From Elioraea tepida (GTDB lineage Bacteria > Pseudomonadota > Alphaproteobacteria > Acetobacterales > Acetobacteraceae): a stretch of DNA of 64,000 nucleotides. Positions 1-64,000 of this stretch are shown here, piece after piece (position 1 is the first letter of the stretch; every line of letters starts with the position of its first letter). The stretch lies in contig NZ_CP076448.1 in the NCBI RefSeq assembly GCF_019203965.1, positions 3,277,282-3,341,281 of the forward strand, in the 5' to 3' direction. The notes beneath the pieces are model-generated. The model did not search any database. It saw only the letters and a list, made by a program, of their open reading frames with translations, and was not told where the DNA came from. The translations under genes and the position numbers were made by a program.

Positions 1-168
1 AGCTATCTCGACGTGCTCGCACGCGATCTCGCCGTGATGGATGCCTCGGCGATCAGCCTCGCGCGCGAGAACGGGCTGCCGATCGTCGTGTTCTCAATCC
101 ACGCGCCCGGTGCCTTCGCCGAGGTGATGGCCGGCCGCGGCCGCTTCACCGTGGTGGCCGACGACTGA
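1..168 (+). CDS. pyrH: UMP kinase PyrH, C-terminal fragment (5' end lies outside the window)
   Basis: Frame-1 translation ...[31 protein letters not shown] with stop at 166-168. It sits immediately upstream of frr, as in the conserved pyrH-frr-uppS-cdsA run. Confidence 0.8.
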
Positions 169-237
169 ACGGATCCTTCCGCATGCTACCGCGTGCCGGA
201 GGCGCCGCACCGGCATGCGCGACGAGGAGACTGACCG

Positions 238-813
238 ATGGCAAAGCCTCCGCCCACACTCGACGACATCCTCTCCGACCTCCGTCGCCGCATGGAGGGA
301 GCGCTCGAGACGCTGAAGAAGGAGTTCGCCGGCCTGCGCACCGGCAGGGCGAGCCCGGCCCTTCTCGAGCCGGTGAAGGTCGAGGTGTACGGCACGGAGA
401 TGCCGATTACCCAGCTCGGCACGATCAGCGTGCCGGAACCGCGCATGCTGACGGTCCAGGTCTGGGACCGGGGCGCCGTCGCCGCCGTCGAGAAGGCAAT
501 CCGCGAGGCGGGGCTCGGCCTTAACCCCGCCTCCGACGGCCAGCTCGTGCGCGTGCCGCTGCCTCCCCTGACTACCGAGCGTCGCAACGAGCTTGCCAAG
601 CTCGCCGGCCGGTATGCCGAGGCCGCGCGCGTCGCCGTCCGCGGGGTACGCCGCGACGGCATGGAGACCCTGAAGAAGCTCGAGAAGGATGGGCTGATTG
701 GTCAGGACCTTCACCGCGACTGGTCGGATGCCGTGCAGAAGCTGACCGACAGCTTCATCAAGCGGGTCGACGAGGCGCTCGCGGCGAAGGAGGCGGACAT
801 CCGGCAGCCCTGA
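238..813 (+). CDS. frr: Ribosome recycling factor
   Basis: 191-aa ORF with [38 protein letters not shown]... and the RRF hallmark region ([18 protein letters not shown]). Confidence 0.95.
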
Positions 814-844
814 TCGGAACCGGGCCGGAACGGGCGCGCGCACG

Positions 845-1597
845 ATGCAGAAGCCGCTCGAGAGCCTGCCGGAGCCGGCGGGGGTCGGGGCCACGCCCGT
901 GCCGCGCCACGTCGCGATCATCATGGACGGGAACCGACGCTGGGCGGCGCGGCAGGGGCGCCCCGTCCTGTTCGGCCACCGCGCCGGCGCCGAAGCCGCG
1001 CGGCGGGCCGTGGACGCGGCGATCGACTTCGGCGTGCGCTGGCTTACCCTCTACGCCTTCTCGTCGGAGAACTGGCGTCGGCCGCAGGACGAGGTCGCCG
1101 GCCTGATGCGGCTGCTGCACCAGGGTCTCGAGCGGCACATGGACGAACTGATCGCCCGTGGCGTCCGGCTGCGCGTGATCGGCGACCGCGACCGGCTCGA
1201 CGACACAACCCGCGCCCGGATCGAGGAGGCCGAGGCGAGATCGATCCGGAACGAGCGGATCGATGTCGTGATGGCGCTCTCCTACGGCGGGCGCGACGAG
1301 ATCGCCCGCGCCGCCCGCAAACTCGCCGAGGCGGCCCAGGCCGGCCGGCTCGACCCGGCGATGATCGACGAGCGCGCCTTCGCCCGCGCCCTCTCGACGG
1401 CAGGCATGCCCGACCCTGACGTGATCGTGCGCACCTCCGGCGAGCAGCGGCTGTCGAACTTCCTGCTCTGGCAGGGAGCCTATGCCGAGCTCGTGTTCCT
1501 CGACGTGCTCTGGCCGGATTTCGACGCCTCGTGGTTCGCACGCGTGCTCGAGGCCTATGCGGGGCGGGAGCGTCGCTATGGCGCACGCCTCGGCTGA
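845..1597 (+). CDS. uppS: Undecaprenyl-diphosphate synthase (cis-prenyltransferase)
   Basis: 250-aa ORF with HVAIIMDGNRRWA, YAFSSENWRRP and LLWQGAYAELVF motifs typical of UppS. Confidence 0.95.
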   Translation: MQKPLESLPEPAGVGATPVPRHVAIIMDGNRRWAARQGRPVLFGHRAGAEAARRAVDAAIDFGVRWLTLYAFSSENWRRPQDEVAGLMRLLHQGLERHMDELIARGVRLRVIGDRDRLDDTTRARIEEAEARSIRNERIDVVMALSYGGRDEIARAARKLAEAAQAGRLDPAMIDERAFARALSTAGMPDPDVIVRTSGEQRLSNFLLWQGAYAELVFLDVLWPDFDASWFARVLEAYAGRERRYGARLG

Positions 1598-2462
1598 GCC
1601 CTCGGGGGGACAACAACACGAGCGCGGCCGCTGGGCCGACCTCCGGAAACGGGTGCTGTCCGCAGCGGTGCTCGGGCCGCTCGCCCTGCTTGCGATCTGG
1701 CTCGGTGCGGCGTGGTACACGCTGATGATCGCGACCGGTACGGCGATCCTCGCCTGGGAGTGGGTTCACCTCTGCGGCCTTCGCCTGCGCGCCTGGCCCG
1801 GGCCCGCGGTTCCGCTTGCCTTGTTCGCTGCCGGTCTCGCGGCCGTTGCCGGCGGGTACCTGCTCGCGCTGATGCTGCTGCCCGCGGGTGCCGCGCTCGC
1901 GGCCTGGGCAGCCGGGGCCGATCCGCGCCGCGCGCCTGGTGCGCCGACCCTGCGTCTCGGCGCGGGCGTCGTTTATATCGGCCTCGCCGGGATCGGGCTG
2001 ATCTGGCTGCGCGGCGACACCGAGTTCGGGCGCGCGGCGGTTCTCTTCGTGGTGCTGATCGTCTGGGCCGCCGATATCGGCGCCTATCTGCTCGGCCGCC
2101 TGGTTGGCGGGCCGAGGCTCGCCCCTGCGATCAGCCCGAACAAGACATGGTCGGGAGCATTCGGCGGGCTCGCCGCCGCCGTCGGCGCCGGGATCGGCGT
2201 AGCGGCGGCCTTCGACCCGGAGGCGCGGCAACTCCAGGTGGCCGCGCTGGCCGCCCTGCTCGGCCTCGCCTCGATCGCGGGAGACCTCCTCGAAAGCGCG
2301 ATCAAGCGGCACTTCCACGTCAAGGACAGTTCGGCTCTCATTCCAGGGCACGGCGGGCTGCTCGACCGGGTGGACGGGCTGCTCGCTGCCGTGCCGGCGG
2401 CGTGCGCGGTCGCGCTCGCCCAAGGGATGACGTCGGGAGGAGAGCGGTTCCTGTGGACATGA
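1578..2462 (+). CDS. cdsA: Phosphatidate cytidylyltransferase (CDP-diglyceride synthase)
   Basis: Polytopic membrane ORF. Start chosen at the ATG at 1578 (MAHASAEP...), overlapping the uppS stop by 20 nt. The C-terminus is CdsA-like (SPNKTWSGAFGGL, RVDGLL). Confidence 0.85.
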   Translation: MAHASAEPSGGQQHERGRWADLRKRVLSAAVLGPLALLAIWLGAAWYTLMIATGTAILAWEWVHLCGLRLRAWPGPAVPLALFAAGLAAVAGGYLLALMLLPAGAALAAWAAGADPRRAPGAPTLRLGAGVVYIGLAGIGLIWLRGDTEFGRAAVLFVVLIVWAADIGAYLLGRLVGGPRLAPAISPNKTWSGAFGGLAAAVGAGIGVAAAFDPEARQLQVAALAALLGLASIAGDLLESAIKRHFHVKDSSALIPGHGGLLDRVDGLLAAVPAACAVALAQGMTSGGERFLWT

Positions 2463-3655
2463 TCGGAGCGGGCCCCCCGGACCTTGCCGCGGAAACACCT
2501 CGGCGGGTGACGGTGCTCGGCGCCACCGGCTCGATCGGGCGCGCGACCCTCGACCTGATCGCTGCCGCTCCGGAGGGCAGTTTCGACGTCCAGGCCCTGG
2601 TTGCGAACGGCAACGCGGCGGCGCTCGCCGAAGCTGCGCGTCGGGTGCGCGCCAAGCGCGCCGTGGTGGCGGACGAACGGGCCCTGCCCGAGCTCCGCGA
2701 CGCGCTTGCCGGCACGGGGATCGACACGGCGGCCGGTGCAGACGCCGTCGTCGAGGCGGCCACCATGCCGGCTGACTGGACGATGGCCGGGATCGTTGGT
2801 GCCGCCGGGCTTGCCCCAACGCTGGCCGCTGTGGCGCAGGGCGGGATCGTCGCGATCGCGAACAAGGAGTGTCTCGTCTGCGCTGGTGCAGCGCTGATGG
2901 CGCGCGCTCGCGCCGCCGGCACCACGCTCCTGCCCGTCGACTCGGAGCACAATGCCATCTTCCAGGCGATCGCCTGCGGAGGGGCGAGTGGCATCGAAAG
3001 CATCGTGCTCACCGCCTCGGGCGGGCCCTTCTGGGGCTGGAGCCTCGAGGCGATGCGGGTCGCAAGCCCGGCCCAGGCGGTGGCCCACCCGGTCTGGCGC
3101 ATGGGCGCGAAGATCTCGATCGATTCGGCGACGATGATGAACAAGGGCCTTGAGATCATCGAGGCGGCGCATCTCTTCGGTCTGCCTGACGACCGGATCG
3201 ACGTTCTCGTCCATCGCCAGGCCCTGGTACACGGCCTCGTCTACTACGGTGACCGTTCGGTGGTTGCGACCCTCGCCCCGCCCGACATGCACACGCCGAT
3301 CGCGCATACCCTCGCCTGGCCGCGCCGCATGGCGCTCCCCCTGCCGCGGCTCGACCTCGCCGCCGCCGGGGCGCTCACCTTCGAGCGGCCGGATGTGGAG
3401 CGGTTTCCCGCCCTCAGGCTCGCGCGCGCAGCGCTCCGGGCGGGGGGCACCGCTCCTGCGGTGTTGAACGCCGCCAACGAGGTGGCGGTGCGGCTTTTCC
3501 TTGACGGGCGGATCGGCTTTCTGTCCATCGCCGCCCTGATCGAGGCCGTGCTCGACCGCGTGGCCACGACGTCGGCAGAGGACCTCGACGCCGTGCTCGC
3601 TGCCGACGCCGAGGCACGCCGTGTGGCCGAGGAGGAGACGCGAAGCTTCGCCTGA
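2459..3655 (+). CDS. dxr: 1-deoxy-D-xylulose-5-phosphate reductoisomerase
   Basis: Start MIGAGPP...RVTVLGATGSIGRATLDLI (NADPH-binding GxTGSIG) with LANKE and MNKGLEIIEA motifs. ATGA overlap with the cdsA stop. Confidence 0.9.
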   Translation: MIGAGPPDLAAETPRRVTVLGATGSIGRATLDLIAAAPEGSFDVQALVANGNAAALAEAARRVRAKRAVVADERALPELRDALAGTGIDTAAGADAVVEAATMPADWTMAGIVGAAGLAPTLAAVAQGGIVAIANKECLVCAGAALMARARAAGTTLLPVDSEHNAIFQAIACGGASGIESIVLTASGGPFWGWSLEAMRVASPAQAVAHPVWRMGAKISIDSATMMNKGLEIIEAAHLFGLPDDRIDVLVHRQALVHGLVYYGDRSVVATLAPPDMHTPIAHTLAWPRRMALPLPRLDLAAAGALTFERPDVERFPALRLARAALRAGGTAPAVLNAANEVAVRLFLDGRIGFLSIAALIEAVLDRVATTSAEDLDAVLAADAEARRVAEEETRSFA

Positions 3656-3768
3656 GCGGCGCAGCGGGGCGGGGTGTGTGACGGGGCGGTGGGAGCGGGC
3701 CGAGCGCGGCGACCCCGCTCGTGTGATATAGGGGAGGCTTCCCGGCCCGGTCGCGGCGCGGCCGCGGG

Positions 3769-4959
3769 GTGGCGCGGTCCGGCAAGGAGGATCGGGTGGA
3801 GTTTCTGTCAGGCCTGTTCGATGGCGTGCTCGGAACGGTCGTGCCGTTCCTCGTCGTCCTCGGCGTTCTGATCTTCGTCCATGAGCTTGGCCACTATCTC
3901 GCGGCGCGCTCGGTCGGCGTGCATGTCGAGGTGTTCTCGATCGGCTTCGGGCGCGCGATTCTCGGCTGGACCGGACGCGACGGCACTTATTGGAAGATCG
4001 GCTGGATCCCGCTCGGCGGCTTCGTCAAGCTGCACGGCCAGGAAAGCCCCGAGGATCGTGCCGAGGCCGAGGCGGAGGCAAGGGCGAAGGGCCTGCCGCC
4101 GCCCGCCTGGCGTGAGGGACGCACCTTCGCCGAGAAGAGTGTGGGCAAGCGCGCCTGGGTGGTTGCGGCGGGGCCGCTTGCGAATTTCCTCCTCGCCGCC
4201 GTCCTTCTCGCCGGCCTCTATGCGACGGCCGGCAGGCCCAACACCGCCCCGGTGGTGACGGCCGTACAGGAGGCTTCTGCAGCGGCTCGTGCCGGGCTGG
4301 AGCCCGGTGACCGGATCGTCGCGATCGACGGCCGGTCGATCCGGCGCTTCGAGGAGGTGCAGATGACGGTCCGGCTCCGGCCGGGCCAGACGCTCACGCT
4401 CGAGGTGGACCGTGGCGGCGCCCGCCTCGTCCTCCCCGCCACGCCGGACCGCCGCGAGCTGACAGACCGGTTCGGGAACGTCCAGGTGATCGGCCTTCTC
4501 GGTGTCTCCGGGGGCGTGCCCGAATATGCACGGCTCGACCCCGCCACCGCACTTGCCGCCGGCTTCGGGGAGACCGTGCGGCTGACGGAGCAGACGCTCG
4601 TCGCGCTGTGGCAGATGATCACCGGCCGGCGGGGGACTGACGAGATCGGCGGGCCGCTGCGAATCGCCCGGCTCTCGGGCGAGGTCGCCGAAGGCGGGGT
4701 CGCGCCTCTCATCGGGCTGATGGCGCTTCTGTCGATCAACCTCGCCCTGATCAATCTCCTGCCCATCCCCGTGCTTGATGGCGGGCACCTGATGTTCTAC
4801 GCGGCCGAGGCGATCCGGGGGCGCCCCTTGCCCCCGCGGGCGCAGGAGTACGGGTTCCGCGCCGGGCTTGCGCTGATCCTCGCCCTGTTCGTGCTCGCGA
4901 CCTGGAACGACCTCGCGCAGCTTCGGGTGATCGACTGGGTGGCTGGACTGGTCGGGTGA
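3769..4959 (+). CDS. rseP: RIP zinc metalloprotease RseP (site-2 protease)
   Basis: HELGHYLAARSVGVHVEVFSIGFG (HExxH), an internal PDZ-like segment and a C-terminal LDGGH motif. A GTG at 3796 is an alternative start. Confidence 0.9.
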   Translation: MARSGKEDRVEFLSGLFDGVLGTVVPFLVVLGVLIFVHELGHYLAARSVGVHVEVFSIGFGRAILGWTGRDGTYWKIGWIPLGGFVKLHGQESPEDRAEAEAEARAKGLPPPAWREGRTFAEKSVGKRAWVVAAGPLANFLLAAVLLAGLYATAGRPNTAPVVTAVQEASAAARAGLEPGDRIVAIDGRSIRRFEEVQMTVRLRPGQTLTLEVDRGGARLVLPATPDRRELTDRFGNVQVIGLLGVSGGVPEYARLDPATALAAGFGETVRLTEQTLVALWQMITGRRGTDEIGGPLRIARLSGEVAEGGVAPLIGLMALLSINLALINLLPIPVLDGGHLMFYAAEAIRGRPLPPRAQEYGFRAGLALILALFVLATWNDLAQLRVIDWVAGLVG

Positions 4960-5053
4960 CACCTCCTTGCCGCGACTCTATTCTCCGCCGCCGCGGCGGC
5001 GTCCTTCCGGCGCCGCTCCTGCCACAGACACGCGCCAGGATCGACCTTTCGGG

Positions 5054-7378
5054 ATGATGCGCCTCAGCCTCGCTCTTGCGCTCGTCGCCGCGCTGCTCTG
5101 TTCCGCTGCCGCGGCCGTGCGCGCGCAGCCGCAGCCAGCGCAAGGCGCCTTCGCCCTGCCCGCGCCGGGCGGCATCGTGCGTGAGGTGCGCGTCGAAGGA
5201 ACGCAGCGGATCGAGCCGGCGACGGTCCAGTCCTACATGGTGATCCAGCCGGGCGATCGGTTCGACACCGAGAACATGGACCGCTCGATCAAGACCCTCT
5301 TCGCGACCGGCCTGTTCGCGGATGTGTGGCTGCGCCGCGAAGGCGATGCGCTGATCGTGACGGTGCGCGAGAACCCGATCGTCAACCGCGTGGCGTTCGA
5401 GGGCAACCGGGCGATCGGCGACGAGGTTCTGCGCGGCGAGATCCAGACCCGCCCGCGCTCCGTCTTCACGCGCACGCAGGCGCTCGCCGATCGCCAGCGC
5501 CTGCTCGACGTCTATGCACGCCGTGGCCGCTACGCCGCGTCGATCGAGCCCAAGGTCATCGAGCTCGACCAGAACCGGGTTGATGTCGTGTTCGAGATCG
5601 TCGAGGGGCCGAGCACGCTGATCCGCCGGATCAGCTTCGTCGGCAACAAGGCGTTCAGCGCCTCCGACCTCAAGGACGCGATCGCGAGCCGCGAGAGCGC
5701 CTGGTACCGGATCCTCTCCACGGCTGACCAGTACGACCCCGAACGCCTCGCCTTCGACCGCGAGCTTTTGCGCCGCTTCTACCTCAAGAACGGCTATGTC
5801 GATGCCGAGATCACCGGCGCGGTGGCCGAGCTCTCGCCTGACCGGACGAGCTTCTTCATCACCTTCACGATCGTCGAGGGCGAGCGCTATCGCGTCGGCT
5901 CGGTCGAGATCGACAGCCGGGTGCGCAACCTCGAGCCTGAGTCGCTACGGAGCGCCATCACCCTCCGCGGCGGCGACTGGTACGGCTCGGAGGCGGTCGA
6001 GGAGAGCGTGCGGGCGCTCGAGCTCGCGGTCCAGAACGCGGGCTACGCCTTCGTCGAGATCAGGCCGCGCTTCCAGCGCAATCGGGAGCAGCGCACGGTC
6101 GACGTCACCTTCGAGGTCGTCGAAGGGCCGCGCGTGTTCGTCGAGCGGATCGACATTGTCGGCAACCAGCGGACGATGGACAAGGTGATCCGACGCGAGT
6201 TCCGGATCGCCGAAGGCGACGCCTACAACGCCGCCCGTGTGCGCCGGTCACGCCAGCGGCTGATCGACCTCAACTACTTCTCCAAGGTCGAGGTGACCAC
6301 GACGGAGGGAAGCGCGCCGGATCGCGCGATCATCACGGCGGAGGTCGAGGAGAAGGCCACCGGCGAGCTTACCCTCGGCGGCGGCTACGGCACCGACATC
6401 GGCTTCCTCGGCACGGTGGGCTTGCGCGAGCGCAATCTGGCCGGAACCGGCCTCGAGGCGCGGGCCGAAGTCACGCTCGGCCAGTTGCGCAGCGCCCTCG
6501 ACCTCTCTTTGACCGACCCCTACTTCCTCGACCGTAACCTCGTCGCCGGCATCGACCTTTTTTACATCACGCGCGACAACCAGGAGATCGCCGGGTTCGA
6601 CGAGCAGCGTCGTGGCGGCGCGGTGCGAATCGGTTACGCCATCAACGAGCACCTGCGGCAGTCCTGGTCCTACTCCTACATCGAGCGCGAGATCACCAAC
6701 GTCAGCCCCTTGGCCTCGATCTACATCCGCGATCAGGCGGGGCGGAGCACCGTCTCGATGGTCTCGCAGATCCTCACCTACGACCGGCGTGACAGCCGGA
6801 TCGACCCGACGGAGGGCTATGTCGTTCGCTTCTCGACCGAGGTCTCGGGCCTCGGCGGCAATGTCGGCTTCTTCCGCCCGCGTCTTGAAGGCATCTACTA
6901 CCAGCCGCTCGCCTTCATCACAGGCAACCGACAATGGATCCTCTCGATTCGCGGGAGTGTCGGGTTTTTGTTCCAGTACGGCGAGGTGGAGCGGATCATC
7001 GACAACTTCTTCCTCGGCGGTGAGAACCTGCGCGGCTTCGAGATCGGCGGTGCGGGCCCGCGTGATCGCACAACGGGTGACGCGCTCGGGGGCAGGCGGA
7101 TCTGGACCCAGAGCACGGAAATCAGATACCCGTTTCCCTTCGTTCCCGACGAGCTCGGCATCCACGGCCGGGCCTTCGTCGATATCGGCAATCTCGAGGA
7201 CTCGGGGCTCACCGGCCCAGGCGTCGTCAACAGCGGCCCGCCGCGTCTCGGCGCGGGCTTTGGCGTCACCTGGCGGTCGCCCTTCGGGATCGTGAACGTC
7301 GACTTGACCCCGTTCGTGGTCAAGGAACCCTACGACAAGACGCAGATCTTCCGTTTCGGCTTCGGCACGAGGTTCTGA
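5054..7378 (+). CDS. bamA: Outer membrane protein assembly factor BamA
   Basis: Start set at MMRLSLALALVAALLCSAAAAVRAQ (signal peptide). POTRA repeats (EGTQRIEPATVQSYM...) and a C-terminal beta-barrel ending ...GFGTRF. Confidence 0.9.
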   Translation: MMRLSLALALVAALLCSAAAAVRAQPQPAQGAFALPAPGGIVREVRVEGTQRIEPATVQSYMVIQPGDRFDTENMDRSIKTLFATGLFADVWLRREGDALIVTVRENPIVNRVAFEGNRAIGDEVLRGEIQTRPRSVFTRTQALADRQRLLDVYARRGRYAASIEPKVIELDQNRVDVVFEIVEGPSTLIRRISFVGNKAFSASDLKDAIASRESAWYRILSTADQYDPERLAFDRELLRRFYLKNGYVDAEITGAVAELSPDRTSFFITFTIVEGERYRVGSVEIDSRVRNLEPESLRSAITLRGGDWYGSEAVEESVRALELAVQNAGYAFVEIRPRFQRNREQRTVDVTFEVVEGPRVFVERIDIVGNQRTMDKVIRREFRIAEGDAYNAARVRRSRQRLIDLNYFSKVEVTTTEGSAPDRAIITAEVEEKATGELTLGGGYGTDIGFLGTVGLRERNLAGTGLEARAEVTLGQLRSALDLSLTDPYFLDRNLVAGIDLFYITRDNQEIAGFDEQRRGGAVRIGYAINEHLRQSWSYSYIEREITNVSPLASIYIRDQAGRSTVSMVSQILTYDRRDSRIDPTEGYVVRFSTEVSGLGGNVGFFRPRLEGIYYQPLAFITGNRQWILSIRGSVGFLFQYGEVERIIDNFFLGGENLRGFEIGGAGPRDRTTGDALGGRRIWTQSTEIRYPFPFVPDELGIHGRAFVDIGNLEDSGLTGPGVVNSGPPRLGAGFGVTWRSPFGIVNVDLTPFVVKEPYDKTQIFRFGFGTRF

Positions 7379-8232
7379 TGAGAGGCCTTTCCATCCTTGC
7401 TGCATACGCCTCGCTTGCGGCCGCTCTCGCCCTGCCGGTGCCGCTTCTGCCCTCAGGCGCGCTCGCGCAGCAGGGCGGCCAGCAGCAATGGTTCGTGCCG
7501 GGCCAGCAGCCGCAGCAGCAGCGCCCGGCCCAGCAGCAGCGCCCCGCGGCGCAGCAGCCGCAGCAGCGCCCAGCTGCGCCGGCCCAGGGGCAGGTGGCGG
7601 GGCCGCAGGACCCGGGCGCGCCGCGCCTGCCGCCCATCCAGCGAAGCGAGCCGCCGCCGCCGGCGATCATCGGCGTGGTCGGCCTTCCGGAGGTGTTCGA
7701 GGCCTCCGTCGCTGCTCGGGGCGTGCGCCAGACGGTGCAGGAGAGGCTGGCGAGGTTGAACGAGGAGGCGCAGCGGGAGCAGGCGGCGTGGCGCGAAGCC
7801 CAGACCCAGCTCGCCAACCAGCGCACCAGCCTCACCCCTGAGCAGCTGCGCGAGCGCGAGCGCGAACTGCAGGAGCGCATCACCAACGGCCAGAGGATGC
7901 TGCGCGAGCGGAACGCGCAGATCCAGCAATCGGGCCAGCGCGCCCTTGCCGAGGTCGAGCGAGTCGCCCTCTATGTGATCGGGCAGGTCGCCGAGGCGCG
8001 CGGCCTCAACCTCGTGCTAAACCGGGGCGCCGTGGTGCTTGCGATCGACGAGCTCGACATCACCCGCGCTGTGGTCGAGCAGCTGAACCGTGCGCTCCCC
8101 TCGGTGCGGGTCGAGGGGGAGGGGGCGCCGACGCCGGCCGCCGCTCCTGCGGCCCAACAGGGGCAGGCCCAGCCGACACAGCGGCCCGCGCAGCAGCCGC
8201 AACAACAGCAACAGCCGCAGCGCCGGAACTGA
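7378..8232 (+). CDS. ompH: OmpH/Skp-family periplasmic chaperone with Gln/Pro-rich low-complexity tails
   Basis: Signal peptide, then a Q/P-rich stretch (QQGGQQQ...QQQRPAQQQRPAAQQPQQ), then an OmpH core (IIGVVGLPEVFEAS...coiled coil). TGATG overlap with bamA, the usual bamA-ompH-lpxD position. Confidence 0.8.
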   Translation: MRGLSILAAYASLAAALALPVPLLPSGALAQQGGQQQWFVPGQQPQQQRPAQQQRPAAQQPQQRPAAPAQGQVAGPQDPGAPRLPPIQRSEPPPPAIIGVVGLPEVFEASVAARGVRQTVQERLARLNEEAQREQAAWREAQTQLANQRTSLTPEQLRERERELQERITNGQRMLRERNAQIQQSGQRALAEVERVALYVIGQVAEARGLNLVLNRGAVVLAIDELDITRAVVEQLNRALPSVRVEGEGAPTPAAAPAAQQGQAQPTQRPAQQPQQQQQPQRRN

Positions 8233-8256
8233 CTGCCGCTTCGGTGCCGTAACGCC

Positions 8257-9321
8257 ATGCTGGGTGACCGGCGTTTCTTTTCCGGCCGCGGCCCTTTTCC
8301 GCTCGCCGCGGTGGCGCAGGCGGCGGGAGCGTCGCTGCCGCCGGGGGCGGACCCGGAGCGCCTCATCCGCCGCCCCGAACCTCTCGAGTCGGCCGGGCCT
8401 GACTGCGTGACCTTCCTCGAAAGCGCGCGCTATGCCTCCATGCTCGGGCAGAGCAGGGCCGGAGCTTGCCTCATGCGGCCCCAGGATTCCGCCAAAGCGC
8501 CCGAGGCCATGGTCGTGCTCGCCTGCGACCAGCCCATGCTCGCCTGGGCGCGGGTGCTGGCGCTGTTCTTCCCGGAAGGTTCTCCGGGGCCGGGCGGTGT
8601 CGCGCCAGGGGCAGTGGTGCACGAGGACGCGTTCCTCGCCGCCTCCGTCACCGTGTCGCCTGGGGCGGTGATCGGGCCGCGCGCGATGATCGGCGCGGGC
8701 ACCGTGATCGGCCCGAACGCGGTGATCGGAGAGGGCGTGGTGATCGGCGAGGCCTGTTCCATCGGCGCCGGTGCCTCCGTCTCCCACGCCATCCTCGGCG
8801 ACCGGGTCTCGATCGGGCCGGGGGCGCGGATCGGCCAGCCAGGGTTCGGCTTCGTTCCCGGGCCGCGTGGCTTCGTTCCCGTTCCGCAGCTCGGCCGCGT
8901 CCTGATCGGCGACGACGTCGACATCGGCGCGAACACGACGATCGACCGCGGCAGCGCCGGAGACACGATCATCGGCGCCGGCACGCGGATCGACAACCTC
9001 GTGCAGATCGCCCACAACTGCCGCCTCGGCCGGCTCTGTGCTCTGGCGGGGCAGGTCGGCCTCTCCGGCTCGACCATCCTCGAGGACGGGGTGATGATGG
9101 GCGGCCAGGCCGGGTCGGCCGGGCATCTGCGCGTCGGCGCCCGCGCGCGCATCGGCGCCCAGGCAGGGCTGATCGGTGACGTTCCTCCGGGCGCCGACTA
9201 TCTCGGCAGCCCCGCCATGCCGATCAGGGAGTTGTGGCGTGCCGTCGCGGCGCTGAAGCGCCTCGCTGCACGGCCGGAGCGCCCGGCGGAGCGTGGCGCG
9301 CCGGGCACGGACAAGGCATAA
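8257..9321 (+). CDS. lpxD: UDP-3-O-(3-hydroxyacyl)glucosamine N-acyltransferase
   Basis: 354-aa ORF with left-handed beta-helix hexapeptide repeats (IGPRAMIGAGTVIGPNAVIGEGVVIGEACSIGAG) and the LpxD N-terminal domain. Confidence 0.9.
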   Translation: MLGDRRFFSGRGPFPLAAVAQAAGASLPPGADPERLIRRPEPLESAGPDCVTFLESARYASMLGQSRAGACLMRPQDSAKAPEAMVVLACDQPMLAWARVLALFFPEGSPGPGGVAPGAVVHEDAFLAASVTVSPGAVIGPRAMIGAGTVIGPNAVIGEGVVIGEACSIGAGASVSHAILGDRVSIGPGARIGQPGFGFVPGPRGFVPVPQLGRVLIGDDVDIGANTTIDRGSAGDTIIGAGTRIDNLVQIAHNCRLGRLCALAGQVGLSGSTILEDGVMMGGQAGSAGHLRVGARARIGAQAGLIGDVPPGADYLGSPAMPIRELWRAVAALKRLAARPERPAERGAPGTDKA

Positions 9322-9362
9322 GGGCGAAACGACGGTCGGTGCGGGACGGAGCGCGACGGGCG

Positions 9363-9854
9363 ATGGAAGCGAGTGTGACCGGGACGGAGGCGCGGCCGGC
9401 CGGGCCGCGGCGCATCGAGGCGCTGGACATCCAGCGGATCATGCAGGCCATTCCCCACCGCTATCCCTTCCTCCTGATCGACCGTGTCGAGGACGTGGTG
9501 CCCGATGCCTCGGCGGTCGGCATCAAGAACGTCTCGATCAACGAGCAGTTCTTCCAGGGCCACTTTCCCGTCCATCCGGTGATGCCAGGCGTGCTGATCA
9601 TCGAGAGCATGGCCCAGACCGCTGCCGTGCTCGTGGTGGAGACGCTCGGGCCTGATGCGGCGGGCAAGGTGGTCTATTTCATGCTCATCGAGAATGCCAA
9701 GTTCCGCCGCCCCGTCGTCCCCGGCGACCAGATGCGGATTCACGTCCGCAAGGAGCGCAACCGGGGCAATGTCTGGAAGTTCTCCGCCGAGGCGAAGGTC
9801 GATGGCCAGGTCGTTGCGGAGGCGACCTATGCCGCGATGATCATGGACCGTTGA
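9363..9854 (+). CDS. fabZ: 3-hydroxyacyl-ACP dehydratase FabZ
   Basis: Start at MEASVTGT. Hotdog-fold motifs PHRYPFLLIDRV, NEQFFQGHFP and PGVLIIESMAQ. Confidence 0.9.
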   Translation: MEASVTGTEARPAGPRRIEALDIQRIMQAIPHRYPFLLIDRVEDVVPDASAVGIKNVSINEQFFQGHFPVHPVMPGVLIIESMAQTAAVLVVETLGPDAAGKVVYFMLIENAKFRRPVVPGDQMRIHVRKERNRGNVWKFSAEAKVDGQVVAEATYAAMIMDR

Positions 9855-10696
9855 GCATGCCCGAGATCCATCCCTCCGCGATCGTCGACCCTTCTGCGAG
9901 GCTCGGGGAGGGAGTGCGAATCGGGCCCTTCTGCATCGTCGGGCCGAACGTGACGCTTGGGGCCGGCACGACGCTCATCAGCCACGTCGTCGTCGAGGGC
10001 CACACGGAGCTTGGCGAGGGGGTGACGGTGCATCCCTTCGCGACCATCGGCCTTGCGCCACAGCATCTCGGCTATCGCGGCGAGCCGACCCGCACCGAGA
10101 TCGGCCCGCGCACGGTGATCCGCGAGCACGTCACCATCCACCGCGGCACGCCGATCGGCACCGGCGTGACCAAGGTGGGGGCCGATTGCCTCCTGATGTG
10201 CGTCACCCACATCGCCCATGACTGCGCGATCGGCGACCGGGTGATCTTCGCCAACAACGCCGTGCTCGGCGGCCATGTCACGGTCGGCGACAACGCCGTG
10301 ATCGGCGGCGCGGCGGCGATCCACCAATGGGTGAGGGTCGGCCGCCAGGCTATGGTCGGCGGCGCCTCCGGCGTGGAGGGGGACGTGATCCCGTTCGGGT
10401 CGGTGATCGGCAACCGGGCGCGGCTCGCAGGGCTCAACGTGATCGGGCTCAAGCGCCGCGGCTTCGACCGCGCCCAGATCCACCGCTTGCGCGCGGCGTT
10501 CAAGCTCCTGTTCCGGGACGAGCACGGCACGCTTGAGACCCGGCTCGCCGAAGCCCGGCAGCGCTTCGCGGGCGACCCGCTCGTCGAGGAGGTGCTCGCC
10601 TTCATGACCGCCGAGAGCCACCGCCCGCTCTGCCGCGCGGTTCCGCCGGACGATCTCGATCTTGGCGCCGAGGAGCCGGTCGAGTCTGCCGCCTGA
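9851..10696 (+). CDS. lpxA: Acyl-ACP--UDP-N-acetylglucosamine O-acyltransferase
   Basis: [34 protein letters not shown] hexapeptide repeats and a C-terminal LpxA helical domain. ATGA overlap with fabZ. Confidence 0.9.
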   Translation: [281 protein letters not shown]

Positions 10697-10703
10697 GCCG
10701 CTC

Positions 10704-11525
10704 ATGCCCGGCACGCTCGGCATCATCGCCGGCGGCGGGCCCATGCCCGCGCGTCTTGCCGCCGCCGTCGCCGCGACAGGCCGGCCCGTGTTCGTTCTCG
10801 GGCTCGAGGGCCATGTCGATCGCGCCGCGGTCGCCTCCTTCCCGCACCGCGTGGTTCGCCTCGGGGCCGCCGGCGAGGCGCTCGCCGCGTTGCGCGGCGC
10901 GGGCGTTGACGAGATCGTCCTGATCGGCCCGGTGAAGCGCCCCTCGCTACTGACGCTGATGCCGGATTCGGAAGGGGCGAAGATCCTCGCACGCATCGGC
11001 CGCGCCGCCTTCGCCGGCGACGACGGGCTTCTGGCGGCCGTGATCCGCGTTCTCGAGGAGGAAGGGTTCCGGGTGCGCGGCGTGCAGGAGGTGATGGCCG
11101 GCCTCACCGCTCCAGAGGGCGTGCTCGGCCGGGTCTCCCCGACACCGGAAGCGGAGGCTGACATACGCCGCGGTGTGGCGGTCGCGCGGGCGCTCGGCGC
11201 GGTCGATGTCGGCCAGGCCGTTGTGGTCCAGCAGGGGATCGTTCTTGCCGTCGAGGCGGCCGAGGGAACGGACGCACTGCTCGCGCGCTCGGCCTCGCTT
11301 CGCCGCGCGGGGCCGCCCGGCGTGCTTGTCAAGCTCGCCAAGCCCGGCCAGGAGGCAAGGGCCGATCTGCCCACCATCGGCGTGCGTACCGTCGAGGGAG
11401 CGGCGCGGGCAGGGCTTGCGGGGATTGCGATCGAGGCAGGGCTGACGCTCCTGCCCGAGCGCGAGGCGACGATCGCCGCGGCGGACGAGCTCGCCCTGTT
11501 CCTGGTCGCGCGGCGGTTCGGGTGA
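10704..11525 (+). CDS. lpxI: UDP-2,3-diacylglucosamine hydrolase LpxI (DUF1009 family)
   Basis: MPGTLGIIAGGGPMPARLA... glycine-rich N-terminus. It occupies the alphaproteobacterial lpxA-lpxI position. Confidence 0.8.
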   Translation: MPGTLGIIAGGGPMPARLAAAVAATGRPVFVLGLEGHVDRAAVASFPHRVVRLGAAGEALAALRGAGVDEIVLIGPVKRPSLLTLMPDSEGAKILARIGRAAFAGDDGLLAAVIRVLEEEGFRVRGVQEVMAGLTAPEGVLGRVSPTPEAEADIRRGVAVARALGAVDVGQAVVVQQGIVLAVEAAEGTDALLARSASLRRAGPPGVLVKLAKPGQEARADLPTIGVRTVEGAARAGLAGIAIEAGLTLLPEREATIAAADELALFLVARRFG

Positions 11526-11591
11526 GGCCTCGGCCGAACGTTCCGGGCAAGTGCTGACCCTTGGTTCCTGCTGGCGAGCCGTGCCTCGATC

Positions 11592-12812
11592 ATGGGCGGC
11601 CGCAACAGGAGTGTCATCCCCGACCAGGTTCCCAGACGGCAGGGGCCGCGCCAGGGTTCGCCGATAGCAGAAGACCTTGGCAGCGCCGATCTCGCCGTTG
11701 TTGGCGCAGGGATTGTCGGGCTTGCGTATGCTCTTGCGGCGGCGCGAGCAGGGTTGTCCGTCGTCGTGCTCGACCGCGAGGCGCGCGCCAACAGTGCGAG
11801 CGTGCGCAGTTTCGGTGTCGTCACGGTCACCGGTCAGGCGCCTGGGGAGACCTGGCGTCGCGCCCGCCGCTCCCGCGAGGTCTGGGCTGAGGTCGCGCCC
11901 CGCGCCGGCATCCCCATCCTGCAGCGCGGCCTCGTTCTCGCCTGCCGCCGGGAGGAGGCGCTTGCGGTAGCGGAACAGTTTGTCGCAGGACCGATGGGGG
12001 CCGGCTGCCGCCTGTTCTCGCCTCGCGAGATGGAGGACTTCGGAGTGTTCGCCCCGGGGCTCGCCGGCGGGCTCCACTCGCCGCACGAGCTCCGCGTCGA
12101 GCCGCGCGAGGCGCTGCCGCGCCTCGCCGCGTGGCTCGAGACGGAGCATGGCGTCCGGTTTCTGTGGCGGACGCATGTGCGCGAGGTTGCCCCGCCGGTG
12201 ATCGAGACGAGCGGGGGCAGGCTTCGCGCCGCGCATGCGGTCGTCTGCCCCGCAAACGATTTCCTGTCGCTGTTTCCGGAGGCGATCGAGCGGCACGGGC
12301 CGGTGCGCTGCAAGCTCTCGATGCTCCGCCTGCCCGATCCGGGCTGGCTGCTGCCGGCGTCCGTGATGAGCGATCTTGGCCTCGTGCGCTACCAGGGCTA
12401 TGCCGGGCTGCCGGGAGTTCCCATGCTCCGCGCCCGGCTCGAGGCGGAACAGGCGGACGCCCTCGCCGACGGCATTCACCTGATCGCGGTCCAGTCGGCG
12501 GACGGGTCGCTCGTGGTGGGCGACAGCCATCACTACGGCGACACGCCCGACCCGTTCATGGACGCGGCGGTGGAGGCGCGAATTCTCGAGGAGGCGCGCT
12601 CTGTGCTTCGCCTGCCCAGTGACGCACGGCCCGTCGAGCGCTGGATCGGCGAGTATCCATCCGCCCGCGTGCCGGCCTTCATCGCGGCACCCCTGCCAAC
12701 TGTCCGGGTGGTTATGGTGACCTCCGGCACAGGGATGAGCACCGCTTTCGCGCTCGCCGAAGAGGCGCTCGCCGACCTCGTCGGCCTGCCCGCGCCGGTG
12801 CTCGCTGCCTGA
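11592..12812 (+). CDS. FAD-dependent oxidoreductase (DAO family, TIGR03364-like) associated with phosphonate catabolism
   Basis: N-terminal dinucleotide fold DLAVVGAGIVGLAYALAAARAGLSVVVLDRE. Sits directly upstream of phnX, with no phnW in the locus. Confidence 0.75.
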   Translation: MGGRNRSVIPDQVPRRQGPRQGSPIAEDLGSADLAVVGAGIVGLAYALAAARAGLSVVVLDREARANSASVRSFGVVTVTGQAPGETWRRARRSREVWAEVAPRAGIPILQRGLVLACRREEALAVAEQFVAGPMGAGCRLFSPREMEDFGVFAPGLAGGLHSPHELRVEPREALPRLAAWLETEHGVRFLWRTHVREVAPPVIETSGGRLRAAHAVVCPANDFLSLFPEAIERHGPVRCKLSMLRLPDPGWLLPASVMSDLGLVRYQGYAGLPGVPMLRARLEAEQADALADGIHLIAVQSADGSLVVGDSHHYGDTPDPFMDAAVEARILEEARSVLRLPSDARPVERWIGEYPSARVPAFIAAPLPTVRVVMVTSGTGMSTAFALAEEALADLVGLPAPVLAA

Positions 12813-12815
12813 CCG

Positions 12816-13637
12816 ATGCCACCGCCTCCCTATGCTGGGCCGATCCGCGCCGTCGTGCTCGACTGGGCGGGAACGGTCGTCGATCACGGCTCGCGCGCGC
12901 CGATGGCGGCCTTCGTCCGCGCCTTCGCCCGTTTCGGCGTCGAGATCACCATCGCCGATGCACGCGCGCCGATGGGATTGCCGAAGTGGGACCATATCTG
13001 GGCCGTCGGCACCGCGCCTGCCGTTGCCGCCACCTGGCGCGAGCGGCACGGGCGGGACTTCTCCCGCGCGGATGCGGATGCGATCTTCGCCGTGTTCGAG
13101 CCGATGACGGTCGCCGCGGTGCGCGATCACGCCGATCTCATCCCGGGCACCGTCGAGGCGGTGGCGGCGCTGCGGGCGAGGGGGATCCGCATCGGCAGCA
13201 CCACAGGCTACACGCGGCCGATCATGGAGGTGCTCGCGCCGCTCGCTGCGGCCGCCGGCTATGTGCCGGACACGCTCGTCTGCGCCGGCGATCTCGCCGC
13301 CGGGCGGCCGACACCGCTGATGATGTATCGCTGCTTCGCCGATCTCGGCGTGTGGCCTGCCGCGGCGGTGGTGAAGGTTGATGACACCGCGCCGGGGATC
13401 GCCGAGGGGCTTGCTGCCGGGAGCTGGACCGTCGGCGTCGCTCTGACAGGGAACGCCGCGGGCCTGTCGGCCGCGGAACTTGCCGCGCTCGGGCCGCAGG
13501 AGCGCTCGGCCCTGCGCGCGCGTGCCACGGCCGAGCTCGAAGCGGCAGGCGCACACCTTGTGATCGACAGCATCGCCGATCTTCCCGCCGCGGTGGATGC
13601 GCTCTCGGCCCGGCTGCTCCGCGGCGAGCAGCCCTGA
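12816..13637 (+). CDS. phnX: Phosphonoacetaldehyde hydrolase (phosphonatase)
   Basis: HAD motif I VVLDWAGTVVD, catalytic-Lys context APMGLPK, and IGSTTGYTR and AGRPTPLMM motifs matching bona fide PhnX. Confidence 0.85.
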   Translation: MPPPPYAGPIRAVVLDWAGTVVDHGSRAPMAAFVRAFARFGVEITIADARAPMGLPKWDHIWAVGTAPAVAATWRERHGRDFSRADADAIFAVFEPMTVAAVRDHADLIPGTVEAVAALRARGIRIGSTTGYTRPIMEVLAPLAAAAGYVPDTLVCAGDLAAGRPTPLMMYRCFADLGVWPAAAVVKVDDTAPGIAEGLAAGSWTVGVALTGNAAGLSAAELAALGPQERSALRARATAELEAAGAHLVIDSIADLPAAVDALSARLLRGEQP

Positions 13638-13646
13638 GGCTGCGAA

Positions 13647-13675
13647 CGTCATCTTTTTGAAACGTAATCGTCACG
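13647..13675. promoter_or_regulatory. AT-rich element (cgtcatctttttgaaacgtaatcgtcacg) in the phnX-transporter intergenic region; possible operator/promoter
   Basis: The only AT-rich island in a ~70% GC context, 80 nt upstream of the AEP binding-protein ATG. It contains spaced GTCA half-sites loosely reminiscent of Pho-box or LysR-type sites. Inference only. Confidence 0.25.
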
Positions 13676-13755
13676 CACCTGTCGCGATCGGTGAGAGAGA
13701 GTGGGGGGCGGCGTCCGCTCCGGGCGCCACGTCCACACCACCCCGGGGGTCAGCC

Positions 13756-14781
13756 ATGCTTCGTCGCACGCTTCTTGCCGCCGCAACGCTCGCGCTCGTC
13801 ATGCTGGCCGCCGACGCCTCCGGCCAGCGCACGCGGCTTACCGTCTACACCGCGCTTGAGAACGAGCAGCTTCCCGTGTTCAAGCAGGCGGCGGAGGCGG
13901 CGATCCCCGGGCTCGAGATCGTCTGGGTGCGCGACAGCACAGGCGTGATCACGACCCGCTTGCTCGCCGAGAAGGACAACCCGCGCGCGGATGCGATCTG
14001 GGGCCTCTCCGTCTTCAGCCTCAAGCGTCTCGAGGCGGATGACATGCTCCTTCCCTACACCCCCGCGGGCGCCGAGGCGCTGAGGCCGCAGTTCCGGTCC
14101 GACCGCTCGCCGATGACCTGGGTGGGCTTGGACGCATTCGTTTCTGCCGTGTGCTTCAACACCGTGGTGGCGCGGCAGCGCAACCTGCCCACCCCGCGCA
14201 CCTGGGCCGACCTGCTGAACCCTGTCTATCGCGGGCTGATCGCGATGCCGAACCCGGCCTCCTCCGGCACCGGCCTGCTCACCGTCGCCGGCTGGCTCGG
14301 CACGCAGGGAGAGGAGCAGGCCTGGGCCTTCATGACCCGCCTGCACGAGAACATCGCCGTCTACACCCACAGCGGCTCGGCACCCTGCAACAACGCCGCG
14401 CGCGGCGAATACGCGATCGGCCTCTCCTTCGACATGCGAGCGGTGACGCTGAAGAACCAGGGAGCGCCGATCGAGATCATCGTGCCTACCGACGGTGTGG
14501 GTTTCGACCTCGAGGGGGCGGCCATTCTGCGCGGCACGCGCCAGGAGGCGATGGCGAAGAGGCTGATGGACTTCGCGGTGAGCCGCCCCGCGATGGAGCT
14601 CTACGGTCGCTACTACGCGCTGCTCGGCCTTCCGGGCGTGACGCCGTCGGTGCAGGGCTATCCGCCCGAGTTCGCCGAGCGCCTTGCCAAGGTCGATTTC
14701 GCTACTGTGGCGGCGAACCGTGACCACATCCTCGCCGAGTGGGCGCGTCGGTTCGACGCCAAGTCGGCACCGCGGAACTGA
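13756..14781 (+). CDS. 2-aminoethylphosphonate ABC transporter, periplasmic substrate-binding protein
   Basis: Start chosen at MLRRTLLAAATLALVMLAADASGQ (signal peptide). Iron/AEP-type SBP fold. Genomic context with phnX and the ABC ATPase/permease. Confidence 0.75.
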   Translation: MLRRTLLAAATLALVMLAADASGQRTRLTVYTALENEQLPVFKQAAEAAIPGLEIVWVRDSTGVITTRLLAEKDNPRADAIWGLSVFSLKRLEADDMLLPYTPAGAEALRPQFRSDRSPMTWVGLDAFVSAVCFNTVVARQRNLPTPRTWADLLNPVYRGLIAMPNPASSGTGLLTVAGWLGTQGEEQAWAFMTRLHENIAVYTHSGSAPCNNAARGEYAIGLSFDMRAVTLKNQGAPIEIIVPTDGVGFDLEGAAILRGTRQEAMAKRLMDFAVSRPAMELYGRYYALLGLPGVTPSVQGYPPEFAERLAKVDFATVAANRDHILAEWARRFDAKSAPRN

Positions 14782-14816
14782 GGTGCGGCAACGACTCCGG
14801 GGCGCGTGACGCGGCC

Positions 14817-15959
14817 ATGGACGCATCCGCGGAGGCATCGGCGAAGGCGGGCGCTTCGGTGAGCGTTTCGCGCCCTGAAGCCTCCGCCGATGACTCCTAT
14901 CTCGCCATTCGGCGCCTCACGAAACGGTTCGGCACCTTCACCGCTCTCGACGACATTTCGCTCACGATCCGGCGCGGCGAGTTCGTCTGCTTCCTCGGGC
15001 CTTCGGGCTGCGGCAAGACGACGCTCCTGCGTGCCATCGCCGGGCTCGAGCCGCAGGACGAGGGAACGATCGTCCAGGACGGGCGCGACATCTCGGCGCT
15101 GCCGCCATCGCGCCGGGATTTCGGGATCGTGTTCCAGTCCTACGCCCTCTTCCCCAACATGACCGTGCTCGCCAATGTCGGCTATGGCCTCGCCGCACAG
15201 GGAAAGAGCCGGGCTTTTGTGGAGAACCGGGCGCGCGAGCTCCTGTCGCTTGTGGGTCTTGCCGACCAGTGGTGGAAGTATCCGGCGCAGCTCTCGGGAG
15301 GGCAGCAGCAGCGCGTCGCGCTCGCGCGGGCGCTTGCGATCAGCCCCGGCCTGCTTCTGCTCGACGAGCCGCTCTCCGCGCTCGATGCGCTCGTGCGTGT
15401 CCACCTCCGCGCCGAGATCAAGGCGCTGCAGCGTCGCCTCGGCATCACCACGGTGATGGTCACGCACGACCAGGAGGAAGCACTCTCGATCGCCGACAGG
15501 ATCGTGGTGATGAACCGCGGCCGTATCGAGCAGGTCGGCACGCCTGATGCGGTCTACCGGCGGCCGGAGAGCCTGTTCGTCGCGGGCTTCGTCGGGCGGA
15601 TGAACAGCCTGCCCGGAACGGTGGTCGACTCCTCGACGGTCGCGATCGGCGCGGTTCGGCTCGCGGCGGAGGCCGCTGCGCGCTTCCCCTCCGGAGCGGC
15701 GGTGCAGGTCTGCATCCGGCCGGAAGACGTGCAGCTTGACCGTCCGGGACTTGCGGGGACGCGCCTTGCTGCCACCGTCCGCGGCCTCGAGTATCTCGGC
15801 TCGATCACGCGAATCCCCCTCGAGGCGGCCGGCCTGCCGCTGACGGCAGAGCTGCCCGATACGGCGTTGCGTTCGCTCGCGCCCGAGCCCGGCGGGTCGC
15901 TCACGGTCGTGCTGTCGCCGGATCGGGTGCTGCTCTTCCCCCGCCCGGGCGAAGCCTGA
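14817..15959 (+). CDS. 2-aminoethylphosphonate ABC transporter, ATP-binding protein
   Basis: Walker A GPSGCGKTT, signature LSGGQQQRVALARAL, Walker B LLLDEPLSALD, plus a C-terminal TOBE-like domain. Confidence 0.8.
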   Translation: MDASAEASAKAGASVSVSRPEASADDSYLAIRRLTKRFGTFTALDDISLTIRRGEFVCFLGPSGCGKTTLLRAIAGLEPQDEGTIVQDGRDISALPPSRRDFGIVFQSYALFPNMTVLANVGYGLAAQGKSRAFVENRARELLSLVGLADQWWKYPAQLSGGQQQRVALARALAISPGLLLLDEPLSALDALVRVHLRAEIKALQRRLGITTVMVTHDQEEALSIADRIVVMNRGRIEQVGTPDAVYRRPESLFVAGFVGRMNSLPGTVVDSSTVAIGAVRLAAEAAARFPSGAAVQVCIRPEDVQLDRPGLAGTRLAATVRGLEYLGSITRIPLEAAGLPLTAELPDTALRSLAPEPGGSLTVVLSPDRVLLFPRPGEA

Positions 15960-15964
15960 CCACG

Positions 15965-17671
15965 ATGCTGCCTTTGGCGGGAACGCTCGAGGCACCGGTC
16001 CGGGTCCGGCCGCAGCCCTCGGCCGACGACCACCTGCTCGCCGGCATCGTGCTGCTCGCGGGGCTGTTCCTCGCACTGGCGCTTGCCGCCCCGCTCGGCG
16101 CCCTGCTGCTCAAAAGCTTCCAGGACGACCGGGGCGGCTTCGTAGGTCTTGCGAACTATCTTCGCTACTTCGAAACGCCGGCCCTGATTGGCTCGCTTTG
16201 GAACAGCCTCTGGGTCGCCGCCGTCTCGACGGCGATCGTGCTGCCGCTCGCTTTCGGCTACGCCTATGCGCTCACGCGAAGCGCGATCCCGCTCAAAGCC
16301 CTGTTCCGCGCCATCGCCCTGATCCCGATCCTCGCCCCGTCGCTTCTGCCGGCGCTTGCGCTGATCTACCTCTTCGGCAACCAGGGCATGCTCAAGCCGC
16401 TCCTGATGGGTGGGACGATCTACGGGCCCGCCGGGATCATCGTCTCGCAGGTGTTCTACTGCTTTCCCCCGGCGGTGCTGATTCTCGCGACCGCTCTCTC
16501 GGGGGTAGATGCGCGCCTGTACGAAGCGGCCGAGGCGCTGAGGGCCTCGCGGATCCGCGTGCTCCGAACCGTCACCCTGCCGGCGGCGCGCTACGGCATG
16601 GTCTCGGCCGGGTTCGTGGTGTTCACGCTCGTGATCACCGATTTCGGCATCCCGAAGGTGATCGGCGGCTCGTTCAACGTGCTTGCAACCGATGTCTACA
16701 AGCAGGTGGTCGGGCAGCAGAACTTCCAGATGGGGGCCGTGGTCGGCATGGTGCTGCTCGCCCCCGCCGTGCTCGCCTTCGCGGCCGACCAGTGGGCGCA
16801 GCGTCGGCAGACCGCCACCGTCTCGGCCCGTGCGGTGCCCTATGTGCCGAAGCCGCGGCCGGGGCGTGACCTCCCGCTGCTTATCTTCTGCACCATCCTC
16901 TCGCTTCTCATGGTGGGGCTGATCGGGGTCGCCGCCTGGGGAAGCCTGATCACCTTCTGGCCTTGGAACCTTTCGCTCACGCTTGCCAATTACGACTTCG
17001 CCCGGTTCGACAGCGCCGGCTGGGGAAGTTGGTGGACCAGCGTGCGCATGGCGGCTTGGACGGCGGCGATCGGCGCGCCGCTCGTCTTCGTTTTCGCCTA
17101 CGGGATGGAACGGGCGAAGCGTCTGCCGGCGCTTGTGGGCCTCGTCCGCTTCGCGGCCACCGTTCCGCTTGCCGTGCCCGGGCTCGTGCTCGGAATCGCC
17201 TACATCCTCTTCTTCAACGCTCCCGAAAACCCGCTCGGGTTCCTCTACGGCACGCTCGCGATCCTTGTCCTCAACTCTCTCGTGCACTTCTACACGGTCG
17301 GGCATCTCGCCTCCGTAACGGCGCTGAAGCAGCTCGACCCCGAGTTCGAGAGCGTGGCCGCGAGCCTGAAGGTGCCGCTGTGGCGGACCTTCCTGGCGGT
17401 GACCCTGCCGATCTCCCTGCCCGTGCTGCTCGACGTCGCGATCTATCTCTTCGTCAACACGATGACCACGGTCTCGGCCGTGGTGTTCCTCTACGCTCCC
17501 GACATCAAGCCTGCGGCGGTCGCTCTCGTGCAGATGGACGAGGCGGGCCAGGCCTCGGCCGCGGCGGCGATGGCGATGACGATCCTTGCGACGTCGGCCG
17601 CCGTGAAGGGCCTGCATCTCGCGGCGGATCGTGCGCTCGCGCACCGAACCGAGGCGTGGCGCCGGGCCTGA
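15965..17671 (+). CDS. 2-aminoethylphosphonate ABC transporter permease (fused two-domain)
   Basis: 568-aa polytopic ORF containing two ABC-permease EAA-like loops. Immediately follows the ATPase. Confidence 0.8.
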   Translation: MLPLAGTLEAPVRVRPQPSADDHLLAGIVLLAGLFLALALAAPLGALLLKSFQDDRGGFVGLANYLRYFETPALIGSLWNSLWVAAVSTAIVLPLAFGYAYALTRSAIPLKALFRAIALIPILAPSLLPALALIYLFGNQGMLKPLLMGGTIYGPAGIIVSQVFYCFPPAVLILATALSGVDARLYEAAEALRASRIRVLRTVTLPAARYGMVSAGFVVFTLVITDFGIPKVIGGSFNVLATDVYKQVVGQQNFQMGAVVGMVLLAPAVLAFAADQWAQRRQTATVSARAVPYVPKPRPGRDLPLLIFCTILSLLMVGLIGVAAWGSLITFWPWNLSLTLANYDFARFDSAGWGSWWTSVRMAAWTAAIGAPLVFVFAYGMERAKRLPALVGLVRFAATVPLAVPGLVLGIAYILFFNAPENPLGFLYGTLAILVLNSLVHFYTVGHLASVTALKQLDPEFESVAASLKVPLWRTFLAVTLPISLPVLLDVAIYLFVNTMTTVSAVVFLYAPDIKPAAVALVQMDEAGQASAAAAMAMTILATSAAVKGLHLAADRALAHRTEAWRRA

Positions 17672-17674
17672 GGC

Positions 17675-18397
17675 TCAGAACTGGCCGCGCTGGAGGCGGA
17701 ACACGTCGGGGTTCAGCGGATCGGCCACGTAGGCGAGGCGGAGGCCGAAGGGGCGCGGCGCCGTCGGCGCCGCGTTCGCGGGCGGAGCGGCCGGCAGGAG
17801 CTGCAGCTGCACCATCCGCCCCTGCTCGTCGAGGCCGCGGAAGATGAGCGTTGAGCCGTCCGCGAGCAGAACCCCGCCTGCGACCGACCCTGCGCGCCAC
17901 GCAAGGGCGGCGAAGTGCTTCCTCAGCGCCTCCGCCGCGTTGATCAGCGCGTCCTGCCGGACCGTCGGGTCGGCGGGAGGGCCCCAGAGGATGGTGACCT
18001 GGATCAGCCGCTTCGTCTGGTGCCCGAGCGTGTAGGACACGCGCGCCGTGCCGGTGTCGGGGATCAGGTTCGGCACCGTGACGGTCAGCACCTGCGTGCG
18101 CTCAACCGGTGTCTGTTCGGAGACGATCCGTTCCGCTGCCTGCGGAAAATCGCGCCTTATGGCGGCACGCACCTCCGCCTCCGTCATGCCGAAGCGTGCG
18201 GAGCGGAACCCCTCGACAGCTGCGGCCTCCAGGGGGGGTGACTGTGCCGGCGGTGCGGCCGGAGAAGGGGGCGCGGGCTGCGTCTGCTGCGCCGCGGCTC
18301 GCGGCTGTGCCTGTGCGTCCGCCTGCGGGCGAGCAGATTGTGCAGCGGCAACGCCGGCTACCAGCAGGGCGAGGAGGACGGGAACGGAATGGCGCAT
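17675..18397 (-). CDS. Hypothetical exported protein (signal peptide plus Ala/Gln/Pro-rich linker)
   Basis: Minus-strand ORF starting at the ATG at 18397: MRHSVPVLLALLVAGVAAAQS..., then a PAQ-rich low-complexity stretch and a globular C-terminus. The upstream part of the 499-aa track ORF is antisense shadow of vgrG. Confidence 0.55.
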   Translation of the reverse strand: MRHSVPVLLALLVAGVAAAQSARPQADAQAQPRAAAQQTQPAPPSPAAPPAQSPPLEAAAVEGFRSARFGMTEAEVRAAIRRDFPQAAERIVSEQTPVERTQVLTVTVPNLIPDTGTARVSYTLGHQTKRLIQVTILWGPPADPTVRQDALINAAEALRKHFAALAWRAGSVAGGVLLADGSTLIFRGLDEQGRMVQLQLLPAAPPANAAPTAPRPFGLRLAYVADPLNPDVFRLQRGQF

Positions 18398-18484
18398 GGA
18401 CGCGACGATGCCCGATGCCGCGCGTGTGCGCCACCCGGGCGCGTGACGGGGCTGACTTCCCCGAGGTAGTCTCCGCGGAGGAGG

Positions 18485-20484
18485 ATGCGCGGGCCGATGC
18501 TGCCGATCATCCAGACCGAGAAACGGACGATGGGCCTCTCGTCCGGGCCCTTTCCGCCCGACTCGCTCATCCCCGAGCGCGTCACCGGCAGCGAATCGCT
18601 CTGCGGTCTGTTCTCCTACGACATCGATTTCCTGACCGACCAGACGGAGCTGAAACCCGCCGAGCTGCTCGGCAAGAAGCTCGGCCTCGAACTCGGCAAG
18701 GGCACGCCCGATCGGGCCTTCATCAACGGCCACGTGGTGCGGCTTTCGCTCGGGGACTATCTCGGCGGCAACTACGGCATGGCCTATCGCCGGATCTCCT
18801 GCCGGATCGTTCCGTGGTTCTGGTTCCTCGACCATACGACCGACTGCCGCGTCTTCCAGAACCGCACCGTCCAGGAGATTCTCGAGACGCTGTTCGGCGA
18901 CGCCGGCTTCACCGACGACAAGTTCTTGCTCCGGGGCAGCCTCGCGCCGCGCACCTACGTGCTCCAGTACAACGAGACCGACTACGCCTTCGCCTGCCGG
19001 CTGATGGCCGAGGAGGGCCTCGTGTGGTGGGTGGCCTCGACCGCCGAGACGCATACGCCGATCATCACCAACCACAATGACGGTCTGAGGGCCTCGGGCG
19101 CCCAGCCCTTGAAGCTGCCGCCGCGCGAGGCGTCGCAGGTGCGCAACAGCTTCGACAGCCTTCGAGAGACCCACGTCTGGAAGCCCGGCAAGGTTGCGGT
19201 CAGCGACTCAGAGTTCCGAGCGATCTCGACCGATCTGACGACAGAGAAATCCTCGCTGCTCGGCCTGCCGCTCGCCGACAAGTTCGAGATCTTCGTCTGG
19301 CCCGGGCGCTTCCCCACAAAGGGAAAGGGCGACAGCCCGGCGGCCCGCAGCGACGGCGAGCCGCTCGCGACACACCTCGTCGAGGCGCTCGAGTCGGAAG
19401 CGACACGGCTCGAATCGCGACGGATTCCCACGCGCCGATGCTCGGCGTGCCGATCGAGATCCTCGACAACGCCCAAGCCTCAAGCGGAACGCCCTACCTG
19501 ATCGAGCGGCTGAGCCGAACGATGGCGGATGAGATCCATCTCAATGCGCGCGCCATTCCCGTCTGTCGCACCACGGTGAGCGCCTTCCCGGCCGGCACGA
19601 CCTATCGGATGCGGCCCGTTCCCGAACGGCCGAAGCTCCCGAACCTGATGCTCGGCAGGGTCGTCGGGCCGAAGGGAGAGGAGATCCATGTCGACGAGTA
19701 TGGCAGGGTGAAGGTCCAGTTCCTGTGGGACCGTCTCGGCGAAGGCGACGAAAACGCCTCGTGCTGGATGCGGCTCTCCCAGGCCTGGGCCGGCAGCGGC
19801 TTCGGGATCATGGCGCTGCCGCGGATCGGCATGGAGGTGATCGTCGGCTTCCTAGACGACGACCCCGATCACCCGGTGGTGCTCGGCTGCCTGCACAACA
19901 ACGAGAACAAGGTGCCCGTCGCGCTTCCCGAGAACAAGACGCAGACGGGGATCGTGACCAGGTCCTCGACGGGCGGGGGAAGCTCCGACTACAACGCGCT
20001 TCTGTTCGAGCACAAGGCAGGGTCGGAGAAGGTAACGTTCCAGGCACAGAAGGACTACGAGCGCCTTGTCAAGAACAACGAGAAGGTGACGATCAAGGCG
20101 AATCGCACGCTGCTGATCGAAGGCAAACAGAAATATGATGTCAAAGGCGACTATGACCTGACGGTGCAGCAGGGCAACCACAAGGTCGAGATCAGCAAGG
20201 GCAAGTTCGACACCAAGGTCGGCATGGGGAACATGTCGGTCAAGGTGTCGATGGGCAACCTCTCGACGAAGGTCAACCTCGGCAAGATCGACAGCGAGGC
20301 GATGCAGTCGATCGAGTTCAAGGTGGGCACCAGCTCGGTCAAGATCGACCAGATGGGCGTAACCATCAAGGGCATGATGATCAAGATCGAAGGCACCGTC
20401 ATGCTCGAGGCCAAGGGCCTGATGACGAAGGTGAGCGGCGACGGGATGATGATGCTGAAGGGCGGCATCATCATGATCAATTGA
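18485..20484 (+). pseudogene. vgrG: Type VI secretion spike protein VgrG, interrupted by a frameshift near 19420-19440
   Basis: N-terminal part (18485-19501 frame) has gp27-like VgrG motifs (LFSYDIDFLT, RAFINGHVVRLS, DYAFACRLMAEEGLVWWV). The remainder (19438-20484 frame) has the gp5/beta-helix part (GRVKVQFLWDRLGEGDENASCWMR, VLGCLHN, repetitive KV..G C-terminus). The two halves are in different frames. Confidence 0.8.
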
Positions 20485-20491
20485 GGCGTGC

Positions 20492-21079
20492 ATGACGCCG
20501 GAGCGGCCGCCCGTGAAGCTCGCCTCCGCTGCTCCGCGGACGGTTCTGGAGCGTGCCGATCTCGCGCCGGAGGCGGCGGCTCTGGCAGGCGGCGCCTCGG
20601 ATTCGGCGGCGGCGCTGCGGCGGCTGATCGAGGCCGGCATGCTGGCCGATGCCGCGCGCTTCCTCGCCCACGCCCTGCCGAAGCGCGAGGCGGTGTGGTG
20701 GGCCTGCATGTGCGCACGAGCGACCGCCCCTGAGCCGCCACCGCCCGATGCCGAGGCATTGGCCGCCGCCGAGGCGTGGGTGCGTAAGCCTGACGAGGAG
20801 CATCGTCGCGCCGCCATGGCGAAGGCCGAAGGCGCGGGCTTCCGCAGCCCCGAGGCCTGGGCCGCGGTCGCCGCCTTCTGGTCGGGCGGCAGCATGGCCC
20901 CGGCCGGCCAGCCGGTCGTTCCGCCAGCAGAGCATCTTACTGGTGTCGCGGTCGCCGGTGCGGTCTCGCTCGCTGCCGTCCGGCGCGAGCCGGAGAAGGC
21001 GGAGGCGACGCTGCGGCGCTTCCTCGACAGCGGGCTCGACATCGCCGCCGGCGGTGCGGGCCGGATCGCCCCAGCCTGA
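20492..21079 (+). CDS. Hypothetical Ala-rich protein between vgrG and PAAR (possible T6SS adaptor/accessory)
   Basis: 195-aa ORF tightly spaced in the vgrG-PAAR operon. No recognisable motif; family not identified from sequence alone. Confidence 0.45.
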   Translation: MTPERPPVKLASAAPRTVLERADLAPEAAALAGGASDSAAALRRLIEAGMLADAARFLAHALPKREAVWWACMCARATAPEPPPPDAEALAAAEAWVRKPDEEHRRAAMAKAEGAGFRSPEAWAAVAAFWSGGSMAPAGQPVVPPAEHLTGVAVAGAVSLAAVRREPEKAEATLRRFLDSGLDIAAGGAGRIAPA

Positions 21080-21091
21080 GGAGGCAGCCCC

Positions 21092-21385
21092 ATGTTCCCC
21101 GCCGCGCGCATCACCGATATGCATCTCTGCCCGATGTCCTCCGGGCCGGTGCCGCATGTCGGTGGGCCGATCCTGCCGCCCGGAGCGCCGACGATTCTGA
21201 TCATGGCCCTGCCGGCGGCGCGCGTGACCGATCTCTGCGCCTGTGTAGGGCGGCCGGACGTGATCGTGCGCGAGTCGGCCACGGTGATGATCATGAACCT
21301 CCCTGCCGCGCGGGTGCTCGATAATTGTGCGCATGGCGGAATGATCGTCATCCCCGGGGCGCCGACGGTCCTGATCGGCGGGTGA
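21092..21385 (+). CDS. PAAR-domain protein (T6SS spike tip)
   Basis: Three PAAR motifs (FPAARITD, LPAARVTD, LPAARVLD) in 97 aa. No toxin extension. Confidence 0.8.
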   Translation: MFPAARITDMHLCPMSSGPVPHVGGPILPPGAPTILIMALPAARVTDLCACVGRPDVIVRESATVMIMNLPAARVLDNCAHGGMIVIPGAPTVLIGG

Positions 21386-21389
21386 GGCG

Positions 21390-21971
21390 GTGACGGACCT
21401 CGTTCTCTCCATCGTCCGCTGCCTCGACGCCGCCGTGCCGGCCACACGGCGCGTGACGGGGGGCAAGCCCTCGATCGGCCGCGGTGAGGATAATGACTGG
21501 GTTCTCGTCGATCCGAACCGGCATCTCTCCAAGCGTCACTGCACCATCGCCTTCCGCTCGGGCCGCTGGATCGTGACCGACCTTTCCACCAACGGCACGT
21601 TCCTTGACCGCGCCCGAGAGCCGATCGGCCGCGGCGCCTCCGCGCCGCTGCGCGACGGCAGCCGGCTCACCCTCGGCGAGTACGAGATCGAGGTGCGGCT
21701 CGAGGAGCGCGAGGCCAGCGCCCCTGGCCTCGGTGCCGCGAACCCGTTCGACGACGATCCCTTCGCTCTCCCGAAGCCCGCACCGGCGCCGTTCGAGAAC
21801 GATCCGTTCGGGCGTGACCCGTTCGCGGACGAACCACTGGCACGGCCGGTCGCGACCGACCCCTTCGCCGGTCTTGGCGGCGGCCCCGCTCCGGCCGCCC
21901 CCGTGATCCCGGCGGATTTCGACCCGCTCTCCGACATCGAGCGCGGCGACCGGCTCTCCGACCGCTCCTGA
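21390..21971 (+). CDS. FHA-domain protein (T6SS Fha/TagH-like)
   Basis: FHA core SIGRGEDNDWVLVDPNRHLSKRHCTIAFRSGRWIVTDLSTNGTFL, followed by a Pro/Asp/Phe-rich tail. 4-nt spacing after PAAR. Confidence 0.75.
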   Translation: MTDLVLSIVRCLDAAVPATRRVTGGKPSIGRGEDNDWVLVDPNRHLSKRHCTIAFRSGRWIVTDLSTNGTFLDRAREPIGRGASAPLRDGSRLTLGEYEIEVRLEEREASAPGLGAANPFDDDPFALPKPAPAPFENDPFGRDPFADEPLARPVATDPFAGLGGGPAPAAPVIPADFDPLSDIERGDRLSDRS

Positions 21972-21994
21972 ACGGCGGGAGGAAGCCGGCCGGA

Positions 21995-23500
21995 TCATCT
22001 CCCTGCCGTCTCGGATGCCTTCGCTCCGCCGCCCGTGGTGCGGAACACGATCCCGGACGACAGGGATCTCGACCTGCCCGGGCCGTCGAGCCCGGCGCCC
22101 GAGGCGCCGCCGCCACCCGTGCCAGAACAGCGCGATCCTTTCACTGCACCGGCGGCAGGCGCTCCGCCGAGGCCGGCGGCGGCTCCGGAGGCCGTTCCGC
22201 CCTCGAGCATGATGACCGGGCACGGCCTTGCCGCCACCGTTGCGCCGCCGCGTGCGCCGACCGCGCCCTCGCCGCCCGGGGGCCAGGCCGGAACGGGTTC
22301 GGCCGGCGAGGGCGAGCGGCTGCTGGCGACGGGCCCCGGCGCAGCGGGCGTGACGGGCGGGGGCGTGGCGAGGGCGACGGGGGGCGGCGGGCTCGGCGTC
22401 GTCGCGGCCGGAAGCGTTGCCTGGGCCGTTGCCTGCGGCGCCGCCGGCTCAGGCGTGGGAGCGTCGGTGCCGCGCCCAAACAGGAGGAAGGCGGCAACGC
22501 CCGCCGCGACCACGGCGCCCGCGCCCCCCGCCACAAGGCCGAAGGGAAGCCCCTTCTTCGTGACGGGCGGCTGCGTCCCAGACCGGACGGGGACCGAAAC
22601 GGCGGGGCGGTCGGACGGCGCGCTGGCAACGACGGTCACTTCGGTGTCAGCCCCGCCGAGCAGGCCAAGCAGCGGGTCGGAGGCCTCCGCCTCGTGCATC
22701 GCTTCGGCAATCGCCTCGCGGAACGCTGCCGCGGTCTGGAATCGTTCGGCGGGACGCTTCGCCATCGCCTTTCGCACCACCGCGTCGAAAACGGGCGGAA
22801 CCGAGCCCGCGATCTCGGACGGCCGCGGCGGCTCGACATTCAGCACCTTGTGCATGATCGCGGTGAGGTTGCCCTCGAAGGGCTTGTCGCCGGTGAGCGA
22901 CTGATAGAGCACGACGCCGGCGGAATAGAGGTCGGTGCGCGCGTCCGCCGGCTCGCCGCGGAACTGCTCGGGCGACATGAGGCGGGCGTTCCGAGCACCG
23001 TTCCCGCCTACGTCATCGTCGAACTCTCGATCCGGGCGATGCCGAAATCGGCGACCTTCACCTGCCCGCTCCCGGTGAGCATCATGTTGGCAGGCTTGAT
23101 GTCGCGGTAAACCACGCCCTTCTCGTGCGCATGCCCAAGCGCGGCGAGGAGCTCGTCCATCACCCGAGCGACCTGCGGCAGCGGCAGCCGCTCGCCGGCA
23201 TCGAGGCGTGTCTCCAACGATCCGCCGTCGACATGCTCCATCACGATGTAGGCGAGATCGCCCTCTTCGCCGTAGTCGTAGACCGCGACGATGTTCGGGT
23301 GCGAGAGCCTGCCCGCGGCCTGGGCCTCGCGCTTGAACCGGGCGATCTCCTCCTGCGCCTCGGCATCGTGCGCGTCGAGCGTGACGGTCTTGATCGCGAC
23401 GATCCGGTCGATCACCGGGTCGCGCGCGCCACACCGTGCCCGCCGCACCCTTGCCGATGGCCGTGATGATCTCGTACTTGCCGAGACGTTCGAGGTTCAT
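21995..23500 (-). pseudogene. Membrane Ser/Thr protein kinase (PpkA-like) with two frameshifts in the catalytic domain
   Basis: Start MNLERLGKYEIITAIGKGAAGTVWRAR (Gly loop) at 23500. Subdomains II-VII (VAIKTV, HPNIVAVYDY, HRDIKPANMML, VKVADFGIA) lie in a different frame (ORF 23008-23448). The original frame then resumes (MSPEQFRGEPADARTDLYSAGVVLYQ), followed by a TM segment and a Pro/Ala-rich tail. Confidence 0.7.
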
Positions 23501-23725
23501 GCGCAAGCCCGTCTCCGTCGCCTCCTTGGTCCTAGACCGGTGCGGGGGCGACGCGGAAGAATGACGGGCGGCGCTCGCGGCCGGAGCTGCCTCAGAGGCT
23601 CGTCGTGCCGAGCGCCTCATGTCTACAGCGGCTGAAGGACTCCACTCGGCTCCACGCGCGAGGCGGCGAAGACAGCCGCGCGCGCCCTTCCGAAGGGGAG
23701 GGATGGGAGACATGGGGAGAAACGG

Positions 23726-24997
23726 ATGAGAAGGTGATTCCTCGCGGCTGCGGCCGCGGTCGCGATGGCTCTTGCCGTGCCCGGGGCGGCCTCGGCGCAG
23801 CAGGAACCTATTCAGATCGGCATCCTCGTCGCCCTCGAGGGCGCGTTCGCGGAAGGCGGCAGGGACGGCATTCGCGGCATCGAGCTCGCGCTGCGGACCG
23901 TCAACAACACGATCGCGGGCCGGCGGATCGAGACCATCATCGCGCCGACTGACACCCGCCCCGACACCGCCGTGCGCCAGGCACGCAAGCTGATCGAGCA
24001 GGACCGGGTCGACTTCGTGATCGGCCCGCTCTCCGGCTCCGAGGGGATCGCGATCCGCGACTACGCCAAGACGGTTCCCGACAGGACCTTCATCAACGGC
24101 GCCTCCGGCGCGCTTGAGGCGACCTGGGTCGATCCGGCGCCGAACTTCTTCCGGTTCCACACGCACGGGCCGCAGTGGGGCGCGGGCTTGGGCGAATACG
24201 TGGTCCGCACCAAGGGCTGGCGCCGGATCTCCACCGTCGCGGCCGACTACTCGTTCGGCCACACCAACTTCATGGGCTTTGCGATCGACGTCTGCCGCAA
24301 CGGCGGCGACATCGTGCGCCGCTTCTGGGTGCCGCTCGGCTCGGCCGATTTCGCTGCCGTGATCGCGCAGCTCCCCGACGACGTCGACGCCATCTATCTC
24401 GGCCTCGGCGGCACGGATGCGATCAACTTCCTCAACCAGTACGCTCAGGCCGGGTCGAAGATGAACTTCATCGGCGGCACGATCATGGCAGACCAGACCG
24501 TTCTGACCTCGCGCGGGCGCGCGCGCGAGGCGCTGATCGGCACGCCGACCTCCGGGATGAAGTCGGACGAGAACCCCGATCCGGCGTGGCAGGAGTTCGT
24601 GCAGCGCTACCGCGCCGCCTATCCGGAGGGGCAGCGCTTCCCCTCGCCGACGATCTTCGCGACCGGCTACTACCTCAGCACGCTCGCGGCGGTCGAGGCG
24701 CTGAAGAAGGGCAATGGCGATCTCTCAGGCGGGCAGAGGGCGTTCCAGCAGGCGCTTGCGACGCTCGAGCTTGACACGCCGCTCGGCAAGATCAAGCTCG
24801 ACGAGACGCGCCAGGCGATGGGGCCGGTGTTCGTCAACGAGGTGACAGCGCGGCCTGACGGCACACTCGACAACCGGATGGTCAAGGGCGTGGACAACGT
24901 GTCGCAGACGCTCGGGCTGCCGGTGGAGGAGTTCCGGGCGCTCGGCCTACCCTCGCGCGACACGCCCGACTGCGCACGGCTGAGGACGCGCCGCTGA
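23726..24997 (+). CDS. livK: Branched-chain amino acid-type ABC substrate-binding protein (LivK-like); in-frame TGA at codon 4 of the predicted signal peptide
   Basis: A GGAGA RBS plus ATG at 23726 gives MRR[TGA]FLAAAAAVAMALAVPGAASAQ... The ORF track begins at the internal ATG at 23765, which would leave no signal peptide. PBP type-1 fold (Leu/Ile/Val-BP family). Confidence 0.7.
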
Positions 24998-25011
24998 CCC
25001 ACGGCGGGCGC

Positions 25012-25051
25012 GCGGCGAGCGGGCAAGGCACATGATCTTGTCCGCCGCCGC
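25012..25051 (+). terminator. GC-rich imperfect hairpin downstream of the binding-protein gene
   Basis: gcggcgagcgggcaag-gcacatgatc-ttgtccgccgccgc, a ~14-bp stem with a 10-nt loop. No U-tract, as is common in high-GC alphaproteobacteria. Confidence 0.3.
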
Positions 25052-25149
25052 GCGAACTCGCAACCCGAGAGCAGCGACGGGAACGGCGGAGGCAGGGTGA
25101 CAAAGCTGTTCGTTCGACCGCGGCTGCCTGCCGCCGCGCCGAGGCTCGT

Positions 25150-26163
25150 GTGACCGCTCTCGCGCGCGCCAACCCGGTGGTCGTGCTCGTCGTCGCGATC
25201 CTCCTGGCGTTCGTGCTCTGGCTCATCTTCGCACCCTGGCCGCCGGGCGTGACGGCCGTGATGGGCCCGAAACGGGTGTTCCTGAGCGCGCTGCTCTCGG
25301 GCATCACGCTCGGCGCCCTCTACTTCCTGGTCGCAAGCGGCTTCACGCTGATCTTCGGGCTGATGCGCAACGTCAATCTCGCGCACGGCTCGCTCTATCT
25401 GCTCGGCGGCTATCTCGGCTTCGAGATCGCCGACAGGACGGGGGCGTGGCTGCTCGCCTTCCCGGTCGTGGTCGTGCTCGTTGCGCTGCTCGGCGTGGTG
25501 CTGCAGCATCTCGTGTTCCGCCGGATGGAGGGCGAGGAGCTGCGGCAGACGCTAGTCACGATCGGCCTCTCGATCGTGATCGCCGACATCCTGCTGTGGA
25601 TCTGGGGCGGCAAGTCCTACCAGATCCTCACGCCCGACTTCCTCGCGGGGCCGATCGATCTGCCGCTCGTGACGGCGATTCGCTCCGACGGCACGGCCGT
25701 CTATCTCCGCTATCCGCGTGTTCGGATCTGGATCCTGATCGCCGCCATCGTGGTTGGTGTGGCGATGTGGCGTGTGATGACCCGCACGCGCATCGGCATG
25801 CTGATCCGCGCTGGGGTGGATGACCGCGATATGCTCGCCGCCTCCGGCCTGCCGATCCAGGCTATGTTCGTTCTTGTCTTCGCCTTCGGCGCGGGACTTG
25901 CTGGGATCGCGGGAATCATCGGCGGCACCTTCCAGTCGCTCGCCCCGGGCGAGGACACGCGGTTCCTGCTCGCGAGCCTCGTGGTGGTGATCGTGGGCGG
26001 GATGGGGTCGTCCCCCGGGGCGGCGCTCGGCGCCCTGATCATCGGGCTCGCCGAGCAGCTCGGCGTGGTCTACGCCCCGACCTACTCGGTCGTGTTCACC
26101 TTGCTCATCATGGCGGCGGTGCTCGCGTTCCGGCCGCAGGGCCTGCTTGGGCGGAAAGGCTGA
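25150..26163 (+). CDS. livH: Branched-chain amino acid-type ABC permease (LivH-like)
   Basis: 337-aa polytopic ORF with the LivH-family pattern (NLAHGSLYLLGGY ... GGMGS). Confidence 0.85.
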   Translation: MTALARANPVVVLVVAILLAFVLWLIFAPWPPGVTAVMGPKRVFLSALLSGITLGALYFLVASGFTLIFGLMRNVNLAHGSLYLLGGYLGFEIADRTGAWLLAFPVVVVLVALLGVVLQHLVFRRMEGEELRQTLVTIGLSIVIADILLWIWGGKSYQILTPDFLAGPIDLPLVTAIRSDGTAVYLRYPRVRIWILIAAIVVGVAMWRVMTRTRIGMLIRAGVDDRDMLAASGLPIQAMFVLVFAFGAGLAGIAGIIGGTFQSLAPGEDTRFLLASLVVVIVGGMGSSPGAALGALIIGLAEQLGVVYAPTYSVVFTLLIMAAVLAFRPQGLLGRKG

Positions 26164-27222
26164 TGGCGGTGGCCGGAGAGGCGCGGACGGCTGCGAGCGA
26201 GATGCCGTTCGGCGCGCTCGGCCGCATCCCTGCCGCGATCTGGGCGGTTGCGGCGCTGCTCCTGCTGATGCCGACATTCGCCAACAATTTCGTCCTGTTC
26301 CAGGTGTTCGGCTGGACCTTCATCCTCGGCATGATTGCCCCGTCTCTGATGTCCCTCGCGGGCTATGGCGGCATGGTGAGCCTGATCCAGATGACTGTCG
26401 CGGGGCTTGCCGGCTACATGGTCGCGATCCTTGGGCCCTCGGGCACGGAGCAGGTGAGCCTCGGCCTTGCGTGGTGGATCACCGTTCCGGCTGCGATCGT
26501 CGTCGCGACCCTGTTCGGAACGCTCGTCGGCGCGCTCGCGGTGCGCACCGAGGGCATCTACACAATCATGATCACGCTCGCGATCGCGGCCGCCTTCTTC
26601 TATTTCACGCGGCAGAACTACACGATCTTTCAACGGGTACTCTGGCTTCAGCCTGGTGGTTCCACCGCGCCTGTTCGGGATCGACTGGCGCCAGCCAATC
26701 CCCTTCTACTATCTGAGCCTCGGCTGTGCCGCGCTTGCCTACGCCGCGGTGGTCTATGTCTCGCGCGCGCCGTTCGGGCTTGCGCTCCAGGGCGTGCGCG
26801 ACAACGCCCGCCGCATGGCGGCGCTCGGCTACAACGTCGTCTGGCACCGGATCCTCGCCTACAGTTTCGCTGCCGTGATCGCCTCCTTCGGCGGAATCCT
26901 GCTCGTCTGGCAGAACGCCCAGATCGCACCTGGAACGGCCGGCATCCCGGCGGTCATCGACATTCTCGTGATCGCCGTGGTGGGCGGGATGCGCCACCCG
27001 ATCGGCCAATTCATCGGCGCCTTCATCTATGTGCTGCTCAGTTCCTTCGCCCCCGATGTGCTGACGACCTTCGGCCTCGCTCCCGATCGCTTCAAGCTGC
27101 TCGTGGGCTTGGGCTTCCTTGCGGTCGTGTATTTCTGACCGGATGGGGTGCTCGGGCTGTGGGAAAGGGCGCGGCGAAAGATGCGCGAACGCACTGACCC
27201 GCTCACTGGGCAGCCGCGATGA
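26163..27222 (+). pseudogene. livM: ABC permease LivM-like; frameshift near 26628-26633 and in-frame TGA at 27136-27138
   Basis: N-part ...FFYFTRQNYTIF in one frame; continuation NGYSGFSLVVPPRLFGIDWRQPIPFYYL in another (+1 in a cttt run). After TGA 27136 the frame continues with the family-typical PDGVLGLWERARRK and ends in an ATGA overlap with livG (27219-27222). This argues the TGA is secondary. Confidence 0.75.
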
Positions 27223-28013
27223 TCGAAGCTGGGCCGGACACCGCCGCTCGGCTCGGCTCGGTCAGCAGCGGGAACGCGCTCGATCTGCGCGGCGTGACAC
27301 GGATGTTCGGCGCGCTTGCTGCGATCGCCGACGTGACGATGACGGTCCGCCCTGGCGAGCGCTGCGCCGTGCTCGGCTCGAACGGTGCGGGCAAGACGAC
27401 GCTGTTCAACTGCATCACCGGGGACATCCTTCCGAACTCGGGCACAATCAGACTGTTCGGCGAGGACGTGACCCGCTTCCCCCCGCACGAGCGGATCCGG
27501 CGCGGGCTGCGCCGCACCTACCAGATCTCACTCCTGTTCGGGGGCCTCACGGTCGCCGACAATGTAGATCTCGCCTGCCGAGGGGTCTCGCGCTGGAGGT
27601 TCTCGCTGTTGCGGCCGCGCCGTGGCGACCCGCTTCTCGCGCGGACGGACGAGCTGATCGAGGCCGTGCATCTGACGCGCGCGCGCGGCCGGCTCGTCTC
27701 GGAACTCTTCTACGGACAGCAGCGCCAGCTCGAGATCGCTCTCGCGCTTGCCGGAGCTCCGCGGTTCATTCTCTTCGATGAACCTGCCGCCGGGCTGTCA
27801 CCGACCGAGCGACGCGAGCTCATCGAGATCCTGACGAACCTGCCGCGTCATATCGGGTTCATCATCATCGAGCACGACATGGATGTCGCGCTGCGCGTCG
27901 CCGAGAGCGTGTCGATGATGCACAACGGCCGCGTGTTCAAGGAAGGGACGCCGGCCGAGATCGAGAACGACTCGGAGGTTCAGGCGCTCTATCTCGGAGG
28001 GGCGCATGGCTGA
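27219..28013 (+). CDS. livG: ABC transporter ATP-binding protein (LivG-like)
   Basis: Walker A GSNGAGKTT, signature YGQQRQLEIALAL, Walker B ILFDEPAAGL. Confidence 0.85.
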   Translation: MIEAGPDTAARLGSVSSGNALDLRGVTRMFGALAAIADVTMTVRPGERCAVLGSNGAGKTTLFNCITGDILPNSGTIRLFGEDVTRFPPHERIRRGLRRTYQISLLFGGLTVADNVDLACRGVSRWRFSLLRPRRGDPLLARTDELIEAVHLTRARGRLVSELFYGQQRQLEIALALAGAPRFILFDEPAAGLSPTERRELIEILTNLPRHIGFIIIEHDMDVALRVAESVSMMHNGRVFKEGTPAEIENDSEVQALYLGGAHG

Positions 28014-28853
28014 ACGCTCCCGCGCGCCTGCCCTCGAGATCCGCGGCCTCAACGTGTTCTACGGTGCAAGCCACGCGCTTCAGGGTGTGGATCTCGTGCT
28101 CGAGGGCTGCGTTCTCGCTGTCGTTGGCCGAAACGGGATGGGCAAGACGACGCTGTGCAAGGCCATCATGGGGTTCGTTCCGGTCGCATCGGGAACGATC
28201 CGTTTTGCCGGGCAGTCGCTCGTCGGGCGCTCGACCTCCGAGATCGCTCGGCTCGGTGTGGGGCATGTTCCGCAGGGGCGGCGGCTCTGGCGGTCGCTCA
28301 CCGTCGATGAGCATCTTCGCCTCGTTGTGCGCCCAGGCGGGGCGTGGACGGTCGAGCGCATCTACGCCACCTTCCCCGCCTTGCCGAGCGGCGCAACAAT
28401 GGCGGGGGCCAGCTCTCGGGCGGCGAGCAGCGGATGCTCGCGATCTCGCGCGCTCTGCTTCAGAACCGACGCCTGCTCGTGATGGACGAGCCGACGGAGG
28501 GGCTCGTCCCTGTGATCGTCGAGCAGGTCGAAGCGTTGCTCGCGCGCCTCGCTGAGGAGGGAGACCTCGAGGTTCTGCTGATCGAGCAGAACATCGGCGT
28601 TGCCTGCGCGATCGCCGACCGCGTCGCGGTGATGGTGAACGGGCGGATCAACCGGATCGGGCCGGCGCGCAAACTTGCGGCGGATGTCGAGCTGCAGCAG
28701 CGCCTGCTCGGGGTTGGACGCCACGGCCACGAGGAGGACGCAGCGCCCGCGGCCGCGGACGCTGCCCCGGCGCAGGCCGAGGCCGGGCCGAAACTGGCGA
28801 AGATCTTCCTTTCCAACCCGGTTCGGCCGACGCGATGGTCGCAGCCCGTTTAG
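28006..28853 (+). pseudogene. livF: ABC transporter ATP-binding protein (LivF-like) with a 1-nt deletion in a C-run (~28374-28378)
   Basis: N-part GRNGMGKTTL...VERIYATFP in frame 1. The signature/Walker B part (RLAERRNNGGGQLSGGEQRMLAISRALL...LVMDEPTEGL) is in frame 0. accttccccgcc has 4 C where 5 would restore the frame. Confidence 0.75.
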
Positions 28854-28951
28854 GTAGAGCAGCTCGAGCGCATGGCCCGGGTGTTGACGGCGCAATCACC
28901 CGGGCCGGGCACGACGGCGCACGCCGAGCTTCGTCCGCTCGCGAGCCCGGG

Positions 28952-30197
28952 AGAACGTGTGGTTCTGGTTGCCGGCACCTGCGACACCAAGGGCGAGGAA
29001 CTCGGCTTCCTGCGCGACCTCCTGCGCGAGGCGAGGCTTTCGGTACGTCTGGTCGATCTCTCCACAAGCGGGCGGCATTCGGGGGCTGACGTGCCGGCGC
29101 ATCTGGTCGCGGCCTTCCATCCGCGCGGCGCCTCCGCTGGGTCACGGGCGATCGCGGTGCGTCGGTTGCGGCGATGACGGAGGCGTTCGCGCGCTGGATC
29201 GTGCGCCAGGAGGGGATCGCCGGAATCATCTCCGCCGGCGGCTCGGGCGGCACGGCTCTCGTCGCGCCGGCGATGCGCGCGCTGCCCGTCGGCATTCCGA
29301 AGCTGATCGTCTCCACCGTCGCCTCGGGCGAGGTCAGCCGCTATGTCGGCCCCTCCGACATCACGATGATGCACGCAGTAGCTGACGTTCAGGGGCTCAA
29401 CGCGATCACCCGCGAGGTTCTGAGCAACACCGCGCACGCGATGGCCGGCATGGTCAAGGCTCGGCTTGCTTCGCCGCGGGGGGCGGAGACGAAGCCCGCG
29501 GTCGCGCTCTCGATGTTCGGCGTCACCACGCCCTGCGTACGCCAGGTCATCGCGCAGCTAGGCGACGGCTATGACTGCCTCGTGTTCCACGCCACCGGCA
29601 TCGGCGGCCAGTCGATGGAGAAGCTGATCGACAGCGGCAAGGTGATGGGCGTGATCGACATCACCACCACCGAGGTGGCCGATCTCTTGATGGGCGGGAT
29701 CTTCCCCGCCACCGAAGATCGTTGCGGTTCCGTCATACGCAGGCGTATGCCGTATATCGGCTCCGTCGGCGCGCTCGACATGGTGGACTTCGGGCCGCGC
29801 GAGACGGTTCCCGAGCGCTATGCCGGCCGGCTTCTCTACCAGCACAACCCGCAGGTCACGCTGATGCGGACCACGCCGGAGGAGAACGCGCGCATGGGCC
29901 GATGGATCGGAGAGCGACTGAACGCGATGGGGGGGCCCGGTACGGTTCTTCCTCCCGGAAGGCGGTGTCTCCGCCCTCGACGCGCCGGGCCAGCCCTTCG
30001 AGGACCGGGCGGCGCGCGAGGCGCTGTTCGCATCGCTTGAAGCGACCGTCCAGCAGACTCCGTCGCGGCAGCTCATCCGCCTTCCCTACCACATCAACGC
30101 GCCCGAGTTCGCCGCTGCCCTCGTCTCGGCCTTCCGGGCGCTGCACGGCGCAGAGTCCGCTCTGCGGCGCGGCGTCCGGCAGGAGCGGCCGCGATGA
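28952..30197 (+). pseudogene. UPF0261 (Tm-1-like) family protein with two frameshifts (~29150 and ~29935-29945 in a G7 run)
   Basis: Likely GTG start at 28952 (VVLVAGTCDTKGEELGFL). The middle segment ([10 protein letters not shown]...[14 protein letters not shown]...) and the C-terminal segment ([20 protein letters not shown]...[11 protein letters not shown]) are each in a different frame. ATGA overlap with the next gene. Confidence 0.7.
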
Positions 30198-31027
30198 TCC
30201 CGCGCTCGGAGATCCTCGCCCGTCTGCGTGCGAAGGTCGCTCGCGGGGAGGCGATCATCGGCGGCGGCGCCGGCACGGGGCTGTCCGCCAAGTGCGAGGA
30301 GGCGGGCGGCATCGATCTCATCGTGAGCTACAACTCCGGCCGCTACCGCATGGCAGGTCGCGGCTCACTTGTCGGCTTGCTCGCCTATGGCGACGCCAAT
30401 GCCATCGTGCTCGAGATGGCGTCTGAGGTCCTGCCGGTGGTGAAGCGCACGCCGGTGCTTGCCGGCGTGAACGGAACCGATCCGTTCCGGCGGATGGATG
30501 TGTTCCTCGACGAGGTCAAGCGCCTCGGCTTCTCGGGCGTTCAGATCTTCCCCACGGTCGGCATCATCGACGGACGTTTCCGACGCAACCTCGAGGAGAC
30601 GGGCATGTCATAAGGCCTCGAGGTGGACATGATCGCCAAGGCGCATGCGCGTGACTTGCTGACGACTCCTTATGTGTTCAACGCGGGCGAGGCGGAGGCC
30701 ATGGCGCGCGCAGGCGCCGACATCATCGTCTGCCATTTCGGCCTGACGACAGGGGGGACGATCGGCGCGGAGACGGCACTCACCCTCGAGTGCCCCGCGC
30801 TGCTCGATGCCTGGGGCGAGGCGGCGCTGCGCGTGAACCCGGAGGTGCTGATCCTCGCCCATGGCGGCCCCGTGGGCGAGCCTGAGGATGCCGCCTACCT
30901 GCTCGAGAAGAGCGCCCTGTGCCACGGCTTCTACGGTGCCTCGTCGATGGAGCGCCTGCCGACCGAGCGGGCCTTGACGGAACAGACGCGCGCCTTCACG
31001 CGGCTTCGCCTGCGCGGGGGACGGTGA
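30194..31027 (+). pseudogene. Phosphoenolpyruvate hydrolase-like TIM-barrel protein (usual partner of UPF0261) with in-frame TAA at 30611-30613
   Basis: ...[10 protein letters not shown][TAA]GLEVDMIAKAHARDLLTTPYVFNAGEAEAMARAGADIIVCHFGLTTGG... The stop sits where a Tyr codon is expected (TAY to TAA). Confidence 0.65.
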
Positions 31028-31057
31028 GACGGTCGGAGGAGTACGGAGCATGATGCC

Positions 31058-33374
31058 ATGGTGAGCGGAGCCTTCATCGGCGAGCTGATCCTCTGGATCA
31101 TCGTCGCCGTCATCGTCATCGCGGTCATCTACTGGGTGATGCAGTATCTCTACCGGCGCTCGATGAAGGAGGTGGCCTTCGTCCGCACCGGCTTCCTCGG
31201 TCAGAAAGTGGTGATTGACGGCGGCGCCTTCGTTTGGCCGATCATCCACGACATCACGCCCGTGAACATGAACACGCTGCCGCTGAGGCTCGAGCGCACG
31301 CGGCAGGACGCCCTGATCAGCAAAGACCGGACGCGGATCGACATGCAGGCGGAGTTCTACGTCCGCGTCCGGCCCGACAAGGAGGCGGTGGCGACCGCCG
31401 CCTCCACGCTCGGACGCCGCACCCTCGAGCCGGAGCGGCTGCACGCCCTGCTCGCCGGCAAGTTCGAGAGCGCTCTCCGGGCCGTCGCCGCCGAGATGAC
31501 GATGAGCGAGATGCACGAGCAGCGGGCGAAGTACGTCGCCCGCGTCCGTGACGTCGCGCAGGAGGATCTCGCGAAGAACGGGCTCGAGCTCGAGAGCGTG
31601 GCGATCATGGACATCGACCAGACACCGCTCGAGTACTTCAACCCGTCGAACCGCTTCGATGCCGAGGGCTTGACAGCGCTGATCCGCGACATCGAGGAGC
31701 GCCGCAAGCGTCGAAACGACATCGAACAGAGCTCGATGATCGCGATCCGCGCACGCAATCTCGAGGCCGAGCGAGAGGCGCTCGAGATCGAGCGGCAGAG
31801 CGAGGAGGCGAGGCTTGTGCAGGAGCGGGAGATCGAGTTCCGCCGGGCGCAGCAGCGCGCCGAGCTCGCCCGAGAGCGCGCCGCGCGCGAAACCGATGCC
31901 GAGCAGGCGCAGATCACCGCGCGCGAGGCGATCGAGCAGGTGCGCATCGTCCAGGAGCGGGCGATTGCCGAGGCGTGGATCGCCAAGGAGGAGGAGATCC
32001 AGCGCCGCGAGATCGTCCAGCGCAAGGCAGTCGAGGCAGAGGAGATCGCCGCGCGCGAGGCCTTGGAGAAGCCGAGGATCGCCGAGACCGCGGCGGTCAG
32101 CGAGACGCGGATCGCCGAGGACAGGCGGATCCGCGAGCTCGAGATCGAACGCACGCGGGCCATCGAGGGGGCCGAGATCGCGGCGCAGGAGGCCGTCGAG
32201 GCCGCCCGGATCGCGCGCGAGAAGGCGCTTGCGGCGGAGCGGATCGCCGCAGAGGTGATGACGCGGGAACGGGAGATTGCGCGCGACAAGGCGCTCGACG
32301 AGGCGCGCGTTGCGGCGCAGGAGGCCGTTCGCGCGCGCGAGATCTCGCGCGAGCGCGAGCTCGAGATGGCGGAGATCGCCCGCCGCAAGGCGGTCGAGGA
32401 GGCGGAGCAGGCGCGGATCGTCGCGCTTGCCGGGCGGCGCGCCGAAGCGGCCGCGGCCGAGGCCTCGGTGCGGCAGGCGCAGATCACGGCGCAGCGCGAG
32501 GTCGAGACGGCCGAGGTCGAGCGCGCGCGCGTGCCCGAGGCGGCACGGATCGAACGGAGGCGGTCGCTCGAGCAGCTCGAGATCGCCCGCATGCAGGCGC
32601 TGCGCGAGGCAGAGATCGAGAGCCGCGAGGACATCGAGCGGGCGCGCATTGCCTCCGAACGCGGGCTCGACGAGGTGCGGATCGGCCACGAGACGGAGCG
32701 CCGTTGGCTTGAGATCGAGCGCGAGCGGATCATCGAGACGGTGCAGCTCGAGAAGGCGATCGCGCTCGCGCGGAAGTCGCTCGAGGAGAGCGCGGCGAGG
32801 ATCGAGGCCGACCAGGCGCGGGCGCGCGGCCGAGGCGGAGGAGCGGAGCCGAACCGTTCGCGAAACGGAGATGGCCGCACGCCGTCAGAAGATCGACCTC
32901 CTGCTCGCCGAAAAGGCGGCCGCCGAGGTCAGGATCGCGGCTGAGGCGGAGAAGGTCAGGCGCGCCGTCGAGGCGGAGGCGCAGCGGCTGATGAACGAGG
33001 CTGAGAACGAGCTGACCGACATGGCGCGCGCCTCACTCTTCCGCCGCAAGCTGCTCGAGCATGTCGAGGGGATCGTCGCCGCCTCCGTCAAGCCGCTCGA
33101 GAAGATCCGCGAGATCAAGATCATGCAGCTCGACGGGCTCAACGGAGGCGGCGAGGGCCGAAGGGGCAGCCCGACCGACGAGGTGATCACCTCGGCGCTC
33201 CGCTATCGGGTGCAGGCGCCGCTGATCGATGGGCTGCTCTCCGACATCGGCATCGAGGGCGGCAACCTCGCCAAGCAAGGCGGGCTGATCCGCGAGGCGG
33301 CTGACATGCAGAGGATCGCGAACGAGGCGCGCAAATCGAGGCCGAAGCCGGAAGGCGGCGAGGGGAAGCGCTAG
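31058..33374 (+). pseudogene. Flotillin/SPFH (YqiK-like) protein with a very long Glu/Ala/Arg coiled-coil region; frameshift near 32820-32835
   Basis: N-terminal TM plus band-7 domain (VRTGFLGQKVVIDGGAFVWPIIHDI). About 400 aa of EAExIAxRE heptad-like repeats follow. The C-terminal flotillin tail (MAARRQKIDLLLAEKAAAEV...MQLDGLNGG) is in a different frame. Confidence 0.7.
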
Positions 33375-33377
33375 GCC

Positions 33378-33815
33378 ATGCCGCGCGTTTACGTCTCCTC
33401 GGTGATCGACGCCCCGGCCGCCAAGGTGGGGGAGCGGATCCGTGACTTCAATGCGCTTCCGCGCTGGCATCCACGGATCCGCGACAGCCGGATCGAGAAC
33501 GGCGAGCCCTCGGACAGGGTGGGCTGCGGGCGCGACTTCCACCTCCAGAATGGCGACAGGATCCGCGAACGCCTGCTCGGCCTTTCCGACGACGACATGT
33601 TCTGCACCTACGCGATCCTCGAAAGCCCGATGCCGCTGACGGACTATGTCGCGACCATCCGCCTCAAGCCGATCACCGATGGCGATCGCACCTTCGCGGA
33701 ATGGACGGCAGAGTTCGAGTGCGCGCCGGAGGCGGCGGCGGAGCTGCTCGCCGGGATCGGGCAGAACGTGTTCCAGGCGGGCTTCGACGCCCTGAAGCGG
33801 CAGCTGGCGGGCTGA
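33378..33815 (+). CDS. SRPBCC-superfamily ligand-binding protein (CoxG/polyketide-cyclase-like)
   Basis: 145-aa ORF paralogous to the next gene. It sits upstream of a cox-like M/S/L/D/E cluster, where CoxG-type SRPBCC genes typically occur. Confidence 0.7.
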   Translation: MPRVYVSSVIDAPAAKVGERIRDFNALPRWHPRIRDSRIENGEPSDRVGCGRDFHLQNGDRIRERLLGLSDDDMFCTYAILESPMPLTDYVATIRLKPITDGDRTFAEWTAEFECAPEAAAELLAGIGQNVFQAGFDALKRQLAG

Positions 33816-33819
33816 GGCG

Positions 33820-34268
33820 ATGCCGAGAGTGATCCGCAGCACGGTGATCGACTGGCCGGTCGAGGAGGTGTGGGCTGTGCTGCGCGACTTCAACGGGCAT
33901 GATCGCTGGCACCCGATCGTCGCCGACAGCGTGATCGAGCGCGGTCAGCCCGCCGACAAGGTGGGCTGCGTGCGGTGGTTTCACCTGCGCGACGGTTCCG
34001 AATTACGGGAGCTTTTGCTGACGCTGTCTGATGCCGACATGGCCTTCTCCTACTGCCTCCTTGAGACGCCGGTGCCGCTGCTCAACTAGGTCGCGCATGT
34101 ACGCCTCGCACCGGTGACGGACGGGAACCGCACCTTCTGGCACTGGGAGAGCCGGTTAGACACGCCTCGAGGACGCGAGCGTGAGCTCGCCGATCTCGTC
34201 GGCCGAGAGGTCTACGAGGCACCTTTCGCCGCATTGCGCGAGCATCTCATCACAGGGGCGGCGACATG
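33820..34268 (+). pseudogene. SRPBCC-superfamily paralog with in-frame TAG at 34087-34089
   Basis: MPRVIRSTVIDWPVEEVWAVLRDFNGHDRWHP...PVPLLN[TAG]VAHVRLAPVTDGNRTFWHWESR... Alignment to the upstream paralog (..PLTDYVATIRLKPITDGDRTF..) places a Tyr at the stop position. Confidence 0.65.
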
Positions 34269-35071
34269 AGCACCGTTGTCGAGACCCATCCGACGGTCGC
34301 CGAGGCCGCGCGCGCGCTCGCATCAGGCGAGGCGCTCTATCTCGGCGGCGGTACGCTCGCGATGCGTGCTGCCAATGCTGGCGAGGCGCCGCGTCGCCTT
34401 ATTCGGAGCACCGACCGCGCGCTGCGCGAGATCGTCTCCTCGGGAGATGTCGTGCGCATCGGTGCTGGGGTGACAATGGCACAGATCCTCGCCAACCGAG
34501 AGCTCGCGTTCCTGCACGAGGCGGCGCACCAGGTCGGCGGGCCGCAGGTTCGGGTGATGGGCACGGTGGGCGGCAATCTGTTTGCGCACCACCCCTATGG
34601 CGACCTTGCAGTGGCGCCGCTTGCGCTCGGCGCGCGGGTGGTAATGGCGAGGTCATCCGGCGCGCGGCCGCTTGCCGATCTCTTGCGTGACCGTTCCCGC
34701 GCTGGGCTTGTTGCGCAGATCGACTGTCCGCGCCCGCGTGATCCGCGCAGCTTCGGGTTCCTGAAGGTGTCGCGCGTTCATCCGCGCGGTGCGTCGATCA
34801 TCTCGGTCCCGCCCATCTTCCGCGCGAGGGCGGTCGCATCAGGGGGGCGCGTGTCGCCTATGGGGCGATGGGGGCGGCTCCGCTGCAGGCGGCTGCGGTG
34901 GAACGTGCCCTTGAGGGACAGGCGCTCGAGCCGGCGACGATCGAGCGCGCGGTTCAGGTGGCGGTGCAGGGGATCGATCCGCCGAGCTGTGCGATCGCCT
35001 CCTCCAGGTACCGGCGCGAGGTCGCCGGCATGCATCTCCGTCGTCTGCTCGAGAGCATGGGGCGGGGCTGA
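34266..35071 (+). pseudogene. CoxM-like FAD-binding medium subunit of a molybdenum hydroxylase; frameshift near 34806-34815
   Basis: The FAD-binding N-part (ALYLGGGTLAMRAAN...VMGTVGGNLF) is in frame 0. The C-part (GGRIRGARVAYGAMGAAPLQAAAVERALEGQ...MHLRRLLESMG) is in frame 2. Confidence 0.7.
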
Positions 35072-35544
35072 TGCTGAGGAAGCCTGTCACCTTTACGCTA
35101 AACGGCGCGGCGCAAGCGGCGTTCACCGAGGACGGCCAGAACCTGCTCGACCTTCTGCGCCGCGGTGTCGGAGACCTCACCCCGAAGTATGGCTGCGGCC
35201 AGGGAGGCTGCAGTGCCTGCACGGTGCTGATCGACGGCGAGCCGCATCTCTCCTGCCTCGTGCTCGCAGAGACGGTTGAGGGACGGCGGATTGAGACGGC
35301 AGCGGGGCTCGCGGGGGCCAGCCTGCATTCGCTCCAGGAGGCATTCATGGACCATTTCGCCGCGCAATGTGGCTATTGCACGCCCGGCATGCTGATGGCA
35401 GCGAAGGCGCTGCTCGACCGCAACCCTCGCCCGAGCCGTGCCGAGGTGGTCGAGGCGATCTCGGGCAATCTCTGCCGCTGCACCGGCTACGAACCCATTA
35501 TCGAGGCGATCCTTTCGGTCGCGGAGGGGGGAGGACGGCGATGA
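35071..35544 (+). CDS. CoxS-like [2Fe-2S] small subunit of a molybdenum hydroxylase
   Basis: 157 aa with both cluster motifs: CGQGGCSACTV and CGYCTPGM...CRCTGY. Intact. Confidence 0.85.
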   Translation: MLRKPVTFTLNGAAQAAFTEDGQNLLDLLRRGVGDLTPKYGCGQGGCSACTVLIDGEPHLSCLVLAETVEGRRIETAAGLAGASLHSLQEAFMDHFAAQCGYCTPGMLMAAKALLDRNPRPSRAEVVEAISGNLCRCTGYEPIIEAILSVAEGGGRR

Positions 35545-38279
35545 GCGAGTCGATGATCGAATTCCGCAAGGAGTTCTTCGCCGACGAGCGCGACGACAGG
35601 CTGAATGAGATCGGCCGCCCGACGCGGCGTCAGGACATCCTCGGCCATGTGACGGGGCGTTCGCCCTTTTACGACGATCACCTGTTCCAGGGGCTGTTGC
35701 ACATGCGCTGCGCGCGCTCGCCCCATCACGCTGCGCGGATTCGGCGGATCGACACCTCGGAGGCGGAACGGAGCGCGGGCGTGGTGCGCGTGCTCACCGA
35801 CCGTGACGTGCCGCCCAACCTCAACACGCTCCTCTCCCTGCTTGATTTCGGCACCGATGACGAGCCGGTGCTCGGGACCGACCGCGTGCGCTACCAGGGC
35901 GAGCCGGTGGCGGCGGTGATCGCCGAGAGCGAGGCGGCGGCGCGCGAAGCCGCGGCAAAGGTACGCGTCGAGTGGGAGGTTCTGCCGCACGTGCTCGATG
36001 TCGAGGAGGCGATCCGCCCCGGTGCTCCAGTGGTGCTCGACATCTATCCGGGCAACAAGTTCATCTATCACGGGAAGAACGACCACCAGAAGCTCCGCTA
36101 CGGCGACGTGGACGCGGCGTTGAAGGGGGCCGACCTCGTGGTCGAAGGCCGCTACCAGATGTCGCCGATCGAGGTGGCGCCGATCGAGACCTGCGGCGCC
36201 ATCGCCGCGCCCGAGACCAACGATCGGTTCGTCTGCTACACCTCGACGCAGGCGCTGTTCTTCTCGCTCGCGACCACCTCGAAGCTCTTGCGCGTTCCCT
36301 CGAGCCGCCGGCATTTCCTTTGCGGAACGGAGGGCAGCGGGTTCGGCGGCAAGGTGGACTCCGTCCATGAGCCGCTCGCGGTGCTCGGCGCGATGGTGAC
36401 GGGGCGGCCCGTCAAGTTCTTGTGGGACCGCGAGGAGGAGATGCAGGTGGGCGGTCCGCGCGGCGCGGAGCGGTGGTACATCACCGACGGGGTGATGCGT
36501 GACGGGAGGATCGTCGCCCGCCGCTTCATCGGCTACTTCGACAGCGGTGCCGACACGCGGCTTTCTTCTTACGCGATCATCAAGGCGGTCGGGCACCTTC
36601 GGCGTCCGTACACGATCCCGAACGTCTACGCTGACGTCTATTGCGTCTTCACCAACCGAATGCCCGCGACCGCGATGCGCGGCTTCGGAATCACGGGCGT
36701 GGACTTCGCGATCGAGGCGCATATGGACAAGGTGGCGGAGGCGGTCGGGATGAACCCGATCGACCTGCGAATGCTTAACGCCTATCGCGACGGCGACATG
36801 AAGGCCCACCGGTGCGTCGCCAAGAATTGCGCGCTGATCGAGTGCTGCCAGGTGGTGCCGGAGAAGGCCGGCGTGCAGCACAGCAACAGCTCGCGCACCG
36901 CCTCGTCGCGCACCGGCGGAGGCGGGGAGCGCGGCCGGCTTGCGGCGCACACGGCGCTCGACGAGAAGGGCAAGGTCGAGGGAGTCGCGAGCGGAAGCGA
37001 CGCGCGCAAGACGGCCTCTGGGCACGGACGCGCGGCCGACCGCCGCGAGCCGTCGCGCGTCGTTCCGGCGCCGCGCCGAGAGGAGCCGGTCATGCCAATG
37101 GCCGCGCTTACAGCTCCGAGCCCTGCACCGTCCCCTGCGACGCTTCCGCCGCGGCCTCCGCCGCAACCGCCAGCGGGTGCTCCGCCCGCGCCCGGCGTAC
37201 CGCCGCGGTCGGGCCCGATCCGCTTCTCCTCCCTCTCCGGCTTCAGGAGGCACTGATGGCGCGTCACCGCGGCCGCGGCTTCGCCGCGGTTAACTATCCG
37301 ATCGCGATGAACCTCGGCGGCGATCCATCCCAGGCGCTCGTGCACGCGAATCCCGACGGCAAGTTCACCGTCACTCTCTCCTCGATCGATCTCGGCCAGG
37401 GCATGAAGTCGGTGACGCGTCAGATTGCCGCCGAAACGCTCGGCGTCCCTGTCGAGGATATCTACGTCGACACGGCCGACAGCGACACCGGCCCGCACTG
37501 CATGGGCTCCTTCGCCTCGCGCGGCACGCACTGTGTCGGCAACGCTGTGATCCAGGCGGCACTGGAGGCGAGGGCAGTGATGCTCGAGGCGGCCGCGGAG
37601 GAGCTCGAGGTCGATCCCGCCGACCTCGTGACGGACGGCTGCGGCAACATCCATGTTCGCGGTGCTCCCTCACGCTCGATCACCACGATGGCGGCGTGCC
37701 AAGCGGCCCAGTTCCGGCAGGGGGCGGACGGTCTCGGGCAGGGGGATCTTCCTGATCCCGCTTTCGGAGGTGGACCCCGAGAGGGGCGAGATGACGCCGG
37801 TGTCATGTTTCGCACATGCGGCGATGATCGTCGAGGTGGAGGTCGACGACAAGACGGGCGAGGTCGCCGTGATCGACATGAAGTCGGCCTACGAGGTGGG
37901 GAGGGCGCTGAACCCGAAGCTTGTCGAGCAGCAGCTTCGCGGTGGCGCGTGGATGGGCATGAGCCATGCCGCCTGGGAAACGACGGAACCCTACTATCCG
38001 GATCCGTCGCACCGGCCGGTTGACTTCCTGGGCTACCTGATGCCGGGGCCGGGGGATCTCGCGCCGCACCACATCTCGATGCTGGAGCGCTCAGCGCCGG
38101 ACGGGCCCTATGGCGGCAAGGGGCCGGGAGAGATGTGCGCCAAACTCGTTCTGCCCGCGGTGGTGAACGCGATCTATGACGCCGTTGGCGTTCGGATCGA
38201 TGAGCTTCCGGTCACACCCGAGAAGGTGCTACGTGGCCTTCGCGCTCAAGGCGGGGCGCGGCCGCGCAAGCGCCTCTGA
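35541..38279 (+). pseudogene. CoxL/xanthine-dehydrogenase-family molybdopterin large subunit, split at 37254-37258 (TGATG) and frameshifted near 37738-37745
   Basis: The N-part (MSESMIEF...) runs to a Pro/Ala-rich tail ending at TGA 37256. A second part starts at the overlapping ATG at 37255 (MARHRGRGFAAVNYPIAMNLGG...DTADSDTGPHCMGSFASRGT). A third segment (GIFLIPLSEVDPERGEMTP...GPYGGKGPGE) is in another frame, due to an extra base in gggcaggggg. Confidence 0.7.
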
Positions 38280-38282
38280 ACG

Positions 38283-39164
38283 ATGCCCATCCGCCGCAGC
38301 ATCGCCGGGCTCAACGGACCGGATGCGGTCGCGCGCGCGATGCGCGACGCCCAGTACATCGCCGACGACGGGCTCGCGACCGCCGCCTAACTTGCCCTTG
38401 CTCTCGGCAAGCCGCTCCTGCTCGAAGGCGCGCCAGGTGTGGGGAAGACGGAAGCGGCGAAGGCGCTCGCCTCCGTGCTCGGGAGGGAGCTGATCCGGCT
38501 GCAGTGCTACGAGGGGATTGACGCGTCCGCGGCTCTTTACGAATGGAAGTTCCCGCGCCAGATGCTCGCGATTCGCCAGGCGGGCGACGCGTACGTGAAC
38601 CTCTACGCTGACGAGTATCCGATCGCCCGCCCGCTTCTTCTCGCGCTTCAGGAGCCGCGGCAGAGGCTTCTCCTGTTCGACGAGATCGACAGGGCCGACC
38701 GCGAGTTCGAGGCCTTCCTGCTCGAATTCCTCTCCGACTTCACGATCTCGATTCCCGAGCGCGGGACCATCCGCGCCGCCGAGCCGCCCGTGGTGGTGCT
38801 GACCTCGAACCGGACGCGCGAGCTCCACGAGGCGTTGCGCTGGCGCTGCGTGTACCCCTGGATCGACTACACGGATCCGGCGCTCGAGACCGAGATCGTG
38901 ATGATGCGGGCGTCCACAGTCGCGCGCGCGACGGCCGAGCGCGTGGTCGCCGCCGTCAATCGGCTGCGTGCCGAGCCGCTCGCGAAGCCCCCCGGCGTGG
39001 CCGAGACTGTCGAGTGGGCGGAGGCCGCCACACTTCTTGCCGCCCAAGGGACACCTTGGCCGCGCGCCTTCGCCCGCGCGATCGGCGTGGCGCTGAAGGA
39101 TCAGGAGCACCTCTCCTTCCTCGCGTCACGGCTCGATGCCCTGATCACCGAGGCCGTCGCATGA
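38283..39164 (+). pseudogene. coxD: CoxD-like MoxR AAA+ ATPase with in-frame TAA at 38388-38390
   Basis: MPIRRSIAGLNGPDAVARAMRDAQYIADDGLATAA[TAA]LALALGKPLLLEGAPGVGKTEAAKALA... Walker A is intact downstream. The stop replaces the conserved Tyr of the A(A/L)YLAL motif. Confidence 0.7.
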
Positions 39165-40263
39165 TGCTTCCGCGGGCGCTGGCGCCGTTTCTCGCTTTTC
39201 CTCAAGCGCTTCGCGAGGCGGGGTTCGCGGCATCGCCAATGCAGACGGAGGGGTTCATCGCCGCCGTCGGGCTGCTCGGCCCCCGCGCGCTCGGCGACGT
39301 GCGGCGCGCCGCGCACGCCCTGTTCGGCCCTGAGCCTGAGCGCCGGGCGGGGTTCGACGAGGTGTTCGACCGTGTCTTCCTTGGCCGTTTCATCGCCGCA
39401 GCGGTCTCCGGAGAGGCGGAAGATCTCCCGCCGGCCTTCGATGCTGCGGGCTTCGAGCTCCTCTCCGACGGGGGGGAGATCGAGGAAACAGGCGCGCAGG
39501 CCACGCGGGCCGAGCGGCGGTCGCGCCGGGAATTCAGTGGGGGCCGCACCGACGATACCGTGCGCCGGCTGAGGCGCACGGCGGCACGTGCTCTGCCGCG
39601 CCGCAAGGCGCGACGGCTCGAGCGAGTAGCGGCGGTATCGCCGATCCGCGCCGCACTTTCCGGCTGATGATTCGCCGCGATGGCGAACTGACCCAGCTGC
39701 CCACGCGTCGCCGACAGATGAGGCAGCGGCGCGTGCTTCTGCTCATCGATGTCTCCGGCTCGATGAAGACGCTGACGGAGGGAACACTCCGGCTGGCGCA
39801 TGCTCTCGTACAGGGGGCGGAGCGTGTCGAGGCCTTCACGCTGGGCACGCGGCTTACCCAGATCACCCGCGCGCTTTCGCATCGCGAAGCGGATGCCGCC
39901 CTCGCCCGTGCCTCGGGCCTGGTGGCGGACTGGGACGACGGAACGCGTCTTGGCGAGGCGCTCGCCGTGTTCCTCTCCGTACCGCGTTTTGCCTCCTTCG
40001 CGCGCGGGGCGCTCGTGATCGTCGTCTCGGACGGGCTCGAGCGCGGCGGGCCAGAAGCCCTCGTTTCGGCGATGGCGCGGCTGCGACGGCTCGCCTGGGG
40101 CGTGCTGTGGCTGTCGCCGCTCGCCGCCGATCCGGCGTACCGGCCGGAGACGACGGCGATGCGGGCAATCCTGCCCATGCTCGATCGTCTCGGCAGCAGT
40201 GCGAGCGTGGAGGCGATTGCCGATGAGGTGCTCGGCTACGCCCGCAACAGGGGGCGCCGATGA
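39161..40263 (+). pseudogene. coxE: CoxE-like VWA-domain protein; frameshift near 39590-39615
   Basis: The N-part (MMLPRALAPFLAFPQALREAGFAAS...) ends at TGA 39667. The VWA part (RRVLLLIDVSGSM...VIVVSDGLERG) is in another frame whose upstream reading (..RASSGIADPRRTFRL) is continuous with it. Confidence 0.65.
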
Positions 40264-41138
40264 CGGTCGATGCGCATTTCCACATCTGGCGCCGTGACGA
40301 CCTTCCTTGGCTGTCGGGGCCGATGCAGCCGAGGATCTTCGGCCCCTACGAGCCGAACCGGCGCGACTACCTGATCAAGGAATATCTGCTCGACATCGCG
40401 GGGCAGGGAGTCGAGGCGGCGGTCTGCATCCAGGCGAACTGGCCGGCCGGAAGGGCCGAGGAGGAGGTCGCCTGGGTCTCCTCGGAGGCGGAGCGAACGG
40501 GCTGGCCGCAGGCCATCGTCGGCTCTGGCGATTTGACGCGCGAGGGGGCACGTGACGCCGTGGCTTCGCTCGCCAGAAACCGCCGTCTGCGCGGCATACG
40601 CCAGCAGCTGAATTGGCACGAGAACCCGCTCTACCGTTTCGCCGCCCGCCCCGATCTCTGCCTCGATCCGGTGCTGCAGCGGAACGTTGCCTCTCTCGGC
40701 GAGCGCGGACTCGTGTTCGAGCTGCAGGTGTTCACGCCGCAGATGGAGGGTGCTGCCGCGCTCGCCGATGCCGCGCCTCTGACCACGCTCGTGCTGCAGC
40801 ATGCGGGCATGCCTGAGGGTCTCTCTGAGGAGGGCATGGATCGCTAGCGCCGCGGCATGGCGGAGCTTGCGCGGCGGCCGAACGTGGTTGCGAAGCTCTC
40901 GGGCCTCGGCACCTTCCTGCGCCGGCTCGATCGTGACCATGTGGCTCGGATCACGGCGGAGACGGTCAAGCTGTTCGGGCCGGAGCGCTGCCTGTTCGGC
41001 TCGAACTTCCCGATCGAGAAGCTCTGGACGGACTATGCGGCGCTCATCGCCGCGCATCGTGACGCAGCGCGGCCGCTCGGTGATGGCGCGATGCGCGCGA
41101 TCTTCAACGACACGGCACGCCGGGTCTACCGGCTCTGA
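40260..41138 (+). pseudogene. Amidohydrolase-2 family metal-dependent hydrolase with in-frame TAG at 40845-40847
   Basis: MTVDAHFHIW...LSEEGMDR[TAG]RRGMAELARRPNVVAKLSGLGT... The stop sits at a Trp-expected position (TGG to TAG). ATGA overlap with coxE. Confidence 0.65.
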
Positions 41139-41151
41139 GGGAGAGGGTGTC

Positions 41152-42000
41152 ATGCCGCTCGAGATCAAGATCCTCGACTATGGCGACATCGAGCTCGAGT
41201 CGAGCTTCCTCGTGCTCGGTCGCGACTGCGGGCGAACGCGGCGCGTCTGCACCTACGGGTTCCTGATCCTCGGCGGGCAGTATCCGATCGTCGTCGACGC
41301 CAGGTATCGCGACAACGCGATCATGGAAACCCTTGGCATGCGCGGGCTGCAGTCGCACGAAAACATGCTCGAGCGGCAACTCGCCAAGCACGGGGTGAAG
41401 GTGGGCGACGTGCGCTACGTCGTGCATACCCACCTGCATATCGATCACGCCGGCAAGGACGATCATTTCCCAATGAACACGACGGTGGTCGACAACCGCC
41501 GGGAGATGGAGTGCTCCGTCTCCGGCCTGATGCACCCGCAATACCCGAAGCCCGACATCATGCACCTGATCGAGCGCCTGCACACGCCACAGGCGCTGCG
41601 CTTCGAGGACCTCGAGCTCTCAGGGCCGATCGAGCTGATCCCCGGCGTGGTGCTCGAGGCGGCGAACGCGCACACCGAGGGGTCGATGAATGTCCATGTC
41701 GAGACCGCCGAGGGGCGCGCGACCATCTGCGGCGACGTGATCGACGACATCCAGGAACAGATCGTCGAACCGTTCCGGCTTCATTTCGCTCAGGAGATCC
41801 AGGTCACCGGCAACCATGCGGGCTCGAAGCGCGCCGAGAAGGCGGCGGTGAAGAAGCTGCTCAGCACGTCCACCTTCCTCCTGCCGGCGCAGGATCGTCC
41901 GGCGAAGGTCGTCCAGGGGCAGATCGTCGGCCGGCTCGGGATGGAGGTGCCGGGGCCAATCACCCAGACTGTCTGTCGCCGCGACTGGTTCCCCGCGTGA
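41152..42000 (+). CDS. MBL-fold metallo-hydrolase (N-acyl-homoserine-lactonase-like)
   Basis: HTHLHIDHAG (HxHxDH) motif. 282 aa, apparently intact. Confidence 0.7.
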   Translation: MPLEIKILDYGDIELESSFLVLGRDCGRTRRVCTYGFLILGGQYPIVVDARYRDNAIMETLGMRGLQSHENMLERQLAKHGVKVGDVRYVVHTHLHIDHAGKDDHFPMNTTVVDNRREMECSVSGLMHPQYPKPDIMHLIERLHTPQALRFEDLELSGPIELIPGVVLEAANAHTEGSMNVHVETAEGRATICGDVIDDIQEQIVEPFRLHFAQEIQVTGNHAGSKRAEKAAVKKLLSTSTFLLPAQDRPAKVVQGQIVGRLGMEVPGPITQTVCRRDWFPA

Positions 42001-42016
42001 TCGGAGGCGAGAGGCG

Positions 42017-43570
42017 ATGGCACGTACGGCACTCGACGCTGGATTCGAGCGGCTAATCGATCCCCATGCCCCGGTGCGGCAGATCTGCAGCGGCTTCATC
42101 TTCACCGAAGGCCCGGTTTGGTATCCGCAGGAACAGGCGCTCTACTTCTCCGACATGCCGGGAGATGTGCGGCGGCGGTGGGACCGCCACGGCGTGCGCG
42201 AAGTGATGCGGCCCTCGAACAAAGCGAACGGGCTCACTTTCGACGCCGCCCTGAACCTGCTCGCCTGCGAGCATGCGACGAGTGCGGTGGCGCGCTTTCG
42301 GCCCGACGGAAGGCAGGAGGTTCTGGCGACGCATTTCGAGGGCCGGGAGCTGAACAGGCCGAACGACCTCTGCGTGCACTCCTCGGGGGCGATCTACTTC
42401 ACCGATCCGTGGTACGGCAGGATGCCACATTACGGCGTAGAACGGCCGCGGCAGCTCGGCTTCCAGGGCGTCTATCGGCTTGCCCCGAACCACATCCCCG
42501 GCGCCGAGCCGCAGCTTCTGGTCGAGCGCTATCTGTTCACGCAGCCGAACGGGCTCTGCTTCTCGCCCTGCGAGCGTCTTCCTTACGTGAACGACACGGA
42601 GCAGGCGAACATCCGTGTGTTCGAGGTGGCCGAGGACTGATCGCTCCGGAATGGACGGGTCTTCGCCTCCGGCATTCGCGAGAGCCTGAACCCGGGCGTT
42701 CCGGACGGGATGAAATGTGACGCGGAGGGCAATGTCTGGGTCACGGGCCCCGGAGGGCTATGGGTGTTCCGGCCTGACGGGAAACATATCGGCCGCGTGT
42801 CCATTCCCGAACCGGCGGCGAACCTCGCCTGGGGCGGCGAAGACTGGAGGACGCTGTTCGTGTGCGCCTCCACCTCGATCTATGCGGTCGAGACGAGGGT
42901 GGGGCCGCGCAACGAGCCGTTCATGCGCGCGGCCGACTCGGCGCGTGCGCCGCGCGCGTCCGAGTCGTTGCGTCTCGACGCGCGGCGCTGCGCTCTGATC
43001 ATCCAGGACATGCAGAACGACGTGGTGATGGAGGGCGGCGCCTTCGCCTCCACAGGCTCCGCCCAGCATTGCCGCGAGCAGAACGCGATCGCCAACATCG
43101 CCCGCCTTGCGGAACGGTGCCGCGCCTTCGGCGTTCCGGTGATCCATGTCTGGTTCGTCGTCCCGCCAGGCGGCAAGGGCATGACGCTGAACGCGCCGCT
43201 GTTCGAGGGGGTGGTGGATGCCAACGCGATGGTGCGCGGCACCTGGGGCGCGGCGCCCGTACCCGGGCTCGAGCCGAGGCCGGGTGACCACGTCGTCGAG
43301 AAAAACCGCATGTCGGCCTGGGAAGGCACGATGCTCGAGACGATCCTCAAGGCGGAAGGCCGCGACGTGATCATCGAGACGGGTGCCTGGACGAACATGT
43401 CGATCGAGCACACGGCGCGCACAGGGGCCGACAAGGGCTATGTTATGGTGATCCCGGAGGATGCCTGCTCGACGATGAACGCCGATTGGCACCGTGCCTC
43501 GATCAACTATGCGATGCAGAGTGTCGCGCTTGTGACGACCACGGATGCCTCGATCGCGGCTCTGGGCTGA
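42017..43570 (+). pseudogene. SMP-30/gluconolactonase/LRE-like domain fused in frame to an isochorismatase-family hydrolase; in-frame TGA at 42638-42640
   Basis: The SMP-30 part (FTEGPVWYP...CVHSSGAIYFTDPWYG...VAED[TGA]SLRNGRVFASG...PDGMKCDAEGNVWVTGPGGLWVF) runs without a stop into an isochorismatase part (ALIIQDMQNDVV...VIIETGAWTNMSIEHTAR...VIPEDAC). The TGA sits at a Gly-expected position. Confidence 0.6.
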
Positions 43571-43713
43571 GCGGCTGGGCGCGATCAGCCGATCCTCGCC
43601 GTGCCGTGTGGTGGGGCAAGGCAGCGATCATGCCGAGGACGGGCGGGTAAGCGGCAGGGCCGTGGCCCCCGCCCTCACCCCGGGTCGGCAGTTCGGGAGG
43701 GGAGAGGGGAGCG

Positions 43714-45336
43714 CTACCGGCACGCCACGGCCTCGCCGAGCGCGCGGCAGCGCGTTTCGCCCTCCGGCACGAGCTGCGCAAGAGCCGGCACCGCCTCGGG
43801 CAGGATCAGACGCAGTTCGCCAGAAGCAAAGGGCGCCGCGGCGCGCGCCGCGTCGTCGCACACGGGCGGGGTCAGCCAGCGCGCGACATGCATGGTGCTG
43901 ACCGGCAGGCCCCGCTCGGAGGCAAGAAGCAGCGCCTCATGCGCCTGCATGAAGTTCCGGGTGGAACCGGCCGGGATGCAGGGCCAGGAGGGCAGAAGCG
44001 TCAACCGCTCCGCCTCCGCCATCAGTGCGCGAAGCGCGGGCGCATCGAGCGTCCATCCGGGGCGGGCCGAGGCCCAGGCGGCAAGGTCTCGGCGGATCGG
44101 GGTCGCATCGACGATCTGGACCACGCCGACGAGGAGGGCGAGCCAGGGTCCCGCTCTGCCCGCCCCAGCGAGCAGCGCGAACGTCCCGACGAGAAGAGCA
44201 TAGAGCACCGGCCAGAAGAACCGCCCCGAGGCGCGGAACTGCTCGAGGAAGGCAGGAGCGGCGCCGAGATCAAGGACGATCCGCTCGCCCACACCGACGC
44301 GGTGGCTCACTGCAAGCGCGGTGAGCCCGGCGAGCACGAGCGCAAGCCCGGCATGACGTCGGAGCGTCGTCCGAGCCGTTCCAGGCCGAAGCAGCACGAC
44401 GAGCACGAGCCCCGCGACGAGCCCGGCGCCGAGCCATGCATAGCCCTCCCAGCCGCCGAACCCAGTCGCGTCGATCTCCCCGCCGATGCTGCCGCCAAGC
44501 AGCAGAGAGCGATAGGGCCAGAGCGGGGAGAGCAGATTGAGCGCGTAGTTGCCGTAGCCTCCATCCCCCACGGCGCCGAAATAGCCGAGCACCGCCATGG
44601 CGGCCGCGACGGCGAGGCCTGAGGCGATGAGCCCCGCTCCGGCCGCGACCCAGCCCCTATCTCCGCGCAGGAGCAGCGTCAGGGGCACCGCTCCAAGGAC
44701 GGCAAGCGCCATCGCCGCGAGATAGGGGTGGACCAGCAGGGTCGACACCATCGTGAAGGCTGCGAAGGCCCAAAGCAGCGTCGTCTGCCTCCGCACCAGC
44801 CTGAGATAGAGGCCGAGCGCGCCCAGGATCGTGGCGTGACCGGTCAGGGCCGCATGGCCGTAGCGCGCGAGCCAGGCAGGGGTGCCAAGGGCGGCGAGGA
44901 CAATGCCGAGCGCAGGCAGAAGGCGCCGTTCGCCCGTTCCCCGAAGCGCCCAGACGGCGGCCGCCGGCTGGGCAATGGTCATCAGCGCATACCAGAGGCC
45001 GATGCCGTGGAACCCAGGTGGCAGGAGGGGTCTGGCGAGCTTGAGCAGCAGAGCGAGCAGCGGGATGGCATCGGCGAAGGCGATGTTCACGCCTTCGGGA
45101 GCGTTCATGTTTCGTGCAAGAAGTGGCGGCCAGTGCCATGAGTCGGCGATGAAATACCGCTGCGCAATCGCATGCTGCGCTGCATCACCGACAAGAGCCG
45201 TGTCGCCACCGGCGGCGGGGAACAGGAAGTCGGCCGGGAAGACGAGGAGCGCCTGGCAGAGTCCGACCAGCGCGGCGGCGAGATAAGCCGAAAGGCGTGG
45301 AAAATGCTGGTCCGCTTCTCTGTGCTGGGTTGCCAC
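43714..45336 (-). CDS. Large polytopic membrane protein (putative polysaccharide-locus membrane protein, possibly DUF6311/GT-C-like); paralog of 54109-55845
   Basis: About 12 predicted TM segments. Conserved N-terminal block YFIADSWHWPPLLARNMNAPEGVNIAFADAIPLLALLLKL, matched in the paralog (FRRDAWHIPPGLNPNYGLELSSSIFYADTIPLIALPLK). GTG start at 45336 proposed; the track ORF extends to 45537. Confidence 0.55.
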   Translation of the reverse strand: MATQHREADQHFPRLSAYLAAALVGLCQALLVFPADFLFPAAGGDTALVGDAAQHAIAQRYFIADSWHWPPLLARNMNAPEGVNIAFADAIPLLALLLKLARPLLPPGFHGIGLWYALMTIAQPAAAVWALRGTGERRLLPALGIVLAALGTPAWLARYGHAALTGHATILGALGLYLRLVRRQTTLLWAFAAFTMVSTLLVHPYLAAMALAVLGAVPLTLLLRGDRGWVAAGAGLIASGLAVAAAMAVLGYFGAVGDGGYGNYALNLLSPLWPYRSLLLGGSIGGEIDATGFGGWEGYAWLGAGLVAGLVLVVLLRPGTARTTLRRHAGLALVLAGLTALAVSHRVGVGERIVLDLGAAPAFLEQFRASGRFFWPVLYALLVGTFALLAGAGRAGPWLALLVGVVQIVDATPIRRDLAAWASARPGWTLDAPALRALMAEAERLTLLPSWPCIPAGSTRNFMQAHEALLLASERGLPVSTMHVARWLTPPVCDDAARAAAPFASGELRLILPEAVPALAQLVPEGETRCRALGEAVACR

Positions 45337-45588
45337 CCGCGTCTGGTGCCGTTCCTGCTGTCGCGCGTCAACGCAGGCGGCATCCGCGCCGGCAGGGCGT
45401 GTTCGCTCCTCGCGCGGCGGTTGCTGCAGCGCCACAATCCCGCCCCAACCACGTCGTGAAGCCGCCCACGAGGACGGAGAGACTGCGCGCGCTGGTGATC
45501 CGAACCACTCCTGGGTGCCGCGGCGAGACCCTCGCAACGGCCGCGTGCGCCCGCAAGGCAGGGACAGCGGGTCCAGCGGGAAAAGAGG

Positions 45589-46287
45589 ATGGTCATGTCC
45601 GGTCTTCGGGCCTACCCGTCGTTGCGGGCTCAGTTCTTCGTCGGCCGTTCGGGCGGGCAGCGCGTGGCTGCCGTGCTGCGCCCTGTGGTGAAGCGCGCGA
45701 TCGATCTCGTCGGCGCTGCCTCGCTTCTTGTCCTGTTGGCGGTGCCGATGCTGGTCATCGCCGCACTCGTGCGCGCCGATGGCGGCCCGGCCCTGTTCTC
45801 ACATACCCGTGTCGGGCGCGGCGGGCGGCCGTTCAACTGCCTCAAGTTCCGCACCATGGTCGTGGACAGCGAAGCGCAGCTTGCTGCGCTTATCGCCTCC
45901 GACGAGGCGGCGCGGGCCGAGTGGGCGGCCACGCGCAAGCTCAAGAACGACCCGCGGGTGACCCGGATCGGCCGCTTCCTCCGCGCGAGCTCGCTCGACG
46001 AGCTGCCGCAGCTGATCAACGTGCTGAAGGGCGAGATGAGCCTGGTCGGGCCCCGTCCGGTCCAGGCGTCCGAGCTTGCGACCTACTACGGCGCAGCGGC
46101 CGAGCATTACCAGCTCGTCCGCCCCGGCATCACCGGGCCGTGGCAGATCAGCGGCCGAAGCGAGACGAGCTATGACCGACGCGTTGCGCTCGATGTCGCC
46201 TACGCGACGCAGCCCTCGCTGCTCGAAGACCTGCGCATCCTGCTCCTGACCCCCGCGGCCGTGCTCTCTCGCCGCGGCGCCTACTGA
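45589..46287 (+). CDS. Undecaprenyl-phosphate sugar phosphotransferase (ExoY/WbaP C-terminal domain family)
   Basis: Bac_transf motifs: PRPVGRGGRPFNCLKFRTM, DELPQLINVLKGEMSLVGPRP, RPGITGPWQ. AAGAGG RBS before the ATG. Confidence 0.8.
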   Translation: MVMSGLRAYPSLRAQFFVGRSGGQRVAAVLRPVVKRAIDLVGAASLLVLLAVPMLVIAALVRADGGPALFSHTRVGRGGRPFNCLKFRTMVVDSEAQLAALIASDEAARAEWAATRKLKNDPRVTRIGRFLRASSLDELPQLINVLKGEMSLVGPRPVQASELATYYGAAAEHYQLVRPGITGPWQISGRSETSYDRRVALDVAYATQPSLLEDLRILLLTPAAVLSRRGAY

Positions 46288-46339
46288 GCGGTCATCGACG
46301 CCGCGTCTCGCCGGCTGCATCGCCTCGGCGGCGGGGCTA

Positions 46340-47863
46340 TTGGTCCGGTCGATGACCGAAGACGTCGCCTCCCGCGCGGGCGGCAGGCGGCTGGTCGCGG
46401 GTGTGGCGTGGAACGCGCTCGGCCGCGGCCTACCTCTTCTGCTTGCCCTCGCACTCACCCCGGTGCTGGTCGGCCAGCTCGGGCTCGAACGCTGGGGCCT
46501 GTTCACGCTCGCGCTAGCGCTCGTCGGCGTGTTCGGGATGCTCGATCTTGGGGTGGGCCCGGCGCTGACGCGGGCGCTTTCGGAGCGGATCGGGTCAGGC
46601 CGGCGCGAGGGGGAGGGCGAACTCGTCGCCTCGGCTCTCGCCGCTCTTGTCGGTTCGAGCGCCCTCTTCGCGGGCCTTGCCTGGGTCGGGATCCGCCCGC
46701 TGGTCGAACGGCTTCTGAACGTGCCTCCCGGCCTCGTCGAGGAGGCTGTCGGGGCAATGCGCGTGCTCGTCGCGGCGGCGCCGCTCGTCGTTGCCAACGC
46801 CGCTCTCTGGGGCGTGCTCGCCGCGCACCAGCGTTTCCGGGTGGCGAACCTCGTCACCATCCCAGTCTCCGTCTTCTATTATCTCGGGCCGGTTCTTGTC
46901 CTGTTGGTGTGGAACTCGCTCATCGGCGCGATGCTCGCTCTCGTCGGCTGCCGGCTCGCCAACACCGTGTCCTATGCGCTTCTAGTGCGGCCCCTGTTGC
47001 CCGGCCTCTCCTGGCGCTCGGTCCGGCTCGCGCCTGTGGTGCCGCTTCTTCGCTTCGGCGGATGGATGACCTTCGCCTCCGCCGTGACCCAGGCGCTTCT
47101 CTATGCCGACCGCTTCCTGATCGGCGCGCTTCTGACGCTCGAGGCCGTCGCCTTCTACGCCACCCCGCTTGATCTCGTGATCCGGTTTTGGATCCTGCCC
47201 GTCGCGGTCGCACAGGCTCTTCTGCCCGCGCTCGCCTCGTCCTTCCGCCTCCTCCCGACCGAGACGGTGGCGCTGGTGCGCAAGGCGACGCTGCTGATCG
47301 CGGCGATCGTCCTGCCGGCGGCGGTGGTGCTCGTTGCGCTCGCGAAGCCCGGGCTTCGGCTCTGGCTCGGGGCGGAGTTCGCCGAGGGCGGGGCGGCGGT
47401 GCTGCGGATCCTCGGCGTCGGCATCCTGTTCAACTGTGTCGCCTTCGCTCCGGGAAGCCTGATCGAGGCGGTCGGCAGGCCAGACCTCACGGCGCGGTTT
47501 GCGCTCGCCCAGGCCCTCGTGTTCGTTCCGCTTTCGGCTCTGCTCCTGCTGGCGATCGGGATCGAGGGGGCTGCGATCGCCTGGAGCCTTCGCGCGGCGG
47601 CCGATTGCGCGGGCCGTGCGGTTCTGGCCGCAAGCGTCTATCCGGCGGCGTCGTCGACGCTGCGCGCGCTCGCGGCACCCGTCGGGGCGGCAGGAGCCGG
47701 CCTCGCCGCGGCGTCTTCCATGCCGTCTGTCGGCGCCGCCCTTGGGGTCGGCATGGCCTGCCTTGGGCTGTTCGCCGCGCTCGGCTGGCGTACGCTCGCG
47801 GCGGACGAGCGCGCCGCCTTTGCCGCTGCGCTGCGCTCCCCGGGAACGCTTCTGCGACGATGA
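46340..47863 (+). CDS. wzx: Polysaccharide flippase (Wzx/MOP superfamily)
   Basis: 507 aa, about 12-14 TM segments, Polysacc_synt-like. TTG start as in the track. ATGA overlap with the downstream GT. Confidence 0.7.
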   Translation: MVRSMTEDVASRAGGRRLVAGVAWNALGRGLPLLLALALTPVLVGQLGLERWGLFTLALALVGVFGMLDLGVGPALTRALSERIGSGRREGEGELVASALAALVGSSALFAGLAWVGIRPLVERLLNVPPGLVEEAVGAMRVLVAAAPLVVANAALWGVLAAHQRFRVANLVTIPVSVFYYLGPVLVLLVWNSLIGAMLALVGCRLANTVSYALLVRPLLPGLSWRSVRLAPVVPLLRFGGWMTFASAVTQALLYADRFLIGALLTLEAVAFYATPLDLVIRFWILPVAVAQALLPALASSFRLLPTETVALVRKATLLIAAIVLPAAVVLVALAKPGLRLWLGAEFAEGGAAVLRILGVGILFNCVAFAPGSLIEAVGRPDLTARFALAQALVFVPLSALLLLAIGIEGAAIAWSLRAAADCAGRAVLAASVYPAASSTLRALAAPVGAAGAGLAAASSMPSVGAALGVGMACLGLFAALGWRTLAADERAAFAAALRSPGTLLRR

Positions 47864-48936
47864 GGGAGATCGTCGTCAACGGCCGATTCCTCACCCAGGC
47901 GCTCACCGGCGTGCAGCGCTATGCGATCGAGATCACCCGAGCGCTCGCCACCCTCGTGGCCGAGGGAAGGGCACCGCCGATCCGCCTTGTCGCGCCCCCT
48001 GGCACCGTGGCGCCATGGCTCGCCCCGATCCCGGTCGAGACCACGGGGTCACGCCACGGCCAGGTGTGGGAGCAGCTCGACCTGCCGCGGGCCGCGCGCG
48101 GGCGGGTTCTGGTCAGCCTTGGCAATACCGGGCCTCTTCTTGCGGGTGCGAAACAGCTCGTCGTCATCCACGACGCCGGCGCCTTCGACACGCCGGAGAG
48201 CTACTCCTTCGCCTTCCGGATGTGGTATCGGCTGCTGCAGAGTCTGCTCGCCCGGCGCAAGGCGCGGATCGTCACCGTCTCCGCCTTCTCGCGCGGGCGT
48301 ATCGCCGCCGCCCTGGCTGTGCCGGAGGCCTTGATCGCCGTGACCTACGAGGGGGGCGAGCACGCGCTTCGAGAGCCGGCCGACCCTTCCATACTCTCCC
48401 GCCATGGCCTCGAGCCGCAGCGCTTCGTGCTCGCGGTCGGCACGCGGGCGGCGCACAAGAACCTCGGGGCGCTCGCAGCGGCGGCGCGGCTTCTCGCCGC
48501 GCGCGGGATCACGCTCGCCGCCGCCGGCGCGGCCGACCCAGCCGTGTTCCGCCCCGCAGGCGACGTTGCCGGCCCCGGCGCCATCGCCCTCGGCCGGGTG
48601 AGCGATGCCGAGCTTCGCGCGCTCTACGAGGCAGCGCTCTGCCTCGTCTTCCCCTCCCGCTACGAGGGCTTCGGCCTTCCGCCGCTCGAGGCGATGGCGA
48701 GCGGCTGCCCCGTCATCGCCGCGCGCGCCGGCGCGGTGCCGGAAGTGTGCGGCGACGCGGCTCTGTGGTTCGACCCGGCCATCCCCGAGAGCCTGACGGC
48801 GGCGCTCGAACGGCTGCTCGACGAGCCCGGTCTTGCCCCCGCCCTGCGTGCGGCCGGGAAGGAGCGGGCGGCGCGCTTCACCTGGCGGGCAGCCGCCGAG
48901 AGGCTGCTCGAGGCCGTGGCGGAGGTGGGCGCATGA
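47860..48936 (+). CDS. Glycosyltransferase family 4 (GT-B)
   Basis: Start MREIVVNGRFL. C-terminal EGFGLPPLEAMASGCPVIA motif (E-x7-E region) typical of GT4. Confidence 0.8.
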   Translation: MREIVVNGRFLTQALTGVQRYAIEITRALATLVAEGRAPPIRLVAPPGTVAPWLAPIPVETTGSRHGQVWEQLDLPRAARGRVLVSLGNTGPLLAGAKQLVVIHDAGAFDTPESYSFAFRMWYRLLQSLLARRKARIVTVSAFSRGRIAAALAVPEALIAVTYEGGEHALREPADPSILSRHGLEPQRFVLAVGTRAAHKNLGALAAAARLLAARGITLAAAGAADPAVFRPAGDVAGPGAIALGRVSDAELRALYEAALCLVFPSRYEGFGLPPLEAMASGCPVIAARAGAVPEVCGDAALWFDPAIPESLTAALERLLDEPGLAPALRAAGKERAARFTWRAAAERLLEAVAEVGA

Positions 48937-50057
48937 AGGTCGCGATCGTGCACGAGTGGCTCGACACCTATGCCGGTTCCGAGCGCGTGCTCGAGCAGCT
49001 CCTGCTCGCCTGGCCCGAGGCCGATCTCTTCGCGGTCTGCGACTTCCTTCCCGAGGCGGAACGCGGCTTTCTCGGCGGGCGGAGGCCCCGCACCACCTTC
49101 ATCCAGCGCCTGCCGTTCGCGCGCACCCAGTTTCGCAAATACCTATCCTTGATGCCGCTCGCGGTCGAGCAGATCGATCTTTCCGGCTACGACCTCGTTC
49201 TCTCCTCCTCGCACGCGGTCGCCAAGGGGGTTCTCACCGGGCCGGGGCAGCTGCATGTGAGCTACATCCACTCGCCGATGCGCTACGCGTGGGACCTTCA
49301 GCACCAGTATCTCCGCGAGAGCGGCAGCGAGCGGGGGCTCAAGGGAGCGATCGCTCGGTGGATGCTGCACCGGCTTCGGATCTGGGACCGTGCCTCCGCC
49401 GCCGGCGTCGACGTGCTGGTGGCGAACTCGAGCTACATCGCGGAGCGGATCCGCAAGGTGTGGCGGCGCGAGAGCGTGGTGATCCACCCCCCCGTGGCGG
49501 TGCACCGCTTCACGCTTCGACGCGACAAGCAGGACTACTACCTCGTCGCCTCGCGCATGGTTCCCTACAAGCGGGTCGAGCTTGTCACGGCGGCGTTCCG
49601 GCGCATGCCCGGCCGCAAGCTCGTCGTGATCGGCGACGGGCCGAACATGAAGGCGGTCCGCGATGCGGCCGGAGGAGCGGCCAACATCACATTCCTGGGG
49701 CGTGTCTCGCAACCGGAACTGATCGACCGGATGCAGGGCGCGCGCGCCGCGCTGCACGCCGCCGAGGAGGATTTCGGCATCGCCATCGTCGAGGCGCAGG
49801 CCTGCGGCACGCCGATGATCGCCTATGGCCGCGGCGGGGCGCTCGACATCGTGCGCGCGCCCCCGGCGAACCAGCCGACCGGAGTGTTCTTCGCCGAACA
49901 GACACCCGAGAGCATCATCGCCGCCGTCGAGCAGTTCGAGGGGCTGGCTGAGGCGATCACGCCTGAGGCCTGCCGCGCGAACGCGATGCGCTTCGGCGAG
50001 GCGGTGTTCCGCGATGCGATGAAGGCGCTTGTTGCTCGCGAGCTGGGAGCGCGATGA
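48933..50057 (+). CDS. Glycosyltransferase family 4 (GT-B)
   Basis: Start MKVAIVHEWL (ATGA overlap). EDFGIAIVEAQACGTPMIAY motif. Confidence 0.8.
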   Translation: MKVAIVHEWLDTYAGSERVLEQLLLAWPEADLFAVCDFLPEAERGFLGGRRPRTTFIQRLPFARTQFRKYLSLMPLAVEQIDLSGYDLVLSSSHAVAKGVLTGPGQLHVSYIHSPMRYAWDLQHQYLRESGSERGLKGAIARWMLHRLRIWDRASAAGVDVLVANSSYIAERIRKVWRRESVVIHPPVAVHRFTLRRDKQDYYLVASRMVPYKRVELVTAAFRRMPGRKLVVIGDGPNMKAVRDAAGGAANITFLGRVSQPELIDRMQGARAALHAAEEDFGIAIVEAQACGTPMIAYGRGGALDIVRAPPANQPTGVFFAEQTPESIIAAVEQFEGLAEAITPEACRANAMRFGEAVFRDAMKALVARELGAR

Positions 50058-50929
50058 CCGCGTTCAGCCTGATCGTCGCGACCAGGGGGCGAAGCGCCGA
50101 GCTCGGCCAGATGCTCGAGAGCGTGGTCGCCCAGGCGCCGGTCGAAGCCGAGGTGATCGTCGTCGACCAGAACGACGATGATCGTGTCGCATCCGTGATC
50201 GCCCCTTTTGCAGAACGTCTGCCGCTCATCCACATCCGTTCTGCGATCGCGAACGCCAACCACGCCCGCAATCTCGGCCTCAGCCATGCGCGCGCGCCGC
50301 TCGTTCTGTTCCCCGACGATGACTGCGTTCTTCCCGCGGGCGTGCTCGCCCGCGCCGCGAGCGCCTTCGCCGCCGACCCGGCACTCGGCGTGCTTACCGG
50401 CCCCGCAGCCTCACCCGAGGGAAGGCTCGGATCCGGGCGCTGGCGCGCCCAAAGCGGGCCGATCACGCTCGCCAATCTCTGGACCAGCGTCATCGAGTTC
50501 AATCTCTTCCTACGCCGCGAGGTCGCGCTCGCTCTGGGCGGGTTCGACGAGGCGCTGGGGCCCGGAACGCCGTTCGGCTCGGCCGAGGGCAATGATCTCG
50601 TGGCGCGGGCGATCCGGCGCGGCATCGCCGCCCGCTACGACCATGACCTCCGGATCGTGCATCCGGACAAGCGGATGACCGACGTCGCCGTCGAGCGTGC
50701 GGCCCTCTACGGCGCCGGGCTCGGCGTGGTGCTGCGCCGCCACGCTCGCGTTGGAACGATCCTGTCCTTCGTGATCCGCCCTCTGGGCGGCCTCGCGCTC
50801 GGCCTTGCGCGGGGGAACCTGCTGGCCGCGCGCTATCACGCCGAGACCCTGCGCGGCCGGTTTCGCGGGCTGATGGCGGGAGAGGTGGCGCGTCGGGCCC
50901 CGGCCCAGGCGCTCGAGGCGGTGGCATGA
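50054..50929 (+). CDS. Glycosyltransferase family 2
   Basis: SLIVATRGR... plus a DDD-type motif (VLFPDDDCVL). ATGA overlap. Confidence 0.75.
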   Translation: MTAFSLIVATRGRSAELGQMLESVVAQAPVEAEVIVVDQNDDDRVASVIAPFAERLPLIHIRSAIANANHARNLGLSHARAPLVLFPDDDCVLPAGVLARAASAFAADPALGVLTGPAASPEGRLGSGRWRAQSGPITLANLWTSVIEFNLFLRREVALALGGFDEALGPGTPFGSAEGNDLVARAIRRGIAARYDHDLRIVHPDKRMTDVAVERAALYGAGLGVVLRRHARVGTILSFVIRPLGGLALGLARGNLLAARYHAETLRGRFRGLMAGEVARRAPAQALEAVA

Positions 50930-51801
50930 CCCTCTCGATCGCCATCGGCATCGCCACGCGTGGCCGGCCCGCTATCCTCGCCGAGACGATCGCCGAGCTC
51001 TCACGCCAGACTCGCGCGCCCGAGGCGATCCTCGTCTGCCATGTGGATGAGGAGGATGTCGGCGATCTGCCGGCGCGCCGGCCCGACATTCGTTTCCTCA
51101 AGGCAGAGGCCGGGCTGCCGAAACAGCGCAACGCCATCCTCGAGGCAGCGCGCGAGGATGTGGTGCTGTTCCTCGACGACGACTTCCTCGCCGCCCCGTC
51201 CTACCTCGAGGTGTTGGGGCGCGTGCTCGAGGCGCGACCGGACTGCGTCGTCGCGACCGGGACGGTGATCGCCGACGGCGCCAAGGGGCCCGGGATCTCG
51301 GTCGAGGAGGGGCGGGCGATCCTCGCCGCCGACATCCCGCCACCCGATCTGCTCGCCGCCGCGCCGCACTTCAACGGCTATGGTTGCAACATGGCGTTCC
51401 GGATGGCGCCGGTGCGCGCGCACCGGATCCGCGTCGACGAAGCGCTGCCGCTCTATGCGTGGTACGAGGACATCGATGTGACGCGACGTCTTGCTGCCTA
51501 TGGAACGATCCTGCGGCTTGCCGGCGCCCGCGGTGTGCATCTCGGCGCGAAGGCGGCGCGCACGCCTGGGCTTCGCCTCGGCTACAGCCAGGTCGCGAAC
51601 CCGATCTATCTCGCGCGGAAGGGGAGCTTTCCCTGGAGCCATGCGATCCCCTCGGCCGCACGCCACTGCGCGATCAACCTCGTGCGCTCGATCGCGCCCG
51701 AGCCTCATGTCGACCGCTGGGGGCGGTTCCGCGGCAACATGCTCGCGCTGTGGGACCTCCTGCGCGGCCGGGCGCACCCGGGCCGTATCCTCTCGCTCTG
51801 A
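50926..51801 (+). CDS. Glycosyltransferase family 2
   Basis: SIAIGIATRGRP... plus FLDDDF motif. ATGA overlap with the previous GT2. Confidence 0.75.
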   Translation: MTLSIAIGIATRGRPAILAETIAELSRQTRAPEAILVCHVDEEDVGDLPARRPDIRFLKAEAGLPKQRNAILEAAREDVVLFLDDDFLAAPSYLEVLGRVLEARPDCVVATGTVIADGAKGPGISVEEGRAILAADIPPPDLLAAAPHFNGYGCNMAFRMAPVRAHRIRVDEALPLYAWYEDIDVTRRLAAYGTILRLAGARGVHLGAKAARTPGLRLGYSQVANPIYLARKGSFPWSHAIPSAARHCAINLVRSIAPEPHVDRWGRFRGNMLALWDLLRGRAHPGRILSL

Positions 51802-51806
51802 TCGCC

Positions 51807-52604
51807 TCAGGGAGCGGGGAAGGGCGCGTCTGTCCGCCCCATCATCCAGTAGGCGACGAGCCCGATCCACTCGCGCAACGCTCCCTCGACCTGGGCGAGG
51901 CGCTCGGGGAAGGGAGCGTCGTAGAGGGCTGCGAAGCTGCGTCCCGTCCTGTAGTTGACGGGCCAGGGGACGACGGGCCACCCGGCGGCGCGGAACACGC
52001 CGACGGCGCGCGGCATCTTGCTTGCCGAGGTGACAAGCAGCCACGTCTCGCCCGGTTTCGGATTGATGAGCTCCTTGGTCAGCACAGCGTTCTGGTGCGT
52101 GTTTCGGCTCTTGTCCTCGTAAGTCACGCGCGCCTGATCGAGGCCCATCGCGGTCCAGAGCGCGCGAGCGACATCCGCCTCGGTCAGCCCCCCATGCACG
52201 AGCGATCCCTGGCCGCCGGTGAAGACGATCCGCGCCTGCGGGTAGCGCCGGGCGAGGGCGATCGCCTCCGTCATCCGCTCGGCCGCGCCGTTGAGAGCGG
52301 GGATCCCGCGCGCCTCGGTCAGGTTCTGATCCACCGCGCCGCCGAGCACGATCACGCCATCGACGTGCGTGGGTGGCTCGACGGGGCGGGAAAACCGTTC
52401 CTCAAGCGGGATGAGCAGGAGCGGGGCCACGGGGGTTGCGAGCACCACCACGAAGAAGCCGAGGCCGAAGGCGAGCGGCCAGCGGCCCCAGCGCCGCCCG
52501 CGCCACCACGCGACGAGGCCGACAAGGCACAGCAGAAGCGCGAAGGTGCCGGGGCGCAGCACGAACCAGAGCAGCTTCGAGAGCACATAGCTCAGCGTCG
52601 TCAT
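51807..52604 (-). CDS. DUF218 (YdcF/ElyC-like) domain protein
   Basis: Minus-strand ORF starting at ATG 52604: MTTLSYVLSKLLWFVLRPG..., N-terminal TM, then a VLGG...TGG DUF218 core. ATGA overlap with the upstream GT-C gene. Confidence 0.7.
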   Translation of the reverse strand: MTTLSYVLSKLLWFVLRPGTFALLLCLVGLVAWWRGRRWGRWPLAFGLGFFVVVLATPVAPLLLIPLEERFSRPVEPPTHVDGVIVLGGAVDQNLTEARGIPALNGAAERMTEAIALARRYPQARIVFTGGQGSLVHGGLTEADVARALWTAMGLDQARVTYEDKSRNTHQNAVLTKELINPKPGETWLLVTSASKMPRAVGVFRAAGWPVVPWPVNYRTGRSFAALYDAPFPERLAQVEGALREWIGLVAYWMMGRTDAPFPAP

Positions 52605-54112
52605 CGCGGATCCCTGAGACGGTAGATCTCGACCGGCCCGTTCGCCTCGAGAACACGTGCGGCAAACTCGTAGTGGCGCCCGAGCGTCGCCTCGATCGCG
52701 GCCCGGGCAGGCGGGCGCATGGCCGTCCACCAGCCGCGATCGACCACGATCGCCGCAGGGCGCGCGGCAAGCACGCGGTCGAGCTCCGCATCGGCGTCGA
52801 TGCCGGTCACCCCGCTGTACCAACCGGCGAGGTGTTGGGGAAAGGCGAAGCGGGTCGGCACCGCCATGCCCGAAAGCACATAGACCACCGGATGGTAGTT
52901 GGCGATGTAGACGGTGGAGCCTTCCGGGACAATCTCGCGCAGTGACTGCGCGACCAGCCGGATAGGGTCGGCGCGCCGGAAGCCTGGGCCGGTCTCGATC
53001 CGGCGCGCGGCATCGCCGGTCCAGGTGTCGGCGGCGATGAAGCCGAGCGCGGCGGCAAGCAGGAGGCCCGGACGCGCCGGCAGGATTCGCCGCGCCAGAG
53101 CCCATGCGCCGGCGGCGGCAAGCAGCGACAGCGGCGGCTGCCAGATCAGGAAGTAGTGATTGAAGAACTGCCCGGGAGCGGCGATGGCGAGCGTGGTGGC
53201 CACGAGCCAGCCGAGGCCGAACCCCGCGACGCGCCGCACCTCGCCGCCGGGCAGCGCCGTGGCGGCGGCGAGCACGATCGGCCAGATGAGGAACAGGGTA
53301 ACAGCCACCAGCATCCAGGCGCCGTCACGGAACGTGATCGCGGCGCCGAGATAGCGGAAGGGGGCGACGAACCAGACATCGAGGAAGATGTCGAAGGCGC
53401 CCTGCGCCGCGTAGGCCAACCCCACGAGCAGGGTCGGCGCGCCGCAGGCGGCGGTATAGAGCGCCGCGTGTCGGAGCAGGGCAGGCGGGGCGAGCAGTCG
53501 TTTCGTCAGAGCAGGTCCGACCATCACCGCGAACGCGAAGCAGCCCTCGAAGAACGCAACCGACTTGATCACGAGGGCGATGCCGACGAGCAGGCCCGCA
53601 AGCGCGATCCGCACGGGCCTTGGGGGCTGCAGATCGTCGAGCGTACGCACCCCCTCGCGGGCCGCGAGCGCAAGCGCGGCGACGACGAAGGGCGAGAACA
53701 GCACCTCCGTGTTGGTGGCGAGGCCGCCGAAATTCGTTGTCAGAGCGATCGAGAGCAGGCCAGCGGCATAGGCCGGCACGGCGGGCAGCCCGAGCACGCG
53801 AGCAAGCGCGAAGAGCGCGGTTCCGGCCACTGCCACGGCAACTGCGCCGAGCAGCCGCACGGCGAAGATCACGGGAAGGGGCAGCATCAGCGCGAGCGCG
53901 ACGAGCGCCGGCGCGCCGATCGGGTGCATGTCCCATACACCGATCAGCGGCCAGGTGCCGGCAAGCCAGTCCCGCGCCTGGAGGATGTAGAGCCCCTCGT
54001 CGGTGTCGATCACCGCCGGAACGAAGGAGAGCGAGCGCAGAGCAAGCGAGGCGGCGAGCATTGAGAGAGCGAGGCCGACTGGGCTCGTGAGAGCGGGAAC
54101 GAGCGGGCTCAC
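52601..54112 (-). CDS. GT-C fold glycosyltransferase (ArnT/PMT_2-like)
   Basis: Polytopic N-terminal region with a DTDEGLYI-type motif (VIDTDEGLYILQARDWLAG) and a soluble C-terminal domain. Proposed GTG start at 54112, overlapping the stop of the upstream gene (GTGA). ATG MLAAS is the alternative. Confidence 0.6.
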   Translation of the reverse strand: MSPLVPALTSPVGLALSMLAASLALRSLSFVPAVIDTDEGLYILQARDWLAGTWPLIGVWDMHPIGAPALVALALMLPLPVIFAVRLLGAVAVAVAGTALFALARVLGLPAVPAYAAGLLSIALTTNFGGLATNTEVLFSPFVVAALALAAREGVRTLDDLQPPRPVRIALAGLLVGIALVIKSVAFFEGCFAFAVMVGPALTKRLLAPPALLRHAALYTAACGAPTLLVGLAYAAQGAFDIFLDVWFVAPFRYLGAAITFRDGAWMLVAVTLFLIWPIVLAAATALPGGEVRRVAGFGLGWLVATTLAIAAPGQFFNHYFLIWQPPLSLLAAAGAWALARRILPARPGLLLAAALGFIAADTWTGDAARRIETGPGFRRADPIRLVAQSLREIVPEGSTVYIANYHPVVYVLSGMAVPTRFAFPQHLAGWYSGVTGIDADAELDRVLAARPAAIVVDRGWWTAMRPPARAAIEATLGRHYEFAARVLEANGPVEIYRLRDPR

Positions 54113-55845
54113 CGAACGCCCTCGGTGATGGTTCCCTCCGGCAGGTCCTCGAAGGGCGGGGCGAGCCGGCGCAGATGGGAGGGGATCGGGCGGTCGCCCC
54201 AGCCCGGGAGAAGAACGACGAGCCCGTCGATGAGCAGCATCGGGTCGCGCTCCCGGTCGCGTCCGAAATCGGCGCGCTTGAGCGTGTCGCGGTCGCGCAG
54301 GACATAGACCGTGCCGGGCTCGTGACGGCCGGAGAAGAGCTGCGCGGCGATCTTCTCTCGGAGCGCGGCGATCGCGCCCGGGTCGATCCGCGCCAGATAG
54401 ACGGCATCGGTCGTCATGCCGTGACGTATGGCGAAGCGCGCGGTGGATTCCCAGTGAAGCCCGCGGTCGGCCGCCGGCACCGCACGGATCCGCGTGTAGG
54501 CCTTGCCGATCTCGTCCCAGAACGGATCGGGCAGGCGCTCGGGCTGGATCCGCGGCTCCTTGATCACGAGCGATTCGTAGTGGCGGATCGAGGGCAAAAG
54601 ATCGACGAGCTGAACGGCGGCGAGTGCGGCAAAGAGAAGGGCGGCGAGCCGGGCACGGTTCGGCCCGAGCGCGCGCAGCGTCACGATCGCCGCCGAAGCG
54701 AGCAGGGCATAGGCGAGCGGCCAGGCGAAGCGGGTCGAGGCGCGCAGGATTCCGGCAAGCCTCAGCATCCAGGGCGGCGGCTCGAACAGGGTGATCCGCA
54801 CGCCGGCGATGGAGGGCATGTGCGTCATCGCGAACAGGATCAAGGCGATCAGAACGACCACAAGCGGCCAGCTGCGCATGAGCGCGGCACGGATCCCGAG
54901 GTCGCGCCGGAGACACACGGTCACGAGCCCGGCGGCGAGCAGCAGGATCCCCCCGAGGCCAAGATAGTCGCTGCCCGACTCGCCGTGGCGCAGGTCCGGG
55001 ATCGGCGGCAGGATCGATCCCCACAGGGTGCTGTCGAACCAGGCGAGCACGTTGAACCCGAGATCTCCGTAGCCCCAGGCCTCGAGACCGGCGCGCAGAA
55101 CGAAGAACCCGGCGGCCCAGAGCCCGGCCGCGCCGAGCGCGGGCACGAGCACGGCCTCGGCAGCACGCCCCAGGGCGGGGGCGGCGATGGTCCGACGCAG
55201 CCAGTCAGCTCCCCACAAGGCGCCGACCATGACGAGCAGGTAGGAATGCACGAGGCTCGTGGCGGAGACGAGCAAGGCCCAGGCCAGAGGGCGCCGCGCG
55301 CCGCGCCCCTCCGTGAAGCAGAGCAGGAGGGCTGCGAGTACCGTCCACTGCCCCGCGAGCGCGAGGTGGCCCGCCATGCGCATCAGCATCATCGGCTGCA
55401 GGGCGAACAGCGCCGAGGCACCGAGCAGCGCGAGCGTTCCGGCCGGGGTGATGCCGATGCCGGACAGCGCGGCGAGTCTGAGCCCGAGCACCGCCTGCGC
55501 CATGCCGCAGAAGAGGAGCCACATGCCCCAATACTGTTCGACTGTGACGAGGCTCCGGATCGCCTTCAGCGGGAGCGCGATGAGCGGGATGGTGTCGGCG
55601 TAGAAGATCGAACTCGACAGCTCGAGACCGTAGTTGGGGTTCAGCCCGGGCGGGATGTGCCAGGCGTCACGGCGGAACCAGCTCCAGCCGAGCCAGTACT
55701 GCACCGGGTCGGGCCCCATGGGGCCTGCGAGCATCCATCCCGTGGCGGTCGGCGACAGGACTCCCTCCCAGAACTCCCACGGTGTGGGGCCGAACGACAG
55801 CACCACCACCGCCGCACCGATAGCGGCCGCGGCGAGATGAGCCAT
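54109..55845 (-). CDS. Large polytopic membrane protein, paralog of 43714-45336
   Basis: Start proposed at MAHLAAAAIGAAVVVLSF. Shares the W-H-x-PP / ADxIPLxALxLK N-terminal block with the paralog. The track ORF extends to 56037. Confidence 0.55.
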   Translation of the reverse strand: MAHLAAAAIGAAVVVLSFGPTPWEFWEGVLSPTATGWMLAGPMGPDPVQYWLGWSWFRRDAWHIPPGLNPNYGLELSSSIFYADTIPLIALPLKAIRSLVTVEQYWGMWLLFCGMAQAVLGLRLAALSGIGITPAGTLALLGASALFALQPMMLMRMAGHLALAGQWTVLAALLLCFTEGRGARRPLAWALLVSATSLVHSYLLVMVGALWGADWLRRTIAAPALGRAAEAVLVPALGAAGLWAAGFFVLRAGLEAWGYGDLGFNVLAWFDSTLWGSILPPIPDLRHGESGSDYLGLGGILLLAAGLVTVCLRRDLGIRAALMRSWPLVVVLIALILFAMTHMPSIAGVRITLFEPPPWMLRLAGILRASTRFAWPLAYALLASAAIVTLRALGPNRARLAALLFAALAAVQLVDLLPSIRHYESLVIKEPRIQPERLPDPFWDEIGKAYTRIRAVPAADRGLHWESTARFAIRHGMTTDAVYLARIDPGAIAALREKIAAQLFSGRHEPGTVYVLRDRDTLKRADFGRDRERDPMLLIDGLVVLLPGWGDRPIPSHLRRLAPPFEDLPEGTITEGVR

Positions 55846-56002
55846 CAGGCCGGGGATCTGGGGGGAGCGGTCGGTGGTCACGCTGCGCGGTCGGCGGTGA
55901 GGCGAGCGGGTCGGCCAGGAGCGGGCGGGACCATGGCGGGCGATTGCGGCGCGGATCGGGCGGGACTGGGGTCCGAGACCGAGCTGTAGGGAGGGGCGGG
56001 TC

Positions 56003-57249
56003 ATGGCGCGCCGCGCCGCGTGGCGTTCGGGCGGCATCGAGTCGCGCTACGCTTGGGTCAGGCTCGCTGCCGCGCTCACGCTCTCCACGGTCGGCAGCGT
56101 CGGGATGTGGTCGGTCGTGGTGATCCTGCCGGCGGTGCAGGCGGAGTTCGGCACCGACCGCGCGAGCGCCTCGCTGCCCTAGACGCTCGTGATGCTCGGC
56201 TTCGTCGGCGGCAGCGTGATGATGGGCCGGCTTGCCGACCGCTTCGGCGTCATCGTGCCGGTGGTGACCGGCAGCCTTTCGCTCGGCGTCGGCTATACAG
56301 CGACGGCCGCCGCGCCGACCATGTGGGTGTTCGCACTCGCAAGCGGCGTGTTCATCGGCCTCTTCGGTGCCTCGGCTGTTTTCTCGCCGCTGGTGGCCGA
56401 CATCTCCCGCTGGTTCGACCGCAATCGCGGCATCGCGGTCGCGCTCTGCGCAAGCGGCAACTATCTCGCCGGAGCGGTCTGGCCGCCGGTCCTGCAGGCG
56501 CTGGTCGCGGGCGCAGGGTGGCGGACGGCGCAGCTCGTTGTCGGCGGGGTGTGCGTGGTTGCGATGCTTCCGCTTGCGCTCGTGCTGCGTCAGCCGGTGC
56601 CGGCTGAGGTTCCCCGCAAGGCCTCGGCTGCGGCGTCGCGCGAGCGGGCCGAGACGCGCCCGCTCGGCCTTGCGCCGAACACGCTCCAGGGGCTGCTCGT
56701 CGTTGCCGCGCTCGGATGTTGCGTTGCGATGTCGATGCCGCAGGTCCACATCGTCGCCTACTGCGTCGATCTCGGCTACGGGCCCGCGCGAGGAGCGGAG
56801 ATGCTCGCGCTGATGCTCGGCTTCGGCATTGTCAGCCGGCTCGCAAGCGGCGTCATCATGGACAGGATCGGCGGCCTCGCGACGCTGCTTTTCGGCTCGC
56901 TGCTTCAGGCGGTCGCGCTCGCGCTCTTCCTGCCGTTCGACGGGCTCACCGCCCTCTACATCGTGTCGGCGATCTTCGGCCTGTTCCAGGATGGACTCGT
57001 TCCGGCTTACGCCTTCATCGTGCGGGAATACTTCCCGGCCAGCGAGGCCGGAGACGGGTCGGGATCGCGATCTCGGCCACACTCGCCGGCATGGCGCTCG
57101 GGGGCTGGCTGTCGGGTGCGATCTTCGACCTCGCGGGCTCGTATCAAGCGGCCGTGCTCAACGGCCTTGCCTGGAATGCGATGAACGTGGCGATCGTCGC
57201 GTGGCTGCTCCGCCGGTCACTCGCCGAGCCACGGCTTGCGTCCGCCTGA
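56003..57249 (+). pseudogene. MFS transporter (oxalate/formate antiporter-like) with in-frame TAG at 56178-56180 and a frameshift near 57040-57050
   Basis: MARRAAWRSGGIESRYAWVRLAAALTLSTVGSVGMWSVVVILPAVQAEFGTDRASASLP[TAG]TLVMLGFVGG... The stop is at the conserved Tyr of the LPYTL motif. The C-terminus (RVGIAISATLAGMALGGWLSGAIFD...) is in another frame. Confidence 0.65.
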
Positions 57250-57652
57250 GCGACGCTGCGGCCGCATCGCTTTCGGCCTGTGCACCGAAGCCGGCGCGCT
57301 CGGGTCCGCTGGTGCGACGAACTCCGTTCGCGCCGTCGCGTCGACGGCGCCTGGCGTCGGCGGGGACGGGAGCGGAGGTGCGGCCGACCGGGGTTTCGCA
57401 ATGACAGAAGGACGATCCCGTCCGCGAGCGGTTCCGGCCCGAGCGGGCAACGCGAGGCGACAGGGCTTCGCGCTGGGCCGCGCGCAGCATTCGGCGCGGG
57501 CAAGCTGTGCCGCACGGGTTGGCTCATGTGAAGGCCTCGGGCGGTCGCGCAGCCAACGACATCGCGGCCAGCCGTGCTTGCGGTTGCCTTGCTCGCGTCG
57601 CTACACTTCGTGCCAATAACGACGGAGAGGCTTGGGAGACGTCCTCGTGGGC

Positions 57653-58456
57653 ATGGCGCCAATCCTGGAGGCAACGCGCGTCTCGCTGCGCTTCGGCGGC
57701 GTTCGTGCGCTCACGGATGTCTCCTTCGCCGTCCGACCGGGCGAATTGTTTTCGATCATCGGCCCGAACGGAGCGGGCAAGACCTCGATGGTCAATTGCA
57801 TCTCGGGCCGCTACCGCCCGACGGAAGGCGCGATCCGCTTCGAAGGGCGAGACATCACGGGCCTAAGCCCGAACGCCCGCGCTGCCCTCGGCATCGGCCG
57901 CACCTTCTAGAACGTCGCGCTGTTCGGGCACATGAGCGTGCTCGACAACATCCTTGTCGGCCGCCATCACCTGCTTCGCCACGGCTTCCTGACGGGGATG
58001 CTCTATTGGGTCGGGGGCGCGCAGCGTGGGGAACTGCGCCACCGGCGCGAGGTCGAAGAGATCATCGACTTCCTCGAAATCCAGCACGTTCGAAAGGCAC
58101 AGGCGGGAACGCTGAGCTACGGGCTGCGCAAGCGCGTCGAGCTCGCGCGCGCGATCGCGCTGAAGCCGAAACTGATCCTGCTCGACGAGCCGATGGCAGG
58201 CATGAATCTCGAGGAGAAGGAGGACATGGCCCGCTTCATCGTCGACCTCAACGAGGAATGGGGGATGACGGTGATCATGATCGAACACGACATGGGGGTG
58301 GTAATGGACATCTCCCACCGCGTCATGGTGCTCGACTTCGGCAAGAAGATCGCGGAAGGGCGCCCCGAGGAGGTTCTCGCAAACGAGCATGTGAAGCGCG
58401 CCTATCTCGGCGAGGTGGACGAGCTCCTGGTCGACGAGGCCGACCCTGTGACATGA
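57653..58456 (+). pseudogene. livG: ABC transporter ATP-binding protein (LivG-like) with in-frame TAG at 57907-57909
   Basis: GPNGAGKTS...LGIGRTF[TAG]NVALFGHMSVLDNI... (Gln-expected position, CAG to TAG). Signature LSYGLRKRVELARAI and Walker B LILLDEPMAGMN. A TTG at 57632 is an alternative start. Confidence 0.65.
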
Positions 58457-60398
58457 CGCGCCCCGCGCCGCGCCTGCCCGATACCCCCCTGTACGATACG
58501 CTTCCAAAACTGCTTGCGCTGCAGGCGCGGGAACATGGCTCCGAGACGGCGCTGCGGGAGAAGGACTTCGGCATCTGGCGCACCATCACCTGGGCGGAAT
58601 ACAACGCGCGCACGCGCGCCTTGGCGCTCGGGCTCCGCGCGCTCGGGATCGGGCGAGGCGAGACGGTTGGGCTGATCGGCGACAATCGTCCCGAGTGGGT
58701 GATGGGCGACATCGCCGCACACGCGATCGGGGCGATGTCGCTTGGGATCTACCGCGATGCGCTCGACGACGAAGTTGCCTATCTGCTCGCCCATGCCGGC
58801 GCCTCGGTGGTGCTTGCCGAGGACGAGGAGCAAGTGGACAAGCTGCTTGCCATCGGTGATCGCGTTCCGGGGCTTCGGCACATCGTGTTCGCCGATTCCC
58901 GCGGCATGCGCAAGCATCGCGATCCGCGTCTGATGCCGCTGTCCGATCTTGTCGCGCGCGGCGAGGCCGCGCACGCCGCCGAACCGGGGGTGTATGACGA
59001 TCTCGTCGCGGCAACGACGGGCGAGGCGGTGGCGATCCTTTGCACCACCTCCGGCACCACCGCCCGCCCTAAGCTTGCGATGCTCACCGCGGGCGCTTTG
59101 ATCCGCCATTGTGCGACCTATCTCCGCGCCGATCCCAAGGGCCCCGAGGACGAGTATGTTTCGGTCCTGCCGCTGCCGTGGATCATGGAGCAGGTCTACG
59201 CGCTCGGTTTCGCCCTTTTGACGCGCATGAAGGTGAACTTCGTCGAGGAGCCGGAGACGATGCTCGCCGACTTTCGCGAGATCGGGCCCACCTTCGTTCT
59301 GTTTGCCCCTCGCGTCTGGGAGCAGATCGCGGCCGATGTCCGCGCGCGCGTCATGGATGCCTCCCCGTTCAAGCGGCGGATGTTCGCTCTCGGGATGAGG
59401 CTCGGCTTGCGCGCACTCGACGCGGGGAAGAGGTCATGGCTCGCGGACATGCTCCTGTTCCGGGCGTTGCGCGACCGGCTGGGGTCTCCCGCATCACATC
59501 GGCCGCGACGGGAGGCGCGGCGCTCGGGCCGGACACGTTCCGCTTCTTCCTCGCGCTTGGGGTTCCCCTGCGGCAGCTCTACGGGCAGACCGAGCTCCTC
59601 GGCGCCTATACGCTGCACCGCGAGGGAGAGGTGGACTTCAACACCGTGGGCGTACCCTTCGATGCGACGATCGAGGTGCGCATCGACAAGCCCGATGCCA
59701 ACGGGGTCGGAGAGATCGTCACGCGCCATCCGAACTGCTTCGCGGGCTATTGGCGCTCCGACAACCCCTCGGGCGAGCTGCAGGACGGCTGGCTGCACAC
59801 CGGCGATGCCGGCTATTTCGACCAGAAGGGGCATCTTGTGGTGATCGACCGGATCAAGGACATCGCCGCGACCGCGCGCGGGGACCGGTTCAGCCCGCAA
59901 TTCATCGAAAACAAGCTGAAGTTCAGCCCCTACATCGCCGAGGCGGTGATCCTCGGCGACAGGCGTGACTTCCTCGCGGCGATCATCTGCATCCGGTATG
60001 CTGTCGTCTCGAAGTGGGCGGAGCGTCAGCGCATCGCCTTCACCACCTACAGCGATCTCTCGGCGAAGCACGAGGTCGCAGCGCTCCTGCGCACCGAGGT
60101 CGAGCGCGTGAACGCCTCGCTCCCTGAGGGGCAGAGGATCCGGAAGTTCCTGCTGCTCTACAAGGAGCTCGACGCCGACGACGACGAGCTCACACGCACG
60201 CGCAAAGTGCGTCGCGGCGTTATCGCGCAGAAATATCGCGACATCATCGACGCGATCTACGCCGACAGAACCGCCATTCCGGTCGACACGGTCATCAGGT
60301 TCCAGGACGGCAATACGCAGTGCATCCGCACCACGCTCGCGGTCATCGACCTCCTGCCCGGCGCGGCCGCTGCCGCTCTTGCGGAGGCGGCGGCATGA
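58453..60398 (+). pseudogene. AMP-dependent synthetase/ligase (long-chain acyl-CoA ligase-like) with a 1-nt deletion near 59478-59482
   Basis: N-part (ILCTTSGTTARPK AMP-binding motif) is in one frame. C-part (FSRITSAATGGAALGPDTFRFF...GWLHTGDAGYFDQKGHLVVIDRIKD) is in another. ggggtctcc versus expected ggggttctcc. ATGA overlaps at both ends. Confidence 0.7.
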
Positions 60399-61288
60399 AC
60401 TGGGAGCTTCTGTTCCAACTCACTCTCAACGGCGTGATCGTCGGCGCCCTCTATGGCGTCGTTGGGATGAGCTTCGTCCTCATCTACAATGCGAGCCAGG
60501 TCGTGAATTTCGCCCAAGGAGAGTTCCTGCTGATCGGCGCCTGGGCCTGCTGGTGGCTGCTCACCACCTTCCAGATCCCGTTCGTGTTGGGCTTCCTCGT
60601 CACGCTCGTCTTCATGACGGTGTTCGGCATCCTGCTTCAGGTGGTGGTGCTTCGGCCGCTGATCGGCGAGCCGGTGATCAGCGTCATCATGGTCACGATC
60701 GGCCTGTCGATCTTCTTCCAGGCGTTGATGAAGTGGATGTTCGGCGTGTTTGCCCAGCCCTTTCCACGCATCTTCGCGGCCGACCGGGTCAACATCGCCG
60801 GCCTCGAGGTGCAGACGGTCTATCTGCTATCGCTCGCGATCTCGGTCGTCATCATGGCCGCCTTCGCCTGGTTCTTCACGGTCTCCAAGCACGGGCTCGC
60901 GATGCGCGCCACCGCCTTCGACCAGCAGGTGGCGCAGTCGCTCGGGATTTCGGTGCGGCAGGTGTTTGCGATGTCGTGGGCAATCTCGGCGGTGGTCTCG
61001 GCGGTCGCGGGCGTCGTCGTCGGGGTGGTGAACGGCGTCTCCTCTGCGCTCTCGTTCTACGGCATCAAGGTGTTTCCGGCCGTGATCCTCGGCGGGCTCG
61101 ACAGCGTGGTCGGCGCCGTTCTTGGAGGCCTGATCATCGGCTTGCTCGAGAATCTCGCCCACTCCCTCGACAGCGAGGTGCTGCAGTGGGGCAACATGTT
61201 CCAGATCGCGCCATTCTACGTGCTGATCGTCATCCTGATGATCAAGCCGTACGGCCTGTTCGGCACGAAGACCATCGAGCGGGTGTAG
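60395..61288 (+). CDS. livH: Branched-chain amino acid-type ABC permease (LivH-like)
   Basis: MNWELLFQLTLNGVIVGALYGVVGMSFVLIYNASQVVNFAQGE..., the typical LivH N-terminus. Confidence 0.8.
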   Translation: MNWELLFQLTLNGVIVGALYGVVGMSFVLIYNASQVVNFAQGEFLLIGAWACWWLLTTFQIPFVLGFLVTLVFMTVFGILLQVVVLRPLIGEPVISVIMVTIGLSIFFQALMKWMFGVFAQPFPRIFAADRVNIAGLEVQTVYLLSLAISVVIMAAFAWFFTVSKHGLAMRATAFDQQVAQSLGISVRQVFAMSWAISAVVSAVAGVVVGVVNGVSSALSFYGIKVFPAVILGGLDSVVGAVLGGLIIGLLENLAHSLDSEVLQWGNMFQIAPFYVLIVILMIKPYGLFGTKTIERV

Positions 61289-61289
61289 C

Positions 61290-62509
61290 GTGATGGCCGG
61301 TATCGCGATGACACCCTGCGGCAACTTCCGGGAGAGCTACCGGGCCGATACGACGATCTTCCCGACGAGGCTTTCGCGCGCCTTTGCCGCGGGCTCCATC
61401 GCGGCGCTCTGCCTCGTCCCGCTGACCGGCGATCGCTACATCCTCAGCCTGATGATCCAGGCCGGCTATCTCGGCATCGCCGCGCTCGGCCTCAACATCC
61501 TCGTCGGGTTCACGGGGCAGATCTCGATCGGCCATGCCGCGTTCTTCGGGGTCGGCGCCTTCTCCTCGGCCTGGCTTGTCGAGCACGGCGTGCCGGTCGC
61601 GGTCGCGATCCTGCTCGCCGGGCTGATGACGACGGCGGTCGGCATGGTGTTCGGTCTGCCGGCAGCGCGGCTGAAGGGCCTCTATCTCGCGATCGCCACG
61701 CTTGCTGCGCAGTTCATCATCGAGGACTTCTTTGCCCGCGCGCGCTGGTTCACCGGCGGCGTCGCCGGCCGCGTCACCGAGCCCTTCTCGCTGTTCGGCG
61801 TCCGCTTCGACAGCAACGAGACCTACTTCTACGTCGTGCTGTTCTACGTCGTGGTGATGTTCCTGTCGGCGTCGAACCTGATGCGGACGCGCGACGGGCG
61901 GGCCCTCGTGGCGGTGCGCGACCACTACCTCTCCGCCGAGATGATGGGAATCAATCTCACCTACTACCGCACCCCTTCTTTCGGCCTCTCGTCGTTCTAC
62001 GCCGGGATCGGCGGGGCGCTCTATGCGCACTACCTCCTGTTCGTCTCGGTCGAGGCCTTCACCATCCTCTTCTCGATTCAGTTTCTTGCGATGATCATCA
62101 TCGGCGGGCTCGGCTCGGTGATAGGCTCGATGATGAGCGCGGTGTTCATGACGCTCCTGCCCGAGGTGGTGCAGTCTTTCGCCAATATGCTCGCCGGCAG
62201 CGTGATGACCGTGCGCTCGGCCTCGGCGCTGCGGTAAGTTACCTCCGCGAGATGACGATCGGGGCGGCGATCGTGCTGTTCCTGATCTTCGAGTCGGACG
62301 GGCTCGCGCATCGCTGGAGGCTGATCAAGGCGTATTGGAAGCTGTATCCTTTTTCCCATTCAGGGGAGGGGGAAGGCCGCGGCAGCGCGGAACAACAACG
62401 TCCAGGAGGAGAGAGATGCACGCGAGATCCATGCTTCTTTCGGCTGCGGCGGCGGTCATCGTCGCCGGGGCGGCCTCGGCGCAGCAGCGAATTCCGGTTG
62501 GGCACCTGA
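61290..62509 (+). pseudogene. livM: ABC permease LivM-like with a C-terminal frameshift (~62190-62240); true stop uncertain
   Basis: Body intact to ...LLPEVVQSFANML. The family-typical C-terminus (SYLREMTIGAAIVLFLIFESDGLAHRWRLIKAYWKLYPF) is in another frame that then runs without a stop into the next gene start region. Confidence 0.6.
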
Positions 62510-63705
62510 TGGACAATTCGGGTCCGACCTCGGATGTCGGCGTGCCGTTCGGCCAGGGGGTCGCCGATTCGCTCGCCTGGGTGAACCGGGTGCGAAACGG
62601 TGTGGCCGGCCGCCAGCTCGTCGTCTCCGGCTTCGACTAGGGCTACCAGGCGCCGCGCGCGATCGCGCAGTACCAGGCCTGGGTGCAGCGTGAGCGCGTT
62701 GTTGCCATCCAGGGCTGGGGAACGGTGGACACGGAGGCGCTGATCACCTTCGTCACGCGCGATCGGATCCCCTACATCTCCGGCTCCTACTCGGCAGCGT
62801 TGACCGACCCGACCGGCCGTGCCTCGCGCGCCGACAAGGCCGCACCGTTCAACTTCTTCTACGGTCCATCCTACTCGGATGCGCTGCGCGCGATGATCAT
62901 CTGGGCGGCGGAGGACTGGAAGGCGAGGGGCGGGCAGGGGCGGCCCAAATACGTCCACATGGGTGCCAACCATCCCTATCCGAACTCGCCGAAGGCGGCC
63001 GGCGAGGCGCTTGCGGCGGAGCTCGGCTTCGAGGTCTTGCCGGCGATCCAGTTCGCGCTGACGCCGGGCGACTACACGGCGCAGTGCCTGACGTTGCGCA
63101 ACGCCGGCGCCAACTATGCCTATCTCGGCAACACCGCGGGCTCCAACATCTCGGTGCTGCGCGCCTGCCAAACGGCCGGCGTTCAGGTCCAGTTCACCGG
63201 CAATGTGTGGGGCATGGACGAAAACGCCATGAAGGCGGCAGGCACGGCCGCCAACGGTGTTGTTTTCCCCCTCCGCACCGCTGTTGTCTGAGGTGGAGAG
63301 GCGCCCGGGATGGCAAATGTGCGTGCGATCAGCCAGGGCGGCGCGACGCCGCAAACCGAGTATCGCCCCGTGCACTATCTCGCCGGAATCTGCTCGGCGA
63401 TGATCATGGTCGAGGCGATGGAGAGCGCGGCGGCCCATGGCGGTGCCATCACCGGCGAGCGGATCCGAGACGGGTTCTATGTGCGGAAGGACTGGGTTCC
63501 GGCCGGGTTCGAGGGCGTGTGCAATCCGTCGACCTTCACGCCCGAGGATCATCGCGGCCAGATGCGTGTGTCGCTGTTCCGCGCCGTTGTTTCGGGCGAC
63601 ACGACCCAAGGCTCGGTCGCGGAGCTGATTCGCGCCGGTACGATGAAGCTCGAGCCGGTGACGACCATCACGCTCGAGCGCCGTCAGGACTGGCTCGGCT
63701 GGTGA
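62416..63705 (+). pseudogene. livK: Branched-chain amino acid-type ABC substrate-binding protein (LivK-like) with in-frame TAG at 62638-62640 and TGA at 63289-63291
   Basis: GGAGGAGAGAG RBS plus MHARSMLLSAAAAVIVAGAASAQQ signal peptide. ...VVSGFD[TAG]GYQAPRAIAQYQ... and ...GVVFPLRTAVV[TGA]GGEAPGMANVRAIS...; all three pieces are in the same frame. Confidence 0.65.
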
Positions 63706-63763
63706 GGGAAGGGCTCGGCAGGGCGGCAGGGAGACCTGCCGCCCAGCCGGCCGCAGGCGGCTG

Positions 63764-64000
63764 ATGGACACCGTCGCCGATCATGCCGCCCCGCGCGCGC
63801 CAAGGCTGGTCGATACGCTGCCGGCGCTGCTCGAGGTGAACAACATCGAGGTCGTCGACAACGACGTGATCCTCGTCCTGCGCGGCCTGTCGCTGAAGGT
63901 GCCGGAGGGGCACATTGTCGCCCTGCTCGGTGCGAACGGGGCAGGCAAGTCCACCACCCTCAAGGCGATCTCGGGCCTGCTCAAGACCGAAGAGGGCGAG
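63764..64000 (+). CDS. livF: ABC transporter ATP-binding protein (LivF-like), 5' fragment (continues beyond the window)
   Basis: [71 protein letters not shown] (Walker A). Confidence 0.7.

What the first reader, a model, noticed from the sequence alone, without database searches (positions are those of the whole stretch)
11526..11600. Conserved bamA-ompH-lpxD-fabZ-lpxA-lpxI run is broken immediately after lpxI; lpxB is not in its canonical place
In alphaproteobacteria lpxI is normally followed by lpxB (often then gltA). Here lpxI (ending 11525) is followed after 66 nt by a FAD oxidoreductase/phnX/AEP-transporter locus and then about 50 kb of accessory, decaying genes. This marks a rearrangement or insertion boundary in an otherwise highly syntenic essential cluster. 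lpxB must reside elsewhere.
Basis: partly seen in the sequence, partly recalled or inferred. Interest (0 to 1): 0.55.

Follow-up and report, generated by a model that had tools for sequence, protein, structure and literature searches.

The report
Old lpxB relocation, recent small deletion
The missing lpxB after lpxI is an old gene-order trait shared by this bacterium's whole order, and the only recent change at these coordinates is the loss of one small neighbouring gene, so the finding is real but ordinary.

Summary
lpxI ends at 11525 and 66 nt later a pbfD(TIGR03364)-phnX-phnS2T2U2 aminoethylphosphonate locus begins. No LpxB-like sequence exists anywhere in the 64 kb.

The recent-island interpretation does not hold.
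- In 29 Acetobacterales-type loci, lpxB is absent within 10 kb of lpxI.
- In 20 loci from other lineages (nearly all other alphaproteobacteria), lpxB follows lpxI directly.
- gloA follows lpxB in Stellaceae-like genomes but follows lpxI directly in most Acetobacterales, so lpxB left this slot in an early ancestor.
- Three Elioraea-clade relatives (E. rosea and two metagenome genomes, 77-84% nt identity) show lpxI-FAA hydrolase-pbfD-phnX-phnS2T2U2-...-vgrG, collinear with the window.

The only lineage-specific event here is an 879-nt deletion of the FAA-hydrolase gene, replaced by 47 unrelated nt. The old pbfD start ATG is now ATA, an upstream TAG is now CAG, and the ORF now starts at an ATG formed at the deletion junction.

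The junction is identical in six independent metagenome contigs. There is no tRNA, integrase, flanking repeat or composition step. Downstream, at least 15 accessory genes are truly broken.

lpxB itself was not located. Interest is low.

The parts
238..10696 (+). Conserved essential cluster: frr (238-813), uppS (845-1597), cdsA (1578-2462), dxr (2453-3655), rseP (3796-4959), bamA (5054-7378), ompH-like (7378-8232), lpxD (8257-9321), fabZ (9363-9854), lpxA (9857-10696)
   Evidence: NCBIfam hits above cutoffs. OmpH by Pfam. Gene calls match those on the same-species contigs. Collinear with about 40 alphaproteobacterial loci.
10704..11525 (+). lpxI (UDP-2,3-diacylglucosamine diphosphatase), the last gene of the conserved cluster
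   Evidence: PF17930 LpxI_N + PF06230 LpxI_C. NF047836 at 247 bits, below its equivalog cutoff of 400. 79% identical to E. rosea LpxI and 89% to L062. dN/dS 0.14.
11526..11545 (+). 20 nt retained from the ancestral lpxI-FAA hydrolase spacer
   Evidence: blastn: the window aligns to L062 up to window 11545 / L062 9050.
11546..11592 (+). Deletion scar: 47 nt with no detectable similarity, standing where relatives carry an 879-nt FAA-hydrolase-family gene
   Evidence: Alignment gap: window 11546-11592 versus L062 9051-9929. Local alignment score 18 versus shuffle mean 17.4. FAA hydrolase is present in L007, L062 and L063. The junction is identical in L001-L006.
11592..12812 (+). pbfD-type TIGR03364 FAD-dependent amine oxidoreductase with a remodelled 5' end. 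The new ATG at 11592-11594 is one filler A plus the TG of the old FAA-hydrolase TGA stop. The ancestral start codon is now ATA at 11664-11666. The ancestral in-frame TAG is now CAG.
   Evidence: TIGR03364 at 384.6 bits. Alignment A1 and the L062 sequence. Homologues are 370-382 aa against 406 aa here. No other in-frame ATG/GTG/TTG lies before the GxGxxG motif.
12816..13637 (+). phnX, phosphonoacetaldehyde hydrolase
   Evidence: TIGR01422 at 339 bits, cutoff 220.
13756..17671 (+). phnS2 (13756-14781), phnT2 (14817-15959), phnU2 (15965-17671): putative 2-aminoethylphosphonate ABC transporter
   Evidence: TIGR03261 at 411.7, TIGR03265 at 488.6 and TIGR03262 at 748.1 bits, all above cutoffs. 78-85% aa identity to E. 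rosea.
17675..18187 (-). Conserved hypothetical gene that continues the synteny with Elioraea relatives
   Evidence: 81% identity to L007 11621-12121. 89% identity to part of the L062 260-aa ORF. No Pfam or NCBIfam family.
18485..20484 (+). vgrG pseudogene with one frameshift near 19312-19414; intact in relatives
   Evidence: tblastn with L062 VgrG (689 aa): residues 29-333 in frame 2 and 300-689 in frame 1. The gene is split into two ORFs on all same-species contigs. Phage_GPD and VgrG domains.
20492..22076 (+). DUF6931 (20492-21079), PAAR (21092-21385) and a truncated FHA/TagH-like gene (21390-21971, with similarity continuing to 22076): type VI secretion remnants collinear with L062
   Evidence: Pfam hits. 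L062 context. The FHA gene is 193 aa here; the L062 gene product is 523 aa, of which 455 aa lie within the fetched locus, and similarity ends at residue 228.

Best explanation
The break after lpxI has three layers of different age.

(1) Ancient. In the ancestor of Acetobacterales, lpxB left its slot between lpxI and gloA. This is inferred from its distribution across loci.

(2) Intermediate. In the Elioraea clade, the DNA after lpxI became FAA hydrolase-pbfD-phnX-phnS2T2U2-...-vgrG. This is shown by collinearity with three relatives.

(3) Recent and specific to this species. An 879-nt deletion removed the FAA-hydrolase gene and left 47 unrelated nt, so the AEP-utilisation operon now sits 66 nt after lpxI. 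This is shown by alignment.

The deletion came with a remodelled pbfD 5' end. The ancestral start ATG became ATA and an upstream in-frame TAG became CAG. The ORF now reaches an ATG assembled at the deletion junction, which would add 24 N-terminal residues. The sequence changes are shown; use of the new start is inferred.

The locus itself is a PbfD/PhnX route. PbfD oxidises 2-aminoethylphosphonate (or its N-methyl form) to phosphonoacetaldehyde, PhnX releases phosphate, and an ABC importer brings in the substrate. This function is inferred from family membership and published enzymology.

lpxB is presumed to lie elsewhere in the genome, because lpxD, fabZ, lpxA and lpxI are intact and under purifying selection.
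For: Distribution of lpxB:
- lpxB follows lpxI in 20 of 20 outgroup loci (nearly all alphaproteobacterial; one is a Rokubacteria MAG). It is absent within 10 kb in all 29 Acetobacterales-type loci. Two further canonical contexts were seen.
- gloA (TIGR00068 at 154-161 bits) follows lpxB in 5 Stellaceae-like loci and follows lpxI directly in 22 Acetobacterales loci.

Elioraea clade:
- E. rosea, L062 and L063 carry lpxI-FAAH-pbfD-phnX-phnS2T2U2 and then vgrG.
- blastn places the only gap at window 11546-11592 versus L062 9051-9929.
- The filler has no similarity to FAAH.
- lpx protein identities support the topology ((window, L062), (L063, E. rosea)). FAAH is 82-83% identical among the three relatives, like its neighbours, so it was inherited vertically and lost here.

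Start codon: the start and stop codon changes are visible.

Not an artefact or island:
- The junction is identical in six independently assembled contigs at 99.6-99.7% nt identity.
- There is no tRNA, no terminator or meaningful flanking repeats, and no composition step.

Function and selection:
- dN/dS is 0.14-0.24 for the AEP genes and 0.07-0.18 for the lpx cluster.
- PbfD/PhnX enzymology is in PMC10590968.
Against: - lpxB of this organism was not found, so 'relocated' rather than 'lost' is inferred, not shown.
- Taxon labels of many loci without lpxB are only 'uncultured Alphaproteobacteria'. They are grouped with Acetobacterales by LpxI identity and gloA adjacency, not by a phylogeny.
- Polarity of the FAAH indel rests on parsimony with four genomes.
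- No ribosome-binding site is evident before the new ATG.
- pbfD (30 vs 7) and phnX (23 vs 7) show excess lineage-specific amino-acid changes, so pbfD may be decaying rather than re-started.
Confidence: 0.85

Rival explanations
1. A recent genomic island (the AEP locus plus about 50 kb of accessory genes) inserted between lpxI and lpxB in this genome and pushed lpxB away.
For: The conserved cluster ends abruptly at lpxI. Downstream genes are accessory and many are broken. PbfD-type clusters are reported to move horizontally (PMC10590968).
Against: - The same adjacency and at least 10 kb of collinearity exist in three relatives at 77-84% nt identity.
- dS of the AEP genes (0.49-0.64) matches that of the core genes (0.38-0.77), so they have co-diverged.
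- There is no lpxB in the 52 kb downstream or the 10 kb beyond the window's 5' end.
- There is no tRNA, integrase, transposase or flanking repeat.
- GC and tetranucleotide profiles are flat.
- lpxB is already missing from this slot across Acetobacterales.
Confidence: 0.03
2. The FAA-hydrolase gene was inserted in the relatives rather than deleted here, so the window shows the ancestral lpxI-pbfD junction.
For: Only four genomes were compared. No outgroup carries the AEP locus at this site, so polarity is by parsimony alone.
Against: - The window groups with L062 for lpxD, fabZ, lpxA and lpxI (81-94% vs 66-89%). FAAH is on both sides of that split (L062, and L063 plus E. rosea).
- FAAH divergence (82-83%) equals that of its neighbours.
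- The window has derived changes exactly at the junction (ATG to ATA, TAG to CAG, 47 nt of unalignable filler), whereas the three relatives agree with each other.
Confidence: 0.07
3. Assembly misjoin or sequencing artefact at 11526-11600.
For: None specific. It was considered because the window has many frameshifted genes.
Against: The 175 nt spanning the junction are identical in six contigs assembled independently from different samples. The frameshifts (for example vgrG) are also reproduced on those contigs.
Confidence: 0.01
4. lpxB has been lost from this decaying genome, or from the whole order, and the disaccharide step is missing or done by another enzyme.
For: No LpxB was found in any sequence held for this species (about 74 kb) or in any Acetobacterales-type locus. 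The lineage accumulates pseudogenes.
Against: - lpxD, fabZ, lpxA, lpxI and bamA are intact with dN/dS of 0.08-0.18, which makes little sense without the next pathway step.
- Only a small fraction of the genome was visible.
- From my own recollection (not tested here), public annotation lists lipid-A-disaccharide synthase in Acetobacteraceae genomes.
Confidence: 0.03

Closest known systems
Canonical alphaproteobacterial cluster bamA-ompH-lpxD-fabZ-lpxA-lpxI-lpxB(-gltA), as in Caenispirillum salinarum L036 and Stellaceae L033/L035. By my recollection, it is also the Caulobacter locus where LpxI was first described.
   Same: Same gene order and orientation from frr to lpxI.
   Different: lpxB and the convergent gltA are missing. 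An AEP catabolic and transport operon follows instead.
Typical Acetobacterales arrangement ...lpxA-lpxI-gloA (Acidocella aquatica L011, A. aromatica L012, Roseococcus L042 and others)
   Same: lpxB is absent from the slot after lpxI. The cluster upstream is the same.
   Different: gloA does not follow lpxI here or in the Elioraea relatives, and no gloA is found in the window.
Elioraea rosea PF-30 contig NZ_VFAC01000035.1 (L007), with metagenome genomes L062 and L063
   Same: lpxI followed by pbfD-phnX-phnS2T2U2, then a small conserved ORF and vgrG. Protein identity to E. rosea is 62-88% across these genes, 77-85% for the pbfD/phn genes.
   Different: The relatives have a 290-293 aa FAA-hydrolase-family gene between lpxI and pbfD. 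E. rosea and L063 also have an Asp/Glu racemase gene after phnU2. Their vgrG genes are intact in L062 and L063; the E. rosea locus ends inside vgrG.
PbfD-PhnX route of 2-aminoethylphosphonate degradation (Zangelmi et al. 2023, PMC10590968)
   Same: A TIGR03364/PbfD-type oxidoreductase is clustered with phnX, without phnW, beside an AEP-type ABC transporter.
   Different: No activity was tested. The N-terminus here is remodelled, with a 24-residue extension and loss of the ancestral start.

Membership tests
Canonical lpxD-fabZ-lpxA-lpxI-lpxB cluster | lpxD, fabZ, lpxA and lpxI contiguous and co-oriented | tested here: met
   coordinates 8257-11525.
Canonical lpxD-fabZ-lpxA-lpxI-lpxB cluster | lpxB immediately downstream of lpxI | tested here: not met
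   No LpxB in the window by tblastn or HMM (best E 1.2).
LpxI (UDP-2,3-diacylglucosamine diphosphatase) | LpxI_N and LpxI_C domains over the full length | tested here: met
   PF17930 + PF06230 on the identical protein.
LpxI (UDP-2,3-diacylglucosamine diphosphatase) | Score above the NCBIfam equivalog cutoff (NF047836, 400 bits) | tested here: not met
   247.4 bits. The match is full length (profile positions 2-270 of 275), so this reads as a divergent member, not a different family.
Genomic island / integrative element | Flanking tRNA gene or integrase/transposase | tested here: not met
   0 tRNAs. No integrase or transposase Pfam hit among about 70 ORFs.
Genomic island / integrative element | Flanking direct repeats | tested here: not met
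   Only low-identity chance repeats in 10.5-18.5 kb.
Genomic island / integrative element | Compositional deviation from the core | tested here: not met
   GC is 0.70-0.72 on both sides of 11.5 kb. Tetranucleotide correlation to the core is 0.95-0.98 for all segments. These are raw frequencies, so the test is weak.
Genomic island / integrative element | Absent from close relatives at the same site | tested here: not met
   Present and collinear in L007, L062 and L063.
PbfD / TIGR03364 FAD-dependent aminophosphonate oxidoreductase | Score above the TIGR03364 cutoff | tested here: met
   384.6 bits, cutoff 285.1.
PbfD / TIGR03364 FAD-dependent aminophosphonate oxidoreductase | Clustered with phnX, typically without phnW | tested here: met
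   phnX is 3 nt downstream. No aminotransferase-family hit among the called ORFs.
PbfD / TIGR03364 FAD-dependent aminophosphonate oxidoreductase | Oxidises AEP or N-methyl-AEP to phosphonoacetaldehyde | not testable with these tools
   Enzymology is known only for homologues (PMC10590968).
PhnX and PhnS2T2U2 | Scores above the equivalog cutoffs | tested here: met
   TIGR01422 339 vs 220; TIGR03261 411.7 vs 392.75; TIGR03265 488.6 vs 457.7; TIGR03262 748.1 vs 593.25.

The most novel reading that the evidence does not exclude
This pseudogene-accumulating Elioraea-like lineage (or Acetobacterales as a whole) has no canonical GT19 LpxB. Lipid A assembly would then stop at lipid X or use a non-homologous disaccharide synthase. 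My data show only that lpxB is absent from every stretch I could read, not that it exists elsewhere.
Probability: 0.02. Interest if true: 0.75.

Novelty: new member of a known kind. Interest (0 to 1): 0.18.

Why it matters
It matters little on its own. It shows that the 'universal' lpxI-lpxB adjacency of alphaproteobacteria is not universal: one whole order (Acetobacterales) lacks it. A missing lpxB at this site should therefore not be read as an island boundary or an annotation error in these genomes.

The local event is a clean example of a small gene deletion that forced a neighbouring gene onto a new start codon. It happened in a lineage that is visibly shedding accessory functions, including type VI secretion and transporters. 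That genome-decay signal in a free-living-type genus may interest people who study these populations.

Tried and rejected
Attempts to locate lpxB of this organism, all unsuccessful:
- A protein search with the LpxB of L057 returned only Stellaceae-like hits at 59% identity or more.
- A search of 50%-identity cluster representatives returned 150 unnamed clusters.
- Names were available for only 1 of 10 clusters checked, and that one was Zavarzinia.
- Two high-GC representatives, looked up on their contigs, were in canonical lpxI-lpxB contexts.
- tblastn of the plasmid collection found no Acetobacteraceae record.
- Paper searches for lpxB in Acetobacteraceae gave nothing useful.

Attempts to extend beyond the 3' end of the window: four exact-protein look-ups found no record, so the 10 kb past position 64000 was not seen.

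Other checks that found nothing:
- Rfam scan of the whole window: no hits.
- Promoter and terminator scan of 10.6-12 kb: no + strand promoter and no terminator.
- FAA-hydrolase remnant in the 47-nt filler: none above chance.

The third large protein search was left unused, because no query likely to rank an Elioraea LpxB in the top 120 could be built.

Full report
**1. What is at the coordinates**

The window is about 70% G+C. Third-position GC and family searches give a + strand run:
- frr (238-813), uppS, cdsA, dxr, rseP, bamA (5054-7378)
- an OmpH-domain protein (7378-8232)
- lpxD (8257-9321), fabZ, lpxA (9857-10696) and lpxI (10704-11525)

This is supported.

After the lpxI stop there are 66 nt. 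An ORF then starts at ATG 11592. It is a TIGR03364 FAD-dependent oxidoreductase (384.6 bits, cutoff 285.1). It is followed by phnX, phnS2, phnT2 and phnU2, all above their NCBIfam cutoffs.

No LpxB-like sequence is present in the window. tblastn with the Caenispirillum LpxB found nothing at E<1e-5. An HMM built from about 125 LpxB sequences scored at best E = 1.2 on the six-frame translation.

**2. Not an artefact**

The identical LpxI protein occurs on contigs from many ENA metagenome assemblies. Six of these (L001-L006) are 99.6-99.7% identical to window 704-21526. They carry exactly the same 175 nt across the junction.

The 10 kb upstream of the window on these contigs holds proS, lolCDE-type genes, dnaE, rpsB, tsf and pyrH. 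There is no lpxB there.

**3. The lpxI/lpxB break is old**

A scan of one genome per species with LpxI returned 53 loci with up to 10 kb of flank.

- lpxB lies 12-714 nt after lpxI in all 20 loci from Stellaceae, Caenispirillum, Rhodospirillaceae, Hyphomicrobiales, Rhodobacterales and a Rokubacteria MAG. gltA follows on the opposite strand in 7 of them.
- None of the 29 loci of the Acetobacterales type with at least 2 kb of downstream sequence has lpxB within 10 kb. The named records in this group are Elioraea, Acidocella, Rhodopila, Roseococcus, Falsiroseomonas, Acetobacteraceae and 'Asaia' MAGs; the rest are unnamed MAGs grouped with them.
- Two further LpxB proteins looked up on their contigs were again in the canonical context.

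A small gene gives the polarity. This is lactoylglutathione lyase gloA (TIGR00068 at 154-161 bits). It follows lpxB in five Stellaceae-like loci. It follows lpxI directly in 22 Acetobacterales loci. The simplest reading is that lpxB was removed from between lpxI and gloA early in Acetobacterales.

A subset of loci (Rhodopila type) has also detached lpxI from lpxA. This neighbourhood has therefore been reshuffled more than once in the order.

**4. The lpxI-AEP adjacency is shared within the Elioraea clade**

- E. rosea (L007; LpxI 79% identical) has lpxI, a 292-aa FAA-hydrolase-family gene, pbfD, phnX, phnS2T2U2, an Asp/Glu racemase, a small conserved ORF and then vgrG.
- A search with the window's oxidoreductase, followed by contig look-ups, found two more genomes with the same order. 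L062 is 82-84% identical in nucleotides to the window. L063 lies on a 2.75-Mb contig.
- A more distant 'Elioraea sp.' (L064) carries the AEP locus in a different context.

**5. What is specific to this lineage at 11526-11600**

blastn against L062 is continuous except for one place. Window 11546-11592 (47 nt) stands opposite L062 9051-9929 (879 nt), which is exactly the FAA-hydrolase ORF. The 47 nt have no similarity to that gene (score 18, shuffle mean 17.4).

Protein identities for lpxD, fabZ, lpxA and lpxI group the window with L062, and L063 with E. rosea. FAAH is 82-83% identical among the three relatives, the same as its neighbours. The gene was therefore inherited vertically and deleted on the window's branch.

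The alignment also shows three changes at the pbfD 5' end:
- The ancestral pbfD start ATG is ATA in the window (11664-11666).
- An in-frame TAG just upstream in all three relatives is CAG in the window.
- The only canonical in-frame start before the GxGxxG motif is ATG 11592. It is made of one filler base plus the TG of the former FAA-hydrolase TGA stop.

Whether this ATG is used is inferred, not shown. No Shine-Dalgarno-like sequence precedes it. No terminator follows lpxI.

**6. Island tests**

- No tRNA or tmRNA gene in the window.
- No Rfam hit.
- No integrase or transposase domain among about 70 ORFs.
- Only chance-level repeats around the locus.
- GC is 0.70-0.72 on both sides of the junction.
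- Tetranucleotide correlation with the core is 0.95-0.98 for every segment. This test uses raw frequencies and is weak.
- Synonymous divergence from L062 is the same for AEP genes (0.49-0.64) and cluster genes (0.38-0.77).

**7. What the neighbouring locus does**

TIGR03364 proteins of the PbfD group oxidise 2-aminoethylphosphonate and N-methyl-AEP to phosphonoacetaldehyde, using O2. In clusters that lack phnW they form a PbfD-PhnX pathway (PMC10590968). The arrangement here fits that pathway, with a PhnS2T2U2 importer.

dN/dS against L062 is 0.14-0.24, so the genes have been under purifying selection overall.

A relative-rate test with L063 as outgroup shows that the window lineage evolves faster than L062:
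- core genes: 111 versus 70 unique changes, p = 0.002
- AEP genes: 147 versus 73, p = 6e-7
- pbfD: 30 versus 7
- phnX: 23 versus 7

. Some recent relaxation of selection on pbfD and phnX is therefore possible.

**8. The downstream region**

- vgrG carries one frameshift. It is intact (655-689 aa) in L062 and L063.
- The FHA gene is truncated, and a Ser/Thr kinase survives only as a fragment.
- By Pfam profile coverage, at least 15 genes between 18 and 64 kb are split or truncated. These include branched-chain ABC transporter parts, UPF0261, a PEP-hydrolase-like gene, a CoxL-type dehydrogenase, CoxE, an amidohydrolase, a gluconolactonase, an MFS transporter, an AMP-binding enzyme and a periplasmic binding protein.
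- None of the 16 genes before 17.7 kb is broken.
- The vgrG frameshift is reproduced on all six same-species metagenome contigs, so at least that lesion is real.
- A polysaccharide-synthesis cluster at 43.7-56 kb looks intact.

**9. What was not achieved**

lpxB of this organism was not located. The sequence beyond the 3' end of the window could not be fetched. That lpxB lies elsewhere is inferred from the intact, constrained lpxD, fabZ, lpxA and lpxI genes.

**10. Verdict**

The order lost the lpxI-lpxB adjacency long ago. The AEP locus has been lpxI's neighbourhood since before the Elioraea species diverged. The only recent event is a 0.88-kb deletion of one gene, with a knock-on change of the pbfD start. 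There is no sign of an island.

Noticed in passing
window 16856-16912 (phnU2); L001-L006: All six same-species metagenome contigs lack one G that the window has near 16912. In five of them this splits phnU2 into 318 + 252 aa. In L001 an additional 17-bp deletion (window 16856-16872) restores the frame (562 aa). This suggests a frameshift followed by a compensating deletion within the population.
   Followed up: partly
window 18485-23448: A type VI secretion remnant: vgrG with one frameshift, intact DUF6931 and PAAR genes, a truncated FHA/TagH-like gene and a 146-aa Ser/Thr kinase fragment on the minus strand. The vgrG genes are intact in relatives L062 and L063.
   Followed up: partly
window 18000-64000: At least 15 split or truncated genes by Pfam profile coverage, against none in 1-17.7 kb. 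Examples are a PEP_hydrolase split at 30194-31027, a CoxL-type gene split at 35541-38279, an ABC ATPase split at 57632-58456 and an AMP-binding enzyme frameshifted at 58453-60398. The lineage also shows a faster amino-acid substitution rate than its sister L062. Together these point to relaxed selection or early genome reduction.
   Followed up: partly
window 10704-12812: lpxI and the pbfD ORF are in the same reading frame, separated only by the lpxI TGA and 22 sense codons. Read-through of that single stop would give an LpxI-PbfD fusion. This is probably incidental.
   Followed up: no
proteins P0151, P0171, P0176, P0241, P0245, P0246 and others: Single polypeptides of about 650-690 aa that carry LpxI_N, LpxI_C and LpxB domains (LpxI-LpxB fusions). 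They recur among Stellaceae-like relatives, the sister group that keeps the two genes adjacent.
   Followed up: no
L019, L022, L040 (also L008, L032, L047): In Rhodopila-type Acetobacterales, lpxI is detached from lpxD-fabZ-lpxA. In L019, L022 and L040 it sits next to a divergently oriented gltA, with gloA still downstream where sequence is available. This is a second, independent rearrangement around lpxI.
   Followed up: no
window 17617-17674 vs L007 10887-11609 and L063 17005-17727: An Asp/Glu racemase gene lies between phnU2 and the small conserved ORF in E. rosea and L063. It is absent from both the window and L062. This is another clean gene-sized indel in the same neighbourhood.
   Followed up: partly
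window 43714-56037: An apparently intact polysaccharide-synthesis cluster: two large DUF6311 membrane proteins, a Bac_transf priming transferase, a Polysacc_synt flippase, two GT4 and two GT2 glycosyltransferases, a DUF218 protein and a PMT_2-like protein.
   Followed up: no

What the first reader, a model, noticed from the sequence alone, without database searches (positions are those of the whole stretch)
11592..17671. AEP uptake/catabolism locus with phnX but no phnW; a TIGR03364-type FAD oxidoreductase sits in the phnW position
The canonical phosphonatase route needs the PhnW transaminase to generate phosphonoacetaldehyde for PhnX. This locus instead encodes a DAO-family FAD oxidoreductase directly upstream of a bona fide PhnX (DWAGT, PMGLPK, IGSTTGYTR), followed by an AEP-type ABC transporter. 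FAD oxidoreductases recurrent in phosphonate clusters have been reported to oxidise AEP or N-methylated AEP to phosphonoacetaldehyde. This enzyme may replace PhnW (oxidative deamination) or broaden substrate range. The locus is lesion-free, unlike its neighbours, suggesting it is functional.
Basis: partly seen in the sequence, partly recalled or inferred. Interest (0 to 1): 0.6.

Follow-up and report, generated by a model that had tools for sequence, protein, structure and literature searches.

The report
PbfD–PhnX aminoethylphosphonate catabolic operon
A five-gene operon of the hot-spring bacterium Elioraea tepida most likely imports 2-aminoethylphosphonate and degrades it with a flavin amine oxidase (PbfD) plus phosphonatase (PhnX) instead of the usual transaminase; this route was described and tested biochemically in 2023, so this is an ordinary new example, not a discovery.

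Summary
Window 11592-17671 carries five co-directional intact ORFs. All score above NCBIfam's curated cut-offs: TIGR03364 FAD oxidoreductase, PhnX, PhnS2, PhnT2 and PhnU2. No phnW, phnY, phnA, phnZ or pbfA homologue was found in the 64 kb, or within 10 kb of the orthologous locus in relatives.

Zangelmi et al. 2023 (PMC10590968) named TIGR03364 enzymes PbfD. They showed that PbfD oxidises N-methyl-AEP and AEP to phosphonoacetaldehyde using O2. They also described pbfD-phnX clusters lacking phnW as an alternative AEP pathway.

The window protein is 35% identical to the tested PbfD2 and 27% to PbfD1. It keeps most of the family motifs and models as a glycine/sarcosine-oxidase fold.

"Lesion-free" needs three qualifications:
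- The ancestral pbfD ATG is ATA here, so the ORF starts 24 codons upstream.
- Two near-invariant residues of the RNFGF loop are changed.
- Three 99.6-99.7% identical metagenome contigs carry a frameshift in phnU2.

Whether phnW lies elsewhere in the genome could not be tested. Verdict: a new member of a known kind, of low interest.

The parts
11592..12812 (+). pbfD: TIGR03364 / PF01266 FAD-dependent amine oxidase. The ORF is 406 aa; the part shared with orthologues starts at 11664 (382 aa). The GxGxxG motif lies at 11703-11720.
   Evidence: 384.6 bits against a cut-off of 285.1; 35% identity and E 3e-52 to PbfD2, 27% to PbfD1; family motifs; pLDDT 93.4 with a glycine-oxidase-like fold; identical to E. 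tepida QXM24660.1.
11664..11666 (+). ATA codon at the position of the ATG start codon of orthologous pbfD genes. RefSeq starts the protein here (382 aa); GenBank starts it at ATG 11592.
   Evidence: DNA alignment with L002, L004 and L006. The in-frame TAG four codons upstream in the relatives is CAG in the window. P0123 begins 'MAEDLG...', P0122 begins 'MGGRNRS...'.
11602..11616 (+). GCAACAGGAGTGTCA, a 15-mer (exact in two relatives, 3 mismatches in a third) that lies in the intergenic region upstream of pbfD in Elioraea relatives. Here it falls inside the extended ORF. It may be a regulatory or promoter element; its function is unknown.
   Evidence: conserved in L002, L004 and L006; unique in the window, 0.02 matches expected by chance; no Rfam match.
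11546..11592 (.). Junction where a ~290-aa FAA_hydrolase-family gene, present between lpxI and pbfD in three relatives, is missing.
   Evidence: gene present in L002, L004 and L006; the blastn alignment breaks at 11545/11593; no tblastn hit for it in the window.
12816..13637 (+). phnX: phosphonoacetaldehyde hydrolase (phosphonatase), 273 aa.
   Evidence: TIGR01422, 339 bits against 220. E 1e-53 to B. cereus PhnX 1rql. D16, K57, H60, M53, G54, T130, Y132, R164 and D190 align with D12, K53, H56, M49, G50, T126, Y128, R160 and D186.
13756..14781 (+). phnS2: periplasmic AEP-type substrate-binding protein, 341 aa with a signal-peptide-like N-terminus (MLRRTLLAAATLALVMLAADASG).
   Evidence: TIGR03261, 411.7 bits against 392.75; start inferred from 341-aa orthologues.
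14817..15959 (+). phnT2: ABC transporter ATPase with a TOBE domain, 380 aa.
   Evidence: TIGR03265, 488.6 bits against 457.7. ABC_tran plus TOBE_2; orthologues called at 380 aa.
15965..17671 (+). phnU2: fused two-domain ABC permease, 568 aa, intact here. Position 16912 is where three near-identical metagenome contigs have a 1-nt deletion that splits the gene.
   Evidence: TIGR03262, 748.1 bits against 593.25, profile 6-545 of 546; frameshift in L014-L016.

Best explanation
This is a PbfD-PhnX type hydrolytic operon for 2-aminoethylphosphonate (AEP).

- Inferred from family assignment: the PhnS2/T2/U2 ABC system imports AEP and probably its N-methyl derivative.
- Inferred from homology to the assayed PbfD2 and PbfD1: PbfD, a non-covalent FAD amine oxidase with a glycine/sarcosine-oxidase fold, oxidises the C-N bond using O2. 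The imine hydrolyses to phosphonoacetaldehyde plus ammonia (or methylamine), and H2O2 is released.
- Inferred, with the catalytic residues shown to be present: PhnX forms a Schiff base through Lys57. With Asp16 as nucleophile it cleaves the C-P bond to acetaldehyde and phosphate.

PbfD therefore takes the place of the PhnW transaminase in the cluster. The host, Elioraea tepida, is a strict aerobe and catalase-positive, which suits an O2-dependent, H2O2-forming step.
For: All five proteins exceed the curated NCBIfam cut-offs.

PbfD family membership:
- 35% identity (E 3e-52) to PbfD2 of M. fucicola, 27% to PbfD1, and no real similarity to PbfC.
- The motifs GxGxxG, CKLxML, GDSHxY and RWxGxY are shared with both tested enzymes.
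- The AF2 model has pLDDT 93.4. Its best PDB folds are glycine oxidase 4ysh (E 4e-22, TM 0.76), L-amino-acid deaminase and sarcosine oxidases.

Published biochemistry: PbfD2 acts on AEP with kcat/KM 3400 and on N-methyl-AEP with 13500 M-1 s-1. The products are phosphonoacetaldehyde, ammonia or methylamine, and H2O2. pbfD2-type genes are mostly found with phnX alone (PMC10590968). Later work repeats this (PMC13576164).

PhnX catalytic residues are conserved.

No phnW, phnZ, phnY, phnA or pbfA was found in the window. No phnW was found in any of the related loci fetched.

The five-gene module is conserved in Elioraea relatives and in a different genomic context in another Acetobacteraceae MAG. 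The same gene set recurs in Bordetella.

dN/dS against the 86%-identical orthologues is 0.14-0.26, like the neighbouring lpx genes at 0.10-0.18.

The host is strictly aerobic and catalase-positive (PMC8781829).
Against: No enzyme from this clade has been assayed, and identity to the tested PbfD2 is only 35%.

The ancestral ATG is ATA here. Translation must use either a poor start codon or an upstream ATG without an obvious Shine-Dalgarno sequence.

The window allele reads RSFGVV where at least 90% of relatives read RNFGFV, in a loop modelled at lower confidence.

Three contigs 99.6-99.7% identical to the window have a frameshifted phnU2, so the locus is dispensable in part of the population.

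The broken vgrG gives a similarly low dN/dS, so low dN/dS does not prove present-day function.

A phnW elsewhere in the genome was not excluded.
Confidence: 0.75

Rival explanations
1. PbfD is only an accessory enzyme for N-methyl-AEP. Plain AEP is handled by a PhnW transaminase encoded elsewhere in the E. tepida genome, with PhnX shared by both routes.
For: PbfC and PbfD1 prefer N-methyl-AEP by 18- to 400-fold. [quoted passage not shown] Only 64 kb of a 3.37 Mb genome was examined.
Against: The window protein is closer to PbfD2, which prefers N-methyl-AEP over AEP only 4-fold, than to PbfD1. pbfD2-type clusters usually lack phnW, and M. fucicola lacks it genome-wide. No phnW was found within +/-10 kb in any relative.
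Confidence: 0.25
2. The operon is in early decay in E. tepida and is poorly functional or non-functional, despite the open reading frames.
For: ATG became ATA at the ancestral pbfD start, and the adjacent upstream gene was deleted. There are two substitutions in the near-invariant RNFGF loop. Three independent near-identical contigs carry a phnU2 frameshift. Many broken genes lie in the following 45 kb.
Against: All five ORFs are full length in the window and score above the curated cut-offs. The upstream stop was also removed, giving an in-frame ATG, and RefSeq accepts the ATA start. pbfD shows no substitutions among the population contigs. The PhnX catalytic residues are intact.
Confidence: 0.15
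3. The oxidase acts on a different amine. One candidate is 1-hydroxy-2-aminoethylphosphonate, as the original TIGR03364 description guessed. Another is a glycine or glyphosate-like compound, as suggested for Achromobacter HpnW.
For: The TIGR03364 description and in silico docking are both quoted in the literature. The nearest tested enzyme is only 35% identical.
Against: The published microtiter screens reported activity of the PbfD enzymes only on AEP and its N-alkyl derivatives. Non-phosphonate analogues and 2-hydroxyethylphosphonate were not oxidised. The partner here is a true PhnX and the transporter is AEP-type. No phnZ or pbfA, which would indicate hydroxy-AEP use, is present in the cluster.
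Confidence: 0.07

Closest known systems
PbfD2-PhnX pathway of Mariniblastus fucicola (Zangelmi et al. 2023, PMC10590968)
   Same: A TIGR03364 FAD amine oxidase is encoded next to phnX in a cluster without phnW. The oxidase makes phosphonoacetaldehyde from AEP and N-methyl-AEP using O2.
   Different: Identity is only 35%. The M. fucicola cluster also has phnZ. Here there is a PhnS2T2U2 ABC importer and no phnZ or pbfA. The host is a thermophilic alphaproteobacterium, and the start codon is anomalous.
pbfD-phnX clusters of other Alphaproteobacteria (Novosphingobium sp. P6W, Caulobacter segnis and Sphingopyxis fribergensis in Table S1 of PMC10590968; Novosphingobium sp. EMRT-2 plasmid)
   Same: The same adjacent pair, annotated by RefSeq as a TIGR03364 oxidoreductase followed by phosphonoacetaldehyde hydrolase, with no phnW in the cluster.
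   Different: Identity is about 50%. The transporters differ (TonB-dependent receptors or a DUF5690 protein), and local regulators are present (UTRA/GntR, DeoR). No regulator gene is adjacent in the window.
Achromobacter hpnW-phnX-phnSTU operons (PMC11203657)
   Same: A TIGR03364 gene replaces phnW in a phosphonatase operon with an ABC importer. The same gene set is seen in the Bordetella loci L012 and L013.
   Different: Those clusters also have a LysR regulator and an HD-domain oxygenase, and a phnW exists elsewhere in the chromosome. Identity to the window PbfD is about 34% in Bordetella.
Classical PhnW-PhnX phosphonatase pathway (Salmonella phnRSTUVWX, B. cereus)
   Same: The same intermediate (phosphonoacetaldehyde), the same C-P cleaving enzyme (PhnX) and an ABC uptake system.
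   Different: The first step there is a PLP transamination to pyruvate. It is O2-independent, makes no H2O2 and cannot use N-methyl-AEP. No phnW is present here.
PbfB and PbfC N-methyl-AEP oxidoreductases
   Same: They are PF01266 flavoenzymes in AEP clusters that produce phosphonoacetaldehyde.
   Different: They are separate clades, and the window protein shows no significant similarity to PbfC (E 0.036). PbfC is a dehydrogenase that discriminates 400-fold against AEP, and it occurs together with phnW.

Membership tests
PbfD (TIGR03364 FAD-dependent amine oxidase) | Scores above the curated cut-off of NCBIfam TIGR03364 over the full profile | tested here: met
   384.6 bits against a cut-off of 285.1, profile 2-365 of 365
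PbfD (TIGR03364 FAD-dependent amine oxidase) | PF01266 DAO domain with an N-terminal GxGxxG dinucleotide-binding motif | tested here: met
   DAO at E 3.1e-36. GAGIVG occupies ORF residues 38-43, and these columns are invariant among 30 relatives.
PbfD (TIGR03364 FAD-dependent amine oxidase) | Significant full-length similarity to the experimentally characterised PbfD1 and PbfD2, and not to PbfB or PbfC | tested here: met
   35% identity (E 3e-52) to PbfD2, 27% (E 7e-25) to PbfD1, and E 0.036 to PbfC. The reference sequences were taken from the paper's supplementary alignment, which is machine-read text with a few uncertain letters. PbfB was not compared.
PbfD (TIGR03364 FAD-dependent amine oxidase) | Family-conserved motifs shared by PbfD1 and PbfD2 (RNFG, CxLxM, GDSHxY, RWxGxY) | tested here: inconclusive
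   GDSHHY, RCKLSML and ERWIGEY are present. The RNFGF loop reads RSFGVV, so two positions that are at least 90% conserved are changed.
PbfD (TIGR03364 FAD-dependent amine oxidase) | Encoded in a cluster with phnX (or phnY/phnA) | tested here: met
   phnX starts 4 nt after the pbfD stop. The pairing is conserved in L002, L004, L006, L007, L008, L012, L013, L017 and L018.
PbfD (TIGR03364 FAD-dependent amine oxidase) | Two-domain amine-oxidase fold of the glycine oxidase / sarcosine oxidase type | tested here: met
   AF2 pLDDT 93.4 and pTM 0.92. Foldseek top hits are 4ysh glycine oxidase, 5hxw L-amino-acid deaminase and 7exs sarcosine oxidase, at TM 0.72-0.78. No structure of the family itself is in the PDB.
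PbfD (TIGR03364 FAD-dependent amine oxidase) | O2-dependent oxidation of N-methyl-AEP and/or AEP to phosphonoacetaldehyde | not testable with these tools
   This needs an enzyme assay. It is known only for the A. baumannii and M. fucicola enzymes.
PbfD2-type pathway (PbfD substitutes for PhnW) | The cluster lacks phnW | tested here: met
   No Aminotran_5 domain was found in any scanned ORF of the window. tblastn with Salmonella PhnW gave a best E of 5.2 in the window and no hit in the related loci.
PbfD2-type pathway (PbfD substitutes for PhnW) | The whole genome lacks phnW | not testable with these tools
   Only the window and +/-10 kb flanks of relatives could be read. The single genome-contig scan returned no Elioraea locus.
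PbfD2-type pathway (PbfD substitutes for PhnW) | Falls in the non-PbfD1 part of the PbfD tree | tested here: inconclusive
   The protein is closer to PbfD2 than to PbfD1 by BLAST. No tree with the published 64 sequences could be built, because their sequences were not retrievable.
PhnX phosphonoacetaldehyde hydrolase (TIGR01422, HAD superfamily) | HMM score above the cut-off, plus the Asp nucleophile and the Schiff-base Lys of the cap domain | tested here: met
   339 bits against 220. D16, K57, H60, M53, G54, T130, Y132, R164 and D190 align with B. cereus D12, K53, H56, M49, G50, T126, Y128, R160 and D186. C22 is Ser, as in PDB 3iru. The residue roles come from my knowledge of the B. cereus structures.
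PhnS2/T2/U2 putative AEP ABC transporter | All three components score above the equivalog cut-offs and are adjacent | tested here: met
   TIGR03261 411.7 against 392.75, TIGR03265 488.6 against 457.7, and TIGR03262 748.1 against 593.25. The substrate itself is only 'putative' in the family definition.
Classical PhnWX phosphonatase operon | phnW (AEP:pyruvate transaminase) encoded with phnX | tested here: not met
   as above.

The most novel reading that the evidence does not exclude
The Elioraea/Acetobacteraceae PbfD clade is only 35% identical to the one tested PbfD2, and in this strain it carries changes in the conserved RNFGF loop and a shifted start. It may therefore use a substrate or electron acceptor different from the published PbfD enzymes. 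In that case the operon would process an aminophosphonate other than AEP or N-methyl-AEP, or would work through a non-oxidase mechanism.
Probability: 0.07. Interest if true: 0.4.

Novelty: new member of a known kind. Interest (0 to 1): 0.13.

Why it matters
The value is mainly for annotation. The locus can be named pbfD-phnX-phnS2T2U2 rather than left as a "TIGR03364 family oxidoreductase". It extends the published oxidative AEP route to a moderately thermophilic, strictly aerobic phototrophic mat bacterium.

It suggests that Elioraea in Yellowstone mats can scavenge phosphonates as a phosphorus or nitrogen source. A thermostable PbfD could also be a convenient protein for solving the first structure of this family, since none is in the PDB.

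The start-codon shift and the permease frameshift segregating in the population are small but concrete cases of a nutrient-scavenging operon under fluctuating selection. None of this changes current understanding of phosphonate catabolism.

Tried and rejected
- **Genome-wide phnW search.** The single genome-contig scan, with PbfD as query, returned only five distant loci and no Elioraea genome. Whether phnW lies elsewhere stays open. A protein-database search with PhnW was considered and not run. Only the 120 best hits are listed without a taxon filter, so a negative result would mean nothing.
- **Class-V aminotransferase next to pbfD on an Asticcacaulis plasmid.** It is PvdN/SufS-like, not PhnW, so it was not used as evidence. 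A genuine annotated PhnW was taken from a Salmonella plasmid instead.
- **RNA elements.** An Rfam search of 11000-18500 at E <= 1 found nothing.
- **Promoters and terminators.** The scan gave one minus-strand promoter-like site and one weak terminator-like site inside phnU2. Neither exceeded chance.
- **Conserved 15-mer upstream of pbfD.** It does not resemble a two-repeat Pho box on inspection, and it occurs only once in the window. Its role is unresolved.
- **dN/dS as a test of current function.** Rejected as uninformative, because the frameshifted vgrG gives similar values.
- **Literature.** The species description of Elioraea tepida contains nothing on phosphonates. One paper search was wasted on a too-loose query.
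- **FAA_hydrolase gene as part of the module.** Rejected. It is absent from the same five-gene module in another Acetobacteraceae MAG and from the window.


Full report
**Observation**

Each matches the expected NCBIfam equivalog above its curated cut-off:
- TIGR03364 FAD oxidoreductase: 384.6 bits against 285.1, full profile.
- PhnX TIGR01422: 339 against 220.
- PhnS2 TIGR03261: 411.7 against 392.75.
- PhnT2 TIGR03265: 488.6 against 457.7.
- PhnU2 TIGR03262: 748.1 against 593.25.

Pfam agrees, giving DAO, HAD, SBP_bac, ABC_tran plus TOBE_2, and BPD_transp_1. Comparison with orthologues places the likely starts of phnS2 at 13756 (341 aa, signal-peptide-like N-terminus) and phnT2 at 14817 (380 aa).

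**Source organism**

The oxidoreductase is identical to GenBank QXM24660.1 of Elioraea tepida, whose complete genome is 3,367,643 bp. E. tepida MS-P2 is a strictly aerobic, catalase-positive, moderately thermophilic phototroph from a Yellowstone mat. Its description says nothing about phosphonates (PMC8781829).

**What the oxidoreductase is**

Zangelmi et al. 2023 (PMC10590968) named TIGR03364-annotated enzymes in AEP clusters PbfD. They purified PbfD1 (A. baumannii) and PbfD2 (M. fucicola) and reported the following:
- Both enzymes oxidise N-methyl-AEP and AEP to phosphonoacetaldehyde.
- O2 is the electron acceptor, and H2O2 and methylamine or ammonia are released.
- For PbfD2, kcat/KM is 13500 M-1 s-1 on N-methyl-AEP and 3400 on AEP.
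- pbfD genes outside the PbfD1 clade are mostly associated with phnX alone.
- M. fucicola has no phnW, and PbfD2 plus PhnX constitutes a distinct AEP pathway.

A 2026 paper treats this as established (PMC13576164).

Using the sequences printed in the paper's supplement, the window protein is 35% identical to PbfD2 over 369 residues (E 3e-52). It is 27% identical to PbfD1 and unrelated to PbfC beyond the Rossmann motif. It shares the motifs GxGxxG, C-K-L-x-M-L, GDSHxY and RWxGxY with both tested enzymes.

No member of the family has a solved structure; the best PDB sequence hit has E 6e-6. An AlphaFold2 model built from 30 relatives is confident, with pLDDT 93.4. It superposes on glycine oxidase, L-amino-acid deaminase and sarcosine oxidases at TM 0.72-0.78. 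This is the expected amine-oxidising flavoenzyme fold.

**PhnX and the transporter**

PhnX aligns without gaps to B. cereus phosphonatase (E 1e-53). It keeps the Asp nucleophile (D16), the Schiff-base lysine (K57), H60, M53, G54, T130, Y132, R164 and D190. Cys22 is Ser, as in PDB 3iru.

**Absence of phnW**

Pfam scans of every sizeable ORF in the 64 kb found no class-V aminotransferase, HD oxygenase, PhnA, PhnY or PbfA. Six-frame tblastn with an annotated Salmonella PhnW gave nothing better than E = 5 in the window. It gave no hit in any of the related loci fetched. A PhnZ-like query also found nothing.

This does not cover the rest of the genome. In Achromobacter, an hpnW-phnX-phnSTU operon coexists with a distant phnW (PMC11203657).

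**Conservation**

Three Elioraea-like relatives, with PbfD 77-86% identical, have lpxD-fabZ-lpxA-lpxI-FAA_hydrolase-pbfD-phnX-phnS2-T2-U2 followed by a type VI secretion vgrG cluster. A more distant Acetobacteraceae MAG has the same five-gene module next to photosynthesis genes. Prosthecomicrobium keeps the pbfD-phnX pair. Bordetella loci hold the same five genes in another order. RefSeq plasmids of Novosphingobium and Asticcacaulis show the same annotated pair.

dN/dS against the 86%-identical orthologues is 0.14-0.26, similar to the adjacent lpx genes at 0.10-0.18.

**Is the locus lesion-free?**

vgrG is frameshifted near 19312-19414, and a PEP_hydrolase-like gene has an in-frame TAA at 30611. 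Many genes further downstream are split or truncated. The vgrG lesion is shared by three independent metagenome assemblies, so it is real and not an artefact.

The phosphonate locus is not untouched, however:
- **Upstream deletion.** The FAA_hydrolase gene upstream of pbfD in the relatives is deleted, with the junction at 11546-11592.
- **Start codon.** The ATG start of the orthologues is ATA at 11664-11666, and the in-frame TAG four codons upstream is CAG. The ORF therefore now runs from an ATG at 11592 and adds 24 residues. GenBank annotates the 406-aa form and RefSeq the 382-aa form starting at ATA. A 15-mer, GCAACAGGAGTGTCA, that is intergenic in the relatives now lies inside the ORF.
- **Loop substitutions.** The window allele reads RSFGVV where at least 90% of relatives, including PbfD1 and PbfD2, read RNFG(F/M)V.
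- **Permease frameshift in sister strains.** Three contigs 99.6-99.7% identical to the window carry a 1-nt deletion at position 16912. It splits phnU2 into 318 and 252 aa, while the window keeps the ancestral 568-aa ORF.

The operon is therefore intact in this strain but dispensable in part of the population.

**Mechanism**

The best-supported reading has three steps. The ABC system takes up AEP or N-methyl-AEP. PbfD then deaminates it oxidatively to phosphonoacetaldehyde, forming H2O2. PhnX finally hydrolyses the C-P bond to acetaldehyde and phosphate. All three steps are inferred from homology and context, and none was measured in this organism.

**Novelty and verdict**

This organism was not in the published list, so it is a new member of a known kind. 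Interest is low.

The only points beyond the literature are small: the start-codon shift, the loop substitutions, and the segregating permease frameshift.

Noticed in passing
window 18485-20484: The type VI secretion vgrG is split by a frameshift near 19312-19414 into 338- and 348-aa ORFs, while relatives have one 655-689 aa gene. The same split occurs in three independent metagenome contigs, so it is a real pseudogene in this lineage.
   Followed up: yes
window 21390-24262: The FHA-domain type VI secretion gene is truncated to 193 aa, against 523 aa with a T6SS_FHA_C domain in L002. The adjacent Ser/Thr kinase on the minus strand appears split: the kinase N-lobe lies at 23008-23496 and the C-lobe inside 21995-24262.
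   Followed up: partly
window 26163-31027: A run of damaged genes: a truncated liv-type permease; an ABC ATPase in two pieces (28006-28482 and 28344-28853); UPF0261 lacking its first ~78 profile positions; and a PEP_hydrolase-like gene interrupted by an in-frame TAA at 30611-30613.
   Followed up: partly
window 35367-43570 and 57574-63705: Further split or fused genes: a coxL-like molybdopterin subunit (35367-37256 plus 37653-38279); an SGL lactonase tail fused to an isochorismatase (42017-43570); an AMP-binding enzyme in two frames (57574-59844 and 59109-60398); and a Peripla_BP_6 protein with an in-frame TGA at 63289-63291. This is an unusually high pseudogene density for a free-living bacterium, if it is not due to sequencing error.
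   Followed up: no
window 11546-11592 (compare L002 9051-9932): A ~290-aa FAA_hydrolase-family gene lies between lpxI and pbfD in three Elioraea relatives. It is missing from the window and from all near-identical contigs.
   Followed up: yes
window 11602-11616: The 15-mer GCAACAGGAGTGTCA lies upstream of pbfD in Elioraea relatives (exact in two, 3 mismatches in E. rosea) and is unique in the window. It does not look like a canonical two-repeat Pho box and has no Rfam match. It may be an operator or promoter element.
   Followed up: partly
window 16912 (L014 15321, L015 15320, L016 15321): A 1-nt deletion (TCATGGTGGGG to TCATGTGGGG) in three 99.6-99.7% identical metagenome contigs splits phnU2. 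In these contigs the transporter genes also carry 7-10 substitutions each relative to the window, while pbfD carries none.
   Followed up: yes
window 17675-18448 (minus strand): A convergent ORF directly after phnU2 has no Pfam match and is partly conserved in L002 (260 aa). In L004 and L006 an Asp/Glu-racemase-family gene lies just downstream of phnU2 in that interval. Its function is unknown.
   Followed up: no

Follow-up and report, generated by a model that had tools for sequence, protein, structure and literature searches.

Three accessory gene sets of Elioraea tepida are probably decaying as pseudogenes beside constrained housekeeping and polysaccharide genes

Elioraea tepida is an aerobic phototroph of Yellowstone hot-spring mats. 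In a 64-kb stretch of the isolate chromosome, referred to here as the window, with ORFs that are exact matches to E. tepida proteins such as QXM24668.1 and that of locus tag KO353_15835, three accessory gene sets appear to have lost selective constraint and to be evolving as pseudogenes, a reading that we give a probability of roughly 0.9. The first is a vgrG-PAAR-FHA-kinase group. The second spans 18 genes, with LivJ at one end and a gluconolactonase-isochorismatase gene at the other; 16 of the 18 (LivM onward) form a module whose order is conserved across many Alphaproteobacteria. The third consists of MFS, Liv-transporter and acyl-CoA-ligase genes. The housekeeping neighbours and a polysaccharide cluster are still under purifying selection, and therefore the lesion pattern is a mosaic, not even across the accessory part.

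Eighteen genes in the window carry a total of 24 lesions that break open reading frames: 12 are frameshifts and 12 are premature in-frame stops, and 19 of the 24 were placed to the exact base. Pfam profiles run on across the breaks, and TAA, TAG and TGA all occur among the stops. An earlier note on this DNA had counted about 26 lesions in about 20 genes; every gene that it named is affected, at or near the places given, but the recount is lower. The lesions occupy 18.5-43.6 kb and 56-64 kb. None was found in 0-17.7 kb, confirming what had been noted there, nor in the 12.3 kb of the polysaccharide cluster region (43.7-56 kb), so that the decay proposed for the accessory part holds for most of 18.5-64 kb but not for this cluster. 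In total, the constrained coding sequence (29.7 kb) carries no lesion, with P = 2e-7 under a uniform spread. With such a spread the first block would be expected to hold about 6.7 lesions, rather than the roughly 10 estimated previously, and the probability of none in the core is 4e-4.

The lesion-free core block (238..17668, forward strand) holds 16 genes, each with its Pfam profile covered end to end. Its content is frr, uppS, cdsA, dxr, rseP, bamA, skp, lpxD, fabZ, lpxA and lpxI together with an aminoethylphosphonate locus. Compared with six wild contigs it is 99.7% identical and gapless over 1-10813. The polysaccharide cluster (45589..55990) encodes a sugar transferase, a flippase, four glycosyltransferases, a DUF218 protein, a PMT-like gene and a DUF6311 protein. 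Its Pfam coverage is complete, its gene lengths are the same in the six wild contigs, and it has 4.9 variable sites per kb. Against wild contigs, the isolate shows no private indel across 21 kb of constrained coding sequence.

The wild contigs come from ENA (k141 contigs, more than 15 samples), JGI (Ga0308396/7) and Logan (SRR8863438/41); at least the ENA contigs are short-read k-mer assemblies. They are collinear with the window at 99.3-99.7% identity and belong to the same species. At least 13 of the 24 lesions recur in them at identical bases, a count that includes the polymorphic sites 26628 and 40845, and at least 11 shared disabling mutations are fixed among the contigs that cover them. 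The identical lesions are the frameshifts at 28377, 29140, 29936, 34809 and 39623 and the stops at 30611, 34087, 38388, 42638 and 56180. Gene-fragment lengths suggest that four further lesions are common to the wild population. Six are private to the isolate (27136, 28851, 32821, 37720, 57908 and 59484). The wild contigs have disabling changes of their own as well: a TGA in LivG at 27411, TAG stops in LivJ (24746) and the amidohydrolase (40368), and indels, of which four are in the CoxL N-terminal gene and two in CoxM. Orthologues are intact elsewhere. The interrupted cluster genes are full length in four close contigs (L001-L004) and have more than 80% coverage in 43-46 further syntenic loci. 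The two comparisons that the earlier note had proposed, orthologous loci in relatives and a second assembly, for which same-species metagenome contigs served here, both favour real lesions.

In the first set, vgrG (18485..20484, forward strand) has a frameshift near 19413, which separates an N-terminal ORF (18485-19501) from a C-terminal ORF (19438-20484). Positions 2-263 of the Phage_GPD profile match one frame, and the Gp5/OB domains are found in a different one. Both half sequences are found exactly in wild metagenome gene calls, the wild contigs yield half-length products only, and in a 27-member 90% cluster all 15 members listed are 153-356 aa, none full length. The serine/threonine kinase gene on the reverse strand (21995..23530) is frameshifted twice, near 23430 and near 23025. 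Its Pkinase match changes frame between profile positions 24-149 and 164-256, and in a three-frame translation the G-loop, core and C-lobe alternate between frames. The HRD motif has become YRD, and the fragments in wild contigs are 135-164 aa.

All lesions of the second and third sets are on the forward strand. LivJ has a TGA at codon 4 (23735..23737), located by DNA alignment with relatives: the window reads ATG AGA AGG TGA, while codon 4 is TCA in one relative (L166) and GCG in E. thermophila (L165). The wild E. tepida contigs do not span this stop or the one at 62638. LivM has gained a T relative to L001 at 26628 (TT to TTT), a polymorphic change present in two of seven wild contigs, the other five having an intact 352-aa LivM; a private TGA follows at 27136..27138, where the population has TCA. 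The LivF-UPF0261 fusion gene has lost a single base beside a C run at 28377, again relative to L001, and here the isolate matches all seven wild contigs; many wild members have the same fragment length of 158 aa. The same gene has a TAG at 28851..28853 that is private to the isolate, the population and the sister having CCG. This TAG requires two adjacent base changes and falls within a group of five private differences packed into 34 nt, a double change and a clustering that are unusual for a simple point mutation. UPF0261 has a -1 frameshift at 29140 and a +1 frameshift in a G7 run at 29936, both common to wild contigs. Homopolymer frameshifts had been noted at about 28375, 29940 and 26630. 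The sites are real, but all seven independent metagenome contigs covering 28377 and 29936 agree with the isolate there, so these two are not basecalling errors of the isolate assembly.

Further along the block, TAC has become TAA in a PEP-hydrolase-like gene (30611..30613, eight of eight wild contigs). Flotillin has lost one GC unit from a GC repeat (-2 at 32821..32822), a change private to the isolate; the gene is intact in wild contigs, at 772-816 aa. The second SRPBCC gene has TAG for TAC (34087..34089) in ten of ten wild contigs, which were retrieved through that lesion-bearing fragment and are thus non-independent and biased toward its haplotypes. Its truncated 89-aa product has exact copies on eight JGI, ENA and Logan contigs. 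CoxM shares a -1 frameshift with wild contigs at 34809, and in the latter there are a further -2 at 34307 and -1 at 34842. CoxD has a TAA where the sister has TAT (38388..38390, eight of eight wild contigs), and its truncated 35-aa product occurs as exact copies on 25 JGI contigs. A -1 frameshift in CoxE at 39623 is common to wild contigs. The amidohydrolase stop (TGG to TAG, 40845..40847) segregates, with TAG in 11 of 14 contigs and TGG in three, and the TGA in the gluconolactonase-isochorismatase fusion gene (42638..42640) is present in 14 of 14.

One break previously taken for a lesion is not one. The coxL "frameshift" at about 37094-37256 is a natural split into genes of 566 and 340 aa that is found in relatives. 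The N-terminal gene (35526..37256) is an intact ORF with its natural stop at 37254-37256; homologues of 545-577 aa end at the same place, and the 120 homologues listed measure 513-577 aa. In L001-L004 coxL is called as two genes, with a separate 340-aa MoCoBD_2 gene after the N-terminal one, and 46 more distant loci match the halves separately. Split large subunits are known among molybdenum hydroxylases, for example nicotinate dehydrogenase NdhL/NdhM of Eubacterium barkeri. As in NdhL/NdhM, the CoxL-like large subunit is made up of two adjacent genes, one with the hammerhead and MoCoBD_1 domains and then one with MoCoBD_2; the likeness is limited to the boundary at 37254-37258, the E. tepida C-terminal gene being frameshifted in addition. 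That frameshift is a private +G at 37720 (G4 to G5), in place of which the wild contigs have +A after 37790. The N-terminal gene has 18 private replacements at conserved residues in the isolate and, in wild contigs, indels of -1, -1, +1 and -5.

In the third set, the MFS transporter has a TAG at 56180..56182 in six of six wild contigs, and all the wild MFS products among those listed are 330 aa. The second LivG has a private CAG to TAG change (57908..57910). The acyl-CoA ligase has a private loss of T at 59484 that splits its AMP-binding profile between frames; the extra T is present in all six wild contigs. The second periplasmic binding protein is interrupted by TAG at 62638 and TGA at 63289 (62638..63291), with Peripla_BP_6 positions 2-46, 51-246 and 269-339 in three consecutive ORFs of one frame. 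Its wild relatives are mostly fragments of 101-183 aa.

Substitutions around the lesions lack the signature of coding constraint. Within-species variable sites in the broken cluster are even over the three codon positions (90:81:96), as they are in LivJ-LivH (14:12:13) and in the MFS/Liv/acyl-CoA-ligase block (21:21:32), whereas third positions dominate in the core (9:1:43) and the polysaccharide block (8:7:36). The contrasts between lesion and constrained blocks have Fisher P values of 2e-9 to 3e-3. The lesion blocks are also more diverse, with 15-19 variable sites per kb versus about 5 per kb elsewhere. Even the ORF-intact MBL gene has differences that are almost all nonsynonymous (nine nt giving nine aa); the glycosyltransferases have 2-4 nt differences and no aa change. 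We also counted private replacements at residues at least 95% conserved in the 43-46 syntenic orthologues. Cluster genes have 90 in the window versus 24 in the sister L001, a 3.7-fold excess in lesion-block genes that includes intact ORFs; ORF-intact cluster genes alone have 30 versus eight, and the core has seven versus 13 (Fisher P = 1.6e-4 for this test). Private deviations number 66 in the window against a mean of about seven over the orthologue sequences. LivJ and LivM have a small missense load, 1/215 and 1/164 conserved columns, and therefore constraint was not lost everywhere simultaneously. With a probability of about 0.024 that a substitution is nonsense, an excess of about 1.2% unselected substitutions predicts about five cluster stops, and seven are seen. 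Small indels of 1-5 nt occur about once per 23 substitutions.

Frameshift artefacts are a known pitfall of long-read-only assemblies, and single- or two-base indels in short repeats are a typical error of long reads. The E. tepida case resembles them in being PacBio-only, in having single-base indels in short homopolymers and in having genes annotated as fragment CDSs. The species paper describes the isolate chromosome as a Canu assembly of PacBio Sequel reads and, in its methods passage, mentions no short-read polishing; some frameshifts are located in short runs, and six lesions occur only in this assembly, three of them single- or two-base indels in short repeats. Basecalling or consensus error is nevertheless a very improbable source of the lesions. 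At least 13 are identical in independent assemblies made from other samples by other pipelines, half of all lesions (12 of 24) are stop-creating substitutions and not homopolymer indels, and the isolate's constrained sequence is free of private indels. The wild contigs among themselves show codon-position-uniform polymorphism, as expected of neutral evolution at the population level and not of long-read artefacts, and the truly error-ridden long-read metagenome contigs (L167 and L168) break housekeeping genes too. We would expect random miscalls to give a Ts/Tv near 0.5; the value is 1.1-1.3. As an account of the whole pattern, artefact is thus refuted, and the locally poor assembly offered earlier as an alternative can explain at most some of the six private lesions. 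The isolate's private lesions and substitutions could also have arisen in culture, since six lesions are isolate-specific and the strain, as the species paper describes, passed through enrichment and plating. This we consider barely credible: private sites of the isolate number 174 in the cluster (about 10 per kb), far beyond what culture could yield. Its constrained blocks have only 0.3-1.7 private sites per kb, which marks it as a natural lineage that has diverged rather than a mutated clone.

That the interruptions are functional, through recoding, programmed frameshifts or naturally split genes, has a negligible probability. The CoxL boundary is a true natural split, which the relatives examined share. 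The interrupted genes, however, are single uninterrupted ORFs in L001-L004 and well covered in the distant loci, all three stop codons occur, the lesions are polymorphic within the species, and their surroundings show no codon-position bias; programmed recoding or frameshifting was rejected on the uninterrupted orthologues, the lack of a single stop type and the polymorphism. A different possibility is that decay is real but that selection favoured the first inactivations, gene loss being adaptive among mat members that feed one another. In its favour, the three dead gene sets are unrelated to each other and have intact neighbours, the shared lesions are fixed in every contig sampled, and the species paper reports other losses (B12 synthesis and methionine synthase). 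We regard this as unlikely. Even codon positions and redundant lesions are the later pattern of neutrality under either view. The amidohydrolase and LivM lesions still segregate with intact alleles, which does not suggest a sweep.

Our verdict from the sequence comparisons is that a real relaxation of selection, with entire operons still decaying neutrally, best accounts for the pattern and that a poor assembly does not. The earlier note had offered both readings; three independent lines, the wild-contig lesions, the codon-position spread and the replacement load, support the first. The genes would qualify as unitary pseudogenes, with intact orthologues, a broken frame, recurrence in independent data and no purifying selection. 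A first set of disabling mutations is common to the isolate and every sampled wild contig; afterwards the isolate lineage and the wild lineages each gained their own stops and frameshifts, and substitutions piled up equally at all three codon positions. Life in the mat presumably no longer required these functions, and deletion of the dead DNA may simply not have happened yet. Tentatively, a free-living mat bacterium may keep, within this single window, more than 30 kb of dead operons that have escaped deletion although they are old enough for about 1-1.5% neutral substitutions, and in which different extra lesions segregate among co-occurring lineages. Should such decay extend across the genome, E. 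tepida would offer a natural example of early reductive evolution in a bacterium without a host, possibly brought about by reliance on other members of the mat. The tracts, combined with the many Mushroom Spring metagenomes, could then show directly and in situ a thermophile's neutral mutation spectrum, indel bias and effective population size.

Pseudogene decay of this kind is ordinary and known; the instance is apparently undescribed, and it is an unusually well documented, clean example. Multi-lesion pseudogenes are known from bacteria whose genomes are being reduced, among them Mycobacterium leprae and Sodalis glossinidius. As in these, whole operons are recognisable but apparently dead, with several stops and frameshifts per gene; dead genes adjoin intact essential ones, stops are about as frequent as small indels, and evolution appears neutral. 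The decay in E. tepida is known from this 64-kb window alone, within which no insertion elements were seen. Unlike M. leprae and S. glossinidius, E. tepida is cultivable and free-living in mats, with 70.6% G+C and a 3.37-Mb genome. Its decay is also young, at about 1-1.5% unselected substitutions and with a codon-usage signal that is still strong, and the natural population remains polymorphic for its lesions.

The window (G+C ~70%) belongs to the genome of strain MS-P2 (JCM 33060) from Mushroom Spring, Yellowstone, described in the species paper as closed, 3,367,643 bp long and assembled with Canu from PacBio Sequel reads. Neither "pseudogene" nor "frameshift" appears in that paper's main text. 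Exact ORF matches identify the window's PAAR protein as QXM24668.1 and its DUF6931 protein as locus tag KO353_15835. Coding frames were followed by codon usage, and each ORF fragment was then scanned against Pfam. All 16 genes in the core at 238-17668 (frr to lpxI followed by the aminoethylphosphonate locus) have end-to-end profile coverage. Beyond 18.5 kb, many profiles run on into another frame or past an in-frame stop. An intact, fully syntenic copy of 25.8-43.6 kb, at ~82% nucleotide identity, is present in a sister lineage (contigs L001-L004). Protein-to-DNA and gene-by-gene DNA alignments against this copy placed lesions, that is, ORF-breaking frameshifts and premature stops, at base level. 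The lesion at LivJ codon 4 was placed by alignment with relatives, those in vgrG and the kinase by three-frame translation, and others by comparison with same-species metagenome contigs ("wild contigs"). In total, 24 lesions affect 18 genes, which confirms the broken genes described in the earlier note as real. Frameshifts account for 12 of them and premature stops for the other 12 (2 TAA, 6 TAG, and 4 TGA).

Not every candidate survived. Composition-based frame tracking on its own over-called lesions. Homologues and Pfam profiles ruled out its frameshift calls at 57058, at 62214-62430, and at 37094, the last of which falls within the CoxL N-terminal gene, an intact ORF. Likewise, a coxL frameshift claimed in the earlier note near 37.1-37.26 kb is no lesion, as the 120 homologues listed for the N-terminal gene are 513-577 aa long and end at the same stop. 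A separate 340-aa MoCoBD_2 gene follows the N-terminal gene in L001-L004, and the CoxL halves are separate matches in 46 more distant loci.

To compare the isolate with independent assemblies, wild contigs were retrieved by exact-product look-ups with Frr, a glycosyltransferase, and a truncated 89-aa SRPBCC fragment; look-ups with LivJ, the first SRPBCC gene, and the phosphonate permease gave no result. The contigs, whose 20-kb loci were aligned in pairs, are long, originate in over 15 ENA samples (k141 contigs) as well as JGI and Logan, and are collinear with the window at 99.3-99.7% identity. The frameshifts at 28377, 29140, 29936, 34809, and 39623 and the stops at 30611, 34087, 38388, 42638, and 56180 are identical in all wild contigs covering each site. 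The vgrG frameshift is also shared, both half-length products being exact in JGI metagenome gene calls, and a truncated 35-aa CoxD product is recorded on 25 JGI contigs. Wild members have fragments of similar length for the two kinase frameshifts and for the TGA at 63289 in the second binding protein, which are therefore probably shared. Two lesions are polymorphic: the +T at 26628 (two of seven wild contigs) and the TAG at 40845 (11 of 14, the others having TGG). Six are private to the isolate, namely TGA 27136 (TCA in the population), TAG 28851 (CCG), a -2 at 32821, a +G at 37720, TAG 57908 (CAG), and a -T at 59484. The sites of the LivJ TGA at 23735 and of TAG 62638 lie outside all wild contigs. 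An exact 42-mer across the TAA at 30611 had no match in a collection of species-representative genomes, which seemingly lacks or masks the source genome, and a protein-based scan there returned other species only, at most 84% identical.

The wild contigs also carry lesions of their own. These comprise four indels (-1, -1, +1, and -5) in the CoxL N-terminal gene, two (-2 and -1) in CoxM, a +A after 37790 in the CoxL C-terminal gene, a TGA in LivG, a TAG in LivJ, and an additional TAG in the amidohydrolase. A C missing at 60361 raised the possibility that the ligase of the window has a further frameshift, which was rejected. The window has a normal stop/start junction there, and an extra C, found in six of six wild contigs, abolishes the ligase stop; in wild contigs L179 and L180 it joins the ligase and the permease downstream of it in one ORF of 945 aa. 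These features show the wild +C to be derived. Five isolate-private differences fall within 34 nt at 28838-28868; TAG 28851 results from a CC to TA change at neighboring bases among them, and the patch looks like a multi-nucleotide event or small recombination patch. In the flotillin repeat region (31911-32194) the isolate differs from most wild contigs by an in-frame 132 nt; one wild contig, L188, has the isolate length.

The earlier note had confined lesions to the accessory part of the window. Broken sets do lie beyond 18.5 kb, but the polysaccharide cluster at 43.7-56 kb within that part is intact. Given 24 lesions in 62.6 kb of coding DNA, the core would escape all of them with a probability of 4e-4, and the core and polysaccharide block together with one of 2e-7. 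Variation among same-species sequences follows the same boundaries. Variable sites at codon positions 1:2:3 number 90:81:96 in the cluster from LivM to gluconolactonase-isochorismatase (26163-43570; 15.3/kb), 14:12:13 in LivJ-LivH (19.5/kb), and 21:21:32 in the 55991-60927 part of the MFS/Liv/acyl-CoA-ligase set (16.8/kb), versus 9:1:43 in the core at 238-10813 (5.1/kb) and 8:7:36 in the polysaccharide block (4.9/kb). Tests of codon position between blocks gave P values of 2e-9 to 3e-3. In the MBL gene, whose ORF is intact, nearly all differences are nonsynonymous, whereas those in the glycosyltransferases are synonymous. Besides roughly 390 neutral polymorphisms, sequences differ by 16 small indels (1-5 nt) in the relaxed blocks, and 21 kb of constrained coding DNA shows no such indel; Ts/Tv in the relaxed blocks is 1.1-1.3. 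The first DUF6311 gene (43717-45285, minus strand) has ~11 variable sites/kb, the level of the dead blocks, and wild gene calls of 464 or 573 aa. We had considered it part of the relaxed zone for its high diversity; its codon-position pattern of 2:3:12, with 12 of 17 sites in third position, argues instead for constraint.

The order of the 16 cluster genes is kept in dozens of Alphaproteobacteria, allowing a deeper comparison. When only residues with at least 95% conservation across 43-46 orthologues are counted, private replacements number 90 in the window and 24 in the sister L001; many in the window are radical (for example G to D, Y to D, L to R, P to R). The excess persists in cluster genes with open ORFs alone (30 versus 8) and in the CoxL N-terminal gene alone (18 versus 1). 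At positions where a single sequence departs from all the others, that sequence is the window in 66 cases, against an orthologue mean of ~7. The next highest, with 28, is E. thermophila (L005). For the core genes frr to lpxI, with L085 as sister and 16-79 outgroups, the window has seven replacements and the sister 13, all conservative (cluster versus core, Fisher P = 1.6e-4). The cluster excess corresponds to ~1.2% unselected substitutions. As ~2.4% of random substitutions in cluster genes create stops, ~5 cluster stops are predicted and seven are observed, so that stops, missense load, and indels fit one unselected process. The acyl-CoA ligase lacks a close sister for this test, and population data were used in its place. 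In the mutation spectrum of the deep comparison, noise obscured any difference between natural mutation and error.

Poor assembly, raised as an alternative in the earlier note, does not explain the overall pattern, since most lesions recur in independent contigs. In two metagenome contigs built from truly low-coverage long reads, housekeeping genes are broken as well. Among the six isolate-private lesions, poor assembly could still account for some, given a genome built from PacBio reads alone and short-run indels at three of these sites. Artificial planting of lesions was dropped given the identical lesions in public metagenomes. Taken together, these comparisons of sequences establish that the broken genes of this region are biology and not bad sequence, with read-level confirmation due for the six private lesions alone. 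Three gene sets, the vgrG-PAAR-FHA-kinase group, the block from LivJ to gluconolactonase-isochorismatase, and the MFS/Liv/acyl-CoA-ligase set, were released from constraint before the sampled population diverged, and afterwards decayed independently in separate lineages. Loss of constraint was probably not simultaneous everywhere; deep missense load is close to nil in LivJ and LivM, yet their current polymorphism looks neutral. The first inactivations may have been either neutral or favoured.

Several neighboring observations stand apart from this argument. The 16-gene module (26163-43570; loci L001-L084) keeps its order across Hoeflea, Rhodobacterales, Hyphomicrobiales, and Acetobacteraceae. 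It encodes a Liv-type transporter, a LivF-UPF0261 fusion (731 aa), a PEP-hydrolase-like protein, flotillin, two SRPBCC proteins, CoxM, CoxS, a split CoxL, CoxD, CoxE, an amidohydrolase, an MBL protein, and a gluconolactonase-isochorismatase fusion (516 aa). A second binding-protein gene lies between LivJ and LivH in E. thermophila (L165, 11354-12634) and in L166 (5035-6324), a JGI contig (Ga0598058) that is the closest non-tepida relative at LivJ (91% aa). The E. tepida gap is 150 nt only (24998-25149) and may be a 1.3-kb deletion. Upstream in L166 (1-3040) are short CitMHS and ABG_transport gene fragments, possibly a sign of broken genes in this lineage as well. A coding-like minus-strand segment of ~180 aa (17678-18217), located between the phosphonate permease and vgrG, has no Pfam match and ~82% nucleotide identity in L085.

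In the public annotation, several of the fragments pass for normal proteins: a pair of "VgrG" (334 and 348 aa; 18485-20484), a 158-aa ABC domain protein (28006-28482), an 86-aa SRPBCC protein (33820-34089), and a 198-aa VWA protein (39667-40263). Metabolic reconstructions of E. tepida that count them are therefore probably overestimates. The species would be a natural knock-out of the 16-gene transporter/UPF0261/flotillin/split-CoxL module, and its fixed, segregating, and lineage-private lesions form a small, clean data set on pseudogene decay in a wild bacterial population. This instance is absent from the main text of the species paper. Decay of pseudogenes under relaxed selection is well known, and the present case is a clean and moderately interesting instance of it, not a new kind of feature.

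What the first reader, a model, noticed from the sequence alone, without database searches (positions are those of the whole stretch)
18485..23500. Orphan T6SS spike and regulatory module without core genes
A tight + strand operon vgrG - 195-aa hypothetical - PAAR - FHA (4-12 nt spacers) converges on a PpkA-like transmembrane Ser/Thr kinase. The module lies between a phosphonate locus and an amino-acid ABC transporter. No TssA-M core, Hcp, ClpV or PppA phosphatase is in the window, and no toxin domain is attached to VgrG or PAAR. The FHA/kinase pair is the threonine-phosphorylation arm that post-translationally controls some T6SSs. Both vgrG and the kinase are frameshifted, while PAAR, FHA and the small ORF are intact. 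The module is either an auxiliary cluster of a T6SS encoded elsewhere or a decaying remnant.
Basis: partly seen in the sequence, partly recalled or inferred. Interest (0 to 1): 0.6.

Follow-up and report, generated by a model that had tools for sequence, protein, structure and literature searches.

The report
Deletion scar of a lost T6SS
This is the leftover of a bacterial type VI secretion (contact-killing) gene cluster: a ~26 kb deletion removed 12 of the 13 core genes, what remains is decaying, and such relics are ordinary.

Summary
The 195-aa ORF is DUF6931 (PF22011, E 7e-58), not a known adaptor family.

The module is not an auxiliary island. In Elioraea relatives with the same left flank (81.6% DNA identity in one 9.9 kb alignment), the same four genes open the main T6SS cluster. 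That cluster runs tagH, tssJKLM, tagF, pppA, hcp x2, clpV, tssA, tssB, tssC x2, tagJ, tssEFG, three more genes, then a convergent ppkA.

In the window a ~26.1 kb deletion joins tagH (near codon 313) to the antisense of the ppkA linker, at 22329-22354. So the FHA gene is not intact. It lacks its T6SS_FHA_C domain and has TGG->TGA at 21969-21971.

The kinase lacks its DUF4384 C-terminal domain. It also has CAG->TAG, a -1 and a -2 frameshift, and HRD->YRD. vgrG has a -1 frameshift at 19425/6.

Seventeen independent metagenome contigs share the junction, and the later lesions vary among them. Many neighbouring accessory genes are also broken.

Verdict: a recent, real, decaying T6SS remnant. Interest is low. 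The one lead is DUF6931, a conserved and uncharacterised T6SS gene.

The parts
18485..20484 (+). vgrG pseudogene. It is split into two frames by a 1-bp deletion at 19425/19426. It has no C-terminal toxin extension.
   Evidence: Pfam Phage_GPD on the 5' part; Phage_base_V and Gp5_trimer_C on the 3' part. With the frameshift repaired it scores 427 bits on TIGR03361, cutoff 186. The deletion is absent from close relative L081, where vgrG is intact at 662 aa, and present in the 10 other aligned contigs; the 6 unaligned ones show the same split gene call.
20492..21079 (+). Intact 195-aa DUF6931 gene. This is a conserved, uncharacterised accessory gene of this T6SS type.
21092..21385 (+). Intact 97-aa PAAR gene with three PAAR motifs and no extension.
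   Evidence: PF05488, E 6.5e-22. It is 97 aa in all 17 related contigs. Within the population it carries 6 nonsynonymous and 1 synonymous change.
21390..22328 (+). tagH (T6SS FHA protein) remnant. The FHA domain and Pro-rich linker survive. A premature TGA lies at 21969-21971, and the 3' end is cut by the deletion just before the T6SS_FHA_C domain.
   Evidence: Pfam FHA. tblastn with E. rosea TagH aligns residues 2-284 of 475 to 21396-22286 in one frame, straight through the stop. The MAFFT alignment extends the match to GEGERLLA at 22305-22328. TGG in three relatives is TGA here. TIGR03354 gives 111 bits, below the 120.25 cutoff, and matches only model positions 17-175 of 420.
22329..22354 (.). 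Junction of the ~26.1 kb deletion. tagH near codon 313 is joined tail-to-tail to the antisense of the ppkA periplasmic linker.
   Evidence: TagH homology ends at 22328. On the kinase side, the motif PPPPVALATPPP (22390-22355, - strand) matches PPPPVALAPPP in P0001 and PPPPALAQPP in the Ga0598058 partial kinase, about 30 aa after the TM helix. Window 12264-22112 aligns to Ga0598058_000573 positions 1-9820 in one HSP, and nothing in the window matches contig positions 9821-36190.
22355..23502 (-). ppkA-like Hanks kinase remnant: kinase domain, TM helix (about 22549-22478) and the start of the linker. Lesions are a 2-bp deletion at 23420, HRD->YRD, TAG at 23008-23010 and a 1-bp deletion at 22979. 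The C-terminal DUF4384 domain is deleted.
   Evidence: Pfam Pkinase on the 23008-23448 piece. Intact orthologs are 676-760 aa with Pkinase plus DUF4384.
23503..23764 (.). Second rearrangement boundary. Upstream of ppkA, relatives carry a CHAT-domain gene and a two-partner-secretion locus. Here the LIV operon abuts instead.
   Evidence: The ORF upstream of the kinase in L084 is 85% identical to the E. rosea CHAT protein (L085). No homology to window 23503-23900 was found.

Best explanation
The region is the non-functional scar of the organism's main type VI secretion cluster.

The ancestor resembled today's Elioraea relatives. It carried a ~36 kb cluster whose first operon was vgrG-DUF6931-PAAR-tagH-tssJ-tssK-tssL-tssM-tagF-pppA. 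Then came hcp x2 and clpV on the other strand, then tssA-tssB-tssC-tssC-tagJ-tssE-tssF-tssG, a methyltransferase, an OmpA-domain gene and an unknown gene. A convergent ppkA closed the cluster.

In that system the Hanks kinase PpkA, the PP2C phosphatase PppA, the FHA protein TagH and TagF would form the threonine-phosphorylation switch. VgrG and PAAR, probably with DUF6931, would form the spike. These roles are inferred from the known families.

One ~26.1 kb deletion had both end points in Pro-rich, low-complexity linker-coding DNA of tagH and ppkA. It removed 20 whole genes, including 12 of the 13 core genes, plus the 3' parts of both regulators. Their stumps were left fused tail-to-tail at 22329-22354. 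This step is shown.

The stumps and the spike genes then began to decay. All 12 aligned sequences share the tagH TGA; the ppkA TAG was read base by base only in the window and L081, and gene calls in the other contigs (kinase pieces ending and restarting at the same place) fit it. The vgrG -1 and ppkA -1 deletions came next, in 11 of 12. The ppkA (CG) -2 deletion is in 4 of 12, and other contigs have further private nonsense or indel changes. The lesions are shown; their order is inferred from how they are shared.

The loss is recent compared with the split from T6SS-bearing relatives. On the long branch the remnant genes still show omega of about 0.2, while polymorphism within the lineage looks relaxed.

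Nothing in the module can assemble or regulate a T6SS. DUF6931 and PAAR are still open, most likely because they are short (0.88 kb together).
For: Synteny:
- E. rosea PF-30 (L006), Elioraea bin.267 (L005) and JGI contig Ga0598058_000573 share the phosphonate ABC genes, the lipoprotein gene and vgrG-DUF6931-PAAR with the window. They then continue into a full T6SS cluster.
- One blastn HSP joins window 12264-22112 to contig 1-9820 at 81.6% identity. The other 26 kb of the contig has no counterpart in the window.
- Intact kinase orthologs (685-760 aa, Pkinase plus DUF4384) sit convergent to tssG, the methyltransferase, the OmpA-domain gene and the unknown gene.

Junction and lesions:
- The junction is mapped at protein level to 22329-22354.
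- The lesions are verified codon by codon against relatives.

Independent assemblies:
- The same junction and gene fragments occur in 17 independently assembled contigs from different samples: L081, L086-L095 and L098-L103.
- The indels are shared in nested subsets of the contigs.

Window content and selection:
- None of the 57 other candidate genes of the window that were scanned is a T6SS core gene.
- The TagH remnant falls below the TIGR03354 cutoff.
- Population pN/pS is 0.68 in the remnant and 0.39 in the left flank. PAAR has 6 nonsynonymous to 1 synonymous changes, and the FHA part 9 to 1.
- Neighbouring accessory genes are also broken while the housekeeping block is intact, so decay is selective and is not random sequencing error.
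Against: - The whole genome could not be examined. A second T6SS elsewhere that still uses DUF6931/PAAR (or the intact vgrG of the L081 variant) is not excluded.
- The excess of nonsynonymous polymorphism in the remnant over the left flank is not significant (Fisher p = 0.13).
- DUF6931 has only 2 nonsynonymous to 3 synonymous polymorphisms and keeps every invariant residue. That is compatible with continued constraint.
- Most contigs were retrieved through an exact DUF6931 match, which biases the sample towards an intact DUF6931.
- The ancestral cluster is reconstructed from relatives only 81-87% identical, so the exact deleted content in the direct ancestor is inferred.
Confidence: 0.9

Rival explanations
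1. The module is a functional auxiliary (orphan) vgrG-PAAR island. It supplies spike components, and FHA/kinase regulation, to a T6SS encoded elsewhere in the genome.
For: DUF6931 and PAAR are intact in every contig seen. vgrG is intact in one variant, L081. The rest of the genome could not be searched.
Against: - The locus is positionally orthologous to the head of the main cluster in relatives, not to a satellite island.
- vgrG is frameshifted in the window and split in 16 of the 17 related contigs (indel seen directly in the 10 aligned ones), with a further nonsense allele in one.
- tagH lacks its T6SS-specific C-terminal domain and has a stop codon. The kinase has a stop codon and lacks its sensor domain.
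- No effector/immunity pair is present.
- PAAR and FHA polymorphism is almost all nonsynonymous.
Confidence: 0.04
2. The arrangement, the frameshifts, or both, are assembly or sequencing artefacts. For example, a mis-join across the low-complexity Pro-rich linkers, or homopolymer errors.
For: Both breakpoints lie in GC-rich, low-complexity DNA that assemblers handle badly. The E. rosea kinase contig in fact ends inside this linker. Many genes in the window are frameshifted.
Against: - Seventeen other contigs from different samples and two assembly sources share the identical junction and flanks on contigs up to 357 kb.
- The indels are shared in nested subsets rather than scattered at random.
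- Two lesions are base substitutions that create stop codons, not indels.
- The 11.5 kb housekeeping block and the phosphonate genes have no frameshift in the window.
Confidence: 0.01
3. The T6SS is lost, but DUF6931 (perhaps with PAAR) is kept by selection for a function that does not need the apparatus. One example is an orphan immunity-like protein that protects against T6SS-armed Elioraea relatives in the same mats.
For: - A preprint independently labels a Pseudovibrio DUF6931 as 'SsdA-like immunity'.
- DUF6931 has 2 nonsynonymous to 3 synonymous polymorphisms, against 15 to 2 for PAAR plus FHA (Fisher p = 0.055).
- All invariant residues are retained.
- T6SS-positive Elioraea are known from hot-spring sources.
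Against: - There is no sequence-level link to SsdAI, and Foldseek finds nothing.
- No deaminase or other toxin gene is adjacent in any locus.
- DUF6931 is a fixed, conserved member of the core cluster (76/78 loci), unlike variable effector/immunity cargo.
- Its long-branch omega rose from 0.08 among intact relatives to 0.19 in this lineage.
- At the observed lesion density an intact 0.88 kb is expected by chance about one time in three.
- The contigs were retrieved through DUF6931 itself.
Confidence: 0.08

Closest known systems
Main T6SS cluster of Elioraea and other Acetobacteraceae (E. rosea PF-30 contig VFAC01000035; JGI Ga0598058_000573). It is an imp/Agrobacterium-like T6SS with the TagH-PpkA-PppA-TagF threonine-phosphorylation pathway.
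   Same: Same chromosomal position and left flank. The vgrG, DUF6931, PAAR, tagH 5' part and ppkA 5' part are orthologous, with 65-87% amino-acid identity to E. rosea/Ga0598058 (vgrG N-terminus only 43% to L005), and have the same order and orientation.
   Different: The window lacks the 26 kb between tagH (near codon 313) and ppkA (near codon 385), and so lacks 12 of the 13 core genes. The genes that remain carry stop codons or frameshifts, except DUF6931 and PAAR.
Degenerate T6SS loci described in other bacteria, for example Salmonella serotypes (PMC2907695) and Aliivibrio salmonicida (PMC2627896). Both papers were retrieved by keyword search; only their titles and abstracts were read.
   Same: A T6SS cluster reduced by internal deletion and pseudogenes. 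Here, as in A. salmonicida, the genome shows wider gene decay.
   Different: This case is in a thermophilic free-living alphaproteobacterial lineage. The junction is mapped to within 26 bp, and the later lesions are still polymorphic in natural populations.
Auxiliary or orphan vgrG islands (vgrG, adaptor such as DUF4123/DUF1795/DUF2169, PAAR, effector and immunity).
   Same: A vgrG, a small unknown ORF and PAAR in a tight operon, away from any core genes in this genome.
   Different: There is no effector/immunity pair. The small ORF is DUF6931, not a known adaptor family. The locus is orthologous to the main cluster rather than a satellite, and vgrG is broken.
SsdAI, the immunity protein of the P. 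syringae T6SS deaminase toxin SsdA (PDB 7JTU; PMC7901873).
   Different: Only 14% identity. No profile-sequence match and no Foldseek match. No adjacent deaminase toxin. DUF6931 holds a fixed core-cluster position between vgrG and PAAR/tagH.

Membership tests
Functional T6SS gene cluster | Presence of the 13 core genes tssA-tssM (including hcp, clpV and vgrG) | tested here: not met
   A Pfam scan of 57 of the 63 candidate genes of the window (the six shortest outside the module were skipped) finds only vgrG, and that is broken. Relatives have all 13 at this locus.
VgrG / TssI (TIGR03361, PF05954+PF04717) | Full-length match to the VgrG model in one open reading frame | tested here: not met
The gene is split by a 1-bp deletion at 19425/6.
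PAAR (PF05488) | PAAR-motif domain above the gathering score, in an intact ORF | tested here: met
   78 bits against a cutoff of 27, in a 97-aa intact ORF.
TagH / Fha1 (TIGR03354; PF00498 + PF20232) | N-terminal FHA domain plus the C-terminal T6SS_FHA_C domain | tested here: not met
   The FHA domain is present (59 bits). T6SS_FHA_C is absent. TIGR03354 gives 111.4 bits, below the 120.25 cutoff, and matches model positions 17-175 of 420. The E. rosea ortholog scores 301 bits over positions 17-418. A premature TGA is present.
PpkA-type T6SS Hanks kinase | Intact kinase domain with catalytic HRD, a TM helix and a periplasmic sensor domain, encoded in a T6SS cluster with pppA and an FHA protein | tested here: not met
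   The kinase domain is recognisable, but it carries TAG, -1 and -2 frameshifts and HRD->YRD. The DUF4384 sensor domain is deleted. The cluster association holds in relatives. The orthologs carry DUF4384 in the periplasmic part; from my own knowledge, not tested here, P. aeruginosa PpkA carries a vWA domain there instead.
DUF6931 (PF22011) | Match above the Pfam gathering score | tested here: met
   195.3 bits against a cutoff of 27, covering profile positions 2-145 of 145.
T6SS adaptors DUF4123 / DUF1795 (EagR) / DUF2169 | Pfam match of the small ORF to one of these families | tested here: not met
   hmmscan at E <= 0.01 returns only DUF6931 for the 195-aa ORF.
Auxiliary (orphan) vgrG island | Located away from the main cluster and carrying an effector/immunity pair used by a T6SS encoded elsewhere | tested here: not met
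   The locus is orthologous to the head of the main cluster. No effector or immunity domains were detected. Whether another T6SS exists elsewhere cannot be tested here.
SsdAI-like immunity proteins | Homology to SsdAI and adjacency to a cognate deaminase toxin | tested here: inconclusive
   [not shown]

The most novel reading that the evidence does not exclude
DUF6931 is a previously unrecognised functional component of this widespread T6SS type. It would be either an SsdAI-like immunity or neutralising protein, or a VgrG/PAAR chaperone. In this lineage it would be kept under selection after the apparatus was lost, as an orphan protective gene against T6SS-armed relatives that share the hot-spring mat.
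Probability: 0.08. Interest if true: 0.5.

Novelty: new member of a known kind. Interest (0 to 1): 0.2.

Why it matters
The case matters mainly for annotation. A vgrG-PAAR-FHA-kinase group with no core genes looks like an orphan module. Comparison with relatives shows it is a deletion scar, so its genes should be annotated as pseudogenes and not as a regulatory or auxiliary T6SS unit.

It also gives a cleanly dated example of T6SS loss in a natural thermophilic population. The junction is mapped to within 26 bp, and the later lesions are still segregating.

Two wider leads follow. First, DUF6931 is a conserved T6SS gene with no known function, a confident predicted fold and no literature. Second, this Elioraea lineage shows polymorphic decay of many accessory genes.

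Tried and rejected
- Adaptor hypothesis for the 195-aa ORF (DUF4123, DUF1795, DUF2169). Rejected by Pfam: only DUF6931 matches.
- Frameshifts as sequencing errors. Rejected: they are shared in nested subsets of independent assemblies, two lesions are substitutions, and housekeeping genes are clean.
- DNA-level mapping of the kinase side of the junction. A 42-nt blastn hit (22357-22397 against L084) proved to be a low-complexity mis-register that maps before the TM helix in L084. I replaced it with the positional PPPPVALA motif.
- tblastn with whole kinases against the window gave dozens of spurious Pro-rich hits.
- Foldseek against the PDB for DUF6931 found nothing with E < 0.4.
- A profile search of PDB sequences gave no meaningful hit.
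- The afdb50 fold library was unavailable.
- A literature search for Elioraea plus pseudogenes returned nothing.
- Selection tests: the pN/pS contrast between the remnant and the left flank is not significant (p = 0.13). Long-branch omega does not separate remnant genes from flank genes, which only shows that the loss is recent.
- A second T6SS elsewhere in the genome could not be tested. Only the 64 kb window and 20 kb pieces of related contigs are accessible.

Full report
**What is in the sequence**

The window has about 70% G+C. On the + strand there are four tightly spaced genes:
- vgrG in two frames, 18485-19501 and 19438-20484, with Phage_GPD on the first part and Phage_base_V plus Gp5_trimer_C on the second.
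- A 195-aa ORF, 20492-21079.
- A 97-aa PAAR gene, 21092-21385.
- A 193-aa FHA ORF, 21390-21971.

The spacers are 7, 12 and 4 nt.

On the - strand a Hanks-type kinase starts at 23502. Reading the DNA shows it changes frame at about 23420. It then meets an in-frame TAG at 23008-23010, changes frame again at 22979, passes a TM helix (about 22549-22478) and runs on as Pro/Gly/Ala-rich sequence to 21995.

The 195-aa ORF is DUF6931 (PF22011, 195 bits). It does not match DUF4123, DUF1795 or DUF2169. VgrG and PAAR carry no toxin domain.

**Relatives show what the locus used to be**

A back-translated search with DUF6931 found 80 loci. The closest are Elioraea species, at 73-84% identity.

Two of them, E. 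rosea PF-30 (L006) and Elioraea bin.267 (L005), also share the window's left flank: the phosphonate-type ABC ATPase, the permease and a divergent lipoprotein gene. There vgrG is a single 689-aa ORF. The FHA protein is 475 aa, with FHA plus T6SS_FHA_C. It is followed by tssJ, tssK, tssL (DotU-OmpA), tssM, tagF and a PP2C phosphatase.

A search with the repaired kinase found intact orthologs of 676-760 aa carrying Pkinase plus a C-terminal DUF4384. In L082 and L083 such a kinase is convergent on an unknown gene, an OmpA-domain gene, a methyltransferase, tssG, tssF, tssE, tagJ and tssC.

One 36,190-nt JGI contig, Ga0598058_000573, carries the whole cluster. Its DUF6931 is 86% identical to the window's. 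Its gene order is:
- HAD, SBP, ABC ATPase, permease, lipoprotein (- strand).
- vgrG (689 aa), DUF6931, PAAR, tagH (478 aa), tssJ, tssK, tssL, tssM, tagF, pppA.
- hcp, hcp and clpV on the - strand.
- tssA, tssB, tssC, tssC, tagJ, tssE, tssF, tssG, methyltransferase, OmpA-domain gene, a 342-aa gene.
- ppkA on the - strand, cut by the contig end.

**The deletion**

blastn gives one collinear HSP, window 12264-22112 to contig 1-9820 at 81.6% identity. Nothing in the window matches the remaining 26 kb of the contig.

At protein level, E. rosea TagH residues 2-284 align to 21396-22286 in a single frame, straight through the stop codon of the 193-aa ORF. A multiple alignment carries the match on to GEGERLLA (22305-22328), opposite G(P)GEELLAA of the relatives. 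That point lies just before the T6SS_FHA_C domain, and after it all similarity ends.

On the other strand the kinase keeps the motif PPPPVALATPPP (22390-22355) about 30 residues after its TM helix. This matches PPPPVALAPPP in P0001 and PPPPALAQPP in the partial Ga0598058 kinase. A short blastn hit that I first used for this side was a low-complexity mis-register and is discarded.

The junction therefore lies in 22329-22354. In Ga0598058 coordinates the missing span runs from about 9,977 to about 36,050, roughly 26.1 kb. It holds 20 whole genes plus the 3' parts of tagH and ppkA.

The long Gly/Ala-rich tail of the kinase ORF is simply the antisense of the tagH remnant.

Upstream of ppkA, relatives have a CHAT-domain gene and a two-partner-secretion locus. 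These are also absent here, so 23503-23764 marks a second breakpoint.

**Point lesions**

Alignment with relatives shows:
- tagH: TGG (Trp) becomes TGA at 21969-21971.
- ppkA: CAG becomes TAG at 23008-23010.
- ppkA: the catalytic HRD is YRD in the window.

Comparison with the 98.9%-identical contig L081 shows three indels in the window:
- -1 in vgrG at 19425/6.
- -1 in ppkA at 22979 (TAC becomes TC, within GTPAYMSPEQ).
- -2 in a (CG)n run of ppkA at 23420.

Even with its stop repaired, the TagH remnant scores 111 bits on TIGR03354, below the 120.25 cutoff, and matches only model positions 17-175 of 420. The repaired VgrG is a good TIGR03361 match at 427 bits.

**The remnant is real and shared by a population**

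Exact-protein look-ups returned 17 further contigs from different ENA and Logan assemblies, 16 to 357 kb long. All carry the same remnant and the same flanks. One source run, SRR5451356, is listed among 60 C hot-spring mat samples that yielded Synechococcus JA-3-3Ab-type genomes.

In a 12-sequence alignment the indels are shared in nested subsets:
- vgrG -1 and ppkA -1 are in all but L081.
- ppkA (CG) -2 is in 4 of 12.

The tagH TGA is in all twelve; for the ppkA TAG, the alignment covers only the window and L081, and the other contigs have matching gene calls. Other contigs have extra private lesions, such as a vgrG nonsense allele and a broken FHA ORF in L099. This rules out an assembly artefact and gives an order of events.

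**Selection**

Within the population, pN/pS is 0.68 for the remnant, 0.39 for the left flank and 0.84 for the decaying LIV operon. PAAR shows 6 nonsynonymous to 1 synonymous changes, the FHA part 9 to 1, and DUF6931 2 to 3. The contrasts are weak: p = 0.13 for remnant against left flank, and p = 0.055 for DUF6931 against PAAR plus FHA.

On the long branch separating this lineage from three T6SS-bearing relatives, the remnant genes have omega of about 0.2, like the flanking genes.

About five disabling lesions lie in about 4.1 kb of remnant. At that density an intact 0.88 kb (DUF6931 plus PAAR) is expected by chance about one time in three (my own Poisson estimate).

**The rest of the window**

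Pfam scans of 57 of the 63 candidate genes outside the module (six short ones of 59-111 aa were not scanned) found no T6SS core gene.

The housekeeping block at 238-11525 (frr, uppS, cdsA, dxr, rseP, bamA, skp, lpxD, fabZ, lpxA, lpxI) is intact. Many accessory genes are split or truncated: livM, livF, UPF0261, PEP_hydrolase, cox-type genes, an amidohydrolase, SGL, DUF6311 and others. Their state varies among the contigs. The T6SS scar is thus one of many decaying loci in this lineage.

**DUF6931**

In the 80 related loci, vgrG lies directly upstream in 76 of the 78 where this can be assessed. tagH follows in 65 of 68, and PAAR lies between them in 58 of 77. DUF6931 is therefore a fixed member of the core cluster, not variable cargo.

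The only paper that mentions the family is a preprint that calls a Pseudovibrio copy 'DUF6931/SsdA-like immunity'. Its function remains open. This is the only part of the locus with any novelty, and it is not specific to this window.

**Verdict**

The 'decaying remnant' reading is strongly supported, and the 'auxiliary cluster' reading is not. This is a new instance of a known phenomenon, a degenerate T6SS locus in a genome undergoing gene decay. I score its interest as low.

Noticed in passing
window 26163-45090 and 56189-63291: Many accessory genes are split or truncated by Pfam coverage: livM, livF, UPF0261, PEP_hydrolase, a flotillin-like gene, coxG/L/D/E-like genes, an amidohydrolase, SGL, DUF6311, an ABC ATPase, an AMP-binding enzyme and an SBP. 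The housekeeping block 238-11525 is fully intact. This points to selective, genome-wide decay of accessory functions in this hot-spring Elioraea lineage.
   Followed up: partly
window 16856-16912 (phosphonate ABC permease); L086-L095: A 17-bp deletion and a nearby 1-bp deletion occur together in six related contigs. Together they remove 18 nt, which restores the frame (562 aa). The 1-bp deletion alone splits the gene (318 + 252 aa) in others, and the window has neither (568 aa). This looks like a compensatory frame restoration segregating in the population.
   Followed up: partly
[not shown]
   Followed up: partly
window 23503-23764; L084 1-513; L085 1-9933: In the closest relatives with an intact kinase, ppkA is preceded by a CHAT-domain protein and a two-partner-secretion (ShlB/TpsA) locus. 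These are absent from the window, where the LIV operon abuts instead. This marks a second rearrangement next to the T6SS scar.
   Followed up: partly
L096 15793-19150; L082 11974-15470: The intact Elioraea-type T6SS clusters carry three unusual genes between tssG and ppkA: a SAM methyltransferase with a MethyTransf_Reg domain, an OmpA-domain protein and a 342-377-aa protein with no Pfam hit. They also carry duplicated tssC and hcp.
   Followed up: no
window 23765-24997 versus L081 and L086-L103: The LIV substrate-binding protein is a single 406-410-aa ORF in the window. It is called as 327 + 59 aa, or 182 + 59 aa, in all related contigs. In the LIV operon, therefore, the window holds the more intact allele for some genes and the broken one for others (livM).
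   Followed up: no
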